Positions 1 to 64,000 of a stretch of 64,000 nt of DNA are shown here, in pieces. A model generated the notes under the pieces. The model was not told the DNA's origin. It ran no database searches and worked only from the letters and a program-made list of their open reading frames with translations. Origin of the DNA: Epiperipatus broadwayi (lineage: Eukaryota; Animalia; Onychophora). Numbering within the stretch: position 1 is the first letter of the stretch; each line of letters opens with the position of its first letter. Made by a program: the position numbers and the translations under genes. The stretch is taken from NCBI GenBank assembly GCA_028023455.1, contig JAQFVV010000005.1, positions 6,386,001 through 6,450,000 on the forward strand, read 5' to 3'.

Positions 1-3000
1 AAATAAACACAGCATCCATGTTATGTATGTATAAGCTTGTTGAAAAGTATTTTTTATTAATAAAACAAGAGCTATTTATTATACACTATATACGTTTGAA
101 TGAGAAGGGGTTTGGAATAAAGTGTAGCATAATTCATGGTTCTACTGTATAGCCATACTCAAATAAAAACTTTTGAATAGATTTACCATTTGTTACATAT
201 TTCTCAGTTTATTCTAACAGTTCTTCGTCACTATAACATGAGAAACAACTTATATTCACATATTTTTCTATCTAATGTAATACAAAAAAAAACCATTTTA
301 TTTCTTCTTAGAAATGCACTTTTTAATTTTAATTGACAAGAACTTTTTTTTATATCTACCATATACATGTCTAAATGTAATGCATTTGAGACAATAATAG
401 TATTGTTTGCATACAAGTATATCCATAAGCAATAATTTTTAAACTATAAAAATTAAGCATTAGTTGCTTACCATAAATGTATCATAAATTCAAAAAGATT
501 GAGAGCCACGTCTTTATTCTATGTGTATACATAGCATAAACATTTTACCAAACAAATATAAAATAGTATGAGTAGTTACAGGTAATGGAAGAGTCTTATT
601 TATATTAATATCTGAATATTTCAAACAAATAAGTGATAAATATTTAAATAAATTAAAAAAAGGCAAACTAGAATGAATAAAATTCATCTATAATATAAAT
701 ACTGTTTATAACATATAGATGGATTAAGATTAATAGAAGGCAAAAAACAACAAAAATAAATATTACAATGGAAAAATAGTGTTAATAGAGATATAATATT
801 GAACAATATATACGTTTATTGATTTATTAAAGCTTAAACAATTATCAGAAAGATGAGAATTAGCATGGAAACAAGCAATGATAATTCATTTTGCAATTGT
901 GGCAATAATACAATATTAAAGATACGAGTTTAACAAAATGTTAAAAAAAGATGTACTATAAAAGGGTAATTACAATAGCTAAGTTAAAAACAGTATTAAA
1001 AAAGATTAAAGGTTATTTAGTGATCTATTTAAGTCAGATTTAAAAAGGACTTGTTAAATATGTTGCTCAAATTCTAATTTTATGTGGAGCAAAAACTTAA
1101 CAATTAGTATAAAGAAAAATAAAAGATTCAAGATTTCTGAAATGTAAAATTGGGCAACAAAAAGTTGTATTAAGCATAAGTATTAATCAATTATACTACT
1201 GAAAAAAAAAAAAAAACAAGTAAAGAGGTAAATGAATGTTTTTATAGGATGGGAATTAACATTGAAAGGAACAAAGATCATTGATTTTGTAAATACATCA
1301 ATAGTAGTAGATATTAAAAATATAAGCTTAACAAAATATTAAGTCAATTGTAAGACAAAAAAAAAAATTGCAATAGTTAAGTTGGAAAAATAGATGATAA
1401 TAATATTAAAGAAAAATTGATTATTTATCAAGAAAATACTGAAGTAAAAAATGAATTGGATAAAGTATGCATCTGATGGTAATAGAAGAATTTAACAGGA
1501 TATGTTTATAAGATTTGTAAAGATAACAGGTTAGTTAATGATTTTAAAAAAAGGGGGTGGGGATGAGGAATAGTTGTAGGTTTGAAATCCAAAATAAGCA
1601 ATAAGTTTTAGAGAAATTTTCTCAAACTGACATATAGAACTTGCCTTTTGAAAGCTAATTAAAGATTATAATAATATATTGTACACTTAAATTATATATA
1701 CCAGGGATGGCAAACTTCCCATGTCTACAAAAGCCACATGTTAAAATTGATATACATTCAAAAGCTGCAATTAAATTTTTGAATAAACAGAAGCAAATAT
1801 TTGACTTATAATTTTTTTTATTAATATAATTTAATTAGATAAAATATCAAGCGAACAAAATGAGAGCAAAATCAACAATAAATTATTAATAATGTCATTA
1901 TTTTTGATTAGCAATAACATTAAAATTTAGCATAAAATCAGTTTTACTCAATGTTTTAATATTACAAACTTTACTATTGGCATAATGGTTCACAAGAATA
2001 CAATATTATAAAAATGGAAATTAGCTTATAAAACAGCTTTTTTTAAATGAGGATACTTAGATTCTGATTCGAGTTTCTAATATTCATTCAGGGAAGTAAA
2101 TTCATTATGCATCTGCAGAACTTGATCTTCTGGCATTTCCACCAATTCTATTTCTCAGCTGCTTTGTTGGGAAGTATTATTTTGAAAATGGGAGACCCAT
2201 TTTCAATAATGTCAACAACAAAAGAATTGATGAAAATATTCAGATCTTCAATCTATTTTTAAAATCTGATATCAATCCTTCTAACATTTCTTGATATTCA
2301 TCAAATTATTCTTCATTAAGGTTAGATGATATTGTTTTCAAAAGAATAAAATAATTAAAAGTTTCATTTGGGAAAATTTAAAGTTTTTTTCTGAAAATTG
2401 AAAATAATTTGAAAGAAATCATTTATCATTTTCTCTTTTAAAATACAGTATTGATATTTTGTAAGTATTGTAAAGTATCAGTCAGGAACATCAAATTTTA
2501 TAATCAATTGTCATATTTCAATTTTGGATTTATTTATTGTTGCCTTTGAGAATTAAAATAATACATTTGAGAAACTGAACAAATCAGTTTAAAACATTGT
2601 ACATGGCTTGCATCATACAACACAATAGAAATGTACATCTTTTGGAAGTTATGTATCATTCATATCTATCTCGAAGAAAAAGCTTAAAGGAGCAATGGTT
2701 TTTGCATTAGTTCATATGTAATTTACAATATGCAACACTGGTTTCATATCACTATCATATTTTAATTTCTAGTTATGAGATGGTCAAGGTAAATTATACA
2801 ATAAAGTAATAAAAATTGTGAAATTTTAGGATCGTCTTTTAAAAGGCCAATAAGACCAGTATTTTTATCCAACACTGTAGGAGTACTATCAGTTACAATG
2901 CTGACAAGTTTATCAAGTAACAGTTCACATTTTTTTAATATTAAATAGAAATAAAACAAACTAACTCCTTCTTTTTAAAACTTGTTTTTTAAATGACTAT

Positions 3001-3020
3001 TACATGGAAAAAAAAAAAAT

Positions 3021-3058
3021 CCAACGTTTCGACTATTTTATATAGTCTTTTTCAAGGC
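3021..3058 (-). ncRNA. Putative minimal hammerhead-ribozyme variant at the PLE 3' end
   Basis: Minus strand reads cc-TTGAAAA-A-GACTA-tataaaa-TAGTC-GAAA-CGTT-gg. Stem II is a perfect 5 bp, followed by GAAA and a palindromic ACGT stem III. The core has U3/A8 in place of C3/G8. Confidence 0.5.
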
Positions 3059-4478
3059 ACACTAAAATAAAATATATATATATAACAAATAACACATATT
3101 CCATAAAAGTAAATAAATAAATAAATAAACAAAAAATTACAAAATATATTCATAACCAAAAATATACCTTATCTCACTCCCCTTTCCTATTACCAACAAA
3201 CACAACTCAAAGAGAAACAATTTCCTTTTATTAAAAATATCTTTTAAAACATTTAATTAAAAACCTATTATTTTCTTTTCTGTTTATCTATTAACATCCT
3301 ATTTAATTCTGGTTTTATTTCATTAATGTATACACTTTCTTTTATCATCCTTTCATTATATGACTTTATACATCCCAAAGGCTTTATATCAAAATCCCCA
3401 TGCTTAAATTTATTCATGTGAATGTAAACAGCAGAATTTTTATCACCTAAATGCTGTTTTAATCTAGTTTTTAATTTATTCTTACTAGTCCTAACATATG
3501 TCATTTCTACATTCTTTCTAAAACAATTCAAACATTTTATCAAATAAACTGAATTCATAATATCTAACCTATTATAGTCCCCATTATTACTAATTAAAAG
3601 ATTTAAACTAGCTTTCTTTTTATAAACTGGACAAATTGAAACATTATATTTCCTATTAATCATTTTAACTAATTTCTTAACTTTAATAAATAAATCTTTA
3701 GATATATTAAAACCAACATAAATAATCTTTTCTCTATTCCTACTCCTATCTAATCCCATTCTATTTCTTATTTTATTTATATTTTTATTAGAAAACAAAT
3801 GTTCAACTACACCCCTAGGATAATCATTCATAAAACATTCATTCCTAATAATATCAATCTCATTCCCAAACAAATTACTATTTGAACATAACTTAATTGC
3901 CCTAATAATTTTATTATTAACAATATTAATTTTACTATGATTATCAATATCTGAAAACCAATTATTTGATAATCCAAAAAATGTTTTTTTTCTAAACACA
4001 GATGTTTCTATACTAACACAATTTTTAAAAAAATTCTAACATCCATATATTCAATAACATTAATATATTCTTTTTCCATAGTAAATTTTATTGTTTCAAC
4101 TCTACCATTAATATAACTCAAAAAATTATCTGCATTTCTTTTATTACCATTGAAAACCATAAAATAGTCATCAACATATCTAACATAAAAAATTGGTTTA
4201 TTTCTATTATAATTAAAAAATTGCTCTTCAAACTTATACATATATATTCCTGCCAAAAAACCACTCAGACTATTACCCATACTTAAACCCTCTTTTTGCT
4301 TATAAAATTCACCCCCATATTTAAAAATAAGGTCCCTACAACAAATCACTAATATTTCATATAAAAGAAAACCCTCAATTTTTAATTTTACCCCTTTATC
4401 TTTATTATATAAATCCATAAAACAACAAATAGCAACAGTATTGATGTTAATGACATGAGTAGATTCTGGAATAACCAT
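3021..4478 (-). mobile_element. 5'-truncated Penelope-like retroelement (RT followed by C-terminal GIY-YIG endonuclease; frameshifted)
   Basis: ORF 4008-4478 has KQKEGLSMGNSLSGFLAGIYM and YVRYVDD. ORF 3268-3999 has VYLIKCLNC...TYVRTSKNKLKTRLKQH...ERMIKESVYINEIKPELN. A hammerhead-like motif lies in the 3' flank. Confidence 0.9.
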
Positions 4479-5539
4479 AAATTTATAATTGCTTCTTTCT
4501 CTATTGTCTATGTAGACTCATAATGAGCAAATTGGCCAGTCAAGCAATATCTTGAATATGTGTAGATTCATCAGACTTGGAATCAAAATTTGGTCTATTA
4601 AATAATGATGTTTTGTGTTTTTTGGATCTAACAATCTTATCACTTCTAGATTTATTTTAATGAATTCCCTTTCATCATATGGATATTTAGAGCATGCAAT
4701 ATCCCAACCAACCAGAAAATTGGCTTCATTACTAAAAGATGATAAGAGTGTTTGATGTTGATAAGACCAGATTTTAAAGATTGAAATTTCTCCACATGTA
4801 ATCTTGAATTGTTTGAATATGGACAGCAATGACAATGTAAGTTGCTAACTCTATAATTCACATTTGTAGTTTTGCAAAATGGTTTTCCATTATTTTCAAT
4901 GAATCTAAATTTTCCTTCCCAATTGTTTTAACATATTTATTTTCCTCCTTGTATTCTTGTTTTTTTGTTTGTTGAAACCATGATGATTACAAATGTAAAT
5001 AAAATTTTCTAAGTTTTTACATCAAAAATAAAATAAAATAAATTATATTTATTACTTGTATAAGAGTTCAATGGTATTAATTCTGTATTTTTCTGAATAT
5101 AAATTAATTACTTGTATTGCTTGATTAGAATATCTGAGGTTGATAATTGAAAGTTAAAGTAGAAAAACAACCTCAATAATGTTTGAATTAAAACTGTAAA
5201 AAAGAATAACAACACTCCATCATGTTCAAATAAAATCTGAACCAATAAGTTCAAACAATACGCTATATTTCCAGGAAATAAATTGTCACTATCCGACTTT
5301 CAAAATAAAAAGGAAATACATCAAGCTAACATAAATTATATCATGATTTTATTTCAAAGTTTCATAAGTCATACTGAAGTATCTAGAGAACTGCACATAG
5401 CTTGCTAGCAACAGTTTGGGCAGGATGATATATACGCATAATTATTTAGATGCTGCTTAAAGTAATAACATATTAAGAACAATTTTGAGTTGTGCATTGT
5501 CTGCAAATAATTCTATACTATTTCTATAAATTATTTATA

Positions 5540-5885
5540 ATATTTAAACAGCATTAAACTGTTGCACATGCACTTTGGATTTTAAATATAAAAAGAATGA
5601 ATACTAACACTTCAACCACATGATAAAGTCTTTGGAAAAGATTGCACATGTGCTTTGGATTTTAAATATAAAATGAATGAATACTAATACTTCAACCACA
5701 TGATAAAGTCTTTGGAAAAGATTGGCCATTCTATCTTTTCCAAAGACTTTATCATGTGGTTGAAGTGTTAGTATTCATTCATTTTTATATTTAAAATCCA
5801 AAGCGCATGTGCAACAGTTTAATGTTATTTAAATATTATAGTTTATAAAAAACATTGCGCTATATAAAATAATTGACTTATTTAC
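5540..5885 (+). mobile_element. Fold-back (hairpin) non-coding retroposon, family H1 copy 1
   Basis: Palindrome centred on GGCC (5724-5727). The left arm has an 80-bp tandem duplication (5562-5641/5642-5721). A ~45-bp one-sided tail (5841-5885) and a 14-bp TSD ATAAATTATTTATA (5526-5539, 5886-5899). Homologous to 41599-41865. Confidence 0.8.
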
Positions 5886-7362
5886 ATAAATTATTTATAT
5901 AAAAGTAACCATTTATCTTGCTGATTATCAATTGCTTTCTAACAAATCCTACCATTGAATTTCAACATTGTACAGAATCATAAATTAATAAAAATATCAG
6001 ATTAATGAAAAGTATCTTTATTCCACTTGTTCTGTTTAAATAATCAAGAGACTTATTAAATTCCTATCTATTATTGTCTTGTTGGCATTAGCCTTTTATC
6101 AATGAGAAGTTGGAACCTGGTTGTTAGATATTGTGATCAAATATATTTTTAATCCAGCAGCCACTTCTTATAATTTTTTGTAATATCAATCAAGTTACCA
6201 TCCTGAAATTCAAAAAATTAATACTTTGAAACCAAGTTAATTTGTTTGAATAATAATTCACTATCTATTTTGGTTATCACAATTTTTTAATAATTGTAGT
6301 TAGTCTATCCCTTAATCAGATTAATATTTAAAATATCACCTTAGCTCTTGCAATGCATATAAGCTGAGGTCACATAATTTTTATTTCATTTGAATAAAGG
6401 GCATCATGTGACGAGATATTAAAGTCCGGCACACAAAATTGTAATTATTGTATATATTATATTGTAAATACGTATATCCATTGCACATGTATTTTTCTCT
6501 ATCTGACTCGAGTTGAATAATCTAGCTTTAATATCTAGTATCTACAAATGAAAGATGTTGCACATTGATAAATCTAAAACAAGAGAATCAATCATAAATT
6601 TTTTTTTCCAGTTATATTACACCGTTATCATTTCATTAATGGCCACAACGTCTTTATTTAAATTAATAATTCAGTATTATATAATCAATTAGTTTTAAAT
6701 TGACTTTTCAGAAACAGGATTAATGGTTTAAAATACTTTTAAAGCAAAAGTCTACTATCTAAATTGATATAACACTTATACAGATTTTTCAAGCGCTACT
6801 GAAACTATTAATTATTAAAGTACCACATGGAAGTGAACAAAATATAATAGCTCATTTAATAATATTACAAAATGTTTATATATTAATGCGTTTTTAATTT
6901 AATTAATTAAAGCCTCATTTCAGTAAAAACGTTAACTATTATTGTCTCAACATTACGACATATATTATATTAATTTACAAATTACACAATTAAATAAAAA
7001 CATAAGGCATATTTATATAATGCAGAATAATAGAAACTTACCGATATATATATTTAATAAAATAAGTCTAATGTTATTTAGTATTAAAATGGTCAATAAA
7101 TGTTTTTAAAGTGTATTATTCTGGTAGAGGTCGCTATCTAAACTAATTTAAACATTTAACAATTTCGAAGTAATATTTTTGCCGTTACGGTACCTAAAAT
7201 TTTCAGGTAAGGTTTTTCTACTAAGTTAAAGAACTATGTTTTTTTTTAAAAAAAAATGTATCTTCATAAATAAGATTAATGTATGTGTTTTATTGTGTTA
7301 CATAAAGACAAAGTATTCTGGATTAAATTTTAGAAATCAGTTTGTATTTAGACTTTTTTATT

Positions 7363-7504
7363 ACTAGCTGATCCGAGACTTCGATCGCATTTATAGTAAA
7401 TTACCAAATTATTTAAAACAATTTTGTACCATAAAACAAAATATTGCACCAATTTTCATGAATAAGTAATAAACCAACTTTCAAATTTATCTATATACTA
7501 GATT
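7363..7504 (+). mobile_element. Short non-autonomous Helitron-like (Lep1/HINE-type) element
   Basis: Starts ACTAGCTGATCCGAGACTTCGATCGC and ends ACTTTCAAATTTATCTATATACTAGAT. Both resemble the termini I recall for insect Lep1-type non-autonomous Helitrons; recognised by eye only. Confidence 0.45.
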
Positions 7505-7905
7505 AAGAATAAACGATGAAGACATAATATTCCTGAATTCTTTGTTTTAGAGCTCTAATATTTATCCTGGTTGACTGCAAATCTTAAAAGAATATAAGAT
7601 AATGTAGTTGATAATTAAAATATATTTAATTAATATTTACATGAAATAACAATATATGATTTATCAACAGTTAAAAATGAATTGCAACGCATTTTTATAA
7701 ACCATGTATGTCAAAATTCTCTTAAATTGAATAGTTTAAATTTTAACATTCTTTATGAAATAAATAAATTAAATTTCATTTGTATATATGTTGAAGTAAA
7801 AGTTTTCATGAGCGAAATAAATATTAAAAATTAATAATAACTTTTGGAAACAATAGTACAGAATATTGAAATAAATACTTTAATATTTTACCTCATAGTC
7901 TAGAA

Positions 7906-10434
7906 CAGCCATGCTCAACCTTTTTCTCCCGAGCCATATACATTTGTTTGCTACATCAAATGGGTCGCAACATATATCAACGGTGGGCAACCGGTTGGTG
8001 TCATGTGAAAACATTCCTTTATTTCTAAATTCGTGTGTCATTAAGTTATAGACCATGTACTATATCTTGTTATTAAAATTTCTTTCCACTTCTCTTTATT
8101 TGCATTGATAAATTATATATATATAGTATACCATACACTCCTCAATAAACACTTTACAATGCAATTTTAACGTATGATTTATTTCTTCTTGCTTACAATT
8201 AAGAAATGGTGTACTTGTAATGAAGTTTAAAGAGATCTGATAATGGTCGCAGGGCAGTTGAAACTGTAAGCAAGAGGAAATAAATCGTGTTAGAATTGCA
8301 TTGTAAAATGTTTATTGAGGAGTGTATGGTATAATATATATCTTGTTATTAACCAGTTAATAAAACAAAAATCCTTACTTGATCCAAAAATTTATTTAAA
8401 TATTAATGTGATTTTTACTATTGAGACAATTTTTTAACAATTTTAGATAAATCAGAATTTATACTCTTAAAATATCAAGATGTGAATCATCCTGATAGTG
8501 TTCTTGCATATTTCATTTTCGAATAAGGTGATTCATAAAGATACATCGATGCCATTTGAACATACTTTTTGACAGTTTTATGTTTTTCAGGCACTCTAAT
8601 TTCCAAAATTCCATAATTCCTTTTTCATTACAAATGACCTCCAAATCCAAGCCATTTTTAAATTCAACAAATTTGTCAAATAGTCTAACATAATCATGTC
8701 CAAATGCAAGTAATTGTGTAATAGTTATTTCTAAGTGCCAGGGATTTTCTATAAATAAGAGAATTCTTAATATTTTTTAAATCTTGAAATTTACTTTTAA
8801 ATTTTTTCAATAAGGCAGCTAGCTAAATGATTTGAAATGATGGCATAGGTTTCTGAAGAAATGTCAATATCATCTTGCTTAGCTTTTGTTAAGGTTGGGA
8901 AATGATTTAGTATTTGGGTTTGTATATCTTAGTAATAAATGTTTAGTTTTTCTTCAAACACAAATAGTTTATTTGCCATTTGTGATATAATTTTGCTTTT
9001 GCCTTGTAAACTGATATTAAAATCACAAAGCTTTTCTGTGATGTCACATAAAAAAAGCTAAAAGATAGCACTATTTATCACTGTCAAGCTTATTATAAAC
9101 TATATAGTTTTCTTGTAAGAATGAAATAACTTCATGCTGTAATGAAAAAAAGCAATCTAAAACTTTATTTCTGTTTAATCATCATACCGAAGTAGGCAAA
9201 AATATGTTGTATAATTACTATTTTTTCCCCCAAAAGATTTTTAAATTTTCTGTTGTTCAATTCTCAGACCCAAATTATAATTCACAATGTTTATGACACA
9301 TTTCATCATAGCATCTCCTTTTTTTATGGATATATGTGCTCCCAAGTTTTCTTGATGAATTAAACAGTGAAATGATGAGATTTGTTAAATTGTATTTCTT
9401 TTTTAACAGAGAAACAAATCCTTTTTCAGATCCAATCATTGAAGCACATCTGTCACTGTGCATGTAAATCGATTTTTTTTATTTTAGCATTATTCTACTG
9501 CTCATTTGATCTTTCGTAGGAAGAAATTTTCATGAATTGAATTCTGTTCAGTACAATATCTGATGAAAATGGCACATTATGATGGTGCTAGAATATGTAA
9601 AAAAAATTTATATGATGCTCATGTTACCACTGCTTCTTGTGAGATTGCCACCGATATGCAACTTTGTTATTGTAATAATGATTTCTTGAAGAAAGCTAAT
9701 TTTTCACTTCATACTAAAGACCCAAGAAAAAAAGTGACATTAAATAATTCATGTTTTGTGGTTTAATGATAATTAATGTTATATTTTTTTTATAGTGATA
9801 CTTTCTCGACAAATCAAATCCATTGCTGAACCTTTTTATTTAATACAACAAAATATTCCTCTTTCTAGTTATCTTGAAACACTCTTATTTTCATCAGATA
9901 TTTTCAGTTTGTTGTTTGAAGATGTCATTATGGATGTTTAAATTATAGTTTGTTATAAAATAGTACATTACAAAAGAACTACAAGTTTTTCAAATCACTT
10001 ATGATAAACATCATATCTCAATTTGCTTTCAAATAATGGACTAGTCCAGATTTTATCTTATAAACATATTTTATGTTTATATTAATTCATGTACAAAACA
10101 AAACAGGTTGGTGTAGTTGATAAGACATTGACAACTAACATTATTAGTGCATCAGTAAAAAACAACTCAATCATTATTGGTTACTAATTAATAATAAAGT
10201 CAGGTTCTTTTCTCGTGATTGCTTAGATTTGTGAAATTGAAGAACTAACAGTTAACATTATAAGTCGTCAATAAAAAAAAGTCAATCATGAGTGCTTACT
10301 CATTAGTTAAGAAGAGTTGAAAAATTTTTTTTTCTCCCATTTCAGAAAGAAAGGTAAGTGATATCCACTTCTCATTCATCATTCAATTATTGGACCACAT
10401 GTAAGGTTGGCAGACTGCAGGTTGATTATGGCTG
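7906..10434 (-). mobile_element. Decayed full-length hAT (Charlie/Buster-like) DNA transposon
   Basis: TIRs CAGCCATGCTCAACCT / AGGTTGATTATGGCTG (14/16). TSD GTCTAGAA (7898-7905) / GTCTAGTA (10435-10442) fits the NTCTAGAN Charlie target. Minus-strand remnants: KEEYFVVL...KYNINYH..TKH (~9740-9860), DRCASMIGSEKGFVSLLKK (9275-9463), SMYLYESPYSKMKY (~8500-8555). Confidence 0.85.
8077..8336. mobile_element. Fold-back hairpin insertion nested in the hAT element
   Basis: Inverted arms at 8127-8200 and 8262-8333, a 50-bp one-sided tail (8077-8126), and a 16-bp TSD TATATCTTGTTATTAA (8061-8076, 8337-8352). Confidence 0.8.
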
Positions 10435-11639
10435 GTCTAGTAGATCAGAACTGGCATAGATAGACCTCAAAGAAATATGAATTAATAACAGCAGTGAAAA
10501 TAACTATTATAATGCACTTTTTGTAATGTTGAGGATCAATTTTACCCGCTGTTGATAACTCATGTATTATTATTTTATGTAAATATTCTTTAAATATATT
10601 TTAATTATCTACTACATAACATTCTTTTATGTTATTAATTAATGTTAGCAAAACTACAGGTACAGCTAGTGAAATAATTATAGGACAAGTATAATGATCT
10701 ACAACATTATTTATAAAAATGTGTTACTGTAGTCCTATGCAATTTCTACACATTGGCGGAAGATAAATTATTAAATGTATAAAATCTGAAGCAGGTATAC
10801 TATTTAACTCCAGCTGTTTCTTAACTATTATTATTATTTCATATAAATATTATTTAAATATATTTGAATTACTGACTACAATATTTTTGTTTGTTTGGAA
10901 ATAAATAAAATTTCATTTGTACCATACGTGCATGTTAAAATTTTTGAGCTATTTTAAAACTTAATCATGTGAGCAATCTTTGAGTTATAGCAAAAAATAT
11001 AACTTTTTATTGTGAAATTTTAACATATTGTATTTTTTTCACACTGCAAGTGAGAAATTAATACATGGTCACAAACCACATTACCAGTGCTGCTCTCTTC
11101 TTTCATTTTTATGATATCATTGCAAATTATTAACATTTTTAAAACAAGTGCTATAAAATAAAAATTCTTAGCCTATAATATTCTCCACAAAAAAAGAAAG
11201 AAAATCATGCAAGATTCATCAGATTTGGTGCAATATTTGTTGAAATTATGAAATAGCAAATAAATAAACAATTAGAATCAGCAGTTTCCTTTAAGTATAC
11301 TATTGTATACATATTAACACTAATATAAATAAAATGTCCATTAATTAAAACAAAATTGTAATTATAATAAAAGTAATAAATTTAACTGTAATAAACTATT
11401 ATAAACAATCCTTAAATTCGGCAGAAGTACTTTTGGTTAATTTCTTAAACCTGCCTCAACTGCCATTAAATTAAAAAAACAAAGCAGAAGCAAACGTCAT
11501 CAATTCAAATCCCACAAATCTCGTATTTTAATGTTAGCAGCTTGTCTATTTATTAAATGCACTTTATTCCTATTTATAAAAATTGCCTCCTTAATTTTTC
11601 TTTTATTATGGTGTCTCTTTTCATGAAGAATTTTCACAT

Positions 11640-12730
11640 TTTCAAAATCAAATTTAAACTTATATTTACATGTTTTTTCATGATCAAAGAAATCACCATT
11701 ATTTTTACTTTTTTTACACTCATATAATAATTCATGTTCCCTCAGTCTCTTCTCAATACTGCACCTAGATTCACCTATCTATGATAGCATATAATCACAA
11801 AAAATTTGATATATGGCATTACTTTTCTGCTTGACAGGTATGACATCCTTAGAATTATTGACTAATTTATTAATATTGTTTGGAACGTAGAATGAAACAT
11901 TAAACACATTCCTATATATATATCTTTAAAAAATTTCACTTGTGGATTTGAAATAAATGGAATAGATATCCCTTGTTTACTATTAATCTTCATTTTCTTT
12001 AAACCATTATAACTTTTTTTAAATTGACATAAAGTATTGCTTATTTGTTCCATTTTATAACCAACATCAAGCAAATCCTTGGCAAATATCTCTATTTTTC
12101 AATTTATCACTTTGGTAACAATATAATTTTTTCATTACTAAACAAACAAGATCTAAAACTTGCCATCTTATGCATAATTGGTACTTTTGATCTACAATTT
12201 ATATATCCCCTTTTTTGCAGTGGCTTAATTATTAATTTATAATTTAATATATTGTTATCTCTTGAAATAATTAAATCTAAATATTTAATATTTTTGTTCT
12301 GTTCCTTTTCAATAGTCCATTTCAAGCCATTCAACTTATTTAATTTCTCTACTAGCAAATTTATAGTATTAGTATTTCCACAAACAAAAACATCATCCAC
12401 ATATCTTTTGTAAATTTTAATATCTACAAAAGTACACATATTTAAAATACTATTCTCATATGTAGATTAAACAAAATTGCAAACTTGTGCAACTATAGGC
12501 AGACTCATAGGCCAACCTTTAGACATTTTATAATATTGACCTTCAAAAGATGCAACAATGTTATCATTAAAATTTTTTAAAGAATCAATAATAAACTTTA
12601 TCATATATTTACAAATACTTTTACTTTTTAGTGTATTTTCAATTATTTTTATGGAATTCATTCTGTCAATAGATCTATACATTTCTGTTACATCCAATGA
12701 AGCAATAACATCATTCTCATCAATCACCAA
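11640..12730 (-). pseudogene. PLE reverse transcriptase/GIY-YIG remnant, left arm (ORF pieces 12467-12730, 12107-12439, 11862-12074)
   Basis: IASLDVTEMYRSI, SKGWPMSLPIVAQVCNF and YKRYVDDVF mirror the right arm and carry independent lesions. Confidence 0.9.
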
Positions 12731-12905
12731 ATTTTTAATACTATTTACAAAATCAAATGATGAAGCAATAGTGTAATATTAAAAATTTGATGATTGATAA
12801 GAATGATATTATTGCTTCATTGGATGTAACAGAAATGTATGGATCTATTGACAGAATGAATTCCATAAAAATAATTGAACATACACGAAAAGTATTTGTA
12901 AATAT

Positions 12906-13841
12906 ATGATAAAGTTTATTGTTGATTCTTTAAAAAATTTTAATGATAATCTTGTTGCATCTTTTGAAGGTCAATATTATAAAATGTCTAAAGTTTGGCC
13001 TATGGGTCTGCCTGTAGTTGCACAAGTTTGCAATTTTGTTTTATTTACTTATGAGAGTAGTGTTTTAAATATGTGTACTTTTGGAGATATTAAAATTTAC
13101 AATAGATATGTGGATGATGTTTTTGTTTGTGGAAATACTAATACTATAAATTTGCTAGTAGAGAAATTAAATAAGTTGAATGCCTTGAAATGGGCTATTG
13201 AAAAGGAACAGAACAAAAATATTAATTATTTAGATTTAATTATTACAAGAGATAACAGTATATTAAATTATAAATTAATAATTAAGCCACTGCAAAAAAA
13301 GGGATATATAAATTGTAAATCAAAAGTACCAATTATGCATAAGATGGCAAGTTTTAAATCTTTTTTCTTTTGTAATGAAAAATTATGTCGTTACCAAAGT
13401 GATAAACTGAAAAATATTGAGATATTTGCCAAGGAATTGCTTGATGTTGGTTATAAAATGCAACAAATAAGCAATACTTTATGTCAATTTAAAAAAAGTT
13501 ATAATGGTTTAAAGGAAATGAAGATTAATAGTAAACAATGGATATCTATTCCATTTATTTCAAATCCATAAGTGAAATTTTTTAAGGATATATATAAGAA
13601 TGTGTTTAATGTTTCATTGTACGTTCCAAACAATATTAATAAATTAGTCAATAATTCTAAGGATGTCATACCTGTCAAGCAGAAAAGTAATGTCATATAT
13701 CAAATTTTTTGTGATTGTATGCTATCATATATAGGTGAATCTAGGTGCAGTATTGAGAAGAGATTGAGGGAGCATGAATTGTTATATAAGTGTGTAAAAA
13801 GTAAAAATAATGGTGATTTAATGTCCTTCAGTTTTCTTTGA
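12906..13841 (+). pseudogene. PLE reverse transcriptase/GIY-YIG remnant, right arm (ORF pieces 12906-13571 and 13572-13841)
   Basis: YKMSKVWPMGLPVVAQVCNF, YNRYVDDVF, and KSNVIYQIFCDCMLSYIGESRCSIEKRLREHE. An in-frame TAA sits at 13569-13571. Confidence 0.9.
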
Positions 13842-15130
13842 TCATGAAAAAACATGTAAATATAAGTTATTTACGAAAATTCTTTATGAAGAGAGAAACC
13901 ATAATAAAAGAAAAATTAAGAAGGCAATTTTTATAAATAGGAATAAAATGCATTTAATAAATAGACAAGCTGCTAACATTAAAATACAAGATTTGTGAGA
14001 TTTGAATTAATGATGTTTGCTTCCATTTTTTTTTTTTTTTAATTTAATGGCAGTTGAGACTGGTTTAAGAAATTAACCGGAAGTACTTCTGCGGATTTAA
14101 GGATTGTTTATAATAGTTTGTTACCATTAACTTTATTATTTTTATTATAATTATATTAACACTATTGTATTAAAGCAGTTCAATAATAAATAGACTCATT
14201 CAACAAATAAAAATCTCTTAAGATTGTAAAGCAGTCGATCAGTTAAATAATAACATACAGTCAATGACATAAACATGCCACTAAAGTAACCTGATTAGAG
14301 AATGTGTTGTTGTGTGGTTTACAATATGGTAGAGGCAACAGTGGAATTCAGATAATACACAATCTTGCTGCTCTAATAAGCTTGAAGTATAACGACAATA
14401 TATCCAACTGTAGTTTAATTCATTAAATAAAATGCAACTTAATTTTTTTCCTCTTTTCATCAGAGTAACTAAAACCAAACTTATATATGTATATAATAAT
14501 GGAGCATGCTCTATTTTTTTTTTTTAATTCTTTGTAAAAATCTCACTAAACAAATAAAATGCAGTAAATGTTGATTGTGTGCAATATACAGCTTCATTTT
14601 GTGAGAATCATTTCATCATATCTGCCACCAGTAGATAGCAATTTTACATTTGTGTAAATGATAAGAATGACCGTGTTTGGAATACGATTAAATCTTAGGA
14701 TAGGGATGTGCTTTTATATTTGAAGTTTTTTTATTCTGTCCACATGTAGATTAATCATAAACATATATATACTCTTTATACTTCTTCTATACGAAATGTA
14801 ATAAATGTCATAAGTGTGCTTAAATGCATATATAGAGAAGCTTGTTATTTCTATAAATTAAATACGGCTTAGCACTTTTGAGAATTTATGGTGTTCTCAT
14901 ATTCATAGCAAGATGAAATAGAATTATTCTATATCATCTTGTTGGGCGGGATTTGTATTAAACCACTAAACATAACATGATCACCATTCTTTATGCTTAC
15001 ACAATCTGTTTATACAGAAGCAAAACTTTCTATACAATAGCACCATTTAGTTCAAACCAGAGTAATCAATGGATGCAGGAAGGTTTGTTTGTGCATAAAA
15101 TCACTATCTAGTGCCTATTCATCCAACATT

Positions 15131-15168
15131 CCCAGACTAGTTTCTATCCTGTGGCTTTCATCAGTGAG
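15131..15168 (-). ncRNA. Second copy of the hammerhead-like motif, opposite polarity
   Basis: Reverse complement reads CTCA-CTGATGA-aagccacaggata-GAAACTAGTC-TGGG. Confidence 0.5.
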
Positions 15169-15766
15169 GAGCCTTGGATCTGAGTGCACTGCATCTAGAT
15201 CTCAGGATCTAATGCAACCCTCCAGCAGTCATCTTTTACCTTATTAGCTAATTATAAAACTTTGAGTCGAAAATAAAACACAATAACGTTTTTAATTCAA
15301 GCTCATTAACTTATATAGTTCTATAGCTCTGAATTTAGTTCAGCATCCATATTTTTTGTTGTCTTTGGTTCTTTAATAACCACAGACATCATAGTCTGGG
15401 GATGTTGGATGAGTAGGCACTAGATAGGGATTTTATGCACAAACAAACCTTTCAGCATCCATTGATTACTTTGGCTTGCACTGAGTGGCGCTACTGTATG
15501 AAGAGTTTTGCCTCTGTGTAAGCATAAAGAATAGTAATCATGTGATGTTTAGTGATTTAATACCAATCCTGCCCAATAGTATTATGATGATACTGAACTG
15601 ATTTCAGATCTATGCAACTATAGAAGCTAATGAGCTTGAATTGAAAACATTATTGTGTTTTTATTTTGAACTCAAAGCTTTATAGTTAGCTAATAAGGTA
15701 AAAGGTGGCTGCTGGAAGGTTACATTAGATCCTAAGATCTAGATGCAGTGCTCTCAGATCTAAGGC

Positions 15767-15808
15767 TTCTCACTGATGAAAGCCACAGGATAGAAACTAG
15801 TCTGGGGA
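15767..15808 (+). ncRNA. Putative minimal type I hammerhead ribozyme (non-canonical stem II)
   Basis: TTCTCA-CTGATGA-aagccacaggata-GAAA-CTAG-TC-TGGGGA. Stem I has 6 pairs including G-U, stem III is the palindrome ACTAGT, and GUC gives a predicted cut after 15802. The G10.1-C11.1 pair is absent. Confidence 0.55.
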
Positions 15809-16759
15809 TGTTGGATGAGTAGGCATTAGATAGGGATTCTATGCACAAACCTTCCTGCACCCATTAATTACTCTTGTTTGCACTGAATGGTGCTACTGTA
15901 TGGAAAGTTTTGCCTCTTTCATCTTACTATGAATATGAGAATGCTGTGAGTTCTCAAAGTGCTAAGCAGTAATTAATTTATAGAAATAACAACTTTTTCT
16001 ATAATTGTGTACAAGCGCACTTATTTCATAAAAATATAAACAAAATATTGTTTTATGCATAAATTTTTATTATTTTATTGATAATAAATGTGTGATAATG
16101 AAAAATATATTTCATGAAACGTAATGACTTTTATGAAATGAATAATAAATAATATAAGTATTATTTTAACAACAAGTTTTGCGAAGTTAAAAAAAAAAAA
16201 CAAATTGTTCTGCCAAATCAATGTGAACTGAATAAATCCTACCAATAGTTAAATTTGAAAACTATTTGGTCTTAGAGAAATTATTTACTGTTCACAATTT
16301 TAGAATGGCTCTATTTGAATGAGGTTGCCTATCAGTTCAGAGAAATAAGCTGCTATTGATTAATAAAATCTATATTACACCAGCAATGGATGCAGGAAAT
16401 ATGTAGATCTTAGAAGGATTGGGAACTAATTTCACACTAATTTATGGAAACACAAAACTAAAAAGAAATCTCTTATTCTTTCATCTAGCCTTTCATTCAT
16501 CACAAGGCAGTGAAAGTAATGATTGTAACCTTTGTCTCTCATTGTGGTTGAAAAATTCATACTGCTGTCTTGCGTAAATGTAAATAGTTTCATATTAGTA
16601 AGCTTTAAATGTCAAGAGTCTGAAATAGGATACCAAACATAGGATATGACTGCCATTTTCATTCTCGCGATTCATGGGTAATCATTATGCAAAATTCTTA
16701 ATATCATTACTGAATCTTTTTTTTTTTGTCTTATAGAATTCCAGATATTCACTTCTTCT

Positions 16760-17165
16760 CTTTTTTGTGCCTTAATATTTGTGTAATGGCTAACGATATA
16801 GTTTTTGACTGTAGAGGGACCTCTCAAACCTCAACACAAGATAGGAACTTTACAAAGATAAGAGTGACTGTCTTATCTTTAACCTAAATTCTTACTTATA
16901 TAGGCCAGTCTGAAGCATCCTGATATGAGAGCCTGAAGATGCTTCAGATTGACCTATTTAAATAAGAATTAAGGTTAAAAATAAGATGGCTGCTCTTATC
17001 TTTATAAAGTTCTTATCTTGAGATGTTGTTTGAGAGGTCCCTCTACAGTCAAAAACTGCATTGCTTGGCTATTATACAAATGCTTAAGACACATGTGAAA
17101 AAGGTTAAAATCTTTCTCTTTCTAATTACAGATGTGCTGTACACTTGATAAATAATCAGAAGGTT
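16760..17165. mobile_element. Fold-back hairpin insertion
   Basis: Arms at 16762-16919 and 16938-17094 with an 18-nt loop, a ~71-bp one-sided tail, and a 15-bp TSD ATATTCAC(T/A)TCTTCT (16745-16759, 17166-17180). Confidence 0.75.
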
Positions 17166-17217
17166 ATATTCACATCTTCTAAATGGAATGTTTTAAATAT
17201 TTCCATATTCCTTCACC

Positions 17218-17586
17218 CAGGGGTCCCCAACCTTTTTACACTTAAGAGCACATTCTATAATACCAGCCAAGTGGCGGGCACCATTTATTTTTTCAATGTA
17301 AATTTATAGTTGTATATTGTTAATAATACACATAATGTACAAAAAAATATTTATTTCAAAAATAAAATTTTAACATGTAATTAACGTTTATATTCTTATG
17401 CTGTAAAAGTATAATATGCCCCACAATTTGATTACAATATAATACAATAATTTATAAGAAATTTTAAAAATTAAATTTATTTGTATCAGATAAATAATTT
17501 TTTATCGAGTTCGGATAGCGGTGGGCACACGTAAAATGGTCTGCGGGTGCCATAAGTGCCCATGGGCATAGAGTTGGGGATGCCTG
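17218..17586. mobile_element. hAT-derived MITE (Charlie/SPIN-like)
   Basis: TIRs CAGGGGTCCCCAAC / GTTGGGGATGCCTG and an 8-bp TSD CCTTCACC / CCTTCACA. No coding capacity. Confidence 0.88.
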
Positions 17587-18206
17587 CCTTCACATCTTTA
17601 TATATATGGTCTTGCCTCAGGTGAAAATTGTTGCCCCTAAAAATTCTACCAACATTATCTATATGTGTAACAGCAGCTAAAGGCAATTTTTGTAAATTGA
17701 AAATTTAAAAAAATTATTAGACAATGTCTCAAGATGAATTAAATGCTCTATAGATTTTAATGAAAAGTTTATAACTAAAACAATAAACTATAAAAAAGCT
17801 ATCAAACTATTTGTTATTACTAAAACCTAAAAAATGATTTAATATATTATGATTTTTTTTTTATTCTATAAGTTTTTTAAAAATATATTTTAACTTACTT
17901 TGCTTCATTTTTCTGCATTTTTTTTAATTTGATATTTTTTTTATTTTTGTGTGCATGTTTTTGTTTTGTTTTTTAAATAAAGATATTTGTATTTATTTAA
18001 TATATATATTTCCTATTAATTCATCACTTTCTTCAGAGACTATTTTAAATAAGTAGAAAAGTTTTGTAATAACTGCCCCACTGCAGAGCAAAGATATCTT
18101 CAACAATTCTCCATAGTTAAGCAGTGAAAGAGAAAACTTGCCAATTTCCAAGTTATGAGCGTTTGAGTGGTTTTTTATTGTTGTTTTACTCTCTAGTTCA
18201 GGATTA

Positions 18207-18390
18207 CACAGAGGCAAAACTCTTCATACAGTAGCACCACTCAGTGCAAGCCAGAGTAATCAATGGATGCAGGAAGGTTTGTGCTTAAAATCCGTATCTA
18301 GTGCCTACTCATCCAATATCCCCAGACTAGTTTCTAGCTTGTAGCTTTCATCAGTGCTTAAGCATAAAAAAATGGTGATCATGTGATATT
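18207..18390. mobile_element. Third copy of the hammerhead-bearing unit, with a 5' inversion
   Basis: 18207-18356 is the reverse complement of the unit (motif CTGATGA-aAGCtacaaGCTa-GAAACTAGTC at 18322-18356). 18360-18393 continues the unit in sense. TSD TAG(T/C)TCAGGATTA (18194-18206, 18391-18403). Confidence 0.75.
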
Positions 18391-20339
18391 TAGCTCAGGA
18401 TTAGGAGATACCTATTTATTGACCAATGCCTGGAAGAAAATTTGTAAGCATCTTGAAAACATTTGCTTGCATTTGAGCTCAGGCCATAGGCATGATAAAT
18501 GAATGCATTATCTCTGCACCATCAGATTCTTCTAAGTAACTTTAAAAGACAGTTTTTAAGTCTTGCCTCAAGTAATAAAACAGTCCAGATTGTAATAAAT
18601 ATTTATATAATTATATATATTTATGAATATCAGGCAATTATATAGAGGTCAGAGATTGAAAACTGATGCAACAAAACTATGAAAGTATAGTTACCAATTT
18701 CTCCAGGCATGTATAACACTTTAAAACAGGGGGACACAATCTTCAATTCTTTGAAAAGATGAAAAGACAAGATGTTGTGATGAATACTTAAAATATGGAT
18801 GATCAATATATGAGAAATAACTAGGGTGTTAAGTATGGTAAAATATTATGAATGATAGCTTTTCTTTTTTGCATTTACAAATGAAGTATGCCATCTTTAT
18901 AAACAAGGAATACAGTTTCTTTCATTTTCTAACAAAACATCAAAATATAAAATTTGATTAAAGATAACAATTGTACTTGAAGCTTCCTCTTATATTAGTT
19001 GTGTTATTGCTAGACCCAGAAAGAATATTTAAAAATATTCATATATTAAAAATATCTTTACTTTTTACTTTATTCTATTATGATCATTATGAGTTTACAT
19101 TTTATTGGTCTTTCTCCACCCCACACCTCTCACTAAACTTTGAATATAGGAAAAACAGAAACCTTAATATAAGATTGTAATGACCGTAACATATAAGTAG
19201 ATTATTTTTAATGTATTATAATTATGTTCAATTTATCAAATTTAATTGGTAGATTTAAAATATTTAATAGGACTCCAGATTTTAGAAGTAATTTTAATTA
19301 TTCGATTTTAAATTCTTTTTTAAAGTGGTTTAGATCAAGATGTCAATTAGTTTATCATAATAAATCTATTAACAAGTTTAATTAGTTATTAAAAAAGTTT
19401 GGAAAAAGGAATGTTAATCAAAGAAACTTAAATATAGGTTATTATAAGAAAAGGCCCGATGCTAATGATACTTTAAATATTTCTGACAATGATTCTAAGT
19501 AAAGGTTCTTCCTTTGATCCTTTTAACAAAAGAAATGTGATAATTGATTTTATTTTTGTTATATTCCAGATAATGGTAAAATGTCTCTACATGTAATTTT
19601 GAATAGACAAGCACTTGAGAGGGAATAATTTGTTTTTGGCTCAAAGCAAATAGATCTTTTTTAAAAAAGGTTGAAGATCGGTGATGTTATCCTATTAAAA
19701 GAAGACAAAGATGGCCATTTTGCATTGCTGAATAATAGTGATTTTAAAAATAAAGCTTCTTTAGAGTTAAATATATGGGAAGTATTTTATTTTAAATTCT
19801 GATTCTGATAAAATAAAATCCAAGTTGATTGAACTTATTTGTTACCTTAGCCATTATCCGGCTTCCAAAGTTTTCTTTCATCTTAAGTCTCGTAAAGATA
19901 ATTTTCCTTTAAGAAATATTTTTGATTTTATGTGGTGGGAATTGTTGATAAAATTTAAAATTTCTTGTAATACTTTTTAAAAATTGTATAAATTTAGGCC
20001 AATTTTGTGCCTCTTCTTTTGGGGCATTTAATAAAATAAATGGATTTGTTTTAGAGAATGATTGTGTATTTGGTAGTTTATATATTGAAAGTATATATCA
20101 ATCAATTGATAAAATAAGAAGTATTAAGGTATTTTTTTTTAATTTAGAGAATTTTCCTGCAGATAAGGTTTATGTGCAGTAATATGTTTTATAAGATTAG
20201 AGAGGGTCAGATTATTGGTTGTGTTCTTTTTTGATGTGCTCTGTTCTATATTGATTTTTTAGAGAATAATATTATTAATCATATTTCTGTTTTTTATAAA
20301 CTATTTTGTTTGTTATTCAGAAACGTAAATTGAAGGATT

Positions 20340-20430
20340 TTTTTTATATGTCAAAGCGTTGACAGGGAAGCAAACATGAAGCCGCCAGCTGCTTGGAAGG
20401 CAGCTATGCTAACCCCTAGGCCACCAACAC
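20340..20430 (-). mobile_element. tRNA-Gly(TCC)-derived short SINE / retroposed pre-tRNA, copy 1
   Basis: Reverse complement GTGTTGGTGGCCTAGGGGTTAGCATAGCTGCCTTCCAAGCAG matches the eukaryotic tRNA-Gly(TCC) 5' half. Short trailer, poly(A), and TSD TTGAAGGATT (20330-20339, 20431-20440). Confidence 0.75.
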
Positions 20431-20914
20431 TTGAAGGATTTCTTTGATAGATTGAATGCTTTTGATTCTAATATTAATTTTACATTTGAGAGGGGTACTT
20501 TTGATTTAAATTAAAATTTCTAGATTTAAGTGTTGATATTGTTAGTAATATTTTATTTTGTAATCATTTTATTAAACATAAAATTTTAAGAAATATGATA
20601 AGACCTGATACTTATCAACCTTTTATTAATAACTTTGAAAATGATTATATTCAAAGGAGTTGATTTCCTTCTGATTACAGTATATTGATTTTAGTTATAA
20701 TCATGAATTTATTACAAATATGATATTTAATAAAAATATCAATAAGCCTGATACTAATAAAAATGTATTTGTTAGTGAGAATAAAAAGTTTCTTTATCAT
20801 TTAAGTCAGCAGTTTATAGGTTGGTTTATAAGAGTAGTCATTTTTGGATAACTTGGAAGAAAGGTCTGGATTTAAATTCATTATTGAGTAATTCAGAACA
20901 ACTGATTGATAACA

Positions 20915-21245
20915 TATTAATAGTTTTTAATAGTCATTCTTTATATTGGAGATCATTCTATAATGAATAATATTTGTGTAGTGTAATTTTCACTGCACGA
21001 CTCATACAAGGTAGGGACTGGTTTCTATCTACTTTTAACACATTGTGGAATGATGTAATCATAAACATGATATGCTGGATCAACATGAAATGTGCATTGT
21101 GGATCATAGATCTTTGTCACATATCTTTCTTTGTCACATATTTATGATTACATTCTTCCACAATGTGCTATAAGTGGATAGAAACCAGTCCGTATCTTGT
21201 GTGAGAGTGATGTAGTGAAAATTACACTACAGAAATATTATTCAT
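20915..21245. mobile_element. Fold-back hairpin insertion
   Basis: Arms at 20963-21065 and 21141-21245, a 48-bp one-sided tail, and TSD AACTGATTGAT (20900-20910, 21246-21256; extends to 15 bp with 2 mismatches). Confidence 0.75.
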
Positions 21246-22211
21246 AACTGATTGATGGCAACTCTATTTCTGGTATATTTATAAAATTCCTTGTAAAATT
21301 TATATAGGTCAAAAATAAATTGTCTTAATGAAAGAATTAAAGTTTATAAGAGTGGAGTTAAAAATAGGTATTATAACTGAGTTTTGTATATTCTTGAACT
21401 GAATACAGGTCATAAAATATTATTTGATAATGCAAAGATGATCTTTTAAGAAAAAAAGGAAGTAAAAAGAAAAATCAAGGAAACTGATGATAAATCTTCT
21501 TGAATCTAAGGCCATCATTCTCTTGAAGACATTCTTTGATATTAAAGACAGTTGGTTATTGAAGTGAATTATGGGAAGGTATATATATATATATATGTTG
21601 TTTGTATTTAGTTGAATTTCACTTGAGAAGGTTTATTTGTTAATAGATAAAATCATGGGCATGAGAGAATTTTAGTATAATTTTGTTTTTTGACTATTGT
21701 TTAATATTATATGATTTTTTATTTTAATATATAATTTATGTTAATAAACAAGTTTTTATAAGGAAAAAAGGGCATAAGACAATAAGTATTGTTATTTTTA
21801 TTTATAATTATTTCAAAGTATGTAATTAAAAAGATATTCCGATATTGATGTAGCTAAAACTTTTGGCCCCTATGCAAAAATTTAACAAAAATTCTTTTAA
21901 ATATTTATAACCTATAGCTTAATACTTTATTACCATTTTTTAATGATTGATATTAAGAAGATCCCTAAAACCAATCACCTATGTACATTTCTGGTTTATT
22001 TCATTATTGTTATATTAAATTATTGTATGTATGCTAAGAGAAAAAATATTAATTAAAATAAATATTATCTTTCATATGATCAATATCTCAAAGAATTCAA
22101 GATGTCTAATTATGTTAAGGCAGCAGTAATAGATAGAATTAAAAATAATATCAATACTTATGTGCTTATAACGCTAAAATAAAGAAGTTATATGTTATTA
22201 AATTTATTTAA

Positions 22212-22720
22212 AGCTTAGCGCTTTCAAAGCTCTATGGCTTCATAATCATAGCTGTACAAAATAAAAATAAAACGGTTGATAGTGATGAGGGGGTGTATTC
22301 AAATTTATGTTAATTAGATGTTTCAGTATACTATTTAAAATATCGTATGACTTAGTTTGTCCATCTTTTGGAAATGGCAAACAGGTGTCCTTTCTATTAA
22401 TTGATTGGTTGTCATTATTTATGAAATATGCCTTCTTTATTTTGCACCTATGGTCATTACTCTCTTTACACACTATTCTGGGATTGGTGGGTTCAAATCT
22501 GTGTCCAGTAGCTTTTTCATGTTCCACGAATGCTGATGTAGACTCCTTGTTGTTCAGTGCCCTTTTATACATATATAGTAAATTTTTTCTTATTCAAGTT
22601 GACAAAATCACAAATGTTGTTTAGTCACTGTTTTGCTTGTTAATTGCAAGATATTTGAGAAGCAATGATGTTGGAAAAAATCTTTTTGCTTTACACCCTA
22701 TAACAAAGAGCTCAAGAGAT
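22212..22720 (-). mobile_element. Penelope-like element 3' fragment (C-terminal part of GIY-YIG endonuclease)
   Basis: ORF 22246-22572 has TSAFVEHEKATGHRFEPTNPRIVCKESNDHRCKIKKAYFI...SINRKD, a typical PLE EN C-terminus. A degenerate hammerhead-like motif follows at 22212-22253. Confidence 0.8.
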
Positions 22721-23599
22721 AAGGAAATATTTTAATGTTATTGATAATTACTTCAGAAAAATGACATTTTTTTGATCTAATTGTTGAGAGTTATTCACTG
22801 ATAGAGAAAAATCTGTCTGATTTTATATTCAGTCACATCATTTTGTGGTAACACTCAATAGAATATGGACTCATTACTACATTCTCGAGCAAGTCTAGCA
22901 TCTAAGTGCCTCCCTGATGAATTACATTATTCTTGATGAAAATGTTAAATTTCCAAATGTGAAGATTTTTGAAGCATTATATAAAGAGATGATGAATTTT
23001 CATTTTACCCTGCTCCTTTTTTATAAAAATAAGATAGCATTTTTTTTTGGTAAAGTTTTTATCTGGTTGTTTGAAATTAACCTTGAGATCTAGAATTTTT
23101 TTTTAAGATTGTTCTTTCTAACTTGCTTCCAAGTTGCATGACTATGATTGGCTTCAGCTTTTTACACTTTTATCAGATCAGTTTCAAACAAAACAGAATC
23201 ATGAATAAAATATTATATTTTTGAAGGTTATGTATAGAAAAAAAAACCATCTGAAGTATTTAATATCTGAGGACACACTGAAGCTGCCTCAGGAAATGAA
23301 TGAGAAAAAGAGCTAAAATCATCTTTCAAGAATTTGATTTTTAAAACCCATTTGAAGAACACCCAATTATCAATCAAAGAAAATAAGAGTAATTGATTGA
23401 ATTTTCAACTAATACTAATTCAAAAGCGAAATCAAAGAAAAAATTTAAGCTCTGAATTTTAAGTTACATAAAATAATCCAAAATCTTTTTACAAATACTA
23501 ATTTAATAATTACTGCACTGCTCAACAAAAGTAATTTGTAAATGCATATAAGAAAATATAAATATTGTAACTTTTTACAACTTGTGTAATTATTAGATT

Positions 23600-25441
23600 A
23601 TAATTAAAAATAGATTAAAATTTTATGTAATGATTATGTGATTTACAAAATTGGTGAAAAGTTTAGCTTTAAAGTCCATGACAAAATGCTTTCAAGAAAG
23701 AAAACTTTTCCCCAAAAAACTGATCACAAAAAATATTTAGCAATACATGAAAAACACATACTGAATAAAGTCTTGCCATGCTTGGGTGATAAGACTATTT
23801 AAATATACTTTAAAAATTCATGAGTGTATATATAGAAAAGTCTGCAGTGTGTATTAGGTTTCTATGAGATGGTTGTAAAATATAAGATAAAAATTTATAA
23901 AAAATTGAAATTTCATGCAGAAGAAACATTTAACAGAAATTTATCTGATTACAAGACAGTTGTTAAAAATAGTTTAAAATATATGAAAGAATGCATAAAG
24001 GTTAATATTTTCACTGTAATTTATGTGATTTGCAGGACAGCCAAAAATTAATTAAAAAACCCATGAAAGAACGCATGCGAAAATACATTGTGAATGCAGC
24101 CTGCGTGATTATAAATTGCTAACAGAAATAATTTAAAAATTCATGAATGTATGCTTATAAGCAAAATAAAAATCTTTCTAATGTAGTTTATATGATTACA
24201 GGACTGCTTCAAAAAGCACTTTAAAATTCATGAAAGAATACATGCATGAGGAAAAAACTTTTAAATCATGGGATGTAATTATAAGAGTGCTATAAAATAT
24301 AGTTTTAAAATTCATTGAAGAGTTCATTTGTAAGTAAAGTTTTTAAAACATTTTTATAGTGCTGCTTAAAAAAATAATTTAAAATTCCAGGAAAAATATA
24401 TACAAATGAAAAAAACTATTCCTTGTCTAGTTTGTGTGTTTATAAAATTGCTTGTTAAAAACATTAAAAATTAATGAATATTCACACTCAGAGAGAAATG
24501 TATTTTTCGGTAACTTGCATAATTATAAAGTTATTGTAAAATCTAACTTCCAAGTGATGAAAAAACACATTCTTTTGAAAAACTTTTATTTCAGCATGTG
24601 TGATTGTAAGACTGTTAGATTTAAAAATTCATAAAAGAATATTGGAGAAAACCTTATGGCATTGCAACTTGTTTATAAGATTTCTGTAAAATACAAACAT
24701 TTAATGAAAATATTAATGAAGAATAACCATTCTGTTGCAATTTGTGTGATTATAATGTTGTTAAATAAAAAAACTATGAAAAATTACATGCAGATGACAA
24801 GCATTTCTAATGCTTATTATATAATTTTAAGATTCCAATTAAGGATAGAGTACAGCTTCTTGAAAGTACACAAATAGTGAAAAATACTTCATGGTAATTT
24901 GTAATTACAAAACAGCTACTAAAATGGATTAAAAATACATGATTGTACACACACTGGAGAAAAATCTTCAATGTTAATTAGAGTAACATATATTAAGGCT
25001 ATAACCTTAAGACCATGTGCCTGAAAAATGACAGTAGGAACATATGTTACTTTACATAATGAGTATGTGCTTAACAAAATTAATTATTACAATTTTATAA
25101 TGTCAATTAGAATAGATTAAAAGTTGATAAAAGCATACAGAGAAAAGAGAAAAATATAATTGTGCGATTACAATACTCATATTAGAAATATATGAAAAAA
25201 CACATGTTAAAAATAAGTTTTTTCAATGCATGTTAATATATTTACAGAACTATCAAGAAAAAATAATTTGAAAAGGTACAAGAGAAAAGCATTTTCAGTT
25301 CAGTTTGTGATTAGAAGACTGAAAACTACTTTGAAATTTCATAAACATACACATATATGTAAAATGCTTTTCTATTACACTTTGAGTGATTGTAAAACAA
25401 ATTCTCAGTATAATTTAGTTAAATGTTTAACAAAATATTAA
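23600..25441 (+). pseudogene. Decayed tandem C2H2 zinc-finger gene, paralog of 30652-32784
   Basis: Repeated degenerate motifs TGTGATTACAAGACxGCT...TTAAAAATTCATGAAAGAAxACAxAC and CACACTGGAGAAAAA with the same codon usage as the intact array, broken by many stops and frameshifts. Confidence 0.75.
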
Positions 25442-26097
25442 CTAAACTTTGTTCAAAGTAAACAGAAAATAAAAAAGGCATTAAAGTGATTACAAAGATT
25501 CAGATTGTATTGTTTTGAAAAATCTTGAAACTAGTCATTTTACTGATTATGATATTTTGAAATTTTAATACAATGTATATGACAAATAACTCAAAATTTA
25601 ATTTGACAATCTGGTAAAGATCTAATGTTTAGATTTGGCCTTAAAAACAATTCAGAACATTATTTATTCTCTGTCAAAAAATGAAATGATTTTAATTTCT
25701 TTGAATTGAGCAGAAAACTTTTTATCTGCTCTAATGTTAAATTAGTTAACTTTTTGATCTGGTGCCATATCTGTAAAATAATTATTATGTCTATTTCAAT
25801 AGACTATACTATGCCCCTTTATGAATGAGTTTCCTAATGTAAGTCAAGTATATATTTTTAATAAACGATTTGTGCTATTGTTTTCCTGAAGGTTTTTGAT
25901 GATGGTATTTTAGTTGTATTTATATCGACTATTTCCATCATTTAATATTAAATAATGAATATCTTTAGAAAAATTTAACTTTATTTAAATTTTCCAATTA
26001 CATTCAATTGTTAATAGTGCACAGGTATGAATATGTACAATATTTCAAGAAATATTCTCTCTTCTTCAGGTGTTGCTGCTGGCCTGGCCAATGACAG

Positions 26098-26183
26098 TAC
26101 TAGCATGGGAATTGAACCTGGACCCTTAGATTCTTGAATATTGAATTTTAAGATAACGCTCTAACCATCTGAGTCATCCTGCT
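26098..26183 (-). pseudogene. Degenerate tRNA-like sequence (tRNA pseudogene or SINE head) with extra sequence in the anticodon region
   Basis: Reverse complement AGCAGGATGACTCAGATGGTTAGAGCG...AGGGTCCAGGTTCAATTCCCATGCT has A-box and B-box-like motifs. The anticodon arm does not pair. Confidence 0.5.
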
Positions 26184-26280
26184 ATATTACAATTGACACA
26201 CTTACATTAAATATTGATGGTAGCCATTTAGAGGATCTAAAGCTTGGATTTTTATGGTAAGTTTACAGTAAGTTGTAAAG

Positions 26281-26378
26281 CAGATGAATGGATTTAAATA
26301 TTTGAGAAGTTGGATAAGGGATGAGAGAAATAATAACAAAGAAATTAGAGTAAGAATTATTATGGCTGAGTAGACTTT
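26281..26378 (+). mobile_element. RTE-clade LINE RT fragment
   Basis: Translates QMNGFKYLRSWIRDERNNNKEIRVRIIMA, resembling the FKYLGSxIxxDGxxxxEIxxRIxMA motif. Confidence 0.65.
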
Positions 26379-27730
26379 GTTTGGTGATATTGTGACAGAT
26401 ATGGATTTAGAAAACAATAGACAATCTCTTTCAAAAGAAGGTTATTTATTAGAGATTTGAAATGCCCACAGTTGAAAATAGTCATATTTGAATGATCATT
26501 TAAAGATGTGATCATCTATATCTATATATAACTGTATGCCAATGCAAAATATAGTATCCAATAATATTAATGAAAGATTTATATTGCAATAACAATCTGC
26601 ATCCTCTGATTATGCACTATCCAGGTAATCATGCATGATTGACAGATATCAGATAATAGTTTTAAACTAATTACTATAATAATTTCTATCTACTGGCCCT
26701 TCAATATTAGGAACTATAGTTTTGTGTTAGTATTATTCAGCATCCCCTCAAAGAAAGTCAGTATATGGATTAAAATTTTCATCTTGGTATTATCATTATG
26801 GGAGCCATGGTTTGCATCTGCTTTCATATGAAATAAGGCGAATGTTATTTTGTCAAATACAAATTAATGAGTATGACTTTGATAATAAAAAAGATAATTT
26901 AAATAAAAATAAGTAGATAAATAAAGATTTAGCTAAAAATGAAAAATTATGAATTATATTGAAAAATTAAAAAAACAACAGATTTTTTAAATCTAATTTG
27001 TAATGTCTTTTTTTCTATTTATTTCTACTATTTTCTTAGATAGAAGCATTTTTTCATATTTATTTCTGTAAATAATTTTTAAACATAATATATGTGTGTA
27101 ACCAGATTAATCTAATGCTTTATTTATAAAATAGTTCATTTAGAAATGTTTATACTATTTTTCTAGACGTTTAATATATAGAATAACAATACTAAAATGA
27201 AGAATAGTTGAAATTATATATTAACATTTTATTTTTGTGATTAAATATTTATTGTTATCTTCATAAATTTAATATGATATTTTGTTCAAATTGCATATAT
27301 AAGCATATATGTACTAATTAATTATATATCATTCTTTTATGACTTAATCTAGAAGCGTATGATTCTTATACAACTTAATGATTTATTAGACTTTTTATAT
27401 AAATATATCAATATATTTAATATTTTGTGATCCCACAATATCCCAATTAATATTGCTATAATTTGTGTTCTGTTTCCTTTATATGATTGGATATTGATGT
27501 TTTATTATCTAACATTTTAATCTTATTTCTATAGAATTTTTAGTTTTTCTCACATTTATTTTCAATCTCATTATCTAAAAATTGTGGTATATTCCTAAAA
27601 TATGTCATTGTATAACATTCATTGATTCAGAGATGACACTACAAAGAGCTTAGAAGTAGAGAACCAGTCACTTTTTTATGGGACACATGTATGACAGAGG
27701 CAATTAAATTTTATTTATGAAGATGAGAAT

Positions 27731-27807
27731 AATGATCTTGAACAATCCTGAATTTGTTGATAAAACTTAAATGATCTTGAACGATCCTGAATTTGTTGAT
27801 AAAACTT
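27731..27807 (+). repeat. 39-bp-period tandem duplication
   Basis: AATGATCTTGAAC(A/G)ATCCTGAATTTGTTGATAAAACTT occurs twice. Confidence 0.9.
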
Positions 27808-28226
27808 CAATAATGCCCAGGAAGTTAAAAATCAAATGGCCTTACCATTGGATCTAGGTAAAAAATGTTTGGAATTTCATATGAAATTATTTTTATGTCA
27901 TAATTTTTTGATGATTTGACAGGAATCTTAGTTCAACATCTAAAAAGGATCTTGATTTGAAATGAGGTGAGACAGTTTCTGATATTTAGTGGAAGAATAT
28001 GTGAAAGAACAAGAAAACACTACAAAAGAGCAGACTTGAATATGCCAATAATAATTATCATGATAATATTCGAGTAGTCAGATGTATAGTGTGGGCATTT
28101 TTTTCTACTAGAGGTGCAATTTATGAGTAAAATATGCTAGTTCCAAATAGATCCAGACCAACAGTATTATTAAATTGAATAGAGTAGCATATTTCAATCT
28201 ATTGTAACAAACGATATTCAGATTAT

Positions 28227-28730
28227 ACATTAAAGATCAGCCTGTCAAGCTATTGTGCATACGCTTTTTACGATTGTTAATAATAAATGAATACTTTGAC
28301 TTCCAACACAAGATATAGTATTTAGGAAAGAATAAAATGAATCCACTTATTCTATCCAATCCAAATGCTTATATATGGGCAAATCTTAAGTACTGGAAGT
28401 GAAAGCGTGTGGATAGACCACTCACTTTAAATTACTGTTTACGATGTCTGAATGAATGACGTCGACGAAATTATTTAGAATTTACTAAACATCATTCTCA
28501 AATGAAACTTAAACATATGTAAATAAGTATTTATTTTATATAGTGCATATTTATAAACTGTAATACATTAAAGATCAGCCTGTCAAGCTATTGTGCGTAC
28601 TATATCTTGTGTTGGAAGTCAAAGTATTCATTTATTATTAACACTCGTAAAAAGCATATGCACAATAGCTTGACAGGCTGATCTTTAATGTATTACAATT
28701 TATAAACATGCGCTATATAAAATAAATGCT
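28227..28730. mobile_element. Composite fold-back insertion sharing its terminal module with family H1
   Basis: 28227-28320 is inverted relative to 28597-28691. 28521-28596 is a second inverted copy that includes the terminal module. 12-bp TSD TATTCAGATTAT (28215-28226, 28731-28742). Confidence 0.75.
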
Positions 28731-30651
28731 TATTCAGATTATGAGAGTTTTCCCTGATGTTTAGATGAAAAATTAAACACACTGTGTTGGTGAGATTAAA
28801 AAATAAGATCTCATACTGTAAAGAGATTTTCAGACCATTCTTATTAATAGACCTCTATTTTTTGACAGGATCTCTTTTGTAATAGCAATACCACCAATAT
28901 AGATGAATTTTTTGCATTCTGTTTTTGAAAAATTTCTAATGAATTTATTAAATAACGTATGTGAGAGAACTGAACTGTTAAATTTTGTAGCTATGAAAAT
29001 TATTATACTATTACCACAGCAAAACTTGATGAATTGGTTAAAACAGAAAATTATTTATATATTATATAGTTTTCCATATATTGATTAAAGTATTTATTGG
29101 TTTTTATTTAAATTACATATTTTGTAAATCTTTTTTATAACAACAATCACTAAATAATATGAACAATCTTTTATTATAAATCCTTTTTATTATATTGTAT
29201 TAAGCTTAGTTGTATGTTTTAGCATTCACTTATTGGTATATAATATCAAGAAAACTCATGGATATTTATTGTTCTGTCTTTGGTATTGAAATATAAATTT
29301 TTAATCTTTTTTGTTTGTGAATCATATATGTTGCCATTTTATAAGTTGTATATCATTCATATTATTTTATATTTTAATACTTTAAAAAAATTTTTTTTTT
29401 ATATATTTATAACTTAGCAATACTTTTATATATTGTTTTTTTTTTTTTGTTTAGATTGGCTGTAATTCACAGAAAAAAAAAATCTTTGGTTTTCAAACAT
29501 CTTAATTTACCAATTATTGCAGAAAATATGTATGGACTACAATTTAATTGCTCTTAATTTTGAACACATTCTTGAAATTGTATATCTACTGATCAGAACT
29601 CACTGAACATTGGATATTTTCTTTATCAGATAATTCTTACAAGTTATTTAGTTTCTATTATATGCAGAAAATAATTGGCATATCCATAAACGACCAATTT
29701 ACTTAATGAAATCACAATGATTCCTCTTAGAATTTTTTTTTTTTACGATGACTATTATTTTGAGAAAAAATATTGATAGAGAATTCATTGAAATAACATT
29801 AAAAATATAACCCCAAATTAAGTGATATTAGGAGGGAAAATGCCATTTTATATTAAAAAAATTTTTTTTAATGGAATTTAAATTAATAGAATTAAAATTT
29901 GCAGAAGTATCAAATAGGATAAGAATTGGAAGTATAAAATGTTGAAAGTGGATTCAATTGGAATTGATAAGACTTAAAAATAATAAATGTTAATGATAAG
30001 TGAAGTTATATGAATATACAGATTATAGAAGTGATAGATTAAATTGTTTTTTGTTCATTTCCTACATTTTTGAGATACCATCATTCACAAAATGAATTTG
30101 TCTTTATAGAGATTTTTCCCCTCTAAAGTTAATAAATGATCTGTAAGTTTTTTAAATTTAAAATTATCATTTTAACTAAGACAAACATCTACAATTTTTT
30201 TTTATACTTTGATTTGGTGATATTATTTATTACTAAGCAAAGTATTTTGTTAAATTCAAATAATTAATATTAAATACTGCTTTAAAATGTCTCTGTAGAA
30301 AAAGTTTTTCCAATTGTTATTTCTAATGATATTATAATATATATTATTAAAATAATCAAAAAGATAAAAGTAATAATTAAGATTTATTACTTAATGACCA
30401 TCATATAATTTTAAAAACTTGCTTCTGCTTGATGTGAATTTAATTTAAAAAGTAATTGAAAAAGATTTTAAATGGCAGAAAATTTTTTTTAGTATTGCAT
30501 TTTATAAAAGAAAGTGCAACAAAAAATGTGCATTAAGTGTTTAAAATGGATAAAATTAAAATTGTATGCTTTTAAAGCTGCTAAGACTTGTATTGAATAA
30601 AAAATTCACATAGCACTATTTGGGCTTGTAAAAAGTATAATTTAAAACTAT

Positions 30652-32784
30652 ATGAACAAAGGCATACAGGAGAGAAATCTTTCTAGTTTAGTTTTAAGTA
30701 CAGGATTACTACAACAACACTTTAAAATGTATGAAAGAACACATTCAGGAAAAAAAAAATTTCAATGCAATCTGTGTGACTACAAGACTGCTGGGAAAAA
30801 AGATTTAAAAGTACATGAAGAAACACATACTAGGAAAAAACCTTATCATTGCAACTTCTGTAATTATGAAACTTCGACTAAATATATTTTAAAAAATCAT
30901 GAAAGTATACATACAGGAGATCGGCCTTTCCAGTGTAGATTGTGCAATTATAAGACTGCTGTTAAACACAGACTAAAAATTCATGAAAGAATGCATACAG
31001 GAGAAAAACCATACCAATGCAATTTATGTAACTTTAAGACAGCTACTAAGGATAGATTAAAAATTCACGAAACTATTCATACTGGAGAAAAACCATTCCA
31101 GTGTGCATTGTGTAATTATAAAACTGCTGTTAAAACTAGATTAAAATTACATGAAAGTTTTCATATGGAAGAGAAACCTTTCTGCTGCAGCTTATGTGAT
31201 TATAAGACTTCTGTAAAAAATAATATGAAAATGCATGAAAGAAAACATTCAGGAGAAAAACCCTTTTACTGTAATATGTGTGGTTACAAAGCTGCTCATA
31301 AAAACTGTTTAAAAATTCATGAGAGTATACATACGGGACAACAACCATTCCAATGCACTTTGTGTGATTATAAGACTGCTGCAAAATATAATTTAAAAAT
31401 TCATGCAACAACGCATACAGGAGAAAAACCTTTTCAGTGTAGTTTATGTAATTATAAAACTAATATTAAAAAGAAATTAAAAATTCATGAAAGTTCACAT
31501 CTCGGAGAGAAATTCAGCTTATATGATTACAAGACTGCTGCAAAAAATAATATGAAAATGCATGAAGGAAAGCATTCAGAAAACAAATCTTTTCAATGCA
31601 CTATGTGTGATTATACAGCTGCATATAAAAGCTGGTTAGAAATTCATGAAAGGTCACATACTGGAGAAAAGCCTTATCAGTGCAATGTATGTAACTACAA
31701 AAGTAATATAAAATCTAATTTAAAAGTTCATGAAAGAAAACATACAGGAGTAAAATCATTCCATTGTAGCTTATGTAGTTATAAGACTTCTGCTAAGTTT
31801 CAATTAAAAGTGCATGAAAGTGCACACACAGGAGAAAAATCTTTTCATTGCAGTTTGTGCAATTTTAAGACTGCTATTAAATATTCATTAAAAATTCATG
31901 AAAGTTTCCATACCGGAGTCAAACCTTTTTGCTGCACTCTATGTGATTACAAAACAGCTAGAAAAGGTAATTTGAAAAAACATGGAAGAATACATTCAGG
32001 AGAAAAACCTTTTGAGTGTTCTGTATGTGATTTCAAGACTGCTGATAAGACATCTTTAAAAAGACACAGAAGAACAACACATAGCAATGAAAAACCTTTC
32101 AAGTGTTTTATGTGTGATTATAAGACTGCCTTAAAAAGTAATTTAAAAGCTCATGAAAATACACATTCAGGAGAAAAACTTTTTGAGTGCAGATTATGTG
32201 ATTATAAAACTTCAGTAAAATATAAATTAAAATTTCATGAAGCAGCACATACAGGGGAAAATCCCTTACATTGCAACTTGTGTAATTATAAGACCTATAT
32301 AAAAAATAGATTAAAAATACATATGAGAATACATGTTAAAGAGAAACCTTTCCACTGCACATTGTGTAAATATCAGACAGCTCTCAAAAGCAGTTTAAAA
32401 ATACATGAAAGAATTCATTTGCAAGTAAAACCTTTTCCTTGTAAAATGTGTAATTATAGTAGTACTCAAAAAAGTAATTTAAAAATACATGAAAAATTAC
32501 ACATTAGGGAAAACCTTTTCCAATACAATTTATGCGATTACAAATCTTGTTTTCAGAATGATTTGATAAGTAATACAAAAAATAATCATTTAAAACATGC
32601 TTGTATAAACTTTGATCAAAATAAACAGGAAATAAAATACGTACCAAGTGATAGTTGTAGTCCTGGAGTATTTCAATGTCATTTATGTGATTACAAAGAT
32701 GAAAATAACAATAGTTTGAAAATTCATGAAGCTAGACATTTCACTGATTATGATATGCTTGAAATTCTCATAAAAATTGCATGA
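30652..32784 (+). CDS. Tandem C2H2 (Kruppel-type) zinc-finger protein, 21 intact fingers plus degenerate fingers; upstream exons possible
   Basis: 710-aa uninterrupted ORF of F/Y-x-C-x2-C-x-Y/F-K-T-x6-L-K-x-H-x3-H units joined by TGEKP-type linkers. Confidence 0.93.
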   Translation: MNKGIQERNLSSLVLSTGLLQQHFKMYERTHSGKKKFQCNLCDYKTAGKKDLKVHEETHTRKKPYHCNFCNYETSTKYILKNHESIHTGDRPFQCRLCNYKTAVKHRLKIHERMHTGEKPYQCNLCNFKTATKDRLKIHETIHTGEKPFQCALCNYKTAVKTRLKLHESFHMEEKPFCCSLCDYKTSVKNNMKMHERKHSGEKPFYCNMCGYKAAHKNCLKIHESIHTGQQPFQCTLCDYKTAAKYNLKIHATTHTGEKPFQCSLCNYKTNIKKKLKIHESSHLGEKFSLYDYKTAAKNNMKMHEGKHSENKSFQCTMCDYTAAYKSWLEIHERSHTGEKPYQCNVCNYKSNIKSNLKVHERKHTGVKSFHCSLCSYKTSAKFQLKVHESAHTGEKSFHCSLCNFKTAIKYSLKIHESFHTGVKPFCCTLCDYKTARKGNLKKHGRIHSGEKPFECSVCDFKTADKTSLKRHRRTTHSNEKPFKCFMCDYKTALKSNLKAHENTHSGEKLFECRLCDYKTSVKYKLKFHEAAHTGENPLHCNLCNYKTYIKNRLKIHMRIHVKEKPFHCTLCKYQTALKSSLKIHERIHLQVKPFPCKMCNYSSTQKSNLKIHEKLHIRENLFQYNLCDYKSCFQNDLISNTKNNHLKHACINFDQNKQEIKYVPSDSCSPGVFQCHLCDYKDENNNSLKIHEARHFTDYDMLEILIKIA

Positions 32785-33199
32785 CTCATAATTCAAGATT
32801 TACTTTTGGAAATCTGATAAAGCTGGTTAATGTATATGATTTGCCTTAAAGCAATACAGGAGTGTATCTGCCAAAAAAAAAAAAAAAATCATAGAAAAAA
32901 TATTGACACAGCAGGACATTTACAAAATGATTTTTCTTATTGTAATATGGTTGAAACCCTTTTTACATTTTTTTACTTAATCAGTTTGTAATGTGAGATG
33001 AAAATCCATTTTTATTAAAAACTTTAATAAGGCATTTGTATGATGCTATAATTAACACTTAATGACTGAAATAATGGAATGCTACAGGAATTAAAAAATG
33101 CGAATTCTGATCGTTAAGTAGACTTAATAAGGATAAAGATTATTTTGTACCAGTTTGAAATTAATAGCTTAATTAAATTTCTTTTAGACATCATTTAAT

Positions 33200-33350
33200 A
33201 TGGAATATAGATACGAGAAAAGATTTGGATTTGCAGGTGTTGAAAGGAATAAATTTAAAGGATAAGATTAAAAATGTTGAAAAGGGAGAAAAAAAGATTA
33301 GAAGTTATGATAAGAAAGAAAAACTGGGTTGGACATTTACTTCATGAACT
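33200..33350 (+). mobile_element. RTE-clade LINE C-terminal fragment
   Basis: LKGINLKDKIKN and EVMIRKKNWVGHLLH (WxGH motif). Confidence 0.5.
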
Positions 33351-33699
33351 ATAAATTAAACTGAAGAAATCCCAAACTGAGTTTAAAGAGTTTGGTTAAA
33401 AAAAGTTAAAATAGAAAAGGCAAAAATGAATTTCAGGTTAAAGAAAAACTCTAAGGCAGAAACCAATTCAGGAACAGAGTTTAAGAAGTTACAAAAGGAA
33501 TACAAAGAAATTCAGGTAAAGTGCCAAAGTTTATCAGAACAAGTAAAAAAATAAAATATAGTGAATTCAAAAATCTTAAACAAGAAGTAGAAAATAAGGA
33601 TCGGTTGCTGAGTTGAAAGAAATGGAATTGATTTACAATGAGCAAAAAGAATATTTTATTGAAGTCATGGATTAATATAAAGTTAATAATAACAATGGT

Positions 33700-36432
33700 A
33701 TGTCATATAAGAATCTCAGGGTCATCTAGAAGTACATGGTAATGCTAACTTGCTGACTAGATGAAGTAAGAAGGCAAATTGGTAAGTATTATTTTTATTA
33801 ATGAAAATCTTATGCAAACATTGAAACCTGTAGATAGAGATTATATTAAGAAAAAAATATCCAAAATGGAAATATAAATCAAAATAAGATGTATCTGAGT
33901 AATCAAATTCAAAAGCTGATACAGATGGCAAACAATGATAGAGAGAATCTGATAATGATGATAAAACATAATTTGTCTGAATTACAGGAAGGTGACATCA
34001 CTATGGGGTGTAAGCCTATACAAGAAAATAGAGCTATAGGTTTTAATAGGAATTATGTTAATCATGATACTGAAAATTTTGTGCCAATATCCATTGAAAA
34101 TTGAAACGGGATTGCCATCATATAAATTTGAGTGTTCGATTTATATAGATTAAAGTGTTTAAAGACAACTATTGTGAAAATCCAGCTGAATATTTAAATA
34201 GAGAACTATTTGCCTTAAACAAGTTGACTAAAAGAGAAAAGTTAGAGATTGAAAGCAACTATCTATATGCATCTGCTAATGACTGGTGGTGATCTTTATT
34301 TAATAAGCCTGAAACTTATGGTGACTTCAAACGTATGATTATATCTAGCATCTGGAATGAAGATAAGCAAGATAGTGTGAGATGCCAAATTATACAAGAA
34401 AGATATAGAAATATGGGTAGCTATACACAATTCTTCAGAAGTCAAACCACTAATTTAAATATTCTTACAGGCTTTCCATTATCTGGGAACCAGATCATGT
34501 GCATAAATAGGCATATTGAGCAGATCTAATACCCATTGACAGGCATATAATTGAAGAAATGTCAGAGACTCTAGAGACATTGGAGGCCAGTGAAAGATTA
34601 TTAGAAAACAACTGAAGACTTAGGTAGGAAATATTTAATTATTCTTTGTGTAATATTCATTATTCTGAGATACAATCTTTTGAAACATTATATTTCACTA
34701 AAACAGAAGCTATCATTTTCGAAAGTGACTTCCATATAAAACTACTGCTAATGCCAATAGAAATAATTTTCGGACATTTAGAAATACTGTGTCCACAGAA
34801 AATTATTCTGTTAATAATTAATTCTTAAGATACTAAAGTGAAAATATTAGGGGCCAAATCTAATTTACATGCATTCAGCTAAATAGGACCTGGGAAGGTT
34901 CCTCATTGTGGGGGCTAATAACTAATTTGGGGAAGCATGACTTCATTTCACATCTTAGTTCATTAAGCTGTAATCTGGAAGAATTTGAACCTGATCTGTC
35001 ATAAGATCAGTTTGTCATAAATAATTGTTCAGAAATTAAAGGAAAAATTAAAGAGATCTCAACTAAAGCCTTTTTGGACATTTAGATAACTATTATCTCA
35101 GAAGATATATTTAATAAAATTATTGACTTGAATACACAAATTCCTTACTACTAAAACAGTCACAATAGTCAGAAAGGTAAATCCAATTCAATTACTAAAT
35201 TTATACATACAGGAAATGTCAATGAAATTAGATATAAAATTAAAAGATTTAAATTATGAAATTAAAAATACATTTTGTCAATTATTATGCAAATGTAAAG
35301 ACATTTTTCTAAAAAGCCAGGCCTTATTAAAGAATATGTTCATAATATATATCTGAAAGATTATATAACTCCAGTATAAAACATATCTGATCCCATATCA
35401 ATATAATGTGGACATTAATTGGCAATTTAACTAGATAGTTGAGTTGAAAATTATGCATCAGTTTACAATAATCCTTCTAGCAATAGTATGCAAGAAAGAT
35501 TGGTCTATTCGTATTTGTCTTGATACTCAATTTTTAAATTGGTTGACTATTCCTAAATGTGATGTTCCTCCTACTGTAAGTTAAAGATTGTTCAATAATG
35601 GAGCCTGGTTTCATATGCTGTTTAGATCAAGTTCTATGAAGGGAGGTGAAGAATATCAATCATGTACATGAATGATGGAATTGCTTCCAAAAATATATCA
35701 GAATACTTGGAACATTTGAAAATTTTCTTTATGTGAAATGAAAAATATTAAGATTAATTTAAAGAAGAGTACAATAACTACCAAAGAAATAAATTTTCTT
35801 GGCTATGCAGTGGGATTTGAAGCTATTAAACCACATCCTGATAAAATTACTGCCGTATAAAATTTCCCAGTAACTGAAAATAAAAAACAACTGTGATCTT
35901 TTTTTGGAATATATAATTTCTATCAAATATTTTACCAGAACATTGAATACAAGGGACTGCATACTTATATCAATTGCTTATAAAAGATGAAAAGTGGAAA
36001 TGAATAGATAATCATTCCAATTACTTTACTAATATTAAGTTACACTTTTTAATATAGATCATTTATACTATCCCATTCTATATGCAAACATAGCAGTTAA
36101 TACGGATTAGCTGTTAAACTATTCTAATTGGATAATCGACAGAAACTGCAGGCCTTGTATTTTCTTAGCTATTTGGTTAAAGGTGCTGAATCGCATTATT
36201 CTGGAACAGAAAAGGAAGCTCTTGCTGTCATATGGGCTTTTCAAAAGTTACATCAGTTTTTATTAGAGTTTTTGAATCAAAGCTATTTTAATAATGAGCA
36301 CCTAATATGATAGAGTCATTTCTACAATAGTTTTAATAAACTATTCAGTATTGTAAAGGGAAAATTATATTGTAACTGATATACTTCATAGACATTCAGT
36401 AAAAAAATACAATCATTTCATCCAGATATGAT
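33700..36432 (+). mobile_element. Decayed Gypsy LTR retrotransposon, 5' part (RT/RNase H; left boundary approximate)
   Basis: ~35785-35935 translates EINFLGY...IKPHPDKITAV.NFPV..NKKQL.SFFGIYNFY. ORF 36128-36310 has HYSGTEKEALAVIWAFQKLHQFL (RNase H). Confidence 0.75.
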
Positions 36433-36440
36433 AAATTTAT

Positions 36441-37063
36441 GGTACTTGTGATTTTTGACCCATGTGGCCACCAGAGGCGCTGGTCAGGGTCAACCACAGA
36501 AATACTTAGAGTAGGGGCCCCAAATGCAGCAATGCAAATGTCAGCCGATATGTGGCACTGTTCACAATGTGTAAGCACAGGAAAATTCCACCAGCTGGCT
36601 GGCAGCAAAGCTGCCCGCTTGGTGGTGCTGGTCACAATGCATAAGCCCATTTAGCTTACATAGTCTGCTACCAGCGACTACCAAGTTCCTAGGTGGTGCT
36701 GATTGCCATAAACACATCTAGCTTATGTGTCGTCTGCTACCAGAAACTACCAAGATTCTAGCCCACTATGTGGCGCTGTTTCTCCATGTTACACACGGAA
36801 AAACAACGCACTAATAGAGTTTATGTACGTACTACTTAAAAGATGGCTGGCTTATAATGTACAGGTGTGATTAATTAAGAAGTTACAACTATTTAAATAT
36901 GCGTTCAAACTTAATAGTGTCACATGCTATTTCACAGTTTTATAAATGGATGTATATTTAAATTATTTCTTTTTAAAAATCAATCTTTTTTTTTTAATTA
37001 TTTACTCTAAAAGTGTTTTTTTTTTTTTTAAATTAAAAAAAAATGTAATTTTTACGACAATTG

Positions 37064-37095
<32 letters not shown>

Positions 37096-40000
37096 GATTT
37101 CCCCCCCCCCTTCTTTCAAAACTAGAGACATTCCAAAGATAAAAACTAATATATTTAATTAATAGGGGCTTTACTAATGAATAGCTATGGTCAATTAGTG
37201 AATTGGATTGATTTAATAATGAGACAGAAACTGATATATGATGAATTATATTTATTGACAATTTCATATATACTTGATATAATGCACGCAGGCATTTTAT
37301 TTACTAAACAACATTTCTCTAGGCCATTTAGCAAAATAAATTTGTGGCTATTATTTAATTGCGTTAATTTTATGCTATATAATAAATCACTACATTCCAG
37401 TTATGCCCTTTCATCATCAGTTCGAGTGGCTATTATACATGTAATCAAACCAAGTCTGGAGTGAAGCTTAGTAATACATCTGATTATGATAAATTTATAT
37501 ATTAAATATTGACATATAAAGCCTCACAGATAGCTTTAGATCAAACGGGTTTTCAAGAATGCTTCTGTTCAATGCCGAAGATTGCATATTATGGAGGTAG
37601 AGTTGGCTATAAAGATTTTACTAATACGCTACGCACAAGTAAAATATAATAATAAAGTGGCTCTACGGATGGATGAATAGATTTTAGGGTTTTCGTGACC
37701 AACACCGGTTTACCCAATGACCGATTGTCATGCTTCTAAAAGGGAACCTTTATTTGGTTCATTAGAGGCAGGGGACTTACATACTAATCTGGCCCTTAGC
37801 TCAGTCTTAGCTACTGCACTACCCATAAGAGACGAAGATGAGCTGGACTTACCATGGCTCCATCTTATATATATATATAAAAAACAGCACAACGATAAAA
37901 TATTGATAAATTTCACATCCGCCAAGCCGAAGTATATTATAAATTGAATACCATACATTAAATGAACATTAGTTTATCAGCTTGATCAAAAAAGCCAACT
38001 CTTCTGTAGCATGAGAAATACATATATGCTACTGACGGGAATATATATATATATACACAAACTTTACTTTATCCCGTTCAATCTTTTAGTTATCTATAAT
38101 TAATAAACTTTTAAAGGGGGAAAGTATATTTAAGGGACTTACGAATACTTTAATAAGAAAAATATACTTATGATTACACTCCGGGCTAGTTTAATCTTTA
38201 GTAACATAATAATTAAAGGTTGAAAGTTTGGATTTATAAGCCACATTTTATATTTACATTAATTATTTACTAAATGACAAAATAATAACGAGCACAAAGG
38301 ATCGCCATTATTTATAAATTAGGGTTTCGAAACGGAGCGCTAAATGACGCTATAATACAATACGAAGATTTTAAATAATATCTTCAAAAAGAATATTCGT
38401 AAGTAAATGGGCGCCGTTTCGAGACATAGGCATAATTAATAATAACTAAAATAAGCAAGAGAGAAATAAATATAACTGCAGTGATTAAGTTATATAGCAA
38501 AACAAGAAGTTAATAAAGGAAATTAACAAAAGTATGTCATTTATAGAATTGAAATATTATTGATAAGACAATTTAGAAAGAGTTTACAATATAGTTAGCT
38601 AACCTGATTTTGAAGCAATAATGATTATTTTGAATTTTACACAGAGCTCTGCGGTTTTAATAATTTTAAAACAGTTCTCCTATAGCTGGACTCGAGATAC
38701 TCGAGCTGGAACGAAGGTGAGTTCTTTGGCGGCTTATGGCATCTTCTCTTTTGTAGGGAGATGATTTAAGATGGTATTCCTATAGCTGGACTCGGGGTCG
38801 TTGAATTTGAACAATAGTGAGTTCTTTTAATGGCTTATGGCATCTTCTATTTATTATAAGCTTGTTAAGGCAACGTTGGTTGTTGCTCCGGCCTTGGATG
38901 GATCAAATTCCGACATTCCATCACAGGAAAGGCAGCAAATTCTTGCCTGACTAGTAGGCCATAGATAAATTAACAAATTTCAGCTTCTCATAGTAACAGC
39001 TCTTCAAAAGCAAGATGGAGTATATTCCCGCTTAAAATCTAGCCTATTTATATATATCCACCAAGCCTTAACACCTTTTTGGAATTTCATTTGCCTCAGG
39101 ACCAATCAACTTTTAATTAAACCAAATCATATAATATAATTTCTACTACTGATAAAGTCTCCAAGGTGTTATTTTTAATTTACTTAAAAAAATTATTAAA
39201 ATATATAAATTATATAATTTTGATTCCGATTTCATTAATTAAATTTCTTTTTAGGTGTTATAAAATGTTAAGGCTTATCAGATAGTAACGGTATTCTGAT
39301 TTAATGATAAAATCTTTTGTTGAAACAAATTCAATCAGTGAACTAGATTTTACTTTTACCCCAGGTGCGGTCACTAATTGATTTCTTGTTTACACAAAAT
39401 TCCCATTTTTAATTATAAACCAATGACTTTTATTTTAACTTGATATAAATAACTTTTACATATTTTCTTTATATTGTTTATTTTAAAAAAAAAAAATTTG
39501 ACAGATCTTATAAAAATATATTTTAGTTTCAATTATATCTATAAAACATTAAATCAGAAAAACGTGAATATATTTTAAAGAAAACATTTTACATTATTTT
39601 TATTTAATCTTAAATATTATATGTACAAATCATTATGCCATAATTTCATGGTTTAAATTATCCATCCACATACGAATATAATACAAATATAAAATTTAGA
39701 ATTGACTTATAGATTAATAAAATATTTTATGAATAATTATGAGGATTTCTACACTATAATTTTATCAAACCTGTCTAATTATAGCGTACTTTCGTATGTA
39801 AATGGATGATGCCATTCAAGCGGCCATGATAGCAAATTTCACTGTTCGACTTATACATAACATTTTGCCATTTAGAATAGATTCGAAACTAGTTCAGACG
39901 AGTAGGTCATTAGGTTGATGGTGAAACGGAAAGGGGTTGGAAGGTTTCCGTTTCAATACAAGCCTAACATAAGCATCAAACATTCATATCTATTTCAATG

Positions 40001-41340
40001 GACCCTCATGCATTCAGTGTTGCTCTTAATAATTTAAATGCTGTTGACTGCAATGTTTTTTCTTAATCTTTTAAACAAAACAATCCAAATTTCAAAAATA
40101 ATTCCTCAATCTGTGTTTGTTTTATAGACCATGACATTATATTAAATGTATATATTTTTTAACCTGCAACTTAAATCTGTGTGATGCCACTCTCACATAT
40201 CTTGGATTACTGTCCTATCTTCATTAATTTGCATCTTGGGTTGCTTCCTTCAAAACAGAATCTTTTTGCTATATTGTCATTTCTGAGTCTGTATAATATT
40301 AATTTTAATAAATTTATTATTTACCAAAGATAGTAAAACTTGAATGGTTTATAAATTTATTTAGATCGTATATTACAAATAATAGATGTATGTGTATACA
40401 TAAATTGTACTGTAAACTTCCTTTAAATTTGAACTGAATAGATATTTTAATATATTTAAAGGAGAGTTTGATTTGCTTTTTCTCCAGTAGTTTGATCTTC
40501 GAATTATTGTTTGCCGTGTAACAGCTTTTTAAAATAACACGTTTGCGAAATATTAATTGAAAGATGTATAAACCAAAATATAATTTGTATTACTTTAAAA
40601 GTTATTGGATAATATTGTTTGAAAGTGTAAAAAAAAAAAGTTTTACAAACAATCATCTTTTTAAACAATACAGTTTTGAAAGAAGGGAAAAAAAATTAGC
40701 TTTTTTTACCCCCCTCCCCCCGATTGTCGTAAAAATTACATTTTTTTTAATTTAAAAAAAAAAAACACTTTTAGAGTAAATAATTAAAAAAAAAAAGATT
40801 GATTTTTAAAAAGAAATAATTTAAATATACATCCATTTATAAAACTGTGAAATAGCATGTGACACTATTAAGTTTGAACGTATATTTAAATAGTTGTAAC
40901 TTCTTAATTAATCACACCTGTACATTATACGCCAGCCATCTTTTAAGTAGTATGTATATAAACTCTATCAGTGTGTTGTTTTTCCGTGTGTAATGTGGAG
41001 AAACAGCGCCACGTAGTGGGCTAGAATCTTGGTAGTTTCTGGTAGCAGACGACACATAAGCTAGATGTGTTTATGGCAATCAGTGCCACCTAGGTTCTTG
41101 GTAGTCGCTGGTAGCAGACTATGTAAGCTAAAGGGGCTTATGCATTGTGACCAGCGCCACCAAGCGGGAAGCTCTGCTGCCAGCCAGCTGGTGGAATGTT
41201 CCTGTGCTTACGCATTGTGAACAGCACCACCTATCGGCTGGAATTTGATTGCTGCATTTGGGACCCCTACTCTAAGTATTTCTGTGGTTGACCCTGACCA
41301 GCACCTCTGTTGGTCACATGGGTCAAAAATCACAAGTACC
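36441..41340. mobile_element. 4.9-kb non-autonomous DNA transposon with ~680-bp TIRs (Merlin- or MULE-like)
   Basis: TIRs at 36441-37123 and 40672-41340 start GGTAC and contain internal subrepeats (GTCTGCTACCAG..ACTACCAAG twice). Exact 8-bp TSD AAATTTAT (36433-36440, 41341-41348). No transposase ORF inside. Confidence 0.88.
38678..38850 (+). repeat. 100-bp-period imperfect tandem duplication
   Basis: CCTATAGCTGGACTCG...GTGAGTTCTTT...GGCTTATGGCATCTTCT starts at 38679 and 38779. Confidence 0.85.
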
Positions 41341-41348
41341 AAATTTAT

Positions 41349-42700
41349 TTATCACCACTATTGATTTAATTATTGACTATTGAAAATGATTAGAAAATTT
41401 TTATCTGTTTATAACTATTAAGATTCGAAATCAAATCAAATGTGTAACTGTGGAATCAGGATCTGAAAATATTAATAATTATTATACTACAAACTATCAC
41501 AAATTTGTTATATTAAATCACAGAAAAGGATAATCAATCACGGAAAGTTATCATACCTACCTGCATAAGAGAAAATTGATTTATTATGTTCTAGGAAATA
41601 AATCAATTATTTTATATAGCGCGAAGTTTTATAAACTGTAATAGCTAAACAGCATTAAGCTGTTGCACATGCGCTTTGCAGATTTTAACTATAAATGACT
41701 GAATACAAACACTTCAAACACATGATAAAGTCTTTGGGAAAAGATAGAATGGCCTTCTATCTTTTCCCAAAGACTTTATCATGTGTTTGAAGTGTTTGTA
41801 TTCAGTCATTTATAGTTAAAATCTGCAAAGCGCATGTGCAACAGCTTAATGCTGTTTAGCTATTATATGTTCTAGGAAAGTGGAGTGTATTCTATGCAAA
41901 TTATTTTAAATCATCTTAAATACTGTGAGATTTATTTGACATTTGAATATTCAACTTATTCTTATGCAGGAAAACAACCTATATTACTGAATTAACGTAA
42001 TGAAATTTTGGGCATTGATTTTTATGGGCCTCTCCTACCTTTCTATAGATTCAAATTCATTCTTATTGTATATATTTTTTTCAAAATATATATCTAGTTA
42101 TCCCATTATAAAAGTTAATACAAGAAGTGTAATTAAATCTATGCAAGACTTCCATGAGTTGGAAATCTAATCTATTTTAACTGATCATGATACTTCATTT
42201 ATATCCAGTGAATTGAAAGAAATGAATAGAAAATTAAGAAATTAAACATATATTGAGAGTCATGCCTGAGTTAGAGAGATTGTTTAGGGTATATTTAAAG
42301 GGAGATCATCTGAATAGGGTAAAAAAAATTAAAAGTGGTGATCAATTATATTAATATGATTCAAAAAGAATCAATTATGTTTTTACCCATCCATTTGCAT
42401 TTTGGATGTAATGAGCCTTTGTTGGTTAAAATACATGCCAATAATCCTAGAGGAAGTAAATAATGATTTAGATATAAGTAAACCTCAAAATAAGTCAAAA
42501 AGAATTTTTCAAGTTACTCCAAATGTTTTTAATGATTTTGTTTTAGTAGAATTTTTCCAAGTTAATGACTCAGAAAAGCACAAGTTCAAAGGGACCATTC
42601 CAAATAAAGAAGATTGGAGAAAAGTTATTATTAGAAACTTGAGATGGTATATAAGGTACCTATAATGCAGGAAGTTTAAAACCTTTGTCATTTCCTAAAT
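41349..42700 (+). mobile_element. Decayed Gypsy LTR retrotransposon, 3' part (integrase)
   Basis: EILGIDFYGPLLP (42002-42040) and TDHDTSFISSELKEM (from 42180) match the D and DxG-xxF integrase motifs. It continues the pol remnant left of the long-TIR insertion. Confidence 0.75.
41599..41865 (-). mobile_element. Fold-back hairpin retroposon, family H1 copy 2 (perfect 111-bp arms)
   Basis: Arms 41639-41749 and 41755-41865 are exact reverse complements around TGGCC. A 40-bp tail (41599-41638) and a 14-bp TSD TATGTTCTAGGAAA (41585-41598, 41866-41879). Confidence 0.9.
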
Positions 42701-43714
42701 AAAGGAATATTTGTCTCATTGTATGCTGAACGAAGTGTATAATTTTATTGTAGTAATGCTAATGTAAGTCTAAATGCTTATATTTAGATATGGAAATATA
42801 GTAATTTATTGTGGAAACAAAGATATATGAGTAAAATCTTTTTTTCAGGTATTTAAGATTTCCCATTCATAAAGATTAATTTGCTGCTAGAAATAAAACT
42901 AAATATAATATTTAAAATAATCAAGTATTTAGAAAGTCTTGTTTGATTTGTAGTTAATAATAATTTATAGTTAATAAAATTTTAATAAAGTAAGAAATTT
43001 TTTTTCATGAAGTCGAGGCAAATGTAATATATGGGACCAATTAAATTTAATAATGTGTACAATTTAATTTTTTTTTTAGCTTATTACAAATATGATATTA
43101 TTAAGATTGAATAGCTTATTAAAACTTCTAACATGTCATATGTTGTAAGCTTTTGAAATTTTTAGTATCAAATTTTGAATTCACAGTAAAACAATATTAA
43201 AGTTTATTTTTTGTTCAAACACTCACACTATGTTAGAAATTAATAAAATTCAATGCACTGCAAAACAATATTTAATTTGTAGATGAATGATTTTATGTTA
43301 TGTATGTGTGTCTATATACACACGGAAATAAAATAATATTTATTAAAATATATCTGCAAGGCTATGGTTGAAGGAGGGGTGACTGGAGTACCCATCGGAT
43401 GGCACGTCTGCATACCTGGTGCTTCTCCTAGCAAGAGTCCCAACTCTTGTTTTTCTACACGCACCCCTCGGTGTTATAGAATGGTCTTTTGATTGGCCAT
43501 CAGCTGCCCATGTAGTAATCCATATCTAGAGTTCCCATATCCAATTCTTGTGATCAGTTAAAGCATTTTACATTCCATTTGTATATTTTTAGCCATCAGT
43601 TTTCATTATCATCAAAACTGATCAGGAAGTAATATTTTTTACTTAGCTTAGATGTATATCTTTTAATTAATACTATTTATACACACACATACATTTACTT
43701 TTACACATATAATA

Positions 43715-43985
43715 TCATCAACCATTATCAATCCACTGCAGAATGAAGGTCTCTCCAAGTTTAATCCATCTTTTCCAATTTTTAGCTTCTCTTCTCCACA
43801 TCACCCATGCACACTTTCTTATTTCATCCATCCATCTCACATGTGGTTTCTTTCTGGATCTTTTACACTCTCTTGGAATCCAGTTTAAGATTTCAATTGT
43901 CCATCTATTATCATCTCTTCTAGCAATATGTCTAGCCCAACTCCACTTCAGTCTTAATTTTTTCAATGAGGTCAGTAACATATAT
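43715..43985 (-). mobile_element. RTE-clade LINE 3' end
   Basis: ORF 43718-43981 has LKWSWARHIARRDDNRWTIEILNWIPRECKRSRKKPHVRWMDEI...W...LGETFILQW, followed by a short TGATGAT tail. Confidence 0.85.
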
Positions 43986-44701
43986 CTTAATAAATATTAC
44001 TTTTATTTGTGTGTATATAAATGTACACACATACTTAACATTTTGTAATAGTGATTTATATATAATACTAAAATGATTTAGAATGATTAGTATAATTTTA
44101 GTTTAGTACTTGAAATGTATCATTGTGCATGTATATTTATCATTTCTATTTTAAATTTATAGAAATATTTTTAAACAATATAATTTTTTTATTTAATACT
44201 TTAAAATAAAGTGATCATTTATTATGATGATAAATAAAAGAAAGGTGATTTATATTAATATTTATAACTTATATGTTTTAATTTATTGGAACCATATAAT
44301 ATTTTACTTTAAAATAGTTATTTAATATTATAAAATATCAAATATTTTTATTGATAAAGAACACAATTATTTCTTGAAAGGATATTTTCAAAAGCAAAAT
44401 TGACGATTGTGAAATTTTTAAACAATAGAATTTTGTTCCCAAGGACAAGTAAGTTAAAATATTGAGTGAAAAATGGAAAAATTAATATACCACTACAGCT
44501 ATGATGGCTTAAAGCATGGCATGAAATAGGAGTTTATATATAGAACTAAATCAGAGATTATTTCCTTATGTTCATTTTTTACGTAGGCATTCATCATATG
44601 TTGTATTTTGAATTTATTAGTTAATAGTATCCATTTTAAAAATGGAAGTCCAAAGCTGGAGAAACATTTGCTTTAGGGCAATAACCCATCAGGATTGTTT
44701 T

Positions 44702-44820
44702 TTTTTTTTTTTTCATATGTTATAGCATCAGCCAGGAAGTGAACCCGCGACAACTGTCTGCAAGCAACTGCTTGCTTGCAAGGCTGCTACACTGATCTTT
44801 CAGCTACCAATGCTTGACTT
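44702..44820 (-). mobile_element. tRNA-Gly-derived SINE, copy 2 (internal duplication in the anticodon/variable region)
   Basis: Homologous to 20340-20430 and 63598-63688, with poly(A) and TSD AGGATTG(T/C)TTT (44691-44701, 44821-44831). Confidence 0.75.
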
Positions 44821-47800
44821 AGGATTGCTTTAAGTTGATATTTCAGAACATTATAAATCAAGAATGTTATAAATTAATGGACATGAGGAATGTTTAAAAT
44901 TAATTTAATTGAAAATTCATAGAGCAAATGCTTCTAGATTTTATCTCCATAATCTAACCAAGGCAAGGAAAACAAATCTACTACAGATAAATAATTTATT
45001 GTTCTAAACACCTGCATTAATTAATGACTCTTTTCTTATAAAAGGAATACTTGTATCATTCTAAAATTTCTTCAAAAAGAAAAAAACATTGAGGGAATTC
45101 TAATAATTGCATTGTACTAAAAATTTTTTGAAAAGAAAAAGTATGAGGCAATTACTTCAGTAGAAAATATAGATTTTTAAAGAATTTTATTTACTAATTA
45201 GTATTTTTTTTTTGTTTATTATTAAATAAAATATACAATCTTCATGATATATGCTTTCCAAATAGATATCTCAGATTAAAAAATATTTTGCAAGTTAAAG
45301 CTTATATTTATATTTAGGATTATGTTATTTATTTGTGTGAACATTTGTTTTAAAAACTTATTAAGATTAATATTTAGGACTATTTTCTATATGATATTAT
45401 GGTTTATTAACATTTCAAATTTTGGTAGTTTAGTATTTTTCTTGCTATGACGTATTATGCTTAACATATTTTTTTACCGGTAAAATTTCATCGAAGATTA
45501 GATAAACGATGTCATGGCAACAAAGACACTGGCATGACTGATCCATGGGAATAGTGATTTTTTTTCATGGTGTCCCATGAGATTTAAAAAGTCAAGAGAC
45601 CTATGGGAAAATTTGTCATTTCTCTGTCTTTTGCGGTTTTGATATTGACGTGAGCACAGTAATTTTTTTGAATGTTTTCTGGTCTTTGTAGTGGTGAGTT
45701 TTCTTGGATATTTCATGCTGTACAGCCTTTATGTATTGCCTAAACATGCATTATTGTAACACCACATATATTTTGTAGAATTATATATATTAAAAGAATT
45801 TGAGATATAACAGTACCCATGTTTATACTATATAATAAAGTAGATATAATAAGTGGAAGCATATAATAAAATAATGTTTGTATAAAAGAAGTGCATATGA
45901 ATAGAGGCCTATGCCATTCTAGTGTAGAAAATTAAGATTAGATAAAGATATTGAAGTGTTATAATTATTTTATTAGAGCACATTTTATACTTCAATTAAA
46001 TAGCATTTTTTAATACATTTAATTCATTTGACAACACGAAATGAAACAATTATACATATTTCGGTAATAAGAATACACCTGAATTCAGAATATTATTTCA
46101 TATTCCAAGAAGATAATCCTAGAAAATGTCTTACTATTTATTTATTTATTATTATCATCCAATATTTTTTACCATTATTTCTTATTTTCTATAACTAAAG
46201 CATATTTTATATTTATTCAAATTTACTTTACCTTTCATATCTTTGCATATTCATATCATCACATGATTAGGTAAATTTATGGTCACATAATATTTTAATA
46301 TATTTTTCTATTTTTATATAATTTTTAAAATTATAATTAAGTAATCATCAAGAATATTCAAAGATAATTGAAGAATTAATGAAAAATGTGTAATTAATTA
46401 TTATAATTTTATTATCTGCAATATAGTTAAATAAACATTTGAATACATATATAGATAAATTTATTTACATAACTTTTGTTATTAAACCCATATCTTAAGA
46501 TTACATAAATATTTAATTATTGAATTTTAATTTTTTATTTTAATTAGATTAGTAATTATGTCTTACTTATTGAAAGTAGCAGTGTCTTTTTAACTAGGGA
46601 ATTATAATGCTCATTTGGTCAGTGCCCTATCACAGAAAGTCAATGAAATTATGTGGCTGAAAAAATTATCTGTATCTTTAGTTTTGTTCAGGTCTGATTA
46701 TTTATTTGTAAATTTTTATTTGTCTTAATGAATTTGAAAGATCATTTTTTCAAACATTAATTCTTTTAATAAATAATTTATGAAGTTATGTGATAGAACA
46801 GTTAAGGAAAAAAGGCTATTAATAATAGATTAGTACCTTTTAATGTTTAACTTTTTTTAATATTTAGGTTAGCAGTAAATAACTTCTGAAAAACAGCAGG
46901 TTGAAAACATCTTGAGTGTGATGATTGATGTGATATTCATTGTCCGCCTCAGACCATAATTAATTTATGTTGAACTTGTTGAACTCATTTAAGTTTTTTT
47001 GCGAAATCGTATATGTCATAAACTGATGATTAGTCTCTGCAATGTTTAATAAAGCTATTTCCTGCCTCCCCTCCTATTAACTTTTAAAATAATTATTATA
47101 TATTATTTGTAAATATTAGTTTTACTATATGATCATGCTGATCCTTTAGAAGTAGTATACAGAAAAAAAACCATATAAATTGATATTGGCTTTGATTCAT
47201 CAGTAAAATTATTAATGTCATTTGTAGTGATAAATCATTATAGATTTTTATGAGAGAAAAAAAATAGATATTGACAAATAGATATTTTATTGAATATTGT
47301 AAACTAATAGTAATAATTAAACATTTGGGAATCTTGTGGAGATTGACATATTAATAGTCTATACATTGTGAGGGTTAACAGATTAATAGCCTGGAAATTC
47401 TGAGAATTAATAGTTTGTTTTCAGTCTGGTGAGTGACTGTTAATCTATCTTTAAAAAGTAGTCTGTCTTCTTAATACTTTTAGTAAATAAAACACTATTT
47501 GGTTAAATAATCCAAGTAGTGACTCATTGATTAAAGAAGAAAGTTTGAACTCAGATTTAATTCCATTTAAGTTTTGTGCTTTTCTCTTTCAAGATTTTTA
47601 TTGGGTGAAATATCATGTAAGCTCATAGTTAATATTTTTCTAATTTCAAAAATTATAGTTGTAATGAAATAATATTAGATAAGGCATATATTTTTTCTAA
47701 ACAAATAATATATGGAAGACAAACTACATTTTTATTGAAATATGTAAACTCTGCGATAATGTTGTGTTTTGATTCATATATAAAAATTTGCAATTAATTC

Positions 47801-49199
47801 AGCAGTGAAAGAGGGTAAATAATTTCTACATTTGTTTCTTTCATTGTGATTATTACATGAAATGATTTATCATTTATATAAATGATAATGTTAATTTTTT
47901 TTGCATGGTTTTCTTTATTTCAAAACGGAAATTCTCTCAAGTAATAAATAAATTTGTTCCTTGACTTAACTTCTCACAACTTTTTTAAAAAATAATTTTA
48001 ATAGGATTGTCATAATAATTAATGTTTTTTTAAATGTCATTAATTTCATTTATATCTGATTTTTAGAGGTTAACCTATTGATAGATGTATCTTATAATTC
48101 AAACATTTTTAATACTTTTGTTGATCTATTACAAACAATTTTGTTTAACTTTTTCGAAATGGATCTTTTGTGTACATTCTTACTGTTAATACTCCTAGAA
48201 AATTGTATTTGTTAATTGAAATTTTGTGAAAAATATGTTTTTTCTTAAATATCAGAAATGATAAATTAATCAATGCCTACAAACATTTATGAAAAAATAA
48301 TTCTATAATTTTTTTCCAGAGAAAAATCACTTTTTGATGATGAGAACATCAAGTCATGATTTGAATATGTTTAGATATTTTATGACGTGTCTGATTATTA
48401 TTTCTTATGGCGCATTTATTAATTTAATGCTACTATTATTCCATAATAGAAAATTTGTCTTCTCTAAGTACTTTTAATATACAATTATCACTTTAAACTG
48501 AAGATAATTTTCATTTGACCTTCTTTAGTGACAACTGCAATAGACAATCTTGTTGAAAAATGGAGCTCATGATTTGATCTTGTTTTAATGCCACAGTTAT
48601 AGTTTTGAAAACAGAATTCTATATCTATTTACATTCAGCAATTCACTGTATTATACAATTTTTTCCAACTTATCTTTCTCAATTTATATATCATCTTTTA
48701 AGTCATATTTATTTAGTAAATAAACATTGATGAACAATTTAACGAATGTCCTAAAACAGAACTATTTTATTTTGCTGAGACAAATACGGATGGCAGGGGA
48801 ATGAAAATATTAAAAGAACTTTTTTAATATTTTGACAACTAAATCTGATTATAGAATACATTGATTATATGATATCCATAATTTGTATATATTCTTGTCA
48901 ACTGTATTCACTATAGTTCTTTTATTTATAAAGTTTGATTTTATAATCAATCTTTATTTTGTTTACTAACTAAATTATTTGCTTTTTATGAATTGTGTTT
49001 TTGCAAAGAATTTCAAATTAGCAGCTATAATCTTAATACTTTGATTACAATGTGAATATTAATATGTTTTTAGATGTGATTCAGTTTTATATATCTATAA
49101 TCACTGCCAAACTTATGACCAAGATTATTGTTGAAATTTTATCACTTCTACTTTAACTAATTAGAATGGCTATTTGATGGTAGAACCTGTCTGTTATTA

Positions 49200-50330
49200 A
49201 AATGAAAATATGGTGAACCTAAATTAAAATAGTGGGAAGAGACAGTTATCAAAAATTATTTTGGAAATATATGAAAAATAGAAATAAGGAAAAGAGATGT
49301 TATATTGTTAAATATAGAGTATGAAGATAGGAGAGAACTTTAAGAAAATACTTAATGAATTTGTAATAAAAACTTTTAGTAATGAGGATTTGGTAAGAAT
49401 TTAATTTACAAAATGTCAGATGCAAAAGTGAATAGATCAGCAGACAGATTGGAAAAAAAATGAAAGGAGAAAGACTAAATAATATGACAACTGAAATAGT
49501 AGTAAATATGAGAGAGATGCAAGACTTGGTTTAAAGGAAAGTCCTAATGAAATTATAGTTGACAATAACATTTCATGTGAATGGAAGGTTGTGTGAATTA
49601 GATTATCACATAAAGGAAAGGGAAATGATTTTGTTCACTAATTATAGACAAGTAATAATATCTTCCATAGTTCTTAAATTATTGACATATTTTCATGGAT
49701 AGTGTTTAGACTTTATAGAAAAGAGGATAGGGAATAATTTATTTGTTACATCTCAGTTCATTGAAATATAAATGATTAATTATATGTTGCATTTTTAGAT
49801 ATAGAAAAAGTTTGTGACAGAGTGGATAGAAGAGATTATGGAAAAGTAAAAATATAGGAATAGACTTAGAGTTAATAAGTATTTATAAGGATAATGTTAA
49901 TAAATACCAAGTAAGGGGTATAAAATCAATGAAAACTAAATGTGAAATTAGATTAAAATTGATGGCCATTATCATCCTTTTTTTTATTTCTAGGACAATT
50001 GGAGAACAATATATAAAGATTAGGAATGATGATTCTATACTTGGAATTATAATTATATATTATATGGTACCTTTATTTTGCAGATGAAAGTTGTTTTTAA
50101 AGAAATGCAGAGAGACAAGAAAAAATATGAAAATTAAATTCAATGAAGATTACTGATCAGTGAAAATAAGGAAATATTATTAAGGAATAATAAAATTTAC
50201 TGTATTGTAAAAAGTGAATAAAGAAAAGTGTATTAAATGATATAATATATATAATCAATGTGTAAAGGATCAAGAAGTGAAGAAAAATTATGATATATTG
50301 CATTCCAATATTTTAACTTTTGAAATCAAC
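49200..50330 (+). mobile_element. Heavily decayed non-LTR (RTE-like) reverse transcriptase remnant
   Basis: YVAFLDIEKVCDRVDRR (from 49783) resembles FxDxEKAYDxV, and YFADE (~50073) resembles LFADD. Boundaries are approximate. Confidence 0.6.
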
Positions 50331-53300
50331 TGGAATTGGAGAAGAGCCAATGTAATCTGTAATATTAATTCTTTTTTTCCTTGTTATTTCTTATATTTAA
50401 TATCTTATGTTACAGATTATATGCGATTGTTGGTATATTTTATAGAGTTTTGAATGTCATTTGGTTTAGAAGAGTTTGTCATGCAAAAGCTTATAAACAG
50501 TTTTAAAAAAATTTCAGAGATAAAAATCTGTTGAACACTTCTTTAAAAGGGAGAACAAAAATTGGAATTTTTTTAAAATTTTGATCACATAATTGGGAGA
50601 AATGTTTCTTGTCAATTCTGTTTAAAAATTGAGTGAATTAGTTCTACAAGATTTCATAAAAGGTGAATGTCACTCAGTTTTGATTTAATCTGTTAGAAAT
50701 TTGCTGTGAAAAATGTAGAAGCAATAATTTATATATAAATAGTTTGAAATAATAAAATTATTTTGATACCCTGATTATTCATACCTGCTTGTAGCCTGAT
50801 CTATTGTTTGAACAGGTATCATATGCCAGCAGAATTCTATATATCACTTCATGTATTTGTAAGTTTATAAGAATAGATGTTACTATTTATCTTATTTATA
50901 AAGACTGATAATCAAAGGCATAATAATTTGGTATGGAAGCAGAGATTTTTTGTGATTAAACAGATTGACTGTGATTTATATCACAGATCATTTTAACCAA
51001 TAAGGGTGATAAAAGATAATTTAAGTAACTGACTAATTACCTTTAATCCATAGATTTTTTGGATAAGCATCTTCATGAAAAATGAGTTCTGTTTCACATT
51101 TTTATCAGGAGAATGTCATCTATAAATATTTTATTATTATTATTGTTTTAGAGTGAATGAAATAGAAGAACAAATGATTACAAACCCACCCAAATAAATA
51201 TTTAAAATTATGTGAAATATTTCATTAAAAAAAAATATTTTATTGGGGTTTATGTGGTAAGAATAATCAACAAATCGATTTGAAAGGATATGGAAAAAAA
51301 TCTAATCCAATTTTTATGATTATATGATTTCAAAAGAGTGATTTTTTTAAAAAGAAAATTGTATAAGAAAAAAGAGTGTGCATTTTATGTCAAATTAATT
51401 TTAAAAATTACTGTGAAATATGTGACAAGAGTATTGATGATTTTAAATTATAAAATAGTTTTCATGTATGTTTAGAGAGGTTCATGTTTAGAGTTAAATA
51501 GAAAATCTATGATTCTGGAGATTGGATGTTTGATTGTTGAAGTATGTTTAGCTGTATATTTAGTTTTGATGACGGATGGAGATTTTTGACATTGGCTTGA
51601 GAATAGAATGAATTCATGCAATTCCATGAGGTGTTCTATCTTGGCTATTTGCTCCAACCAATTTTTTTTATTTCATATTGTTAATCACAAAGCAGTTAAC
51701 GTAGTTTGTCATGATTTCAGCCTCTAAGTCTTCAAAGAAAAGGAGCATGACATAGCTTATATTTCTAGCCCATGAGACTCAAAAGTAACAGGCTATAATT
51801 TTGTATTTTCCAGCCCCTCCATGGGAGCAGGACTTTGCAAGGATTTTTGCAGTACCTTTATTATGTGTTGTAGTAGCTTATAGTGTCTCAATTGAGGTAG
51901 TCCTTTTGGTGTTCATGATGCATTGTGTACTTATAGCTGGATGGGTGAATTTTTTATCTATCTCAAAATTGCAGGTCACTATTCATTCTGTTTACTGTCA
52001 GGTCTCTAAAAAAATTGATGAGTACATAGTTTTAAGTATAAACTTTGCTTTGATTATACATGTAAAATATTGTTAGGTGTTTCATTTCTATTTTCCTTTT
52101 TCCCTAGAAGGGGAGTTTTATAACAGGTCTGTTATTTGGCACATAATATAGTGTGTGTGTGCGCAAATATGTATAAAGTTGAAAGGAAAAGTAGAAATTA
52201 ACGCAAACAAAAATATTTGTAGATATTTTCTACCATCCTGGAATAATAATCAGGGATTAAATAATTTTGAATGCAAAATAAAATTTCATTATAAATAAAT
52301 ATTTAAAAAAGTCTAAATAATATTTTTATTGAATTCTGATTTTGAAATTCAAAAGCAAACATGTTTCTGATAATAGTAAAAATTTCTATTATTTATTTTT
52401 AAAGTCTTTTAATTAATATTCTAAGTAAAAACATGTGGATCACACCTTTGGTAAAATTTCTAAGTTGCTTCCAAAAGTAGCTTGTAATTAAAAGTGATTT
52501 GAAAACATTAAAATTGATTTTAATCAAGAGAAGGATTAGACAGAAACAACTTTCTTTCAATTAAGGTGTTTTTATCACCTCAGATGACTTATAAAAAAAA
52601 AGCTGATAAAAATATCAATTCAGTCTGGTTTAAATATTTGAAAAGTTTGCCGCAGTTAGTTTTAGCTGGCCAGAGAGATGGCTGGCATAATTATACAGAG
52701 AACTGCCATGAGGATGTAAGGATGCACTGCTCTACAGTTCAATGATGGAGTTCACATGGATGAAAATAACCCACATCTTTGTAATGAAATTCATAGCCTT
52801 AAAAGCTTTCTGGAAAACAGTTTGCTGGCCTGAAATATATCAAATCTGAGACCAAGTAGAACAAGTTGAATGTGAACAATTTACCTAACTGTTGTGCCTA
52901 TCCTGGAGGGACCAAGCTTGCTAACAGAAACTCAGCTTGCTGGCCTGAAGTCTACCAGTTTGCCCAGTTCCATCAACTTGATGAAGAAGTAGTTATATGT
53001 ATGCTGATGTATTTATATGCATAGAAGCATAAATAAACATATACTTCTGAGGATGAGTAAAGTTACACCTAATGATGATGAAATTTTAAATAATTTCTTT
53101 CTTAAAAAAATGACATTCTAAAAAATGAGATATATAATGTAGAACAGTACTATCTTAAATCATTTAAACTCTATATTTCTTAAAAACGTCACGCAAATAA
53201 ATAACTCTGCTTGGATTTAAAAAATCTAAGAATCAGAATTAACAGTTAAAAGAGAAGCAACCTGTGATCATGATATATATATATATGATTTTAAAATAAC

Positions 53301-54577
53301 CATTTGTTGAAGTAATATTATAGATGTTTATTTAAAAGGGAAAACTTATTATGAACCATCAAAGAATTAAATAACATGATTCACACTTTTTTTTACATAT
53401 TTTTAATATTGAATTGATTATGGAAAGTATATTTAAAATAGGTTTTATTACTGCAGTAAATTAAAATATATGTAAATGCCAGTGCGCGCATACACATGCA
53501 TTCAAATAGATGTAAAATTTTTATTAAATTTTGTTTGTATATGACAATTCAAATATGTTGAGAAGTTATAATGCCACATGAATGTGTCTATATATATCAG
53601 TAAGTGTTAGATAGACACATGTAAATTTTATTCATTTATTATTAAATGTCAATTCAAACATGTTCAGCCACATGTCTGTGTGCTGATTGTGTTTTAAGTA
53701 AACCTAATGGAACATATGTGTCAATCAATATAATAACTTGAATTTTGTATTAATCATGGAAATCCCAATGTGATTTTTTTTAATTGTATATTATTCAAAA
53801 TTAAAAGGCTTCTAATTGTAGAGTCATATTCTAAAGACTTTAACTTCATTTTTTGTTATTGTTGTTAAGAAACTTATACTCAATTGTTAAAAATTATATT
53901 GCAGCATTTTTTGGTCACCATAACAGTACTTGAGCTTGTGTTCTTCTGAGCTAGACTTGAGTATAATGGCTGAATATATGAATGAGATATTATTAGTGCA
54001 AGGGGCATTCTAGTATGACATTGTCCTGGTATGGACTAAGATTATATTCTTTAGAACCCACACACTACATATTATTTTAGTCTTTATTAGAATTTAATTT
54101 TATAGTTGGCCGTACATTAATGGTACTGAGTGGACAGAGCATTGATGATGATCAACATCTTTTAATATCCAGCATTATTGTTTTTTGATTATTATATATT
54201 ATGATGGATGAGCACTTAGTTGATGGATCCAAATTAATGCTTAAATAATTTCCCAAGCTGGCAAGGGCTAAATAGTTAGACTGGTCTACAGTAGACCCAT
54301 TTCAAATCCAGTCACTGGATTGACTATTGATTTATATTTTGTATTGTTCAAATCCAGTCACCAGGTTGACTGTTGATTTTATTCTGATCTAGTTTGATTG
54401 ATGGATCATTCATAATGATGGATGACTTACTTTTTATAATGCTGGATGATAGTTGATTATACCATTAGTTGTTCTAGGGAGTTAACTAACTGATCTCTTC
54501 TGATTTATTTGGCTGATCTCTTAAGAATTCTCAAAAAATTTCCCATGCTTATAATATATAACATTTCTTATATATAT

Positions 54578-56410
54578 TGTACCAAGATCGTATTGGTACA
54601 TATATCTAATTTTGTCTAAAAAATATTAAAATAAAATACAGTTCGTTAAAAGAAAATAGTATGTAAAAGTTTAAAGAGTTTGTTTTCGAAACATAAAATT
54701 AAAAGTCAAAGAGTTTTTTTTTTTATTGTTAGTAGTTGAAATAAAAGTTACAATTAATTAATTGGAAGGGGGGAGGGGGTTTGTTTTAGAAACGTCAAGT
54801 TAAAAGTTTATAAAAGAAGTTAAAGAGTTTTTTTTTTTTTGCTAAAAACAATTAATTCATAGTTACGGGGAAAATTAAAAGAAGTTGATTTTCAAATAAG
54901 TAAAAAATATTTCTTTTGAGTTAAAGAAAGAAAAAGTAATCTTAAAACTAATATTGAGTTTATTAGAATAAAATATACATGTGCATAAATGACGAATTAA
55001 TGTGAGCTTGTTAGTAAAATATGTATTTGCGATTGTAAACATAGCATAAATACGTGCATGTTAAAATGAAATAAATGAAAGTTACAAAATTAAAAACACT
55101 CAGCGATGGCTACTAATTAAAAATGTAAAAACAAAACATGCGATGGCTGCTAATTAAAGCATCTCCAACAACAGGATTAAAAGCTTATCAGAGGAATGAA
55201 ATTAAAAACAAGGAAGGAATTTTGACAACAGATATTGCTGATGGACATCAAAATGACAACAGGTCTTATCAATAAATAGTCCAGTTTTTCATCGGACAAT
55301 CAGTTCAGTTGAGATTACAGTTGAGAAAGAGTGCAGTTCAGTTTAGGGAAATCACATCAGATTAAATCAGTCAATCGATTAGTTGACAATGCAGCGTTAG
55401 AAACTTCGGAAACATATGACTTTGCTCTAGCCTGAGTCCGATAAAACAGCTAAACCTGCCCATGACAATAATGCCTGCCTAACAACTTGCAAATCTGCTT
55501 TCAATATCTAAATGTCTTAAATAAAAATACTTTGGAATACTAAGCATTAAACCTCGTCAAGAAAACCTCATATCCAGCTGGCTGGAAATATTCTCACTTG
55601 AAGCAGCCACCAGGAAGAAAACAAAATCCTATTAAAATAAAGTTCACAGCAAACAGCAAGAAGAAGCCCACATTCTAAAATTCTAGGTAATAACATTTTT
55701 CTTAATCTCATTTCTAAAGTTGCCACCGCATTAGTTTGAAGCCTTCCTGAGTCCAGTAATAATGAACCCTACTCTTTGTTAGATTATATTGATTTCATTG
55801 TATTTTAAATGTCAAATATTATTAAATGCTTTGTTATATGATATTCTAGTGTGTGAATTAAGAATGGGCGTGATCATTAGATAAAAATACCAATGTTATA
55901 TTAGTTAAGAATTTATAAAAGTATTTAAAATTAGTATAATAAATGTTAATTAAAATAAATTGTCTTTTAAACTTAAAGCTTAATTTTGTCGGTCAATTCT
56001 TTTTACCATTAATTGAAATAATTTGTTATTGAATTAAAAATAGACTGAGCTAGTTAAGGGATTTTTCAAGCGCTGGATTATGGGCCAACTGTTCAAACAC
56101 GTTAGTTCTAGAAACTAGCTGGTGCCCGGGGTTTACTCCAAAACAAATAAAGTGCTTGGATAGTAGAGGTTTGAATCTAGCAGTCGAGGTAGGCCACAGA
56201 CTGGAAATGTGACCGTGTTATGTGTTGCATAGCTTGGTCTGACTGTGGGTATTGTTGATGGCCTTGCCATCAATAGTATTCTCCACTCTGCTCGGACGGG
56301 CCGGTTCATTCACGTAATATTTATAACATAAGATTATAAATTTACAATAAATAAGATTTAAACCCAGCGAGTAGAGCATGTTGGATCGTCTACGGTTCGA
56401 ACCCGGTACA
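54578..56410. mobile_element. Candidate long solo LTR or other young insertion
   Basis: Termini TGTACCaaGaTCG / CGAaCccGGTACA with ATAT on both flanks, and a CpG-retaining interior. The TSD is low-complexity, and an alternative right end exists at 56567 (GTTACA, also followed by ATAT). Confidence 0.35.
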
Positions 56411-56899
56411 ATATATTGATAATAAACATATTTTAATTTTATATATTAAATATGATCCTTTATACTTCCTTGCTTTAACATTATTTAAAATTTAACTCTG
56501 GGACGAATTTCTATCACCCCAGGTTCACCAAAACTTGGCCACCACTGCAGGAACCCATACCGTTACAATATATACACATAATTTAAGAAAAGGAAATAGA
56601 TATATATTGGATATGACAATTTATATATCATGCTATCTACCAATAAATGACTAATCCAAAGGCATGGTATCTACAAAAAGCAAAAACTTTGACAAAGTAA
56701 ATTCATAATTTCTTTGTTGGTTCTTTATCTTTCTTAATTTCATTTTTCTGACCTTTTGTACCTTTGACCTGGAACCTATTGGATTCAAGATTTAAATCTC
56801 TTATAATTTCATAATCAATGGTTGGTTAACTTTCTTTAATATCTTATCATTGACTTTTGGAATATAATATCTTGACATTTGGTTCAGAATATTTTACAG

Positions 56900-57830
56900 G
56901 ATATTATTGAAAAAAAAAAAAAACATTATTGATTTAAATTGTTGTTTAGAAAACTCTATTATTATAAATATCTATTGATTTAAAATGCTGTTGTTTAGAC
57001 CAAGATGCATATTAAAATGTGCTTATCCAGCGTACTGAAAATTTTTATATAATCATAAGTTCTTTTAATACACTATACACTGTTCTTTTTATATGATTGA
57101 GTAGCAATAATCTATGCTTGTCTTATGACCATATAAATTTGTTTAAATAGATTAGATGTAGTACATTTATTCATATTTTACTAATTCCTTCCTTATAATG
57201 ATTTATATCCTTAGATAGCAGAGATCCATCTTTCCTCCCATTCCATGAGCATTTCTAAATAACTGAATAATCATTGAAAATTAAATGCAAGTATAAACAT
57301 TTTTTTTTTCAGCCTGTCAGAAAAAAGATAAGGTAATAAGAGGCATTTAATAATGATACAAACTTACTTTGTACTGAGTTAAATTTAGAATAAGAAACAT
57401 GCTTTTAAATAATATTTGGCATATAATAGTTTTATATGAAATTGAAAATGAATAGATTTGTGAGAGGAGAAAGGGTAAGAAGATTTTGAAATATAGATTT
57501 GAAAAATAAAACACGTGTTAGAAGTACAGGATACAAAATGTTAAAAGAATTAATAAAGAGTTGATTTTCTGAATACATTATGAAGTGAAGAATTATCTAT
57601 GTGTTATCAAGGTATAAAAATAAAACTTGTCATTTGGATCAAAGGATGTTATTGAAAAAACATTATTGATCCAAATACAGTATTTATTATTTAGAAAATG
57701 TTATTATTACACGTATCTGTTATTTTAAAATGTTACTGTTAAGAGCAAGTGTGCCATCTAAAGTGTATTTATCTAATTTAATCAAAATTTCTATATAGAC
57801 AAGTTTTTTATATACTGTAGATTCTTTTTT
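56900..57830 (+). repeat. Pair of diverged ~190-bp direct repeats (~56900-57090 and ~57648-57830)
   Basis: Both share TTATTGAAAAAA..CATTATTGAT...TTTAGAAAA..TATTATTA...TTTAAAATG...CAAG...TTCTTTT in collinear order. Confidence 0.5.
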
Positions 57831-59299
57831 TTTCTACACTTGATTAGTACTAATCTGTGATCATCTGATAACTAATATATATATATATAGTGAATTAATT
57901 AAAATAGATGCAATACTTCCATTTATATTTATTATTTTATTAATTCTCTTATAATTATTTATATTATTAGATAGCAGATATGCTTCTTTACCAGCTAACA
58001 TGTCATTTCTAGATAAAGTCAGTAATCAATGAAAAGTAAAAACAGACCATTTTTCCTTTTAAACAAAATTAAAGATGATAAAAGAAATACACGGTATTGC
58101 TTTGTTTTGGGGGCATAAAGATAATTGAAATTGCAAACAAATTATGCTATCATAAGAAACTAGAGAAATACAAAGAAACAAGTAACAGAAAAATTACAAA
58201 AAATATTTTAGTTTAAAACTGATCTTACAAGATTATATTTTCGAAGCAGACGATTAAGAAAAACACAGAAAAATGGACTATTATTTAGTACTTTAAGAAT
58301 TGACAATTCAAACAGTTATTGGTTGAAGGATATGTTCCTGAAGACAAAATATGACTGCAGGTGCTAACAAATGATAAAATAACATTCAAGGAAGCAACAC
58401 ATATGGGAATAATTATTAACTGTCACAGATTAGTCTAATGAATTTCAGATCTTAAGAATAAGGAGGAAAGAACATACTATCCCACAATAATCAAAAGAAA
58501 TAACAATGACAAGAAAAAATTTAGGAAAAAAATTGCTTCTACTGCTGTATGTAAAAAAAAAAAGGGGGGGGGTGAATGATAAGATTATCTAGAAAAGTCT
58601 GCTAAAGCCAGAAATCCATGGGATACATGAAAAACATGATAAAAAATACCTATTAATTAAAGCTAAACACATTGATCATTTTCTTATAAAAACAGAGTTA
58701 AAACTTGGATGGAAATAGAAGGCTGGAATGCCATCATGAAAGTGGATTAAAACTTGTGGCAATGGAAATAAAAATGGAAACTAAAATGCTAGGGAAAGTA
58801 ATGATTGAAAAATAAATTTTTACAATAAATAATTAATAATCATATAAATGTTATTAATAATGGTTTAAATTACTAGGCATTAAATTAAAACTTATTAATT
58901 GAATCAAGTTTAAAGATGAAAATAAAGTTACAACATCCAAATCTATTTATGGCAGGCTAAGAAAGTATTAAAACTAAACCAGTATAACTAATGATGGCTA
59001 AAAAAAAAAATTAATTGCAAGTCAAGAAGTTACCATTTGCTCATAGAAATAAGTTTTATTAGAATTGATAGAAAGTGAGTAGGAACATATATTGTGATTC
59101 TGAAATTCAGTGGTTAACTACATATATGTGGAAACTACTGTGTGACAATATCATAAAAGTTAAATTTTTACTTCAGAATTGCTCGTTTTTTGTAAAATTA
59201 GAATTAAGAGCAGCTTTTCACAAAGTGTTTTAAGTCAAAGGTCAGCCAAAAAATGATAATTCTACAATCTTTTTAAAATAGAATGAGTGTTCTAAGAAT

Positions 59300-60870
59300 A
59301 TTTGGGTGTACTATCTCACCTCTAATACATTACAATCGAAGATTGAGGAAGTGTTATAAGTAGTGGGTTGGAGGGATTCCTTATTTGGATAACATTCTAA
59401 TAACAGCTATATCATAAAAAATATTAAATCAGAGGACAAAGGAAATGTGTAATTAATTAAAGAATCTAGAATGCATGTGAAAAGGAAACCTTGTAAAAGA
59501 GGAAATAACCACCTGAAAAAATTGAAGCCATGATGAATGGAGTTCAAACTCACTAAAAAATTTGCATGTTTTTTAAAGCTTTCCTCAAAGGAAAAGCTCA
59601 TATTGCTACACTATCATAAGATCAGGGGAGGGGAGCAAATTAGGGAAAAATCTTGAGAGGAAGCTTTTCAGTAAACATAGTCAGTTTTAGCATTCAATAG
59701 TCCAATACAAATGAATCTTCATATGAGTTCTTTGCACTAATCACCTACTAGATTAAAAGATTGTGAAAGATCAATAGCTTATGGATCTTGCACTCCATTC
59801 AAAACTGAAAAAAATTATAATCAGCTGAATAAGGAGACCTTGACTATAGTATATAAGATCAGAATAATAAGGCTGGAAATTTAATTTAGATATAGATCAC
59901 AAACCAATATTGGGAATATTTTTTAAGGATGAATTCATCCCAGACCTAATATTGTATTGGCAAAACACCTACTTATGGAAAGTTAATCTACAAGAAGGGA
60001 AAACAAATACTTAAGCTAACATATCTAGGTTCCCAGAGTCATGTCCAAAAACTACTGCAATAAACTTTGTATATATAATGATAAACAAGTGACTGAATAG
60101 CAAATCAGTTGCAGAATGGCTTCAGACAGATATGGTTTATAAAATCTAAAAAGTGGACAAGTGATATATGGCCATATAGTAGTTACTTAATTATCTGTCA
60201 GTTGCTTTTTGAAAAACAAAGAAAAACATACTTTCATTAAAAGGTTATATACTGGAAGATTATAAAGTAATGAAACCATATGAGGAAAAAGTTCTGCAAT
60301 TTATCCTTGAAAAATCCAATGATTAAATTAAAATCTTATTTTTGTAAATATGTCTGGAAATCGAAGATAATCAAAGAAAAAGTTTAAAATATGAAATCTT
60401 TCAGAGAAAGGCTAGATATTCACAAGGAATACCATGCTTGACCAAAAACTTAGATCCAGGCAACAGTTTATGCAGGATATTACAAAAGACAATTGCTCCT
60501 AGTAATGACCACATTGGCAACTGGTAAAAAAATGCTAGCCATGAAGAATCTCTAAAGAGTCAACGAAATCATGTATCATTGCTATTGGAAGTGTTGATTT
60601 CAGTCAATGGACTAGTATTTACATCAATGAGTTTTGAGGACAAACTAAAGAAATGGGATACCATACTTGTGACATTCTATCATTCTGAATCAAATGGCAG
60701 GAAAAGCTGTCCAGAAAGTGAAATCTACTATGGAAAAAAAAGTTTAATGATGCACATGTCATGTATTTAGTTTTATTCCACTGACTTGCAACACCTTTAA
60801 CATCAACTGGAAAAGAATCATCAGAATTGCTGATGGGAAGAAAACTAAAAAACTGAACTTTGATCATCTA
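59300..60870 (+). mobile_element. Decayed Gypsy-type pol remnant (RNase H and integrase); may extend left to ~58 kb
   Basis: ~59830-59920 gives KETLTIV and DHKPILGI (RNase H). ORF 60579-60770 has LISVNGLVFTSMSFEDKLKKW...FYHSESNG, resembling ISDNGxxFTS...YHPxSNG. Confidence 0.7.
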
Positions 60871-63597
60871 TGTGCTATAGGATTATGAATATTATTCTCA
60901 TTACTAATAACAATCGCAAGCAATAAGAATTAATAATTATTAAAACATTTACAATGGGAAAACATGATGATTCTGCCATAATTTCATTTGAATATGAAAT
61001 CAATCAGAAAGTAGATTACCCTATCTGTTTTTGTGATTTTATGAACATGAAAGCAAGAAGAAAAAAAAGTTTCATTTTAAACAGTCAATTTACGTTTTAA
61101 TAATGAAAATGTGAATTAACATACTATAACAGGACGATCCTTTTCAGGACTCAAGGAAGTCGCATCTAGCTATAGTCAGACTTTGAGTCTACTTATAGAA
61201 TGCCATGGATGATGTGATTTAAAATATAATCCAATCCACTCCTCTATTAATAACCTCGTTACTCTCGGAATTCGAGCTCAGAGTAGAAATTTGCAATCGA
61301 CTCTCTTCAGGCATTTCCACAAATATCCCATAGTAATGATAAATTTAGTATAAGCTATATATAACTTTCTTATAAATTTTAAATTACTAAGTTGATTCAA
61401 TATATATATATATGCGTGAGTATGTATATTTATAATTAATGGTTTTATAAAACGACTAAATAAAATAAACAAAGGAGACCTGTTTAATTTTAAAATCAAG
61501 TTTAACACATTTTAATCCGTAATTGAAACAAAAAATATCACATCAATAATAAAAATATTAAAATTTAGAATCATAATCTGTGCTTATATTTAAATATAAT
61601 AATAAACTATTTAACATTCAGAAAAAACACAATGTAATCATTTACATATATATAATTTAAAATCATGTGTATAATAAATAATACACGATACATTATAAAT
61701 CTACCTATTGTGTCATTAAAATGATTCAGTGTGTGTTGTATGTCTATATACGATAACATCCATTCACACTAGATTAATAATAGAATGTATCCTGATATTA
61801 GTTATGTATGTTTAAAAAGAAATTATGTTAATTGTCAGGTAAGATTCAATTTGGAATATCATAAAACTTACTTCCAAATTGAAATAATTTAAAAAACTTT
61901 TACCTTTGTCAGCTGTCATTTTCATCAGAGTATATATCAACATCTAAATTTTATTAAATAAATAAAAAAAAATAAAATGTTCATCTTATCAGTTCTCCAC
62001 TTTAATATACAAAGTAATTTTTCTAAGTAAATATAATTATCCACAAAGGAAATAAAGTTTAAGGGTTATTAAAATACACAATGAAGTAATCCAAGACAAG
62101 AAAGAATAACGATTTTATATCCCTCCTCAGATGAAATAAAATGACGATGAATGTTGAAACATAAAGTTCATTGATCATCCTTCGAAGAGGTAATCCAGAT
62201 ATTCATTCTTTAAATATTTGCGTAGTAAAATATTTAACATCTTCTTGAATATAATACTCCAATATTAAGGGCAGCTTTTTAAATGAGAATTACGACGATT
62301 ATATTTTAGGCATTGATTAAGTAGGAATAAATTTACATATTCAGGTTTAAAACATCAGCAGAAATCCCTGACATAAATTATCTAGCCAAAGAACTTCTTT
62401 ATAAATTTTTGTCTTCTTAAATTTATATTTTGTAAACTCATTTCGAAGACGTTGATAACTTTTATAACCTTGTTAATTACACTGATTATTTTTTTATGGT
62501 TCTTTATAATATTAAAGGCAGTAAATTAATTACTTGAAGCAGGTTTTAAAATATTGAATCTTCTTTTTTTTTCTTAAATGTGTTCTAAATTCGAACACAT
62601 TTAAATTTACAGACGTAGTTCTTGCCTTGATAACTAAATAGAAGATTATTGTTATAACAATATTAGTTCGTTTTTATACTGGATTAATTTCTGCAAGCAT
62701 ATCACATAATCATGCTCACACTCTCTATTGTTTAACATATACAATTTGTAATGAACCCCAAACGTTTATTTCCTTTGTTTCAACTGATAAAAATGCAATG
62801 TTGACTTAAGGCTTTGTCAAATGTCAAGTTTTATATTAACAAAAAAAAAATAGTATTAGTTAGAAACATTTTATTTATGTGTGTGTATAAATAAACTAGA
62901 ATTATTCATTTTTAGAATTATTCTTTTAATACTAACTAGTCTATATATATAGCTGATACATGAAAAGCTTAAGATAGGTGTAAGTTATTTATATCTGTTG
63001 ATTTGATATAGGCACAGTTAAATTCACAAAGAAACACAAATTGTTTTAGGTGAGGCTCATATGGTACTCTCACAGTACATTCAGTTACGACATGATAAGC
63101 ATTACTTATATTCTTTTTTTTTTTCAAGTCTACTTCTGCTGACATGAATGAGATTATCTAAAATTTGCTTTGATAATAATGGGTCTGAATTGGACCGAAA
63201 TTTACTCCATATTGGTTAATCATTCATTCTGGATTTCTTTTAGTTAGACAGTTTGTTTTTAATAAGAATCTATGATTTATGTTTCGTTTTTGAACAAAAT
63301 AGCAGATCCTATCTGGAAATGAGAGGAATTTTTAAGTTTACTTCATTGCAGTAGGAATTTTTTATATTTTGTTTATCAAGACAAATGCTATATTTTTTAT
63401 TTATTTAAAAGTTGGAAAAATAATTTCAAATATAATTTTCTTTATTTCAATGATATTATTTTAATGATATTAAGAAATAAAGTATATATTTAACTTATCT
63501 TATTACTGGTGTTGTTATTCTTTTTTATGAAATCAAAATCTCACATGGAGAAAGTGAAGGGAAAGATAAAAATAAGTCCTGAAGATTTAGACTTTTT

Positions 63598-63688
63598 TTT
63601 CCATGTGTCATAGCATCGGCCGGGAAGTGAACCCGTTACAACTGCTTGTAAGGCAGCTGTGCTGACCACTCGACCACCAACGCTTGAC
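63598..63688 (-). mobile_element. tRNA-Gly-derived SINE, copy 3 (best preserved)
   Basis: 63612-63683 reverse complement is GCGTTGGTGGTCGAGTGGTCAGCACAGCTGCCTTACAAGCAGTTGTAACGGGTTCACTTCCCGGCCGATGCT. It has a GTCAA leader, a trailer, poly(A) and TSD AGACTTTTT (63589-63597, 63689-63697). Confidence 0.82.
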
Positions 63689-64000
63689 AGACTTTTTTAT
63701 TCCTTCAATATATTATTTTAAAAACTTTAAAACATTCATTAATTTTTAATAACTTTATAACATTAATAATAATTATGACAAAATTATTTAATTTTATTAT
63801 AAATATGATGTAAACTGAAAGCTACATGTTGGTATATGAAGAATGCCTCTATTTCGAATATTTATGTATATACAACAAAATTAAATGTAGTTTCTTAACT
63901 TGATTTTCATTATGTTTATTAGATCTGCCTTTCTATAAAAAATGGATTTAAAACACCATATTAAAGATTTTATTTTTTATACATAAAAGAAATGCAAAAT

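Follow-up and report, generated by a model that had tools for sequence, protein, structure and literature searches.

Eight palindromes with a tail on one side

What process inserts a palindrome that carries a tail at only one of its ends? The question is raised by eight insertions (el1 to el8, from left to right) in a window of 64,000 nt from Epiperipatus broadwayi (contig JAQFVV010000005.1, 6,386,001–6,450,000 of the forward strand, GCA_028023455.1). An unbiased scan of the window finds inverted repeats at all eight sites, and the direct repeats that flank them (TSDs) were read straight from the sequence. Among 28 inverted repeats from the window and from unselected locus flanks, 8 combine a tail on one side with an exact TSD of 11 bp or more, versus 0 of 724 swapped-flank pairings, and the fold-back insertions with one-sided tails and 10–16 bp TSDs described in an earlier note are thereby confirmed. 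Tails measure 45, 42, 36, 52, 72, 48, 37 and 40 bp in el1 to el8, on one side only in each (the earlier note gave 45, 50, 34, 58, 71, 48, 39 and 40 bp). Six are 36–48 bp long; those of el4 and el5 reach 52 and 72 bp.

Three of the elements, el1, el7 and el8, belong to one superfamily, H1, with a full unit of about 340 nt. The H1-family element el8 (41599–41865) is a near-perfect, 2 × 114-bp head-to-head dimer with a 40-bp tail on its left side (41599–41638) and a 14-bp TSD, TATGTTCTAGGAAA (41585–41598 and 41866–41879). The non-coding head-to-head dimer el1 (5540–5885) has an additional partial arm copy at its centre, a 45-bp tail on the right (5841–5885) and a 14-bp TSD, ATAAATTATTTATA (5526–5539 and 5886–5899); it has at least 2185 candidate places across the genome. 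H1-related el7 (28227–28730) is a single insertion flanked by a 12-bp TSD, TATTCAGATTAT (28215–28226 and 28731–28742). Its minus-strand side (28227–28597) is a head-to-tail multimer of ~ 1.2 units, with a period of 338, that holds one complete tail internally and stops exactly at the untailed site, and its plus-strand side is a short arm followed by a 37-bp tail (28694–28730).

Three further families, each represented by a non-coding head-to-head dimer, are those of el2, el5 and el6. The el2 dimer (8077–8336) has a 42-bp tail on the left (8077–8118) and a 16-bp TSD, TATATCTTGTTATTAA (8061–8076 and 8337–8352), and its family has at least 1460 candidate places that include both dimers and single-arm monomers. 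A 72-bp tail lies on the right of el5 (16760–17165; tail at about 17094–17165), whose TSD is 15 bp with 1 mismatch (16745–16759 and 17166–17180) and whose family comprises monomers, dimers and tandem arrays at no fewer than 4279 candidate places. For el6 (20915–21245) the 48-bp tail is on the left (20915–20962), the TSD is 11 bp if exact or 15 bp with 2 mismatches (20900–20914 and 21246–21260), and there are at least 5342 candidate places.

The remaining short element, el4 (14809–16081), is a composite of inverted and direct (406-bp offset) copies of a hammerhead-type, retrozyme-like unit. A motif search places hammerhead-like cores (CUGAUGA...GAAAC-UA-GUC), not scored by Rfam, at 15773 (+) and 15164 (−). 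The tail spans 52 bp (about 16030–16081), and the TSD, TAATAAATGT (14799–14808 and 16082–16091), is a weak 10-bp repeat that, taken alone, is near the chance level of the scan (about 1%).

A canonical Penelope-like element among the eight

The coding member, el3 (11323–14152), consists of two 5'-truncated copies of a canonical, young and very abundant Penelope-like element (PLE) with RT and, at its C terminus, GIY-YIG (EN+), joined head to head with their 3' ends outward; the earlier note was right that one of the eight is a PLE. The left copy is on the minus strand and the right copy on the plus strand. The 36-bp tail (11323–11358) sits on the left copy, which reaches 30 nt deeper into the ORF than the right copy, and the junction has a 6-nt inverted microhomology (AATAGT/ACTATT). 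The TSD is 12 bp, ATATTAACACTA (11311–11322 and 14153–14164). A longer genomic copy has a 712-aa open frame with DKG, YVDD and a C-terminal VIYQIFCDC..SYIGES block. The family ORF is colinear with P0006 across the RVT_1 and GIY-YIG domains (E 9e-43), and P0006 clears both Pfam thresholds; direct Pfam scanning of the el3-family ORF itself gave no match.

The genome holds 221,846 first-look candidates for this family, with many uninterrupted frames of 795–797 aa, and head-to-head and tandem pairs recur among them. An inverted partner abuts the element at about 21 of 27 loci, and in about 12 of 15 coding pairs just one of the two ends is tailed. Judged by inspection, without statistics, most flanks consist of (TA)n or (CA)n microsatellites; no such insertion bias was seen for H1. 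Variants private to a pair and common to both of its arms number 10, in 5 pairs, against a mean of 0.15 per non-partner pair.

Short families and the cellular RNAs

The interpretation in the earlier note is partly supported. The seven short elements belong to high-copy, non-coding families and are probably non-autonomous Penelope riders, not cellular ncRNAs. Where the earlier note spoke of retroposed 'non-coding RNAs', the first half stands, as the short elements are non-coding, but an Rfam search matched them to no cellular RNA family, and they form dedicated repeat families of high copy number, with monomers and tandem arrays among their members. Sub-threshold Rfam 'miRNA' matches fall on these hairpins. 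Their 3' ends are unique sequence, neither poly(A) nor simple repeat. H1 sequence is found as single-arm monomers and 343-bp tandem arrays as well as dimers, and head-to-tail repeats recur in the array L025 (343-bp period), el7 (338-bp period), el4 (direct repeat at 406-bp offset), the el5 arrays and the coding tandem pairs.

Rfam hammerheads were absent at the gathering score, at E ≤ 5 across 5–22 kb and at E ≤ 1 in three family loci, a search that covered the 3' part of the coding family. The Rfam and motif searches together found no hammerhead core in el1, el2, el6, el7, el8 or the 343-nt H1 unit, and the motif search found a partial CUGAAGA lacking GAAA in el5; by motif, the CUGAUGA...GAAA core occurs in el4 alone of the eight.

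The proposal that one RT made all eight finds no backing in the comparison of their tails with the PLE 3' end. H1 resembles the 3' end of el3 in two boundary motifs only, with no overall significance (a score attained by 74 of 1000 shuffles), and no relation to the PLE tail is seen in those of el2, el4, el5 and el6.

Two end sites and one template

The outer ends of the insertions lie at two discrete, sequence-defined template sites 36–72 nt apart, with one end at each. Thirty genomic copies of H1 end sharply, and their tail is a constant 40 nt. Of these copies, 19 are flanked by an exact TSD of 7 bp or more, and in most others a TSD appears when a few bases of end jitter are permitted; ~ 3% of 868 mismatched-flank pairs give 6–10 bp. 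Exactly one end is tailed in 28 of 28 informative copies, a sample of top-scoring matches to a one-tailed query that thus leaves untailed dimers outside the count.

The untailed H1 end is a discrete, sequence-defined site with 0–5 nt of templated jitter. The jitter bases are TTTACAT at one end and C, CA or CAG at the other, and both are the downstream template in the 343-bp tandem unit. Because they are the next templated bases, the template RNA reaches past both sites. Both arms of one copy come from one template: nine private H1 variants appear in mirror position in the two arms, and hardly any variant confined to one arm is common to several copies. Such mirroring could alternatively arise by arm-to-arm gene conversion after insertion.

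Two initiations or a snap-back?

We consider the best fit for all eight, as products of PLE TPRT, to be a pair of initiations at neighbouring internal sites whose two cDNAs are then joined head to head, with a probability of roughly 0.6. The PLE protein would nick both target strands 7–16 bp apart, giving the TSD, and both 3' ends would prime cDNA at a pair of neighbouring internal start sites, as such sites are known in vitro (PMC11167929). The two antisense cDNAs might then be joined head to head via a template switch or microhomology, for instance at the self-complementary TGGCCA that the H1 arm end carries, probably on a single RNA, which may be multimeric. The tail would be the interval between the two start sites, not an unfinished snap-back. 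Some coupling must be assumed, because independent site choice would not yield the near-strict one-tail rule. Against this reading, the tail of el3 lies on the longer arm (by 30 nt) and its junction has a 6-nt microhomology, and a snap-back would look identical.

Snap-back, put forward in the earlier note and suggested in PMC3846280, has cDNA primed at one nick, its 3' end folding back to copy itself and ending before the 5' end of the cDNA, so that a tail remains. Small or zero spacers and near-equal arms in many copies would follow from it, including coding pairs truncated at unusual points (about 559 vs 590 nt in L045, about 204 vs 166 nt in L050), as would the el3 arrangement with its microhomology at the turn, the private variants common to both arms and the near-strict one-tail rule; palindromes at inverted junctions were noted in PMC3846280. 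However, truncation hotspots (0–25 and 79–107 nt upstream of the window's centre) can mimic such symmetry, and the untailed ends are sequence-defined with templated jitter rather than scattered. The H1 consensus is a 114-bp palindrome with zero spacer and no loop bases, and an intramolecular turn cannot template such a centre. Nor can a copied arm exceed the first arm, yet in el7 and in L025 (a single event with a 14-bp TSD) the tail belongs to the short arm, and the long multimer, with complete tails preserved in its internal units, finishes precisely at the untailed site. Self-copying would therefore have to halt at site 2 in the ordinary dimers but at site 1, within continuing template, in el7 and L025. 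The 12 coding pairs divide into 7 tailed on the longer arm and 5 tailed on the shorter, the latter being candidate single events with low-complexity flanks. We thus regard a fold-back that halts a few tens of nucleotides before the priming junction as unlikely.

Could the dimers instead replicate whole, as a hairpin-shaped SINE or MITE-like master that is transcribed and copied end to end? Many genomic copies do match the entire 267-bp el8 dimer at 95–99% identity with an identical centre. Yet the mirrored private variants and the near absence of shared one-arm variants speak against it, as do the single-arm monomers and 343-bp tandem arrays of el8-family sequence, and the H1 centre is the only indel-hypervariable spot, its forms varying independently of other shared variants. 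We find this very unlikely as an origin of the eight: dimers do not replicate as units, and the centre junction is made afresh in each insertion.

LINE-type machinery, with twin priming in place of PLE machinery, is a highly improbable source; L1-type TPRT also gives variable TSDs of 7–20 bp and 5' inversions, but the 3' ends have neither poly(A) nor simple repeats, the arms cover the same 3' region rather than adjoining segments, the tail and partial tandems are PLE-specific according to PMC8557442, and the single coding member is a PLE. That these are MITEs or fold-back elements moved by a DDE transposase is scarcely credible: they do have terminal inverted repeats, short length, high copy number and AT-rich, non-coding sequence, but their TSDs vary within and between families (7–16 bp; 7–15 bp within H1 and 10–16 bp across the window's eight) where symmetric inverted repeats and a fixed short TSD might have been seen, one-sided tails make their ends asymmetric, the same families occur as head-to-tail arrays and single arms, and the coding RT–GIY-YIG element has an identical footprint, so the earlier note's view of retro-insertion by PLE machinery is upheld.

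Comparison with known systems

How much of this is new? Published work (Arkhipova 2013, PMC3846280; Craig 2021, PMC8557442; Frangieh et al. 2024, PMC11167929) already covers the footprint, mobilisation in trans and self-priming at palindromic junctions. PLE insertions with an inverted 5'-truncated copy, a one-sided tail of 30–40 bp and partial tandems have been described (PMC8557442, PMC3846280). Canonical EN+ PLEs (Penelope/Poseidon, Neptune, Nematis; Evgen'ev & Arkhipova; PMC3846280, PMC8557442) share with the el3 family an ORF with RT and C-terminal GIY-YIG, 5' truncation, an adjacent inverted copy, partial tandems, an optional 30–40 bp tail at one end, a variable short TSD and microsatellite targets. 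A difference may lie in the hammerhead, of which Rfam found none in the coding family's 3' UTR or tail, the part that was covered. The family is also extraordinarily abundant, and the el4 and el5 tails (52–72 bp) exceed the published length.

Animal non-LTR retrozymes are considered non-autonomous derivatives of PLEs (de la Pena and colleagues; Li, Clavereau & Pollet 2026 preprint, 10.64898/2026.07.22.740005). The short families resemble them as non-coding units of a few hundred nt that form monomers and head-to-tail arrays in a PLE-rich genome, and el4 has the minimal core and the self-complementary ACUAGU of the dimeric PLE type. The other short elements and the 343-nt H1 unit differ in lacking that core, and the dominant genomic form here is a head-to-head dimer rather than a tandem array. 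A retrozyme has a self-cleaving hammerhead in every unit and forms circular RNA, whereas here the core motif was found in el4 alone.

For the Anolis Poseidon PLE in vitro, the tail is the interval between two internal RT start sites, both target strands are cleaved and extended, and neither start site has a strand preference (Frangieh et al. 2024, PMC11167929). Our insertions are alike in that the tail is the interval between adjacent sites, the template runs 3' of both, and both strands would prime. However, the evidence here is genomic and comes from non-autonomous families, and the two ends of one insertion nearly always fall at different sites, a coupling that the in vitro work does not report. 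In non-autonomous Chlamys elements (e.g., MRC1) and pLTR-mediated trans-mobilisation in Adineta vaga, PLE enzymes likewise act in trans on foreign or non-coding sequence, with repeats and TSDs of PLE type. They concern another PLE clade and host, whereas several short families have thousands of copies here, mostly in the form of near-perfect palindromes.

Implications

The very abundant, young, short riders serve as a natural experiment on how PLEs integrate. In vivo, the ends of their insertions lie at two discrete internal sites, one per end, and the arms come from one template, which constrains models drawn from a single in vitro study. Annotation is also affected, in that such elements are easily misfiled as MITEs or as miRNA-like hairpins, as the sub-threshold Rfam matches illustrate.

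A further possibility, which we offer tentatively, is that the PLE integration complex is a coordinated pair on one RNA. One protomer would start at the distal site and its partner at the proximal one, yielding exactly one tail per insertion, the trailing cDNA would switch onto the leading cDNA to give zero-spacer palindromes with every template variant in both arms, and hammerhead-less, SINE-like riders would exploit the pair thousands of times, creating a reservoir of perfect hairpins. The earlier note's suggestion that the hairpins are a dsRNA or small-RNA source is plausible. If transcribed, thousands of near-perfect hairpins of more than 100 bp could be a major source of dsRNA, and they are potential sites of palindrome instability. 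Should the coordinated pair prove true, a large reservoir of perfect hairpins could feed small-RNA pathways and act as fragile palindromes.

Inverted repeats with one-sided tails

In the window (~26% GC, from a 5.6 Gb assembly), a repeat search recovered inverted repeats at all eight places where the earlier note had described insertions: el1 (5540-5885), el2 (8077-8336), el3 (11323-14152), el4 (14809-16081), el5 (16760-17165), el6 (20915-21245), el7 (28227-28730) and el8 (41599-41865). The architecture proposed for them, an inverted repeat with a tail at one outer end and a flanking target-site duplication (TSD), was confirmed in every case. Flanking direct repeats read directly from the ends are 14, 16, 12, 10, 15 (one mismatch), 11-15, 12 and 14 bp for el1 to el8, the lengths previously listed, and the tails measure 45, 42, 36, 52, 72, 48, 37 and 40 bp, respectively. 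Only the 10-bp repeat of el4 is near chance. For the families of el2, el5 and el6, ends and TSDs were read in the window copies.

An unbiased scan covered inverted repeats from the window and from the unselected flanks of loci fetched from the rest of the genome. Exact TSDs of ≥ 11 bp in the tail geometry accompany 8 of 28 inverted repeats versus 0 of 724 control pairings with swapped flanks. The architecture is genuine and exceeds chance by a wide margin. The unselected flanks contain further tailed inverted repeats at L005:1982-2484 (52-bp tail, exact 12-bp TSD) and L036:570-1219 (63-bp tail, exact 11-bp TSD), and these extra cases suggest that the architecture is common genome-wide.

Other repeats and a long open reading frame also occur in the window. 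A large inverted repeat (36535-36995 / 40787-41247) has 461-nt arms that are 95% identical and 3.8 kb apart, with complementarity running outward beyond both listed ends; its outer arms display neither a TSD in the tail geometry nor similarity to the eight elements. Another (43295-44041), with ~60-nt arms and a 627-nt spacer, is unlike the eight elements and has no convincing TSD (best 8 bp). Inverted matches of 86 and 68 nt, ~3 kb apart and 81-84% identical, connect 7585-7670 with 10549-10634 and 10829-10896, and are probably dispersed copies of another repeat. Situated between insertions is an uninterrupted 710-aa zinc-finger ORF (30652-32784, plus strand) composed almost entirely of C2H2 fingers (zf-H2C2_2, E 4e-117, 19 stretches), for which a homology search returned generic C2H2 similarity only.

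A coding Penelope-like family

El3 consists of two 5'-truncated copies that meet head to head, so that both 3' ends point outward. A 712-aa frame in a longer genomic copy gives a colinear alignment (E 9e-43) to a homolog in which RVT_1 and GIY-YIG both pass the Pfam thresholds, and the alignment spans these two domains. We assign el3 to the Penelope-like elements (PLEs) from this homolog alignment, since Pfam scores nothing on the ORF itself, whether scanned whole or in pieces. This family is both very large and young, with 221,846 first-look candidates in the genome and many copies that retain uninterrupted frames of 795-797 aa (92-95% identity). Pairs are found repeatedly, in head-to-head as well as tandem arrangement, and at the el3-family loci an inverted partner of 63 to > 1400 nt abuts the majority of copies. 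The 5' truncation point is variable, with hotspots, and most flanks consist of (TA)n or (CA)n.

Abundant non-coding families

El8, el1 and el7 have their tail and outer arm in common and were named the H1 superfamily, whereas el2, el5 and el6 represent separate families. Candidate places, which are not copy numbers, total at least 1132 for el8, 2185 for el1, 1460 for el2, 4279 for el5 and 5342 for el6. Each family includes both whole dimers and single arms, and el5 additionally occurs in arrays. A transcript of el8, if one is made, would fold with a predicted energy of -193 kcal/mol (z = -33). In el4, a unit with a direct-repeat offset of 406 bp forms an inverted-plus-direct composite. A motif search located a CUGAUGA...GAAAC-UA-GUC core on both of its strands, and a further fragment of this retrozyme-like family, at 18197-18356 and so beyond the eight listed insertions, matches three parts of el4 at 86-92% identity and carries a minus-strand CUGAUGA...GAAA core at 18354. 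The el4 core is unscored by Rfam, and most window families lack a hammerhead core.

The non-coding insertions had been attributed to PLE-driven retroposition of non-coding RNAs. The PLE part of this proposal is borne out by a known PLE footprint on non-autonomous families; regarding the source RNAs, the Rfam search of the elements matched neither a hammerhead nor any family of cellular RNA. Sub-threshold matches to plant and animal miRNA precursors were rejected as generic long-hairpin matches. In the whole window, only a tRNA gene (63612-63683, minus strand, 38.5 bits) reaches the Rfam gathering score.

Evidence for one template behind both arms

Alignment of 30 genomic H1 copies, a sample biased towards one-tailed dimers, revealed sharp outer ends and a constant tail of 40 nt. 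Young copies exist in H1, as el8 is 99% identical to others. The ends jitter by 0-7 nt, and the extra bases (TTTACAT past the tail; C, CA or CAG at the opposite end) are templated, agreeing with the continuation in a 343-bp tandem unit. The H1 RNA accordingly runs past both ends, and initiation is therefore internal. This unit is seen at L025:1501-2802 (G000:C21), a single insertion with a 14-bp TSD in which one tailed H1 arm faces a head-to-tail array of 3.4 units in head-to-head orientation. An H1 arm together with its tail therefore makes up the 3' portion of a longer unit. The near-palindrome ATAGATGGCCA CC TGGCCATTCT of the 343-bp unit coincides precisely with the point at which the dimer turns.

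The H1 consensus is a 114-bp palindrome with zero spacer. Nine private variants, one of them a 1-nt deletion, are mirrored across both arms within single copies, and almost no one-arm variants are common to different copies. H1 dimers are therefore not replicated as units, and both arms derive from one template. The centre, at the self-complementary ATGGCCAT, is the sole indel-hypervariable spot and its forms are independent of other variants, which indicates that the junction is formed anew at each insertion.

A single template also appears to underlie the head-to-head coding pairs of the el3 family. Variants private to a pair and present in both arms (10 in 5 pairs, whereas non-partner pairs average 0.15) point to this conclusion. 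Partner arms reach only ranks 1-7 of 31 as nearest neighbours, in keeping with a star-like family.

Two sites or a folded cDNA?

How, then, does one end acquire a tail? The ends follow a two-site rule, under which a single initiation (or cleavage) at each of the two sites explains all forms. Exactly one tail is present in ~ 12 of 15 coding pairs. The earlier note instead invoked a cDNA that folds back, copies itself and stops before the priming junction. The near-symmetry of arms at unusual truncation points fits such a process, as does el3 in the window, where the tail is on the arm that is longer by 30 nt and a 6-nt inverted microhomology lies at the turn. Under fold-back, however, a copied arm cannot be longer than the first arm. 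In el7 (12-bp TSD), a 1.2-unit multimer with an internal complete tail ends exactly at the untailed site and is joined to a short tailed arm, and in L025 a 3.4-unit multimer does the same. These clean single events are the most telling against fold-back, since self-copying would need to end at one site in some insertions and at another site in others. The tail is on the longer arm in 7 coding pairs and on the shorter arm in 5, where TSD proof is blurred by microsatellite flanks. In its strict form, fold-back with an early stop is thus a poor fit, and we consider it unlikely.

Relationship to known Penelope-like elements

Initiation at two sites has a counterpart in vitro (Frangieh et al. 2024, PMC11167929): both strands are cut and extended by a PLE protein, and reverse transcription begins at two neighbouring internal sites, the tail being the interval between them. 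According to Craig et al. (2021, PMC8557442), PLE insertions are 5'-truncated and partly tandem, an inverted copy often lies next to them, one end may carry a tail of 30-40 bp, and non-autonomous relatives exist. Arkhipova et al. (2013, PMC3846280) described a 31-bp tail on one inverted pseudo-LTR, TSDs of 8-10 bp and pseudo-LTR trans-mobilisation with empty-site proof, and inferred self-priming from palindromes at inverted junctions. Animal retrozymes have been argued to be non-autonomous PLE derivatives (2026 preprint, 10.64898/2026.07.22.740005). Given these four reports, the architecture and most of the mechanism proposed in the earlier note were already published.

H1 and the PLE have in common only the boundary motifs ATTA|CA(A/G)TTT and TTTATTT(T)ACA, overall similarity between H1 and the PLE 3' end is not significant, and the other families have tails with no relationship to that of the PLE. 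What the window records is a known PLE footprint on new, very abundant non-autonomous families, and its value is chiefly for PLE mechanism and annotation.
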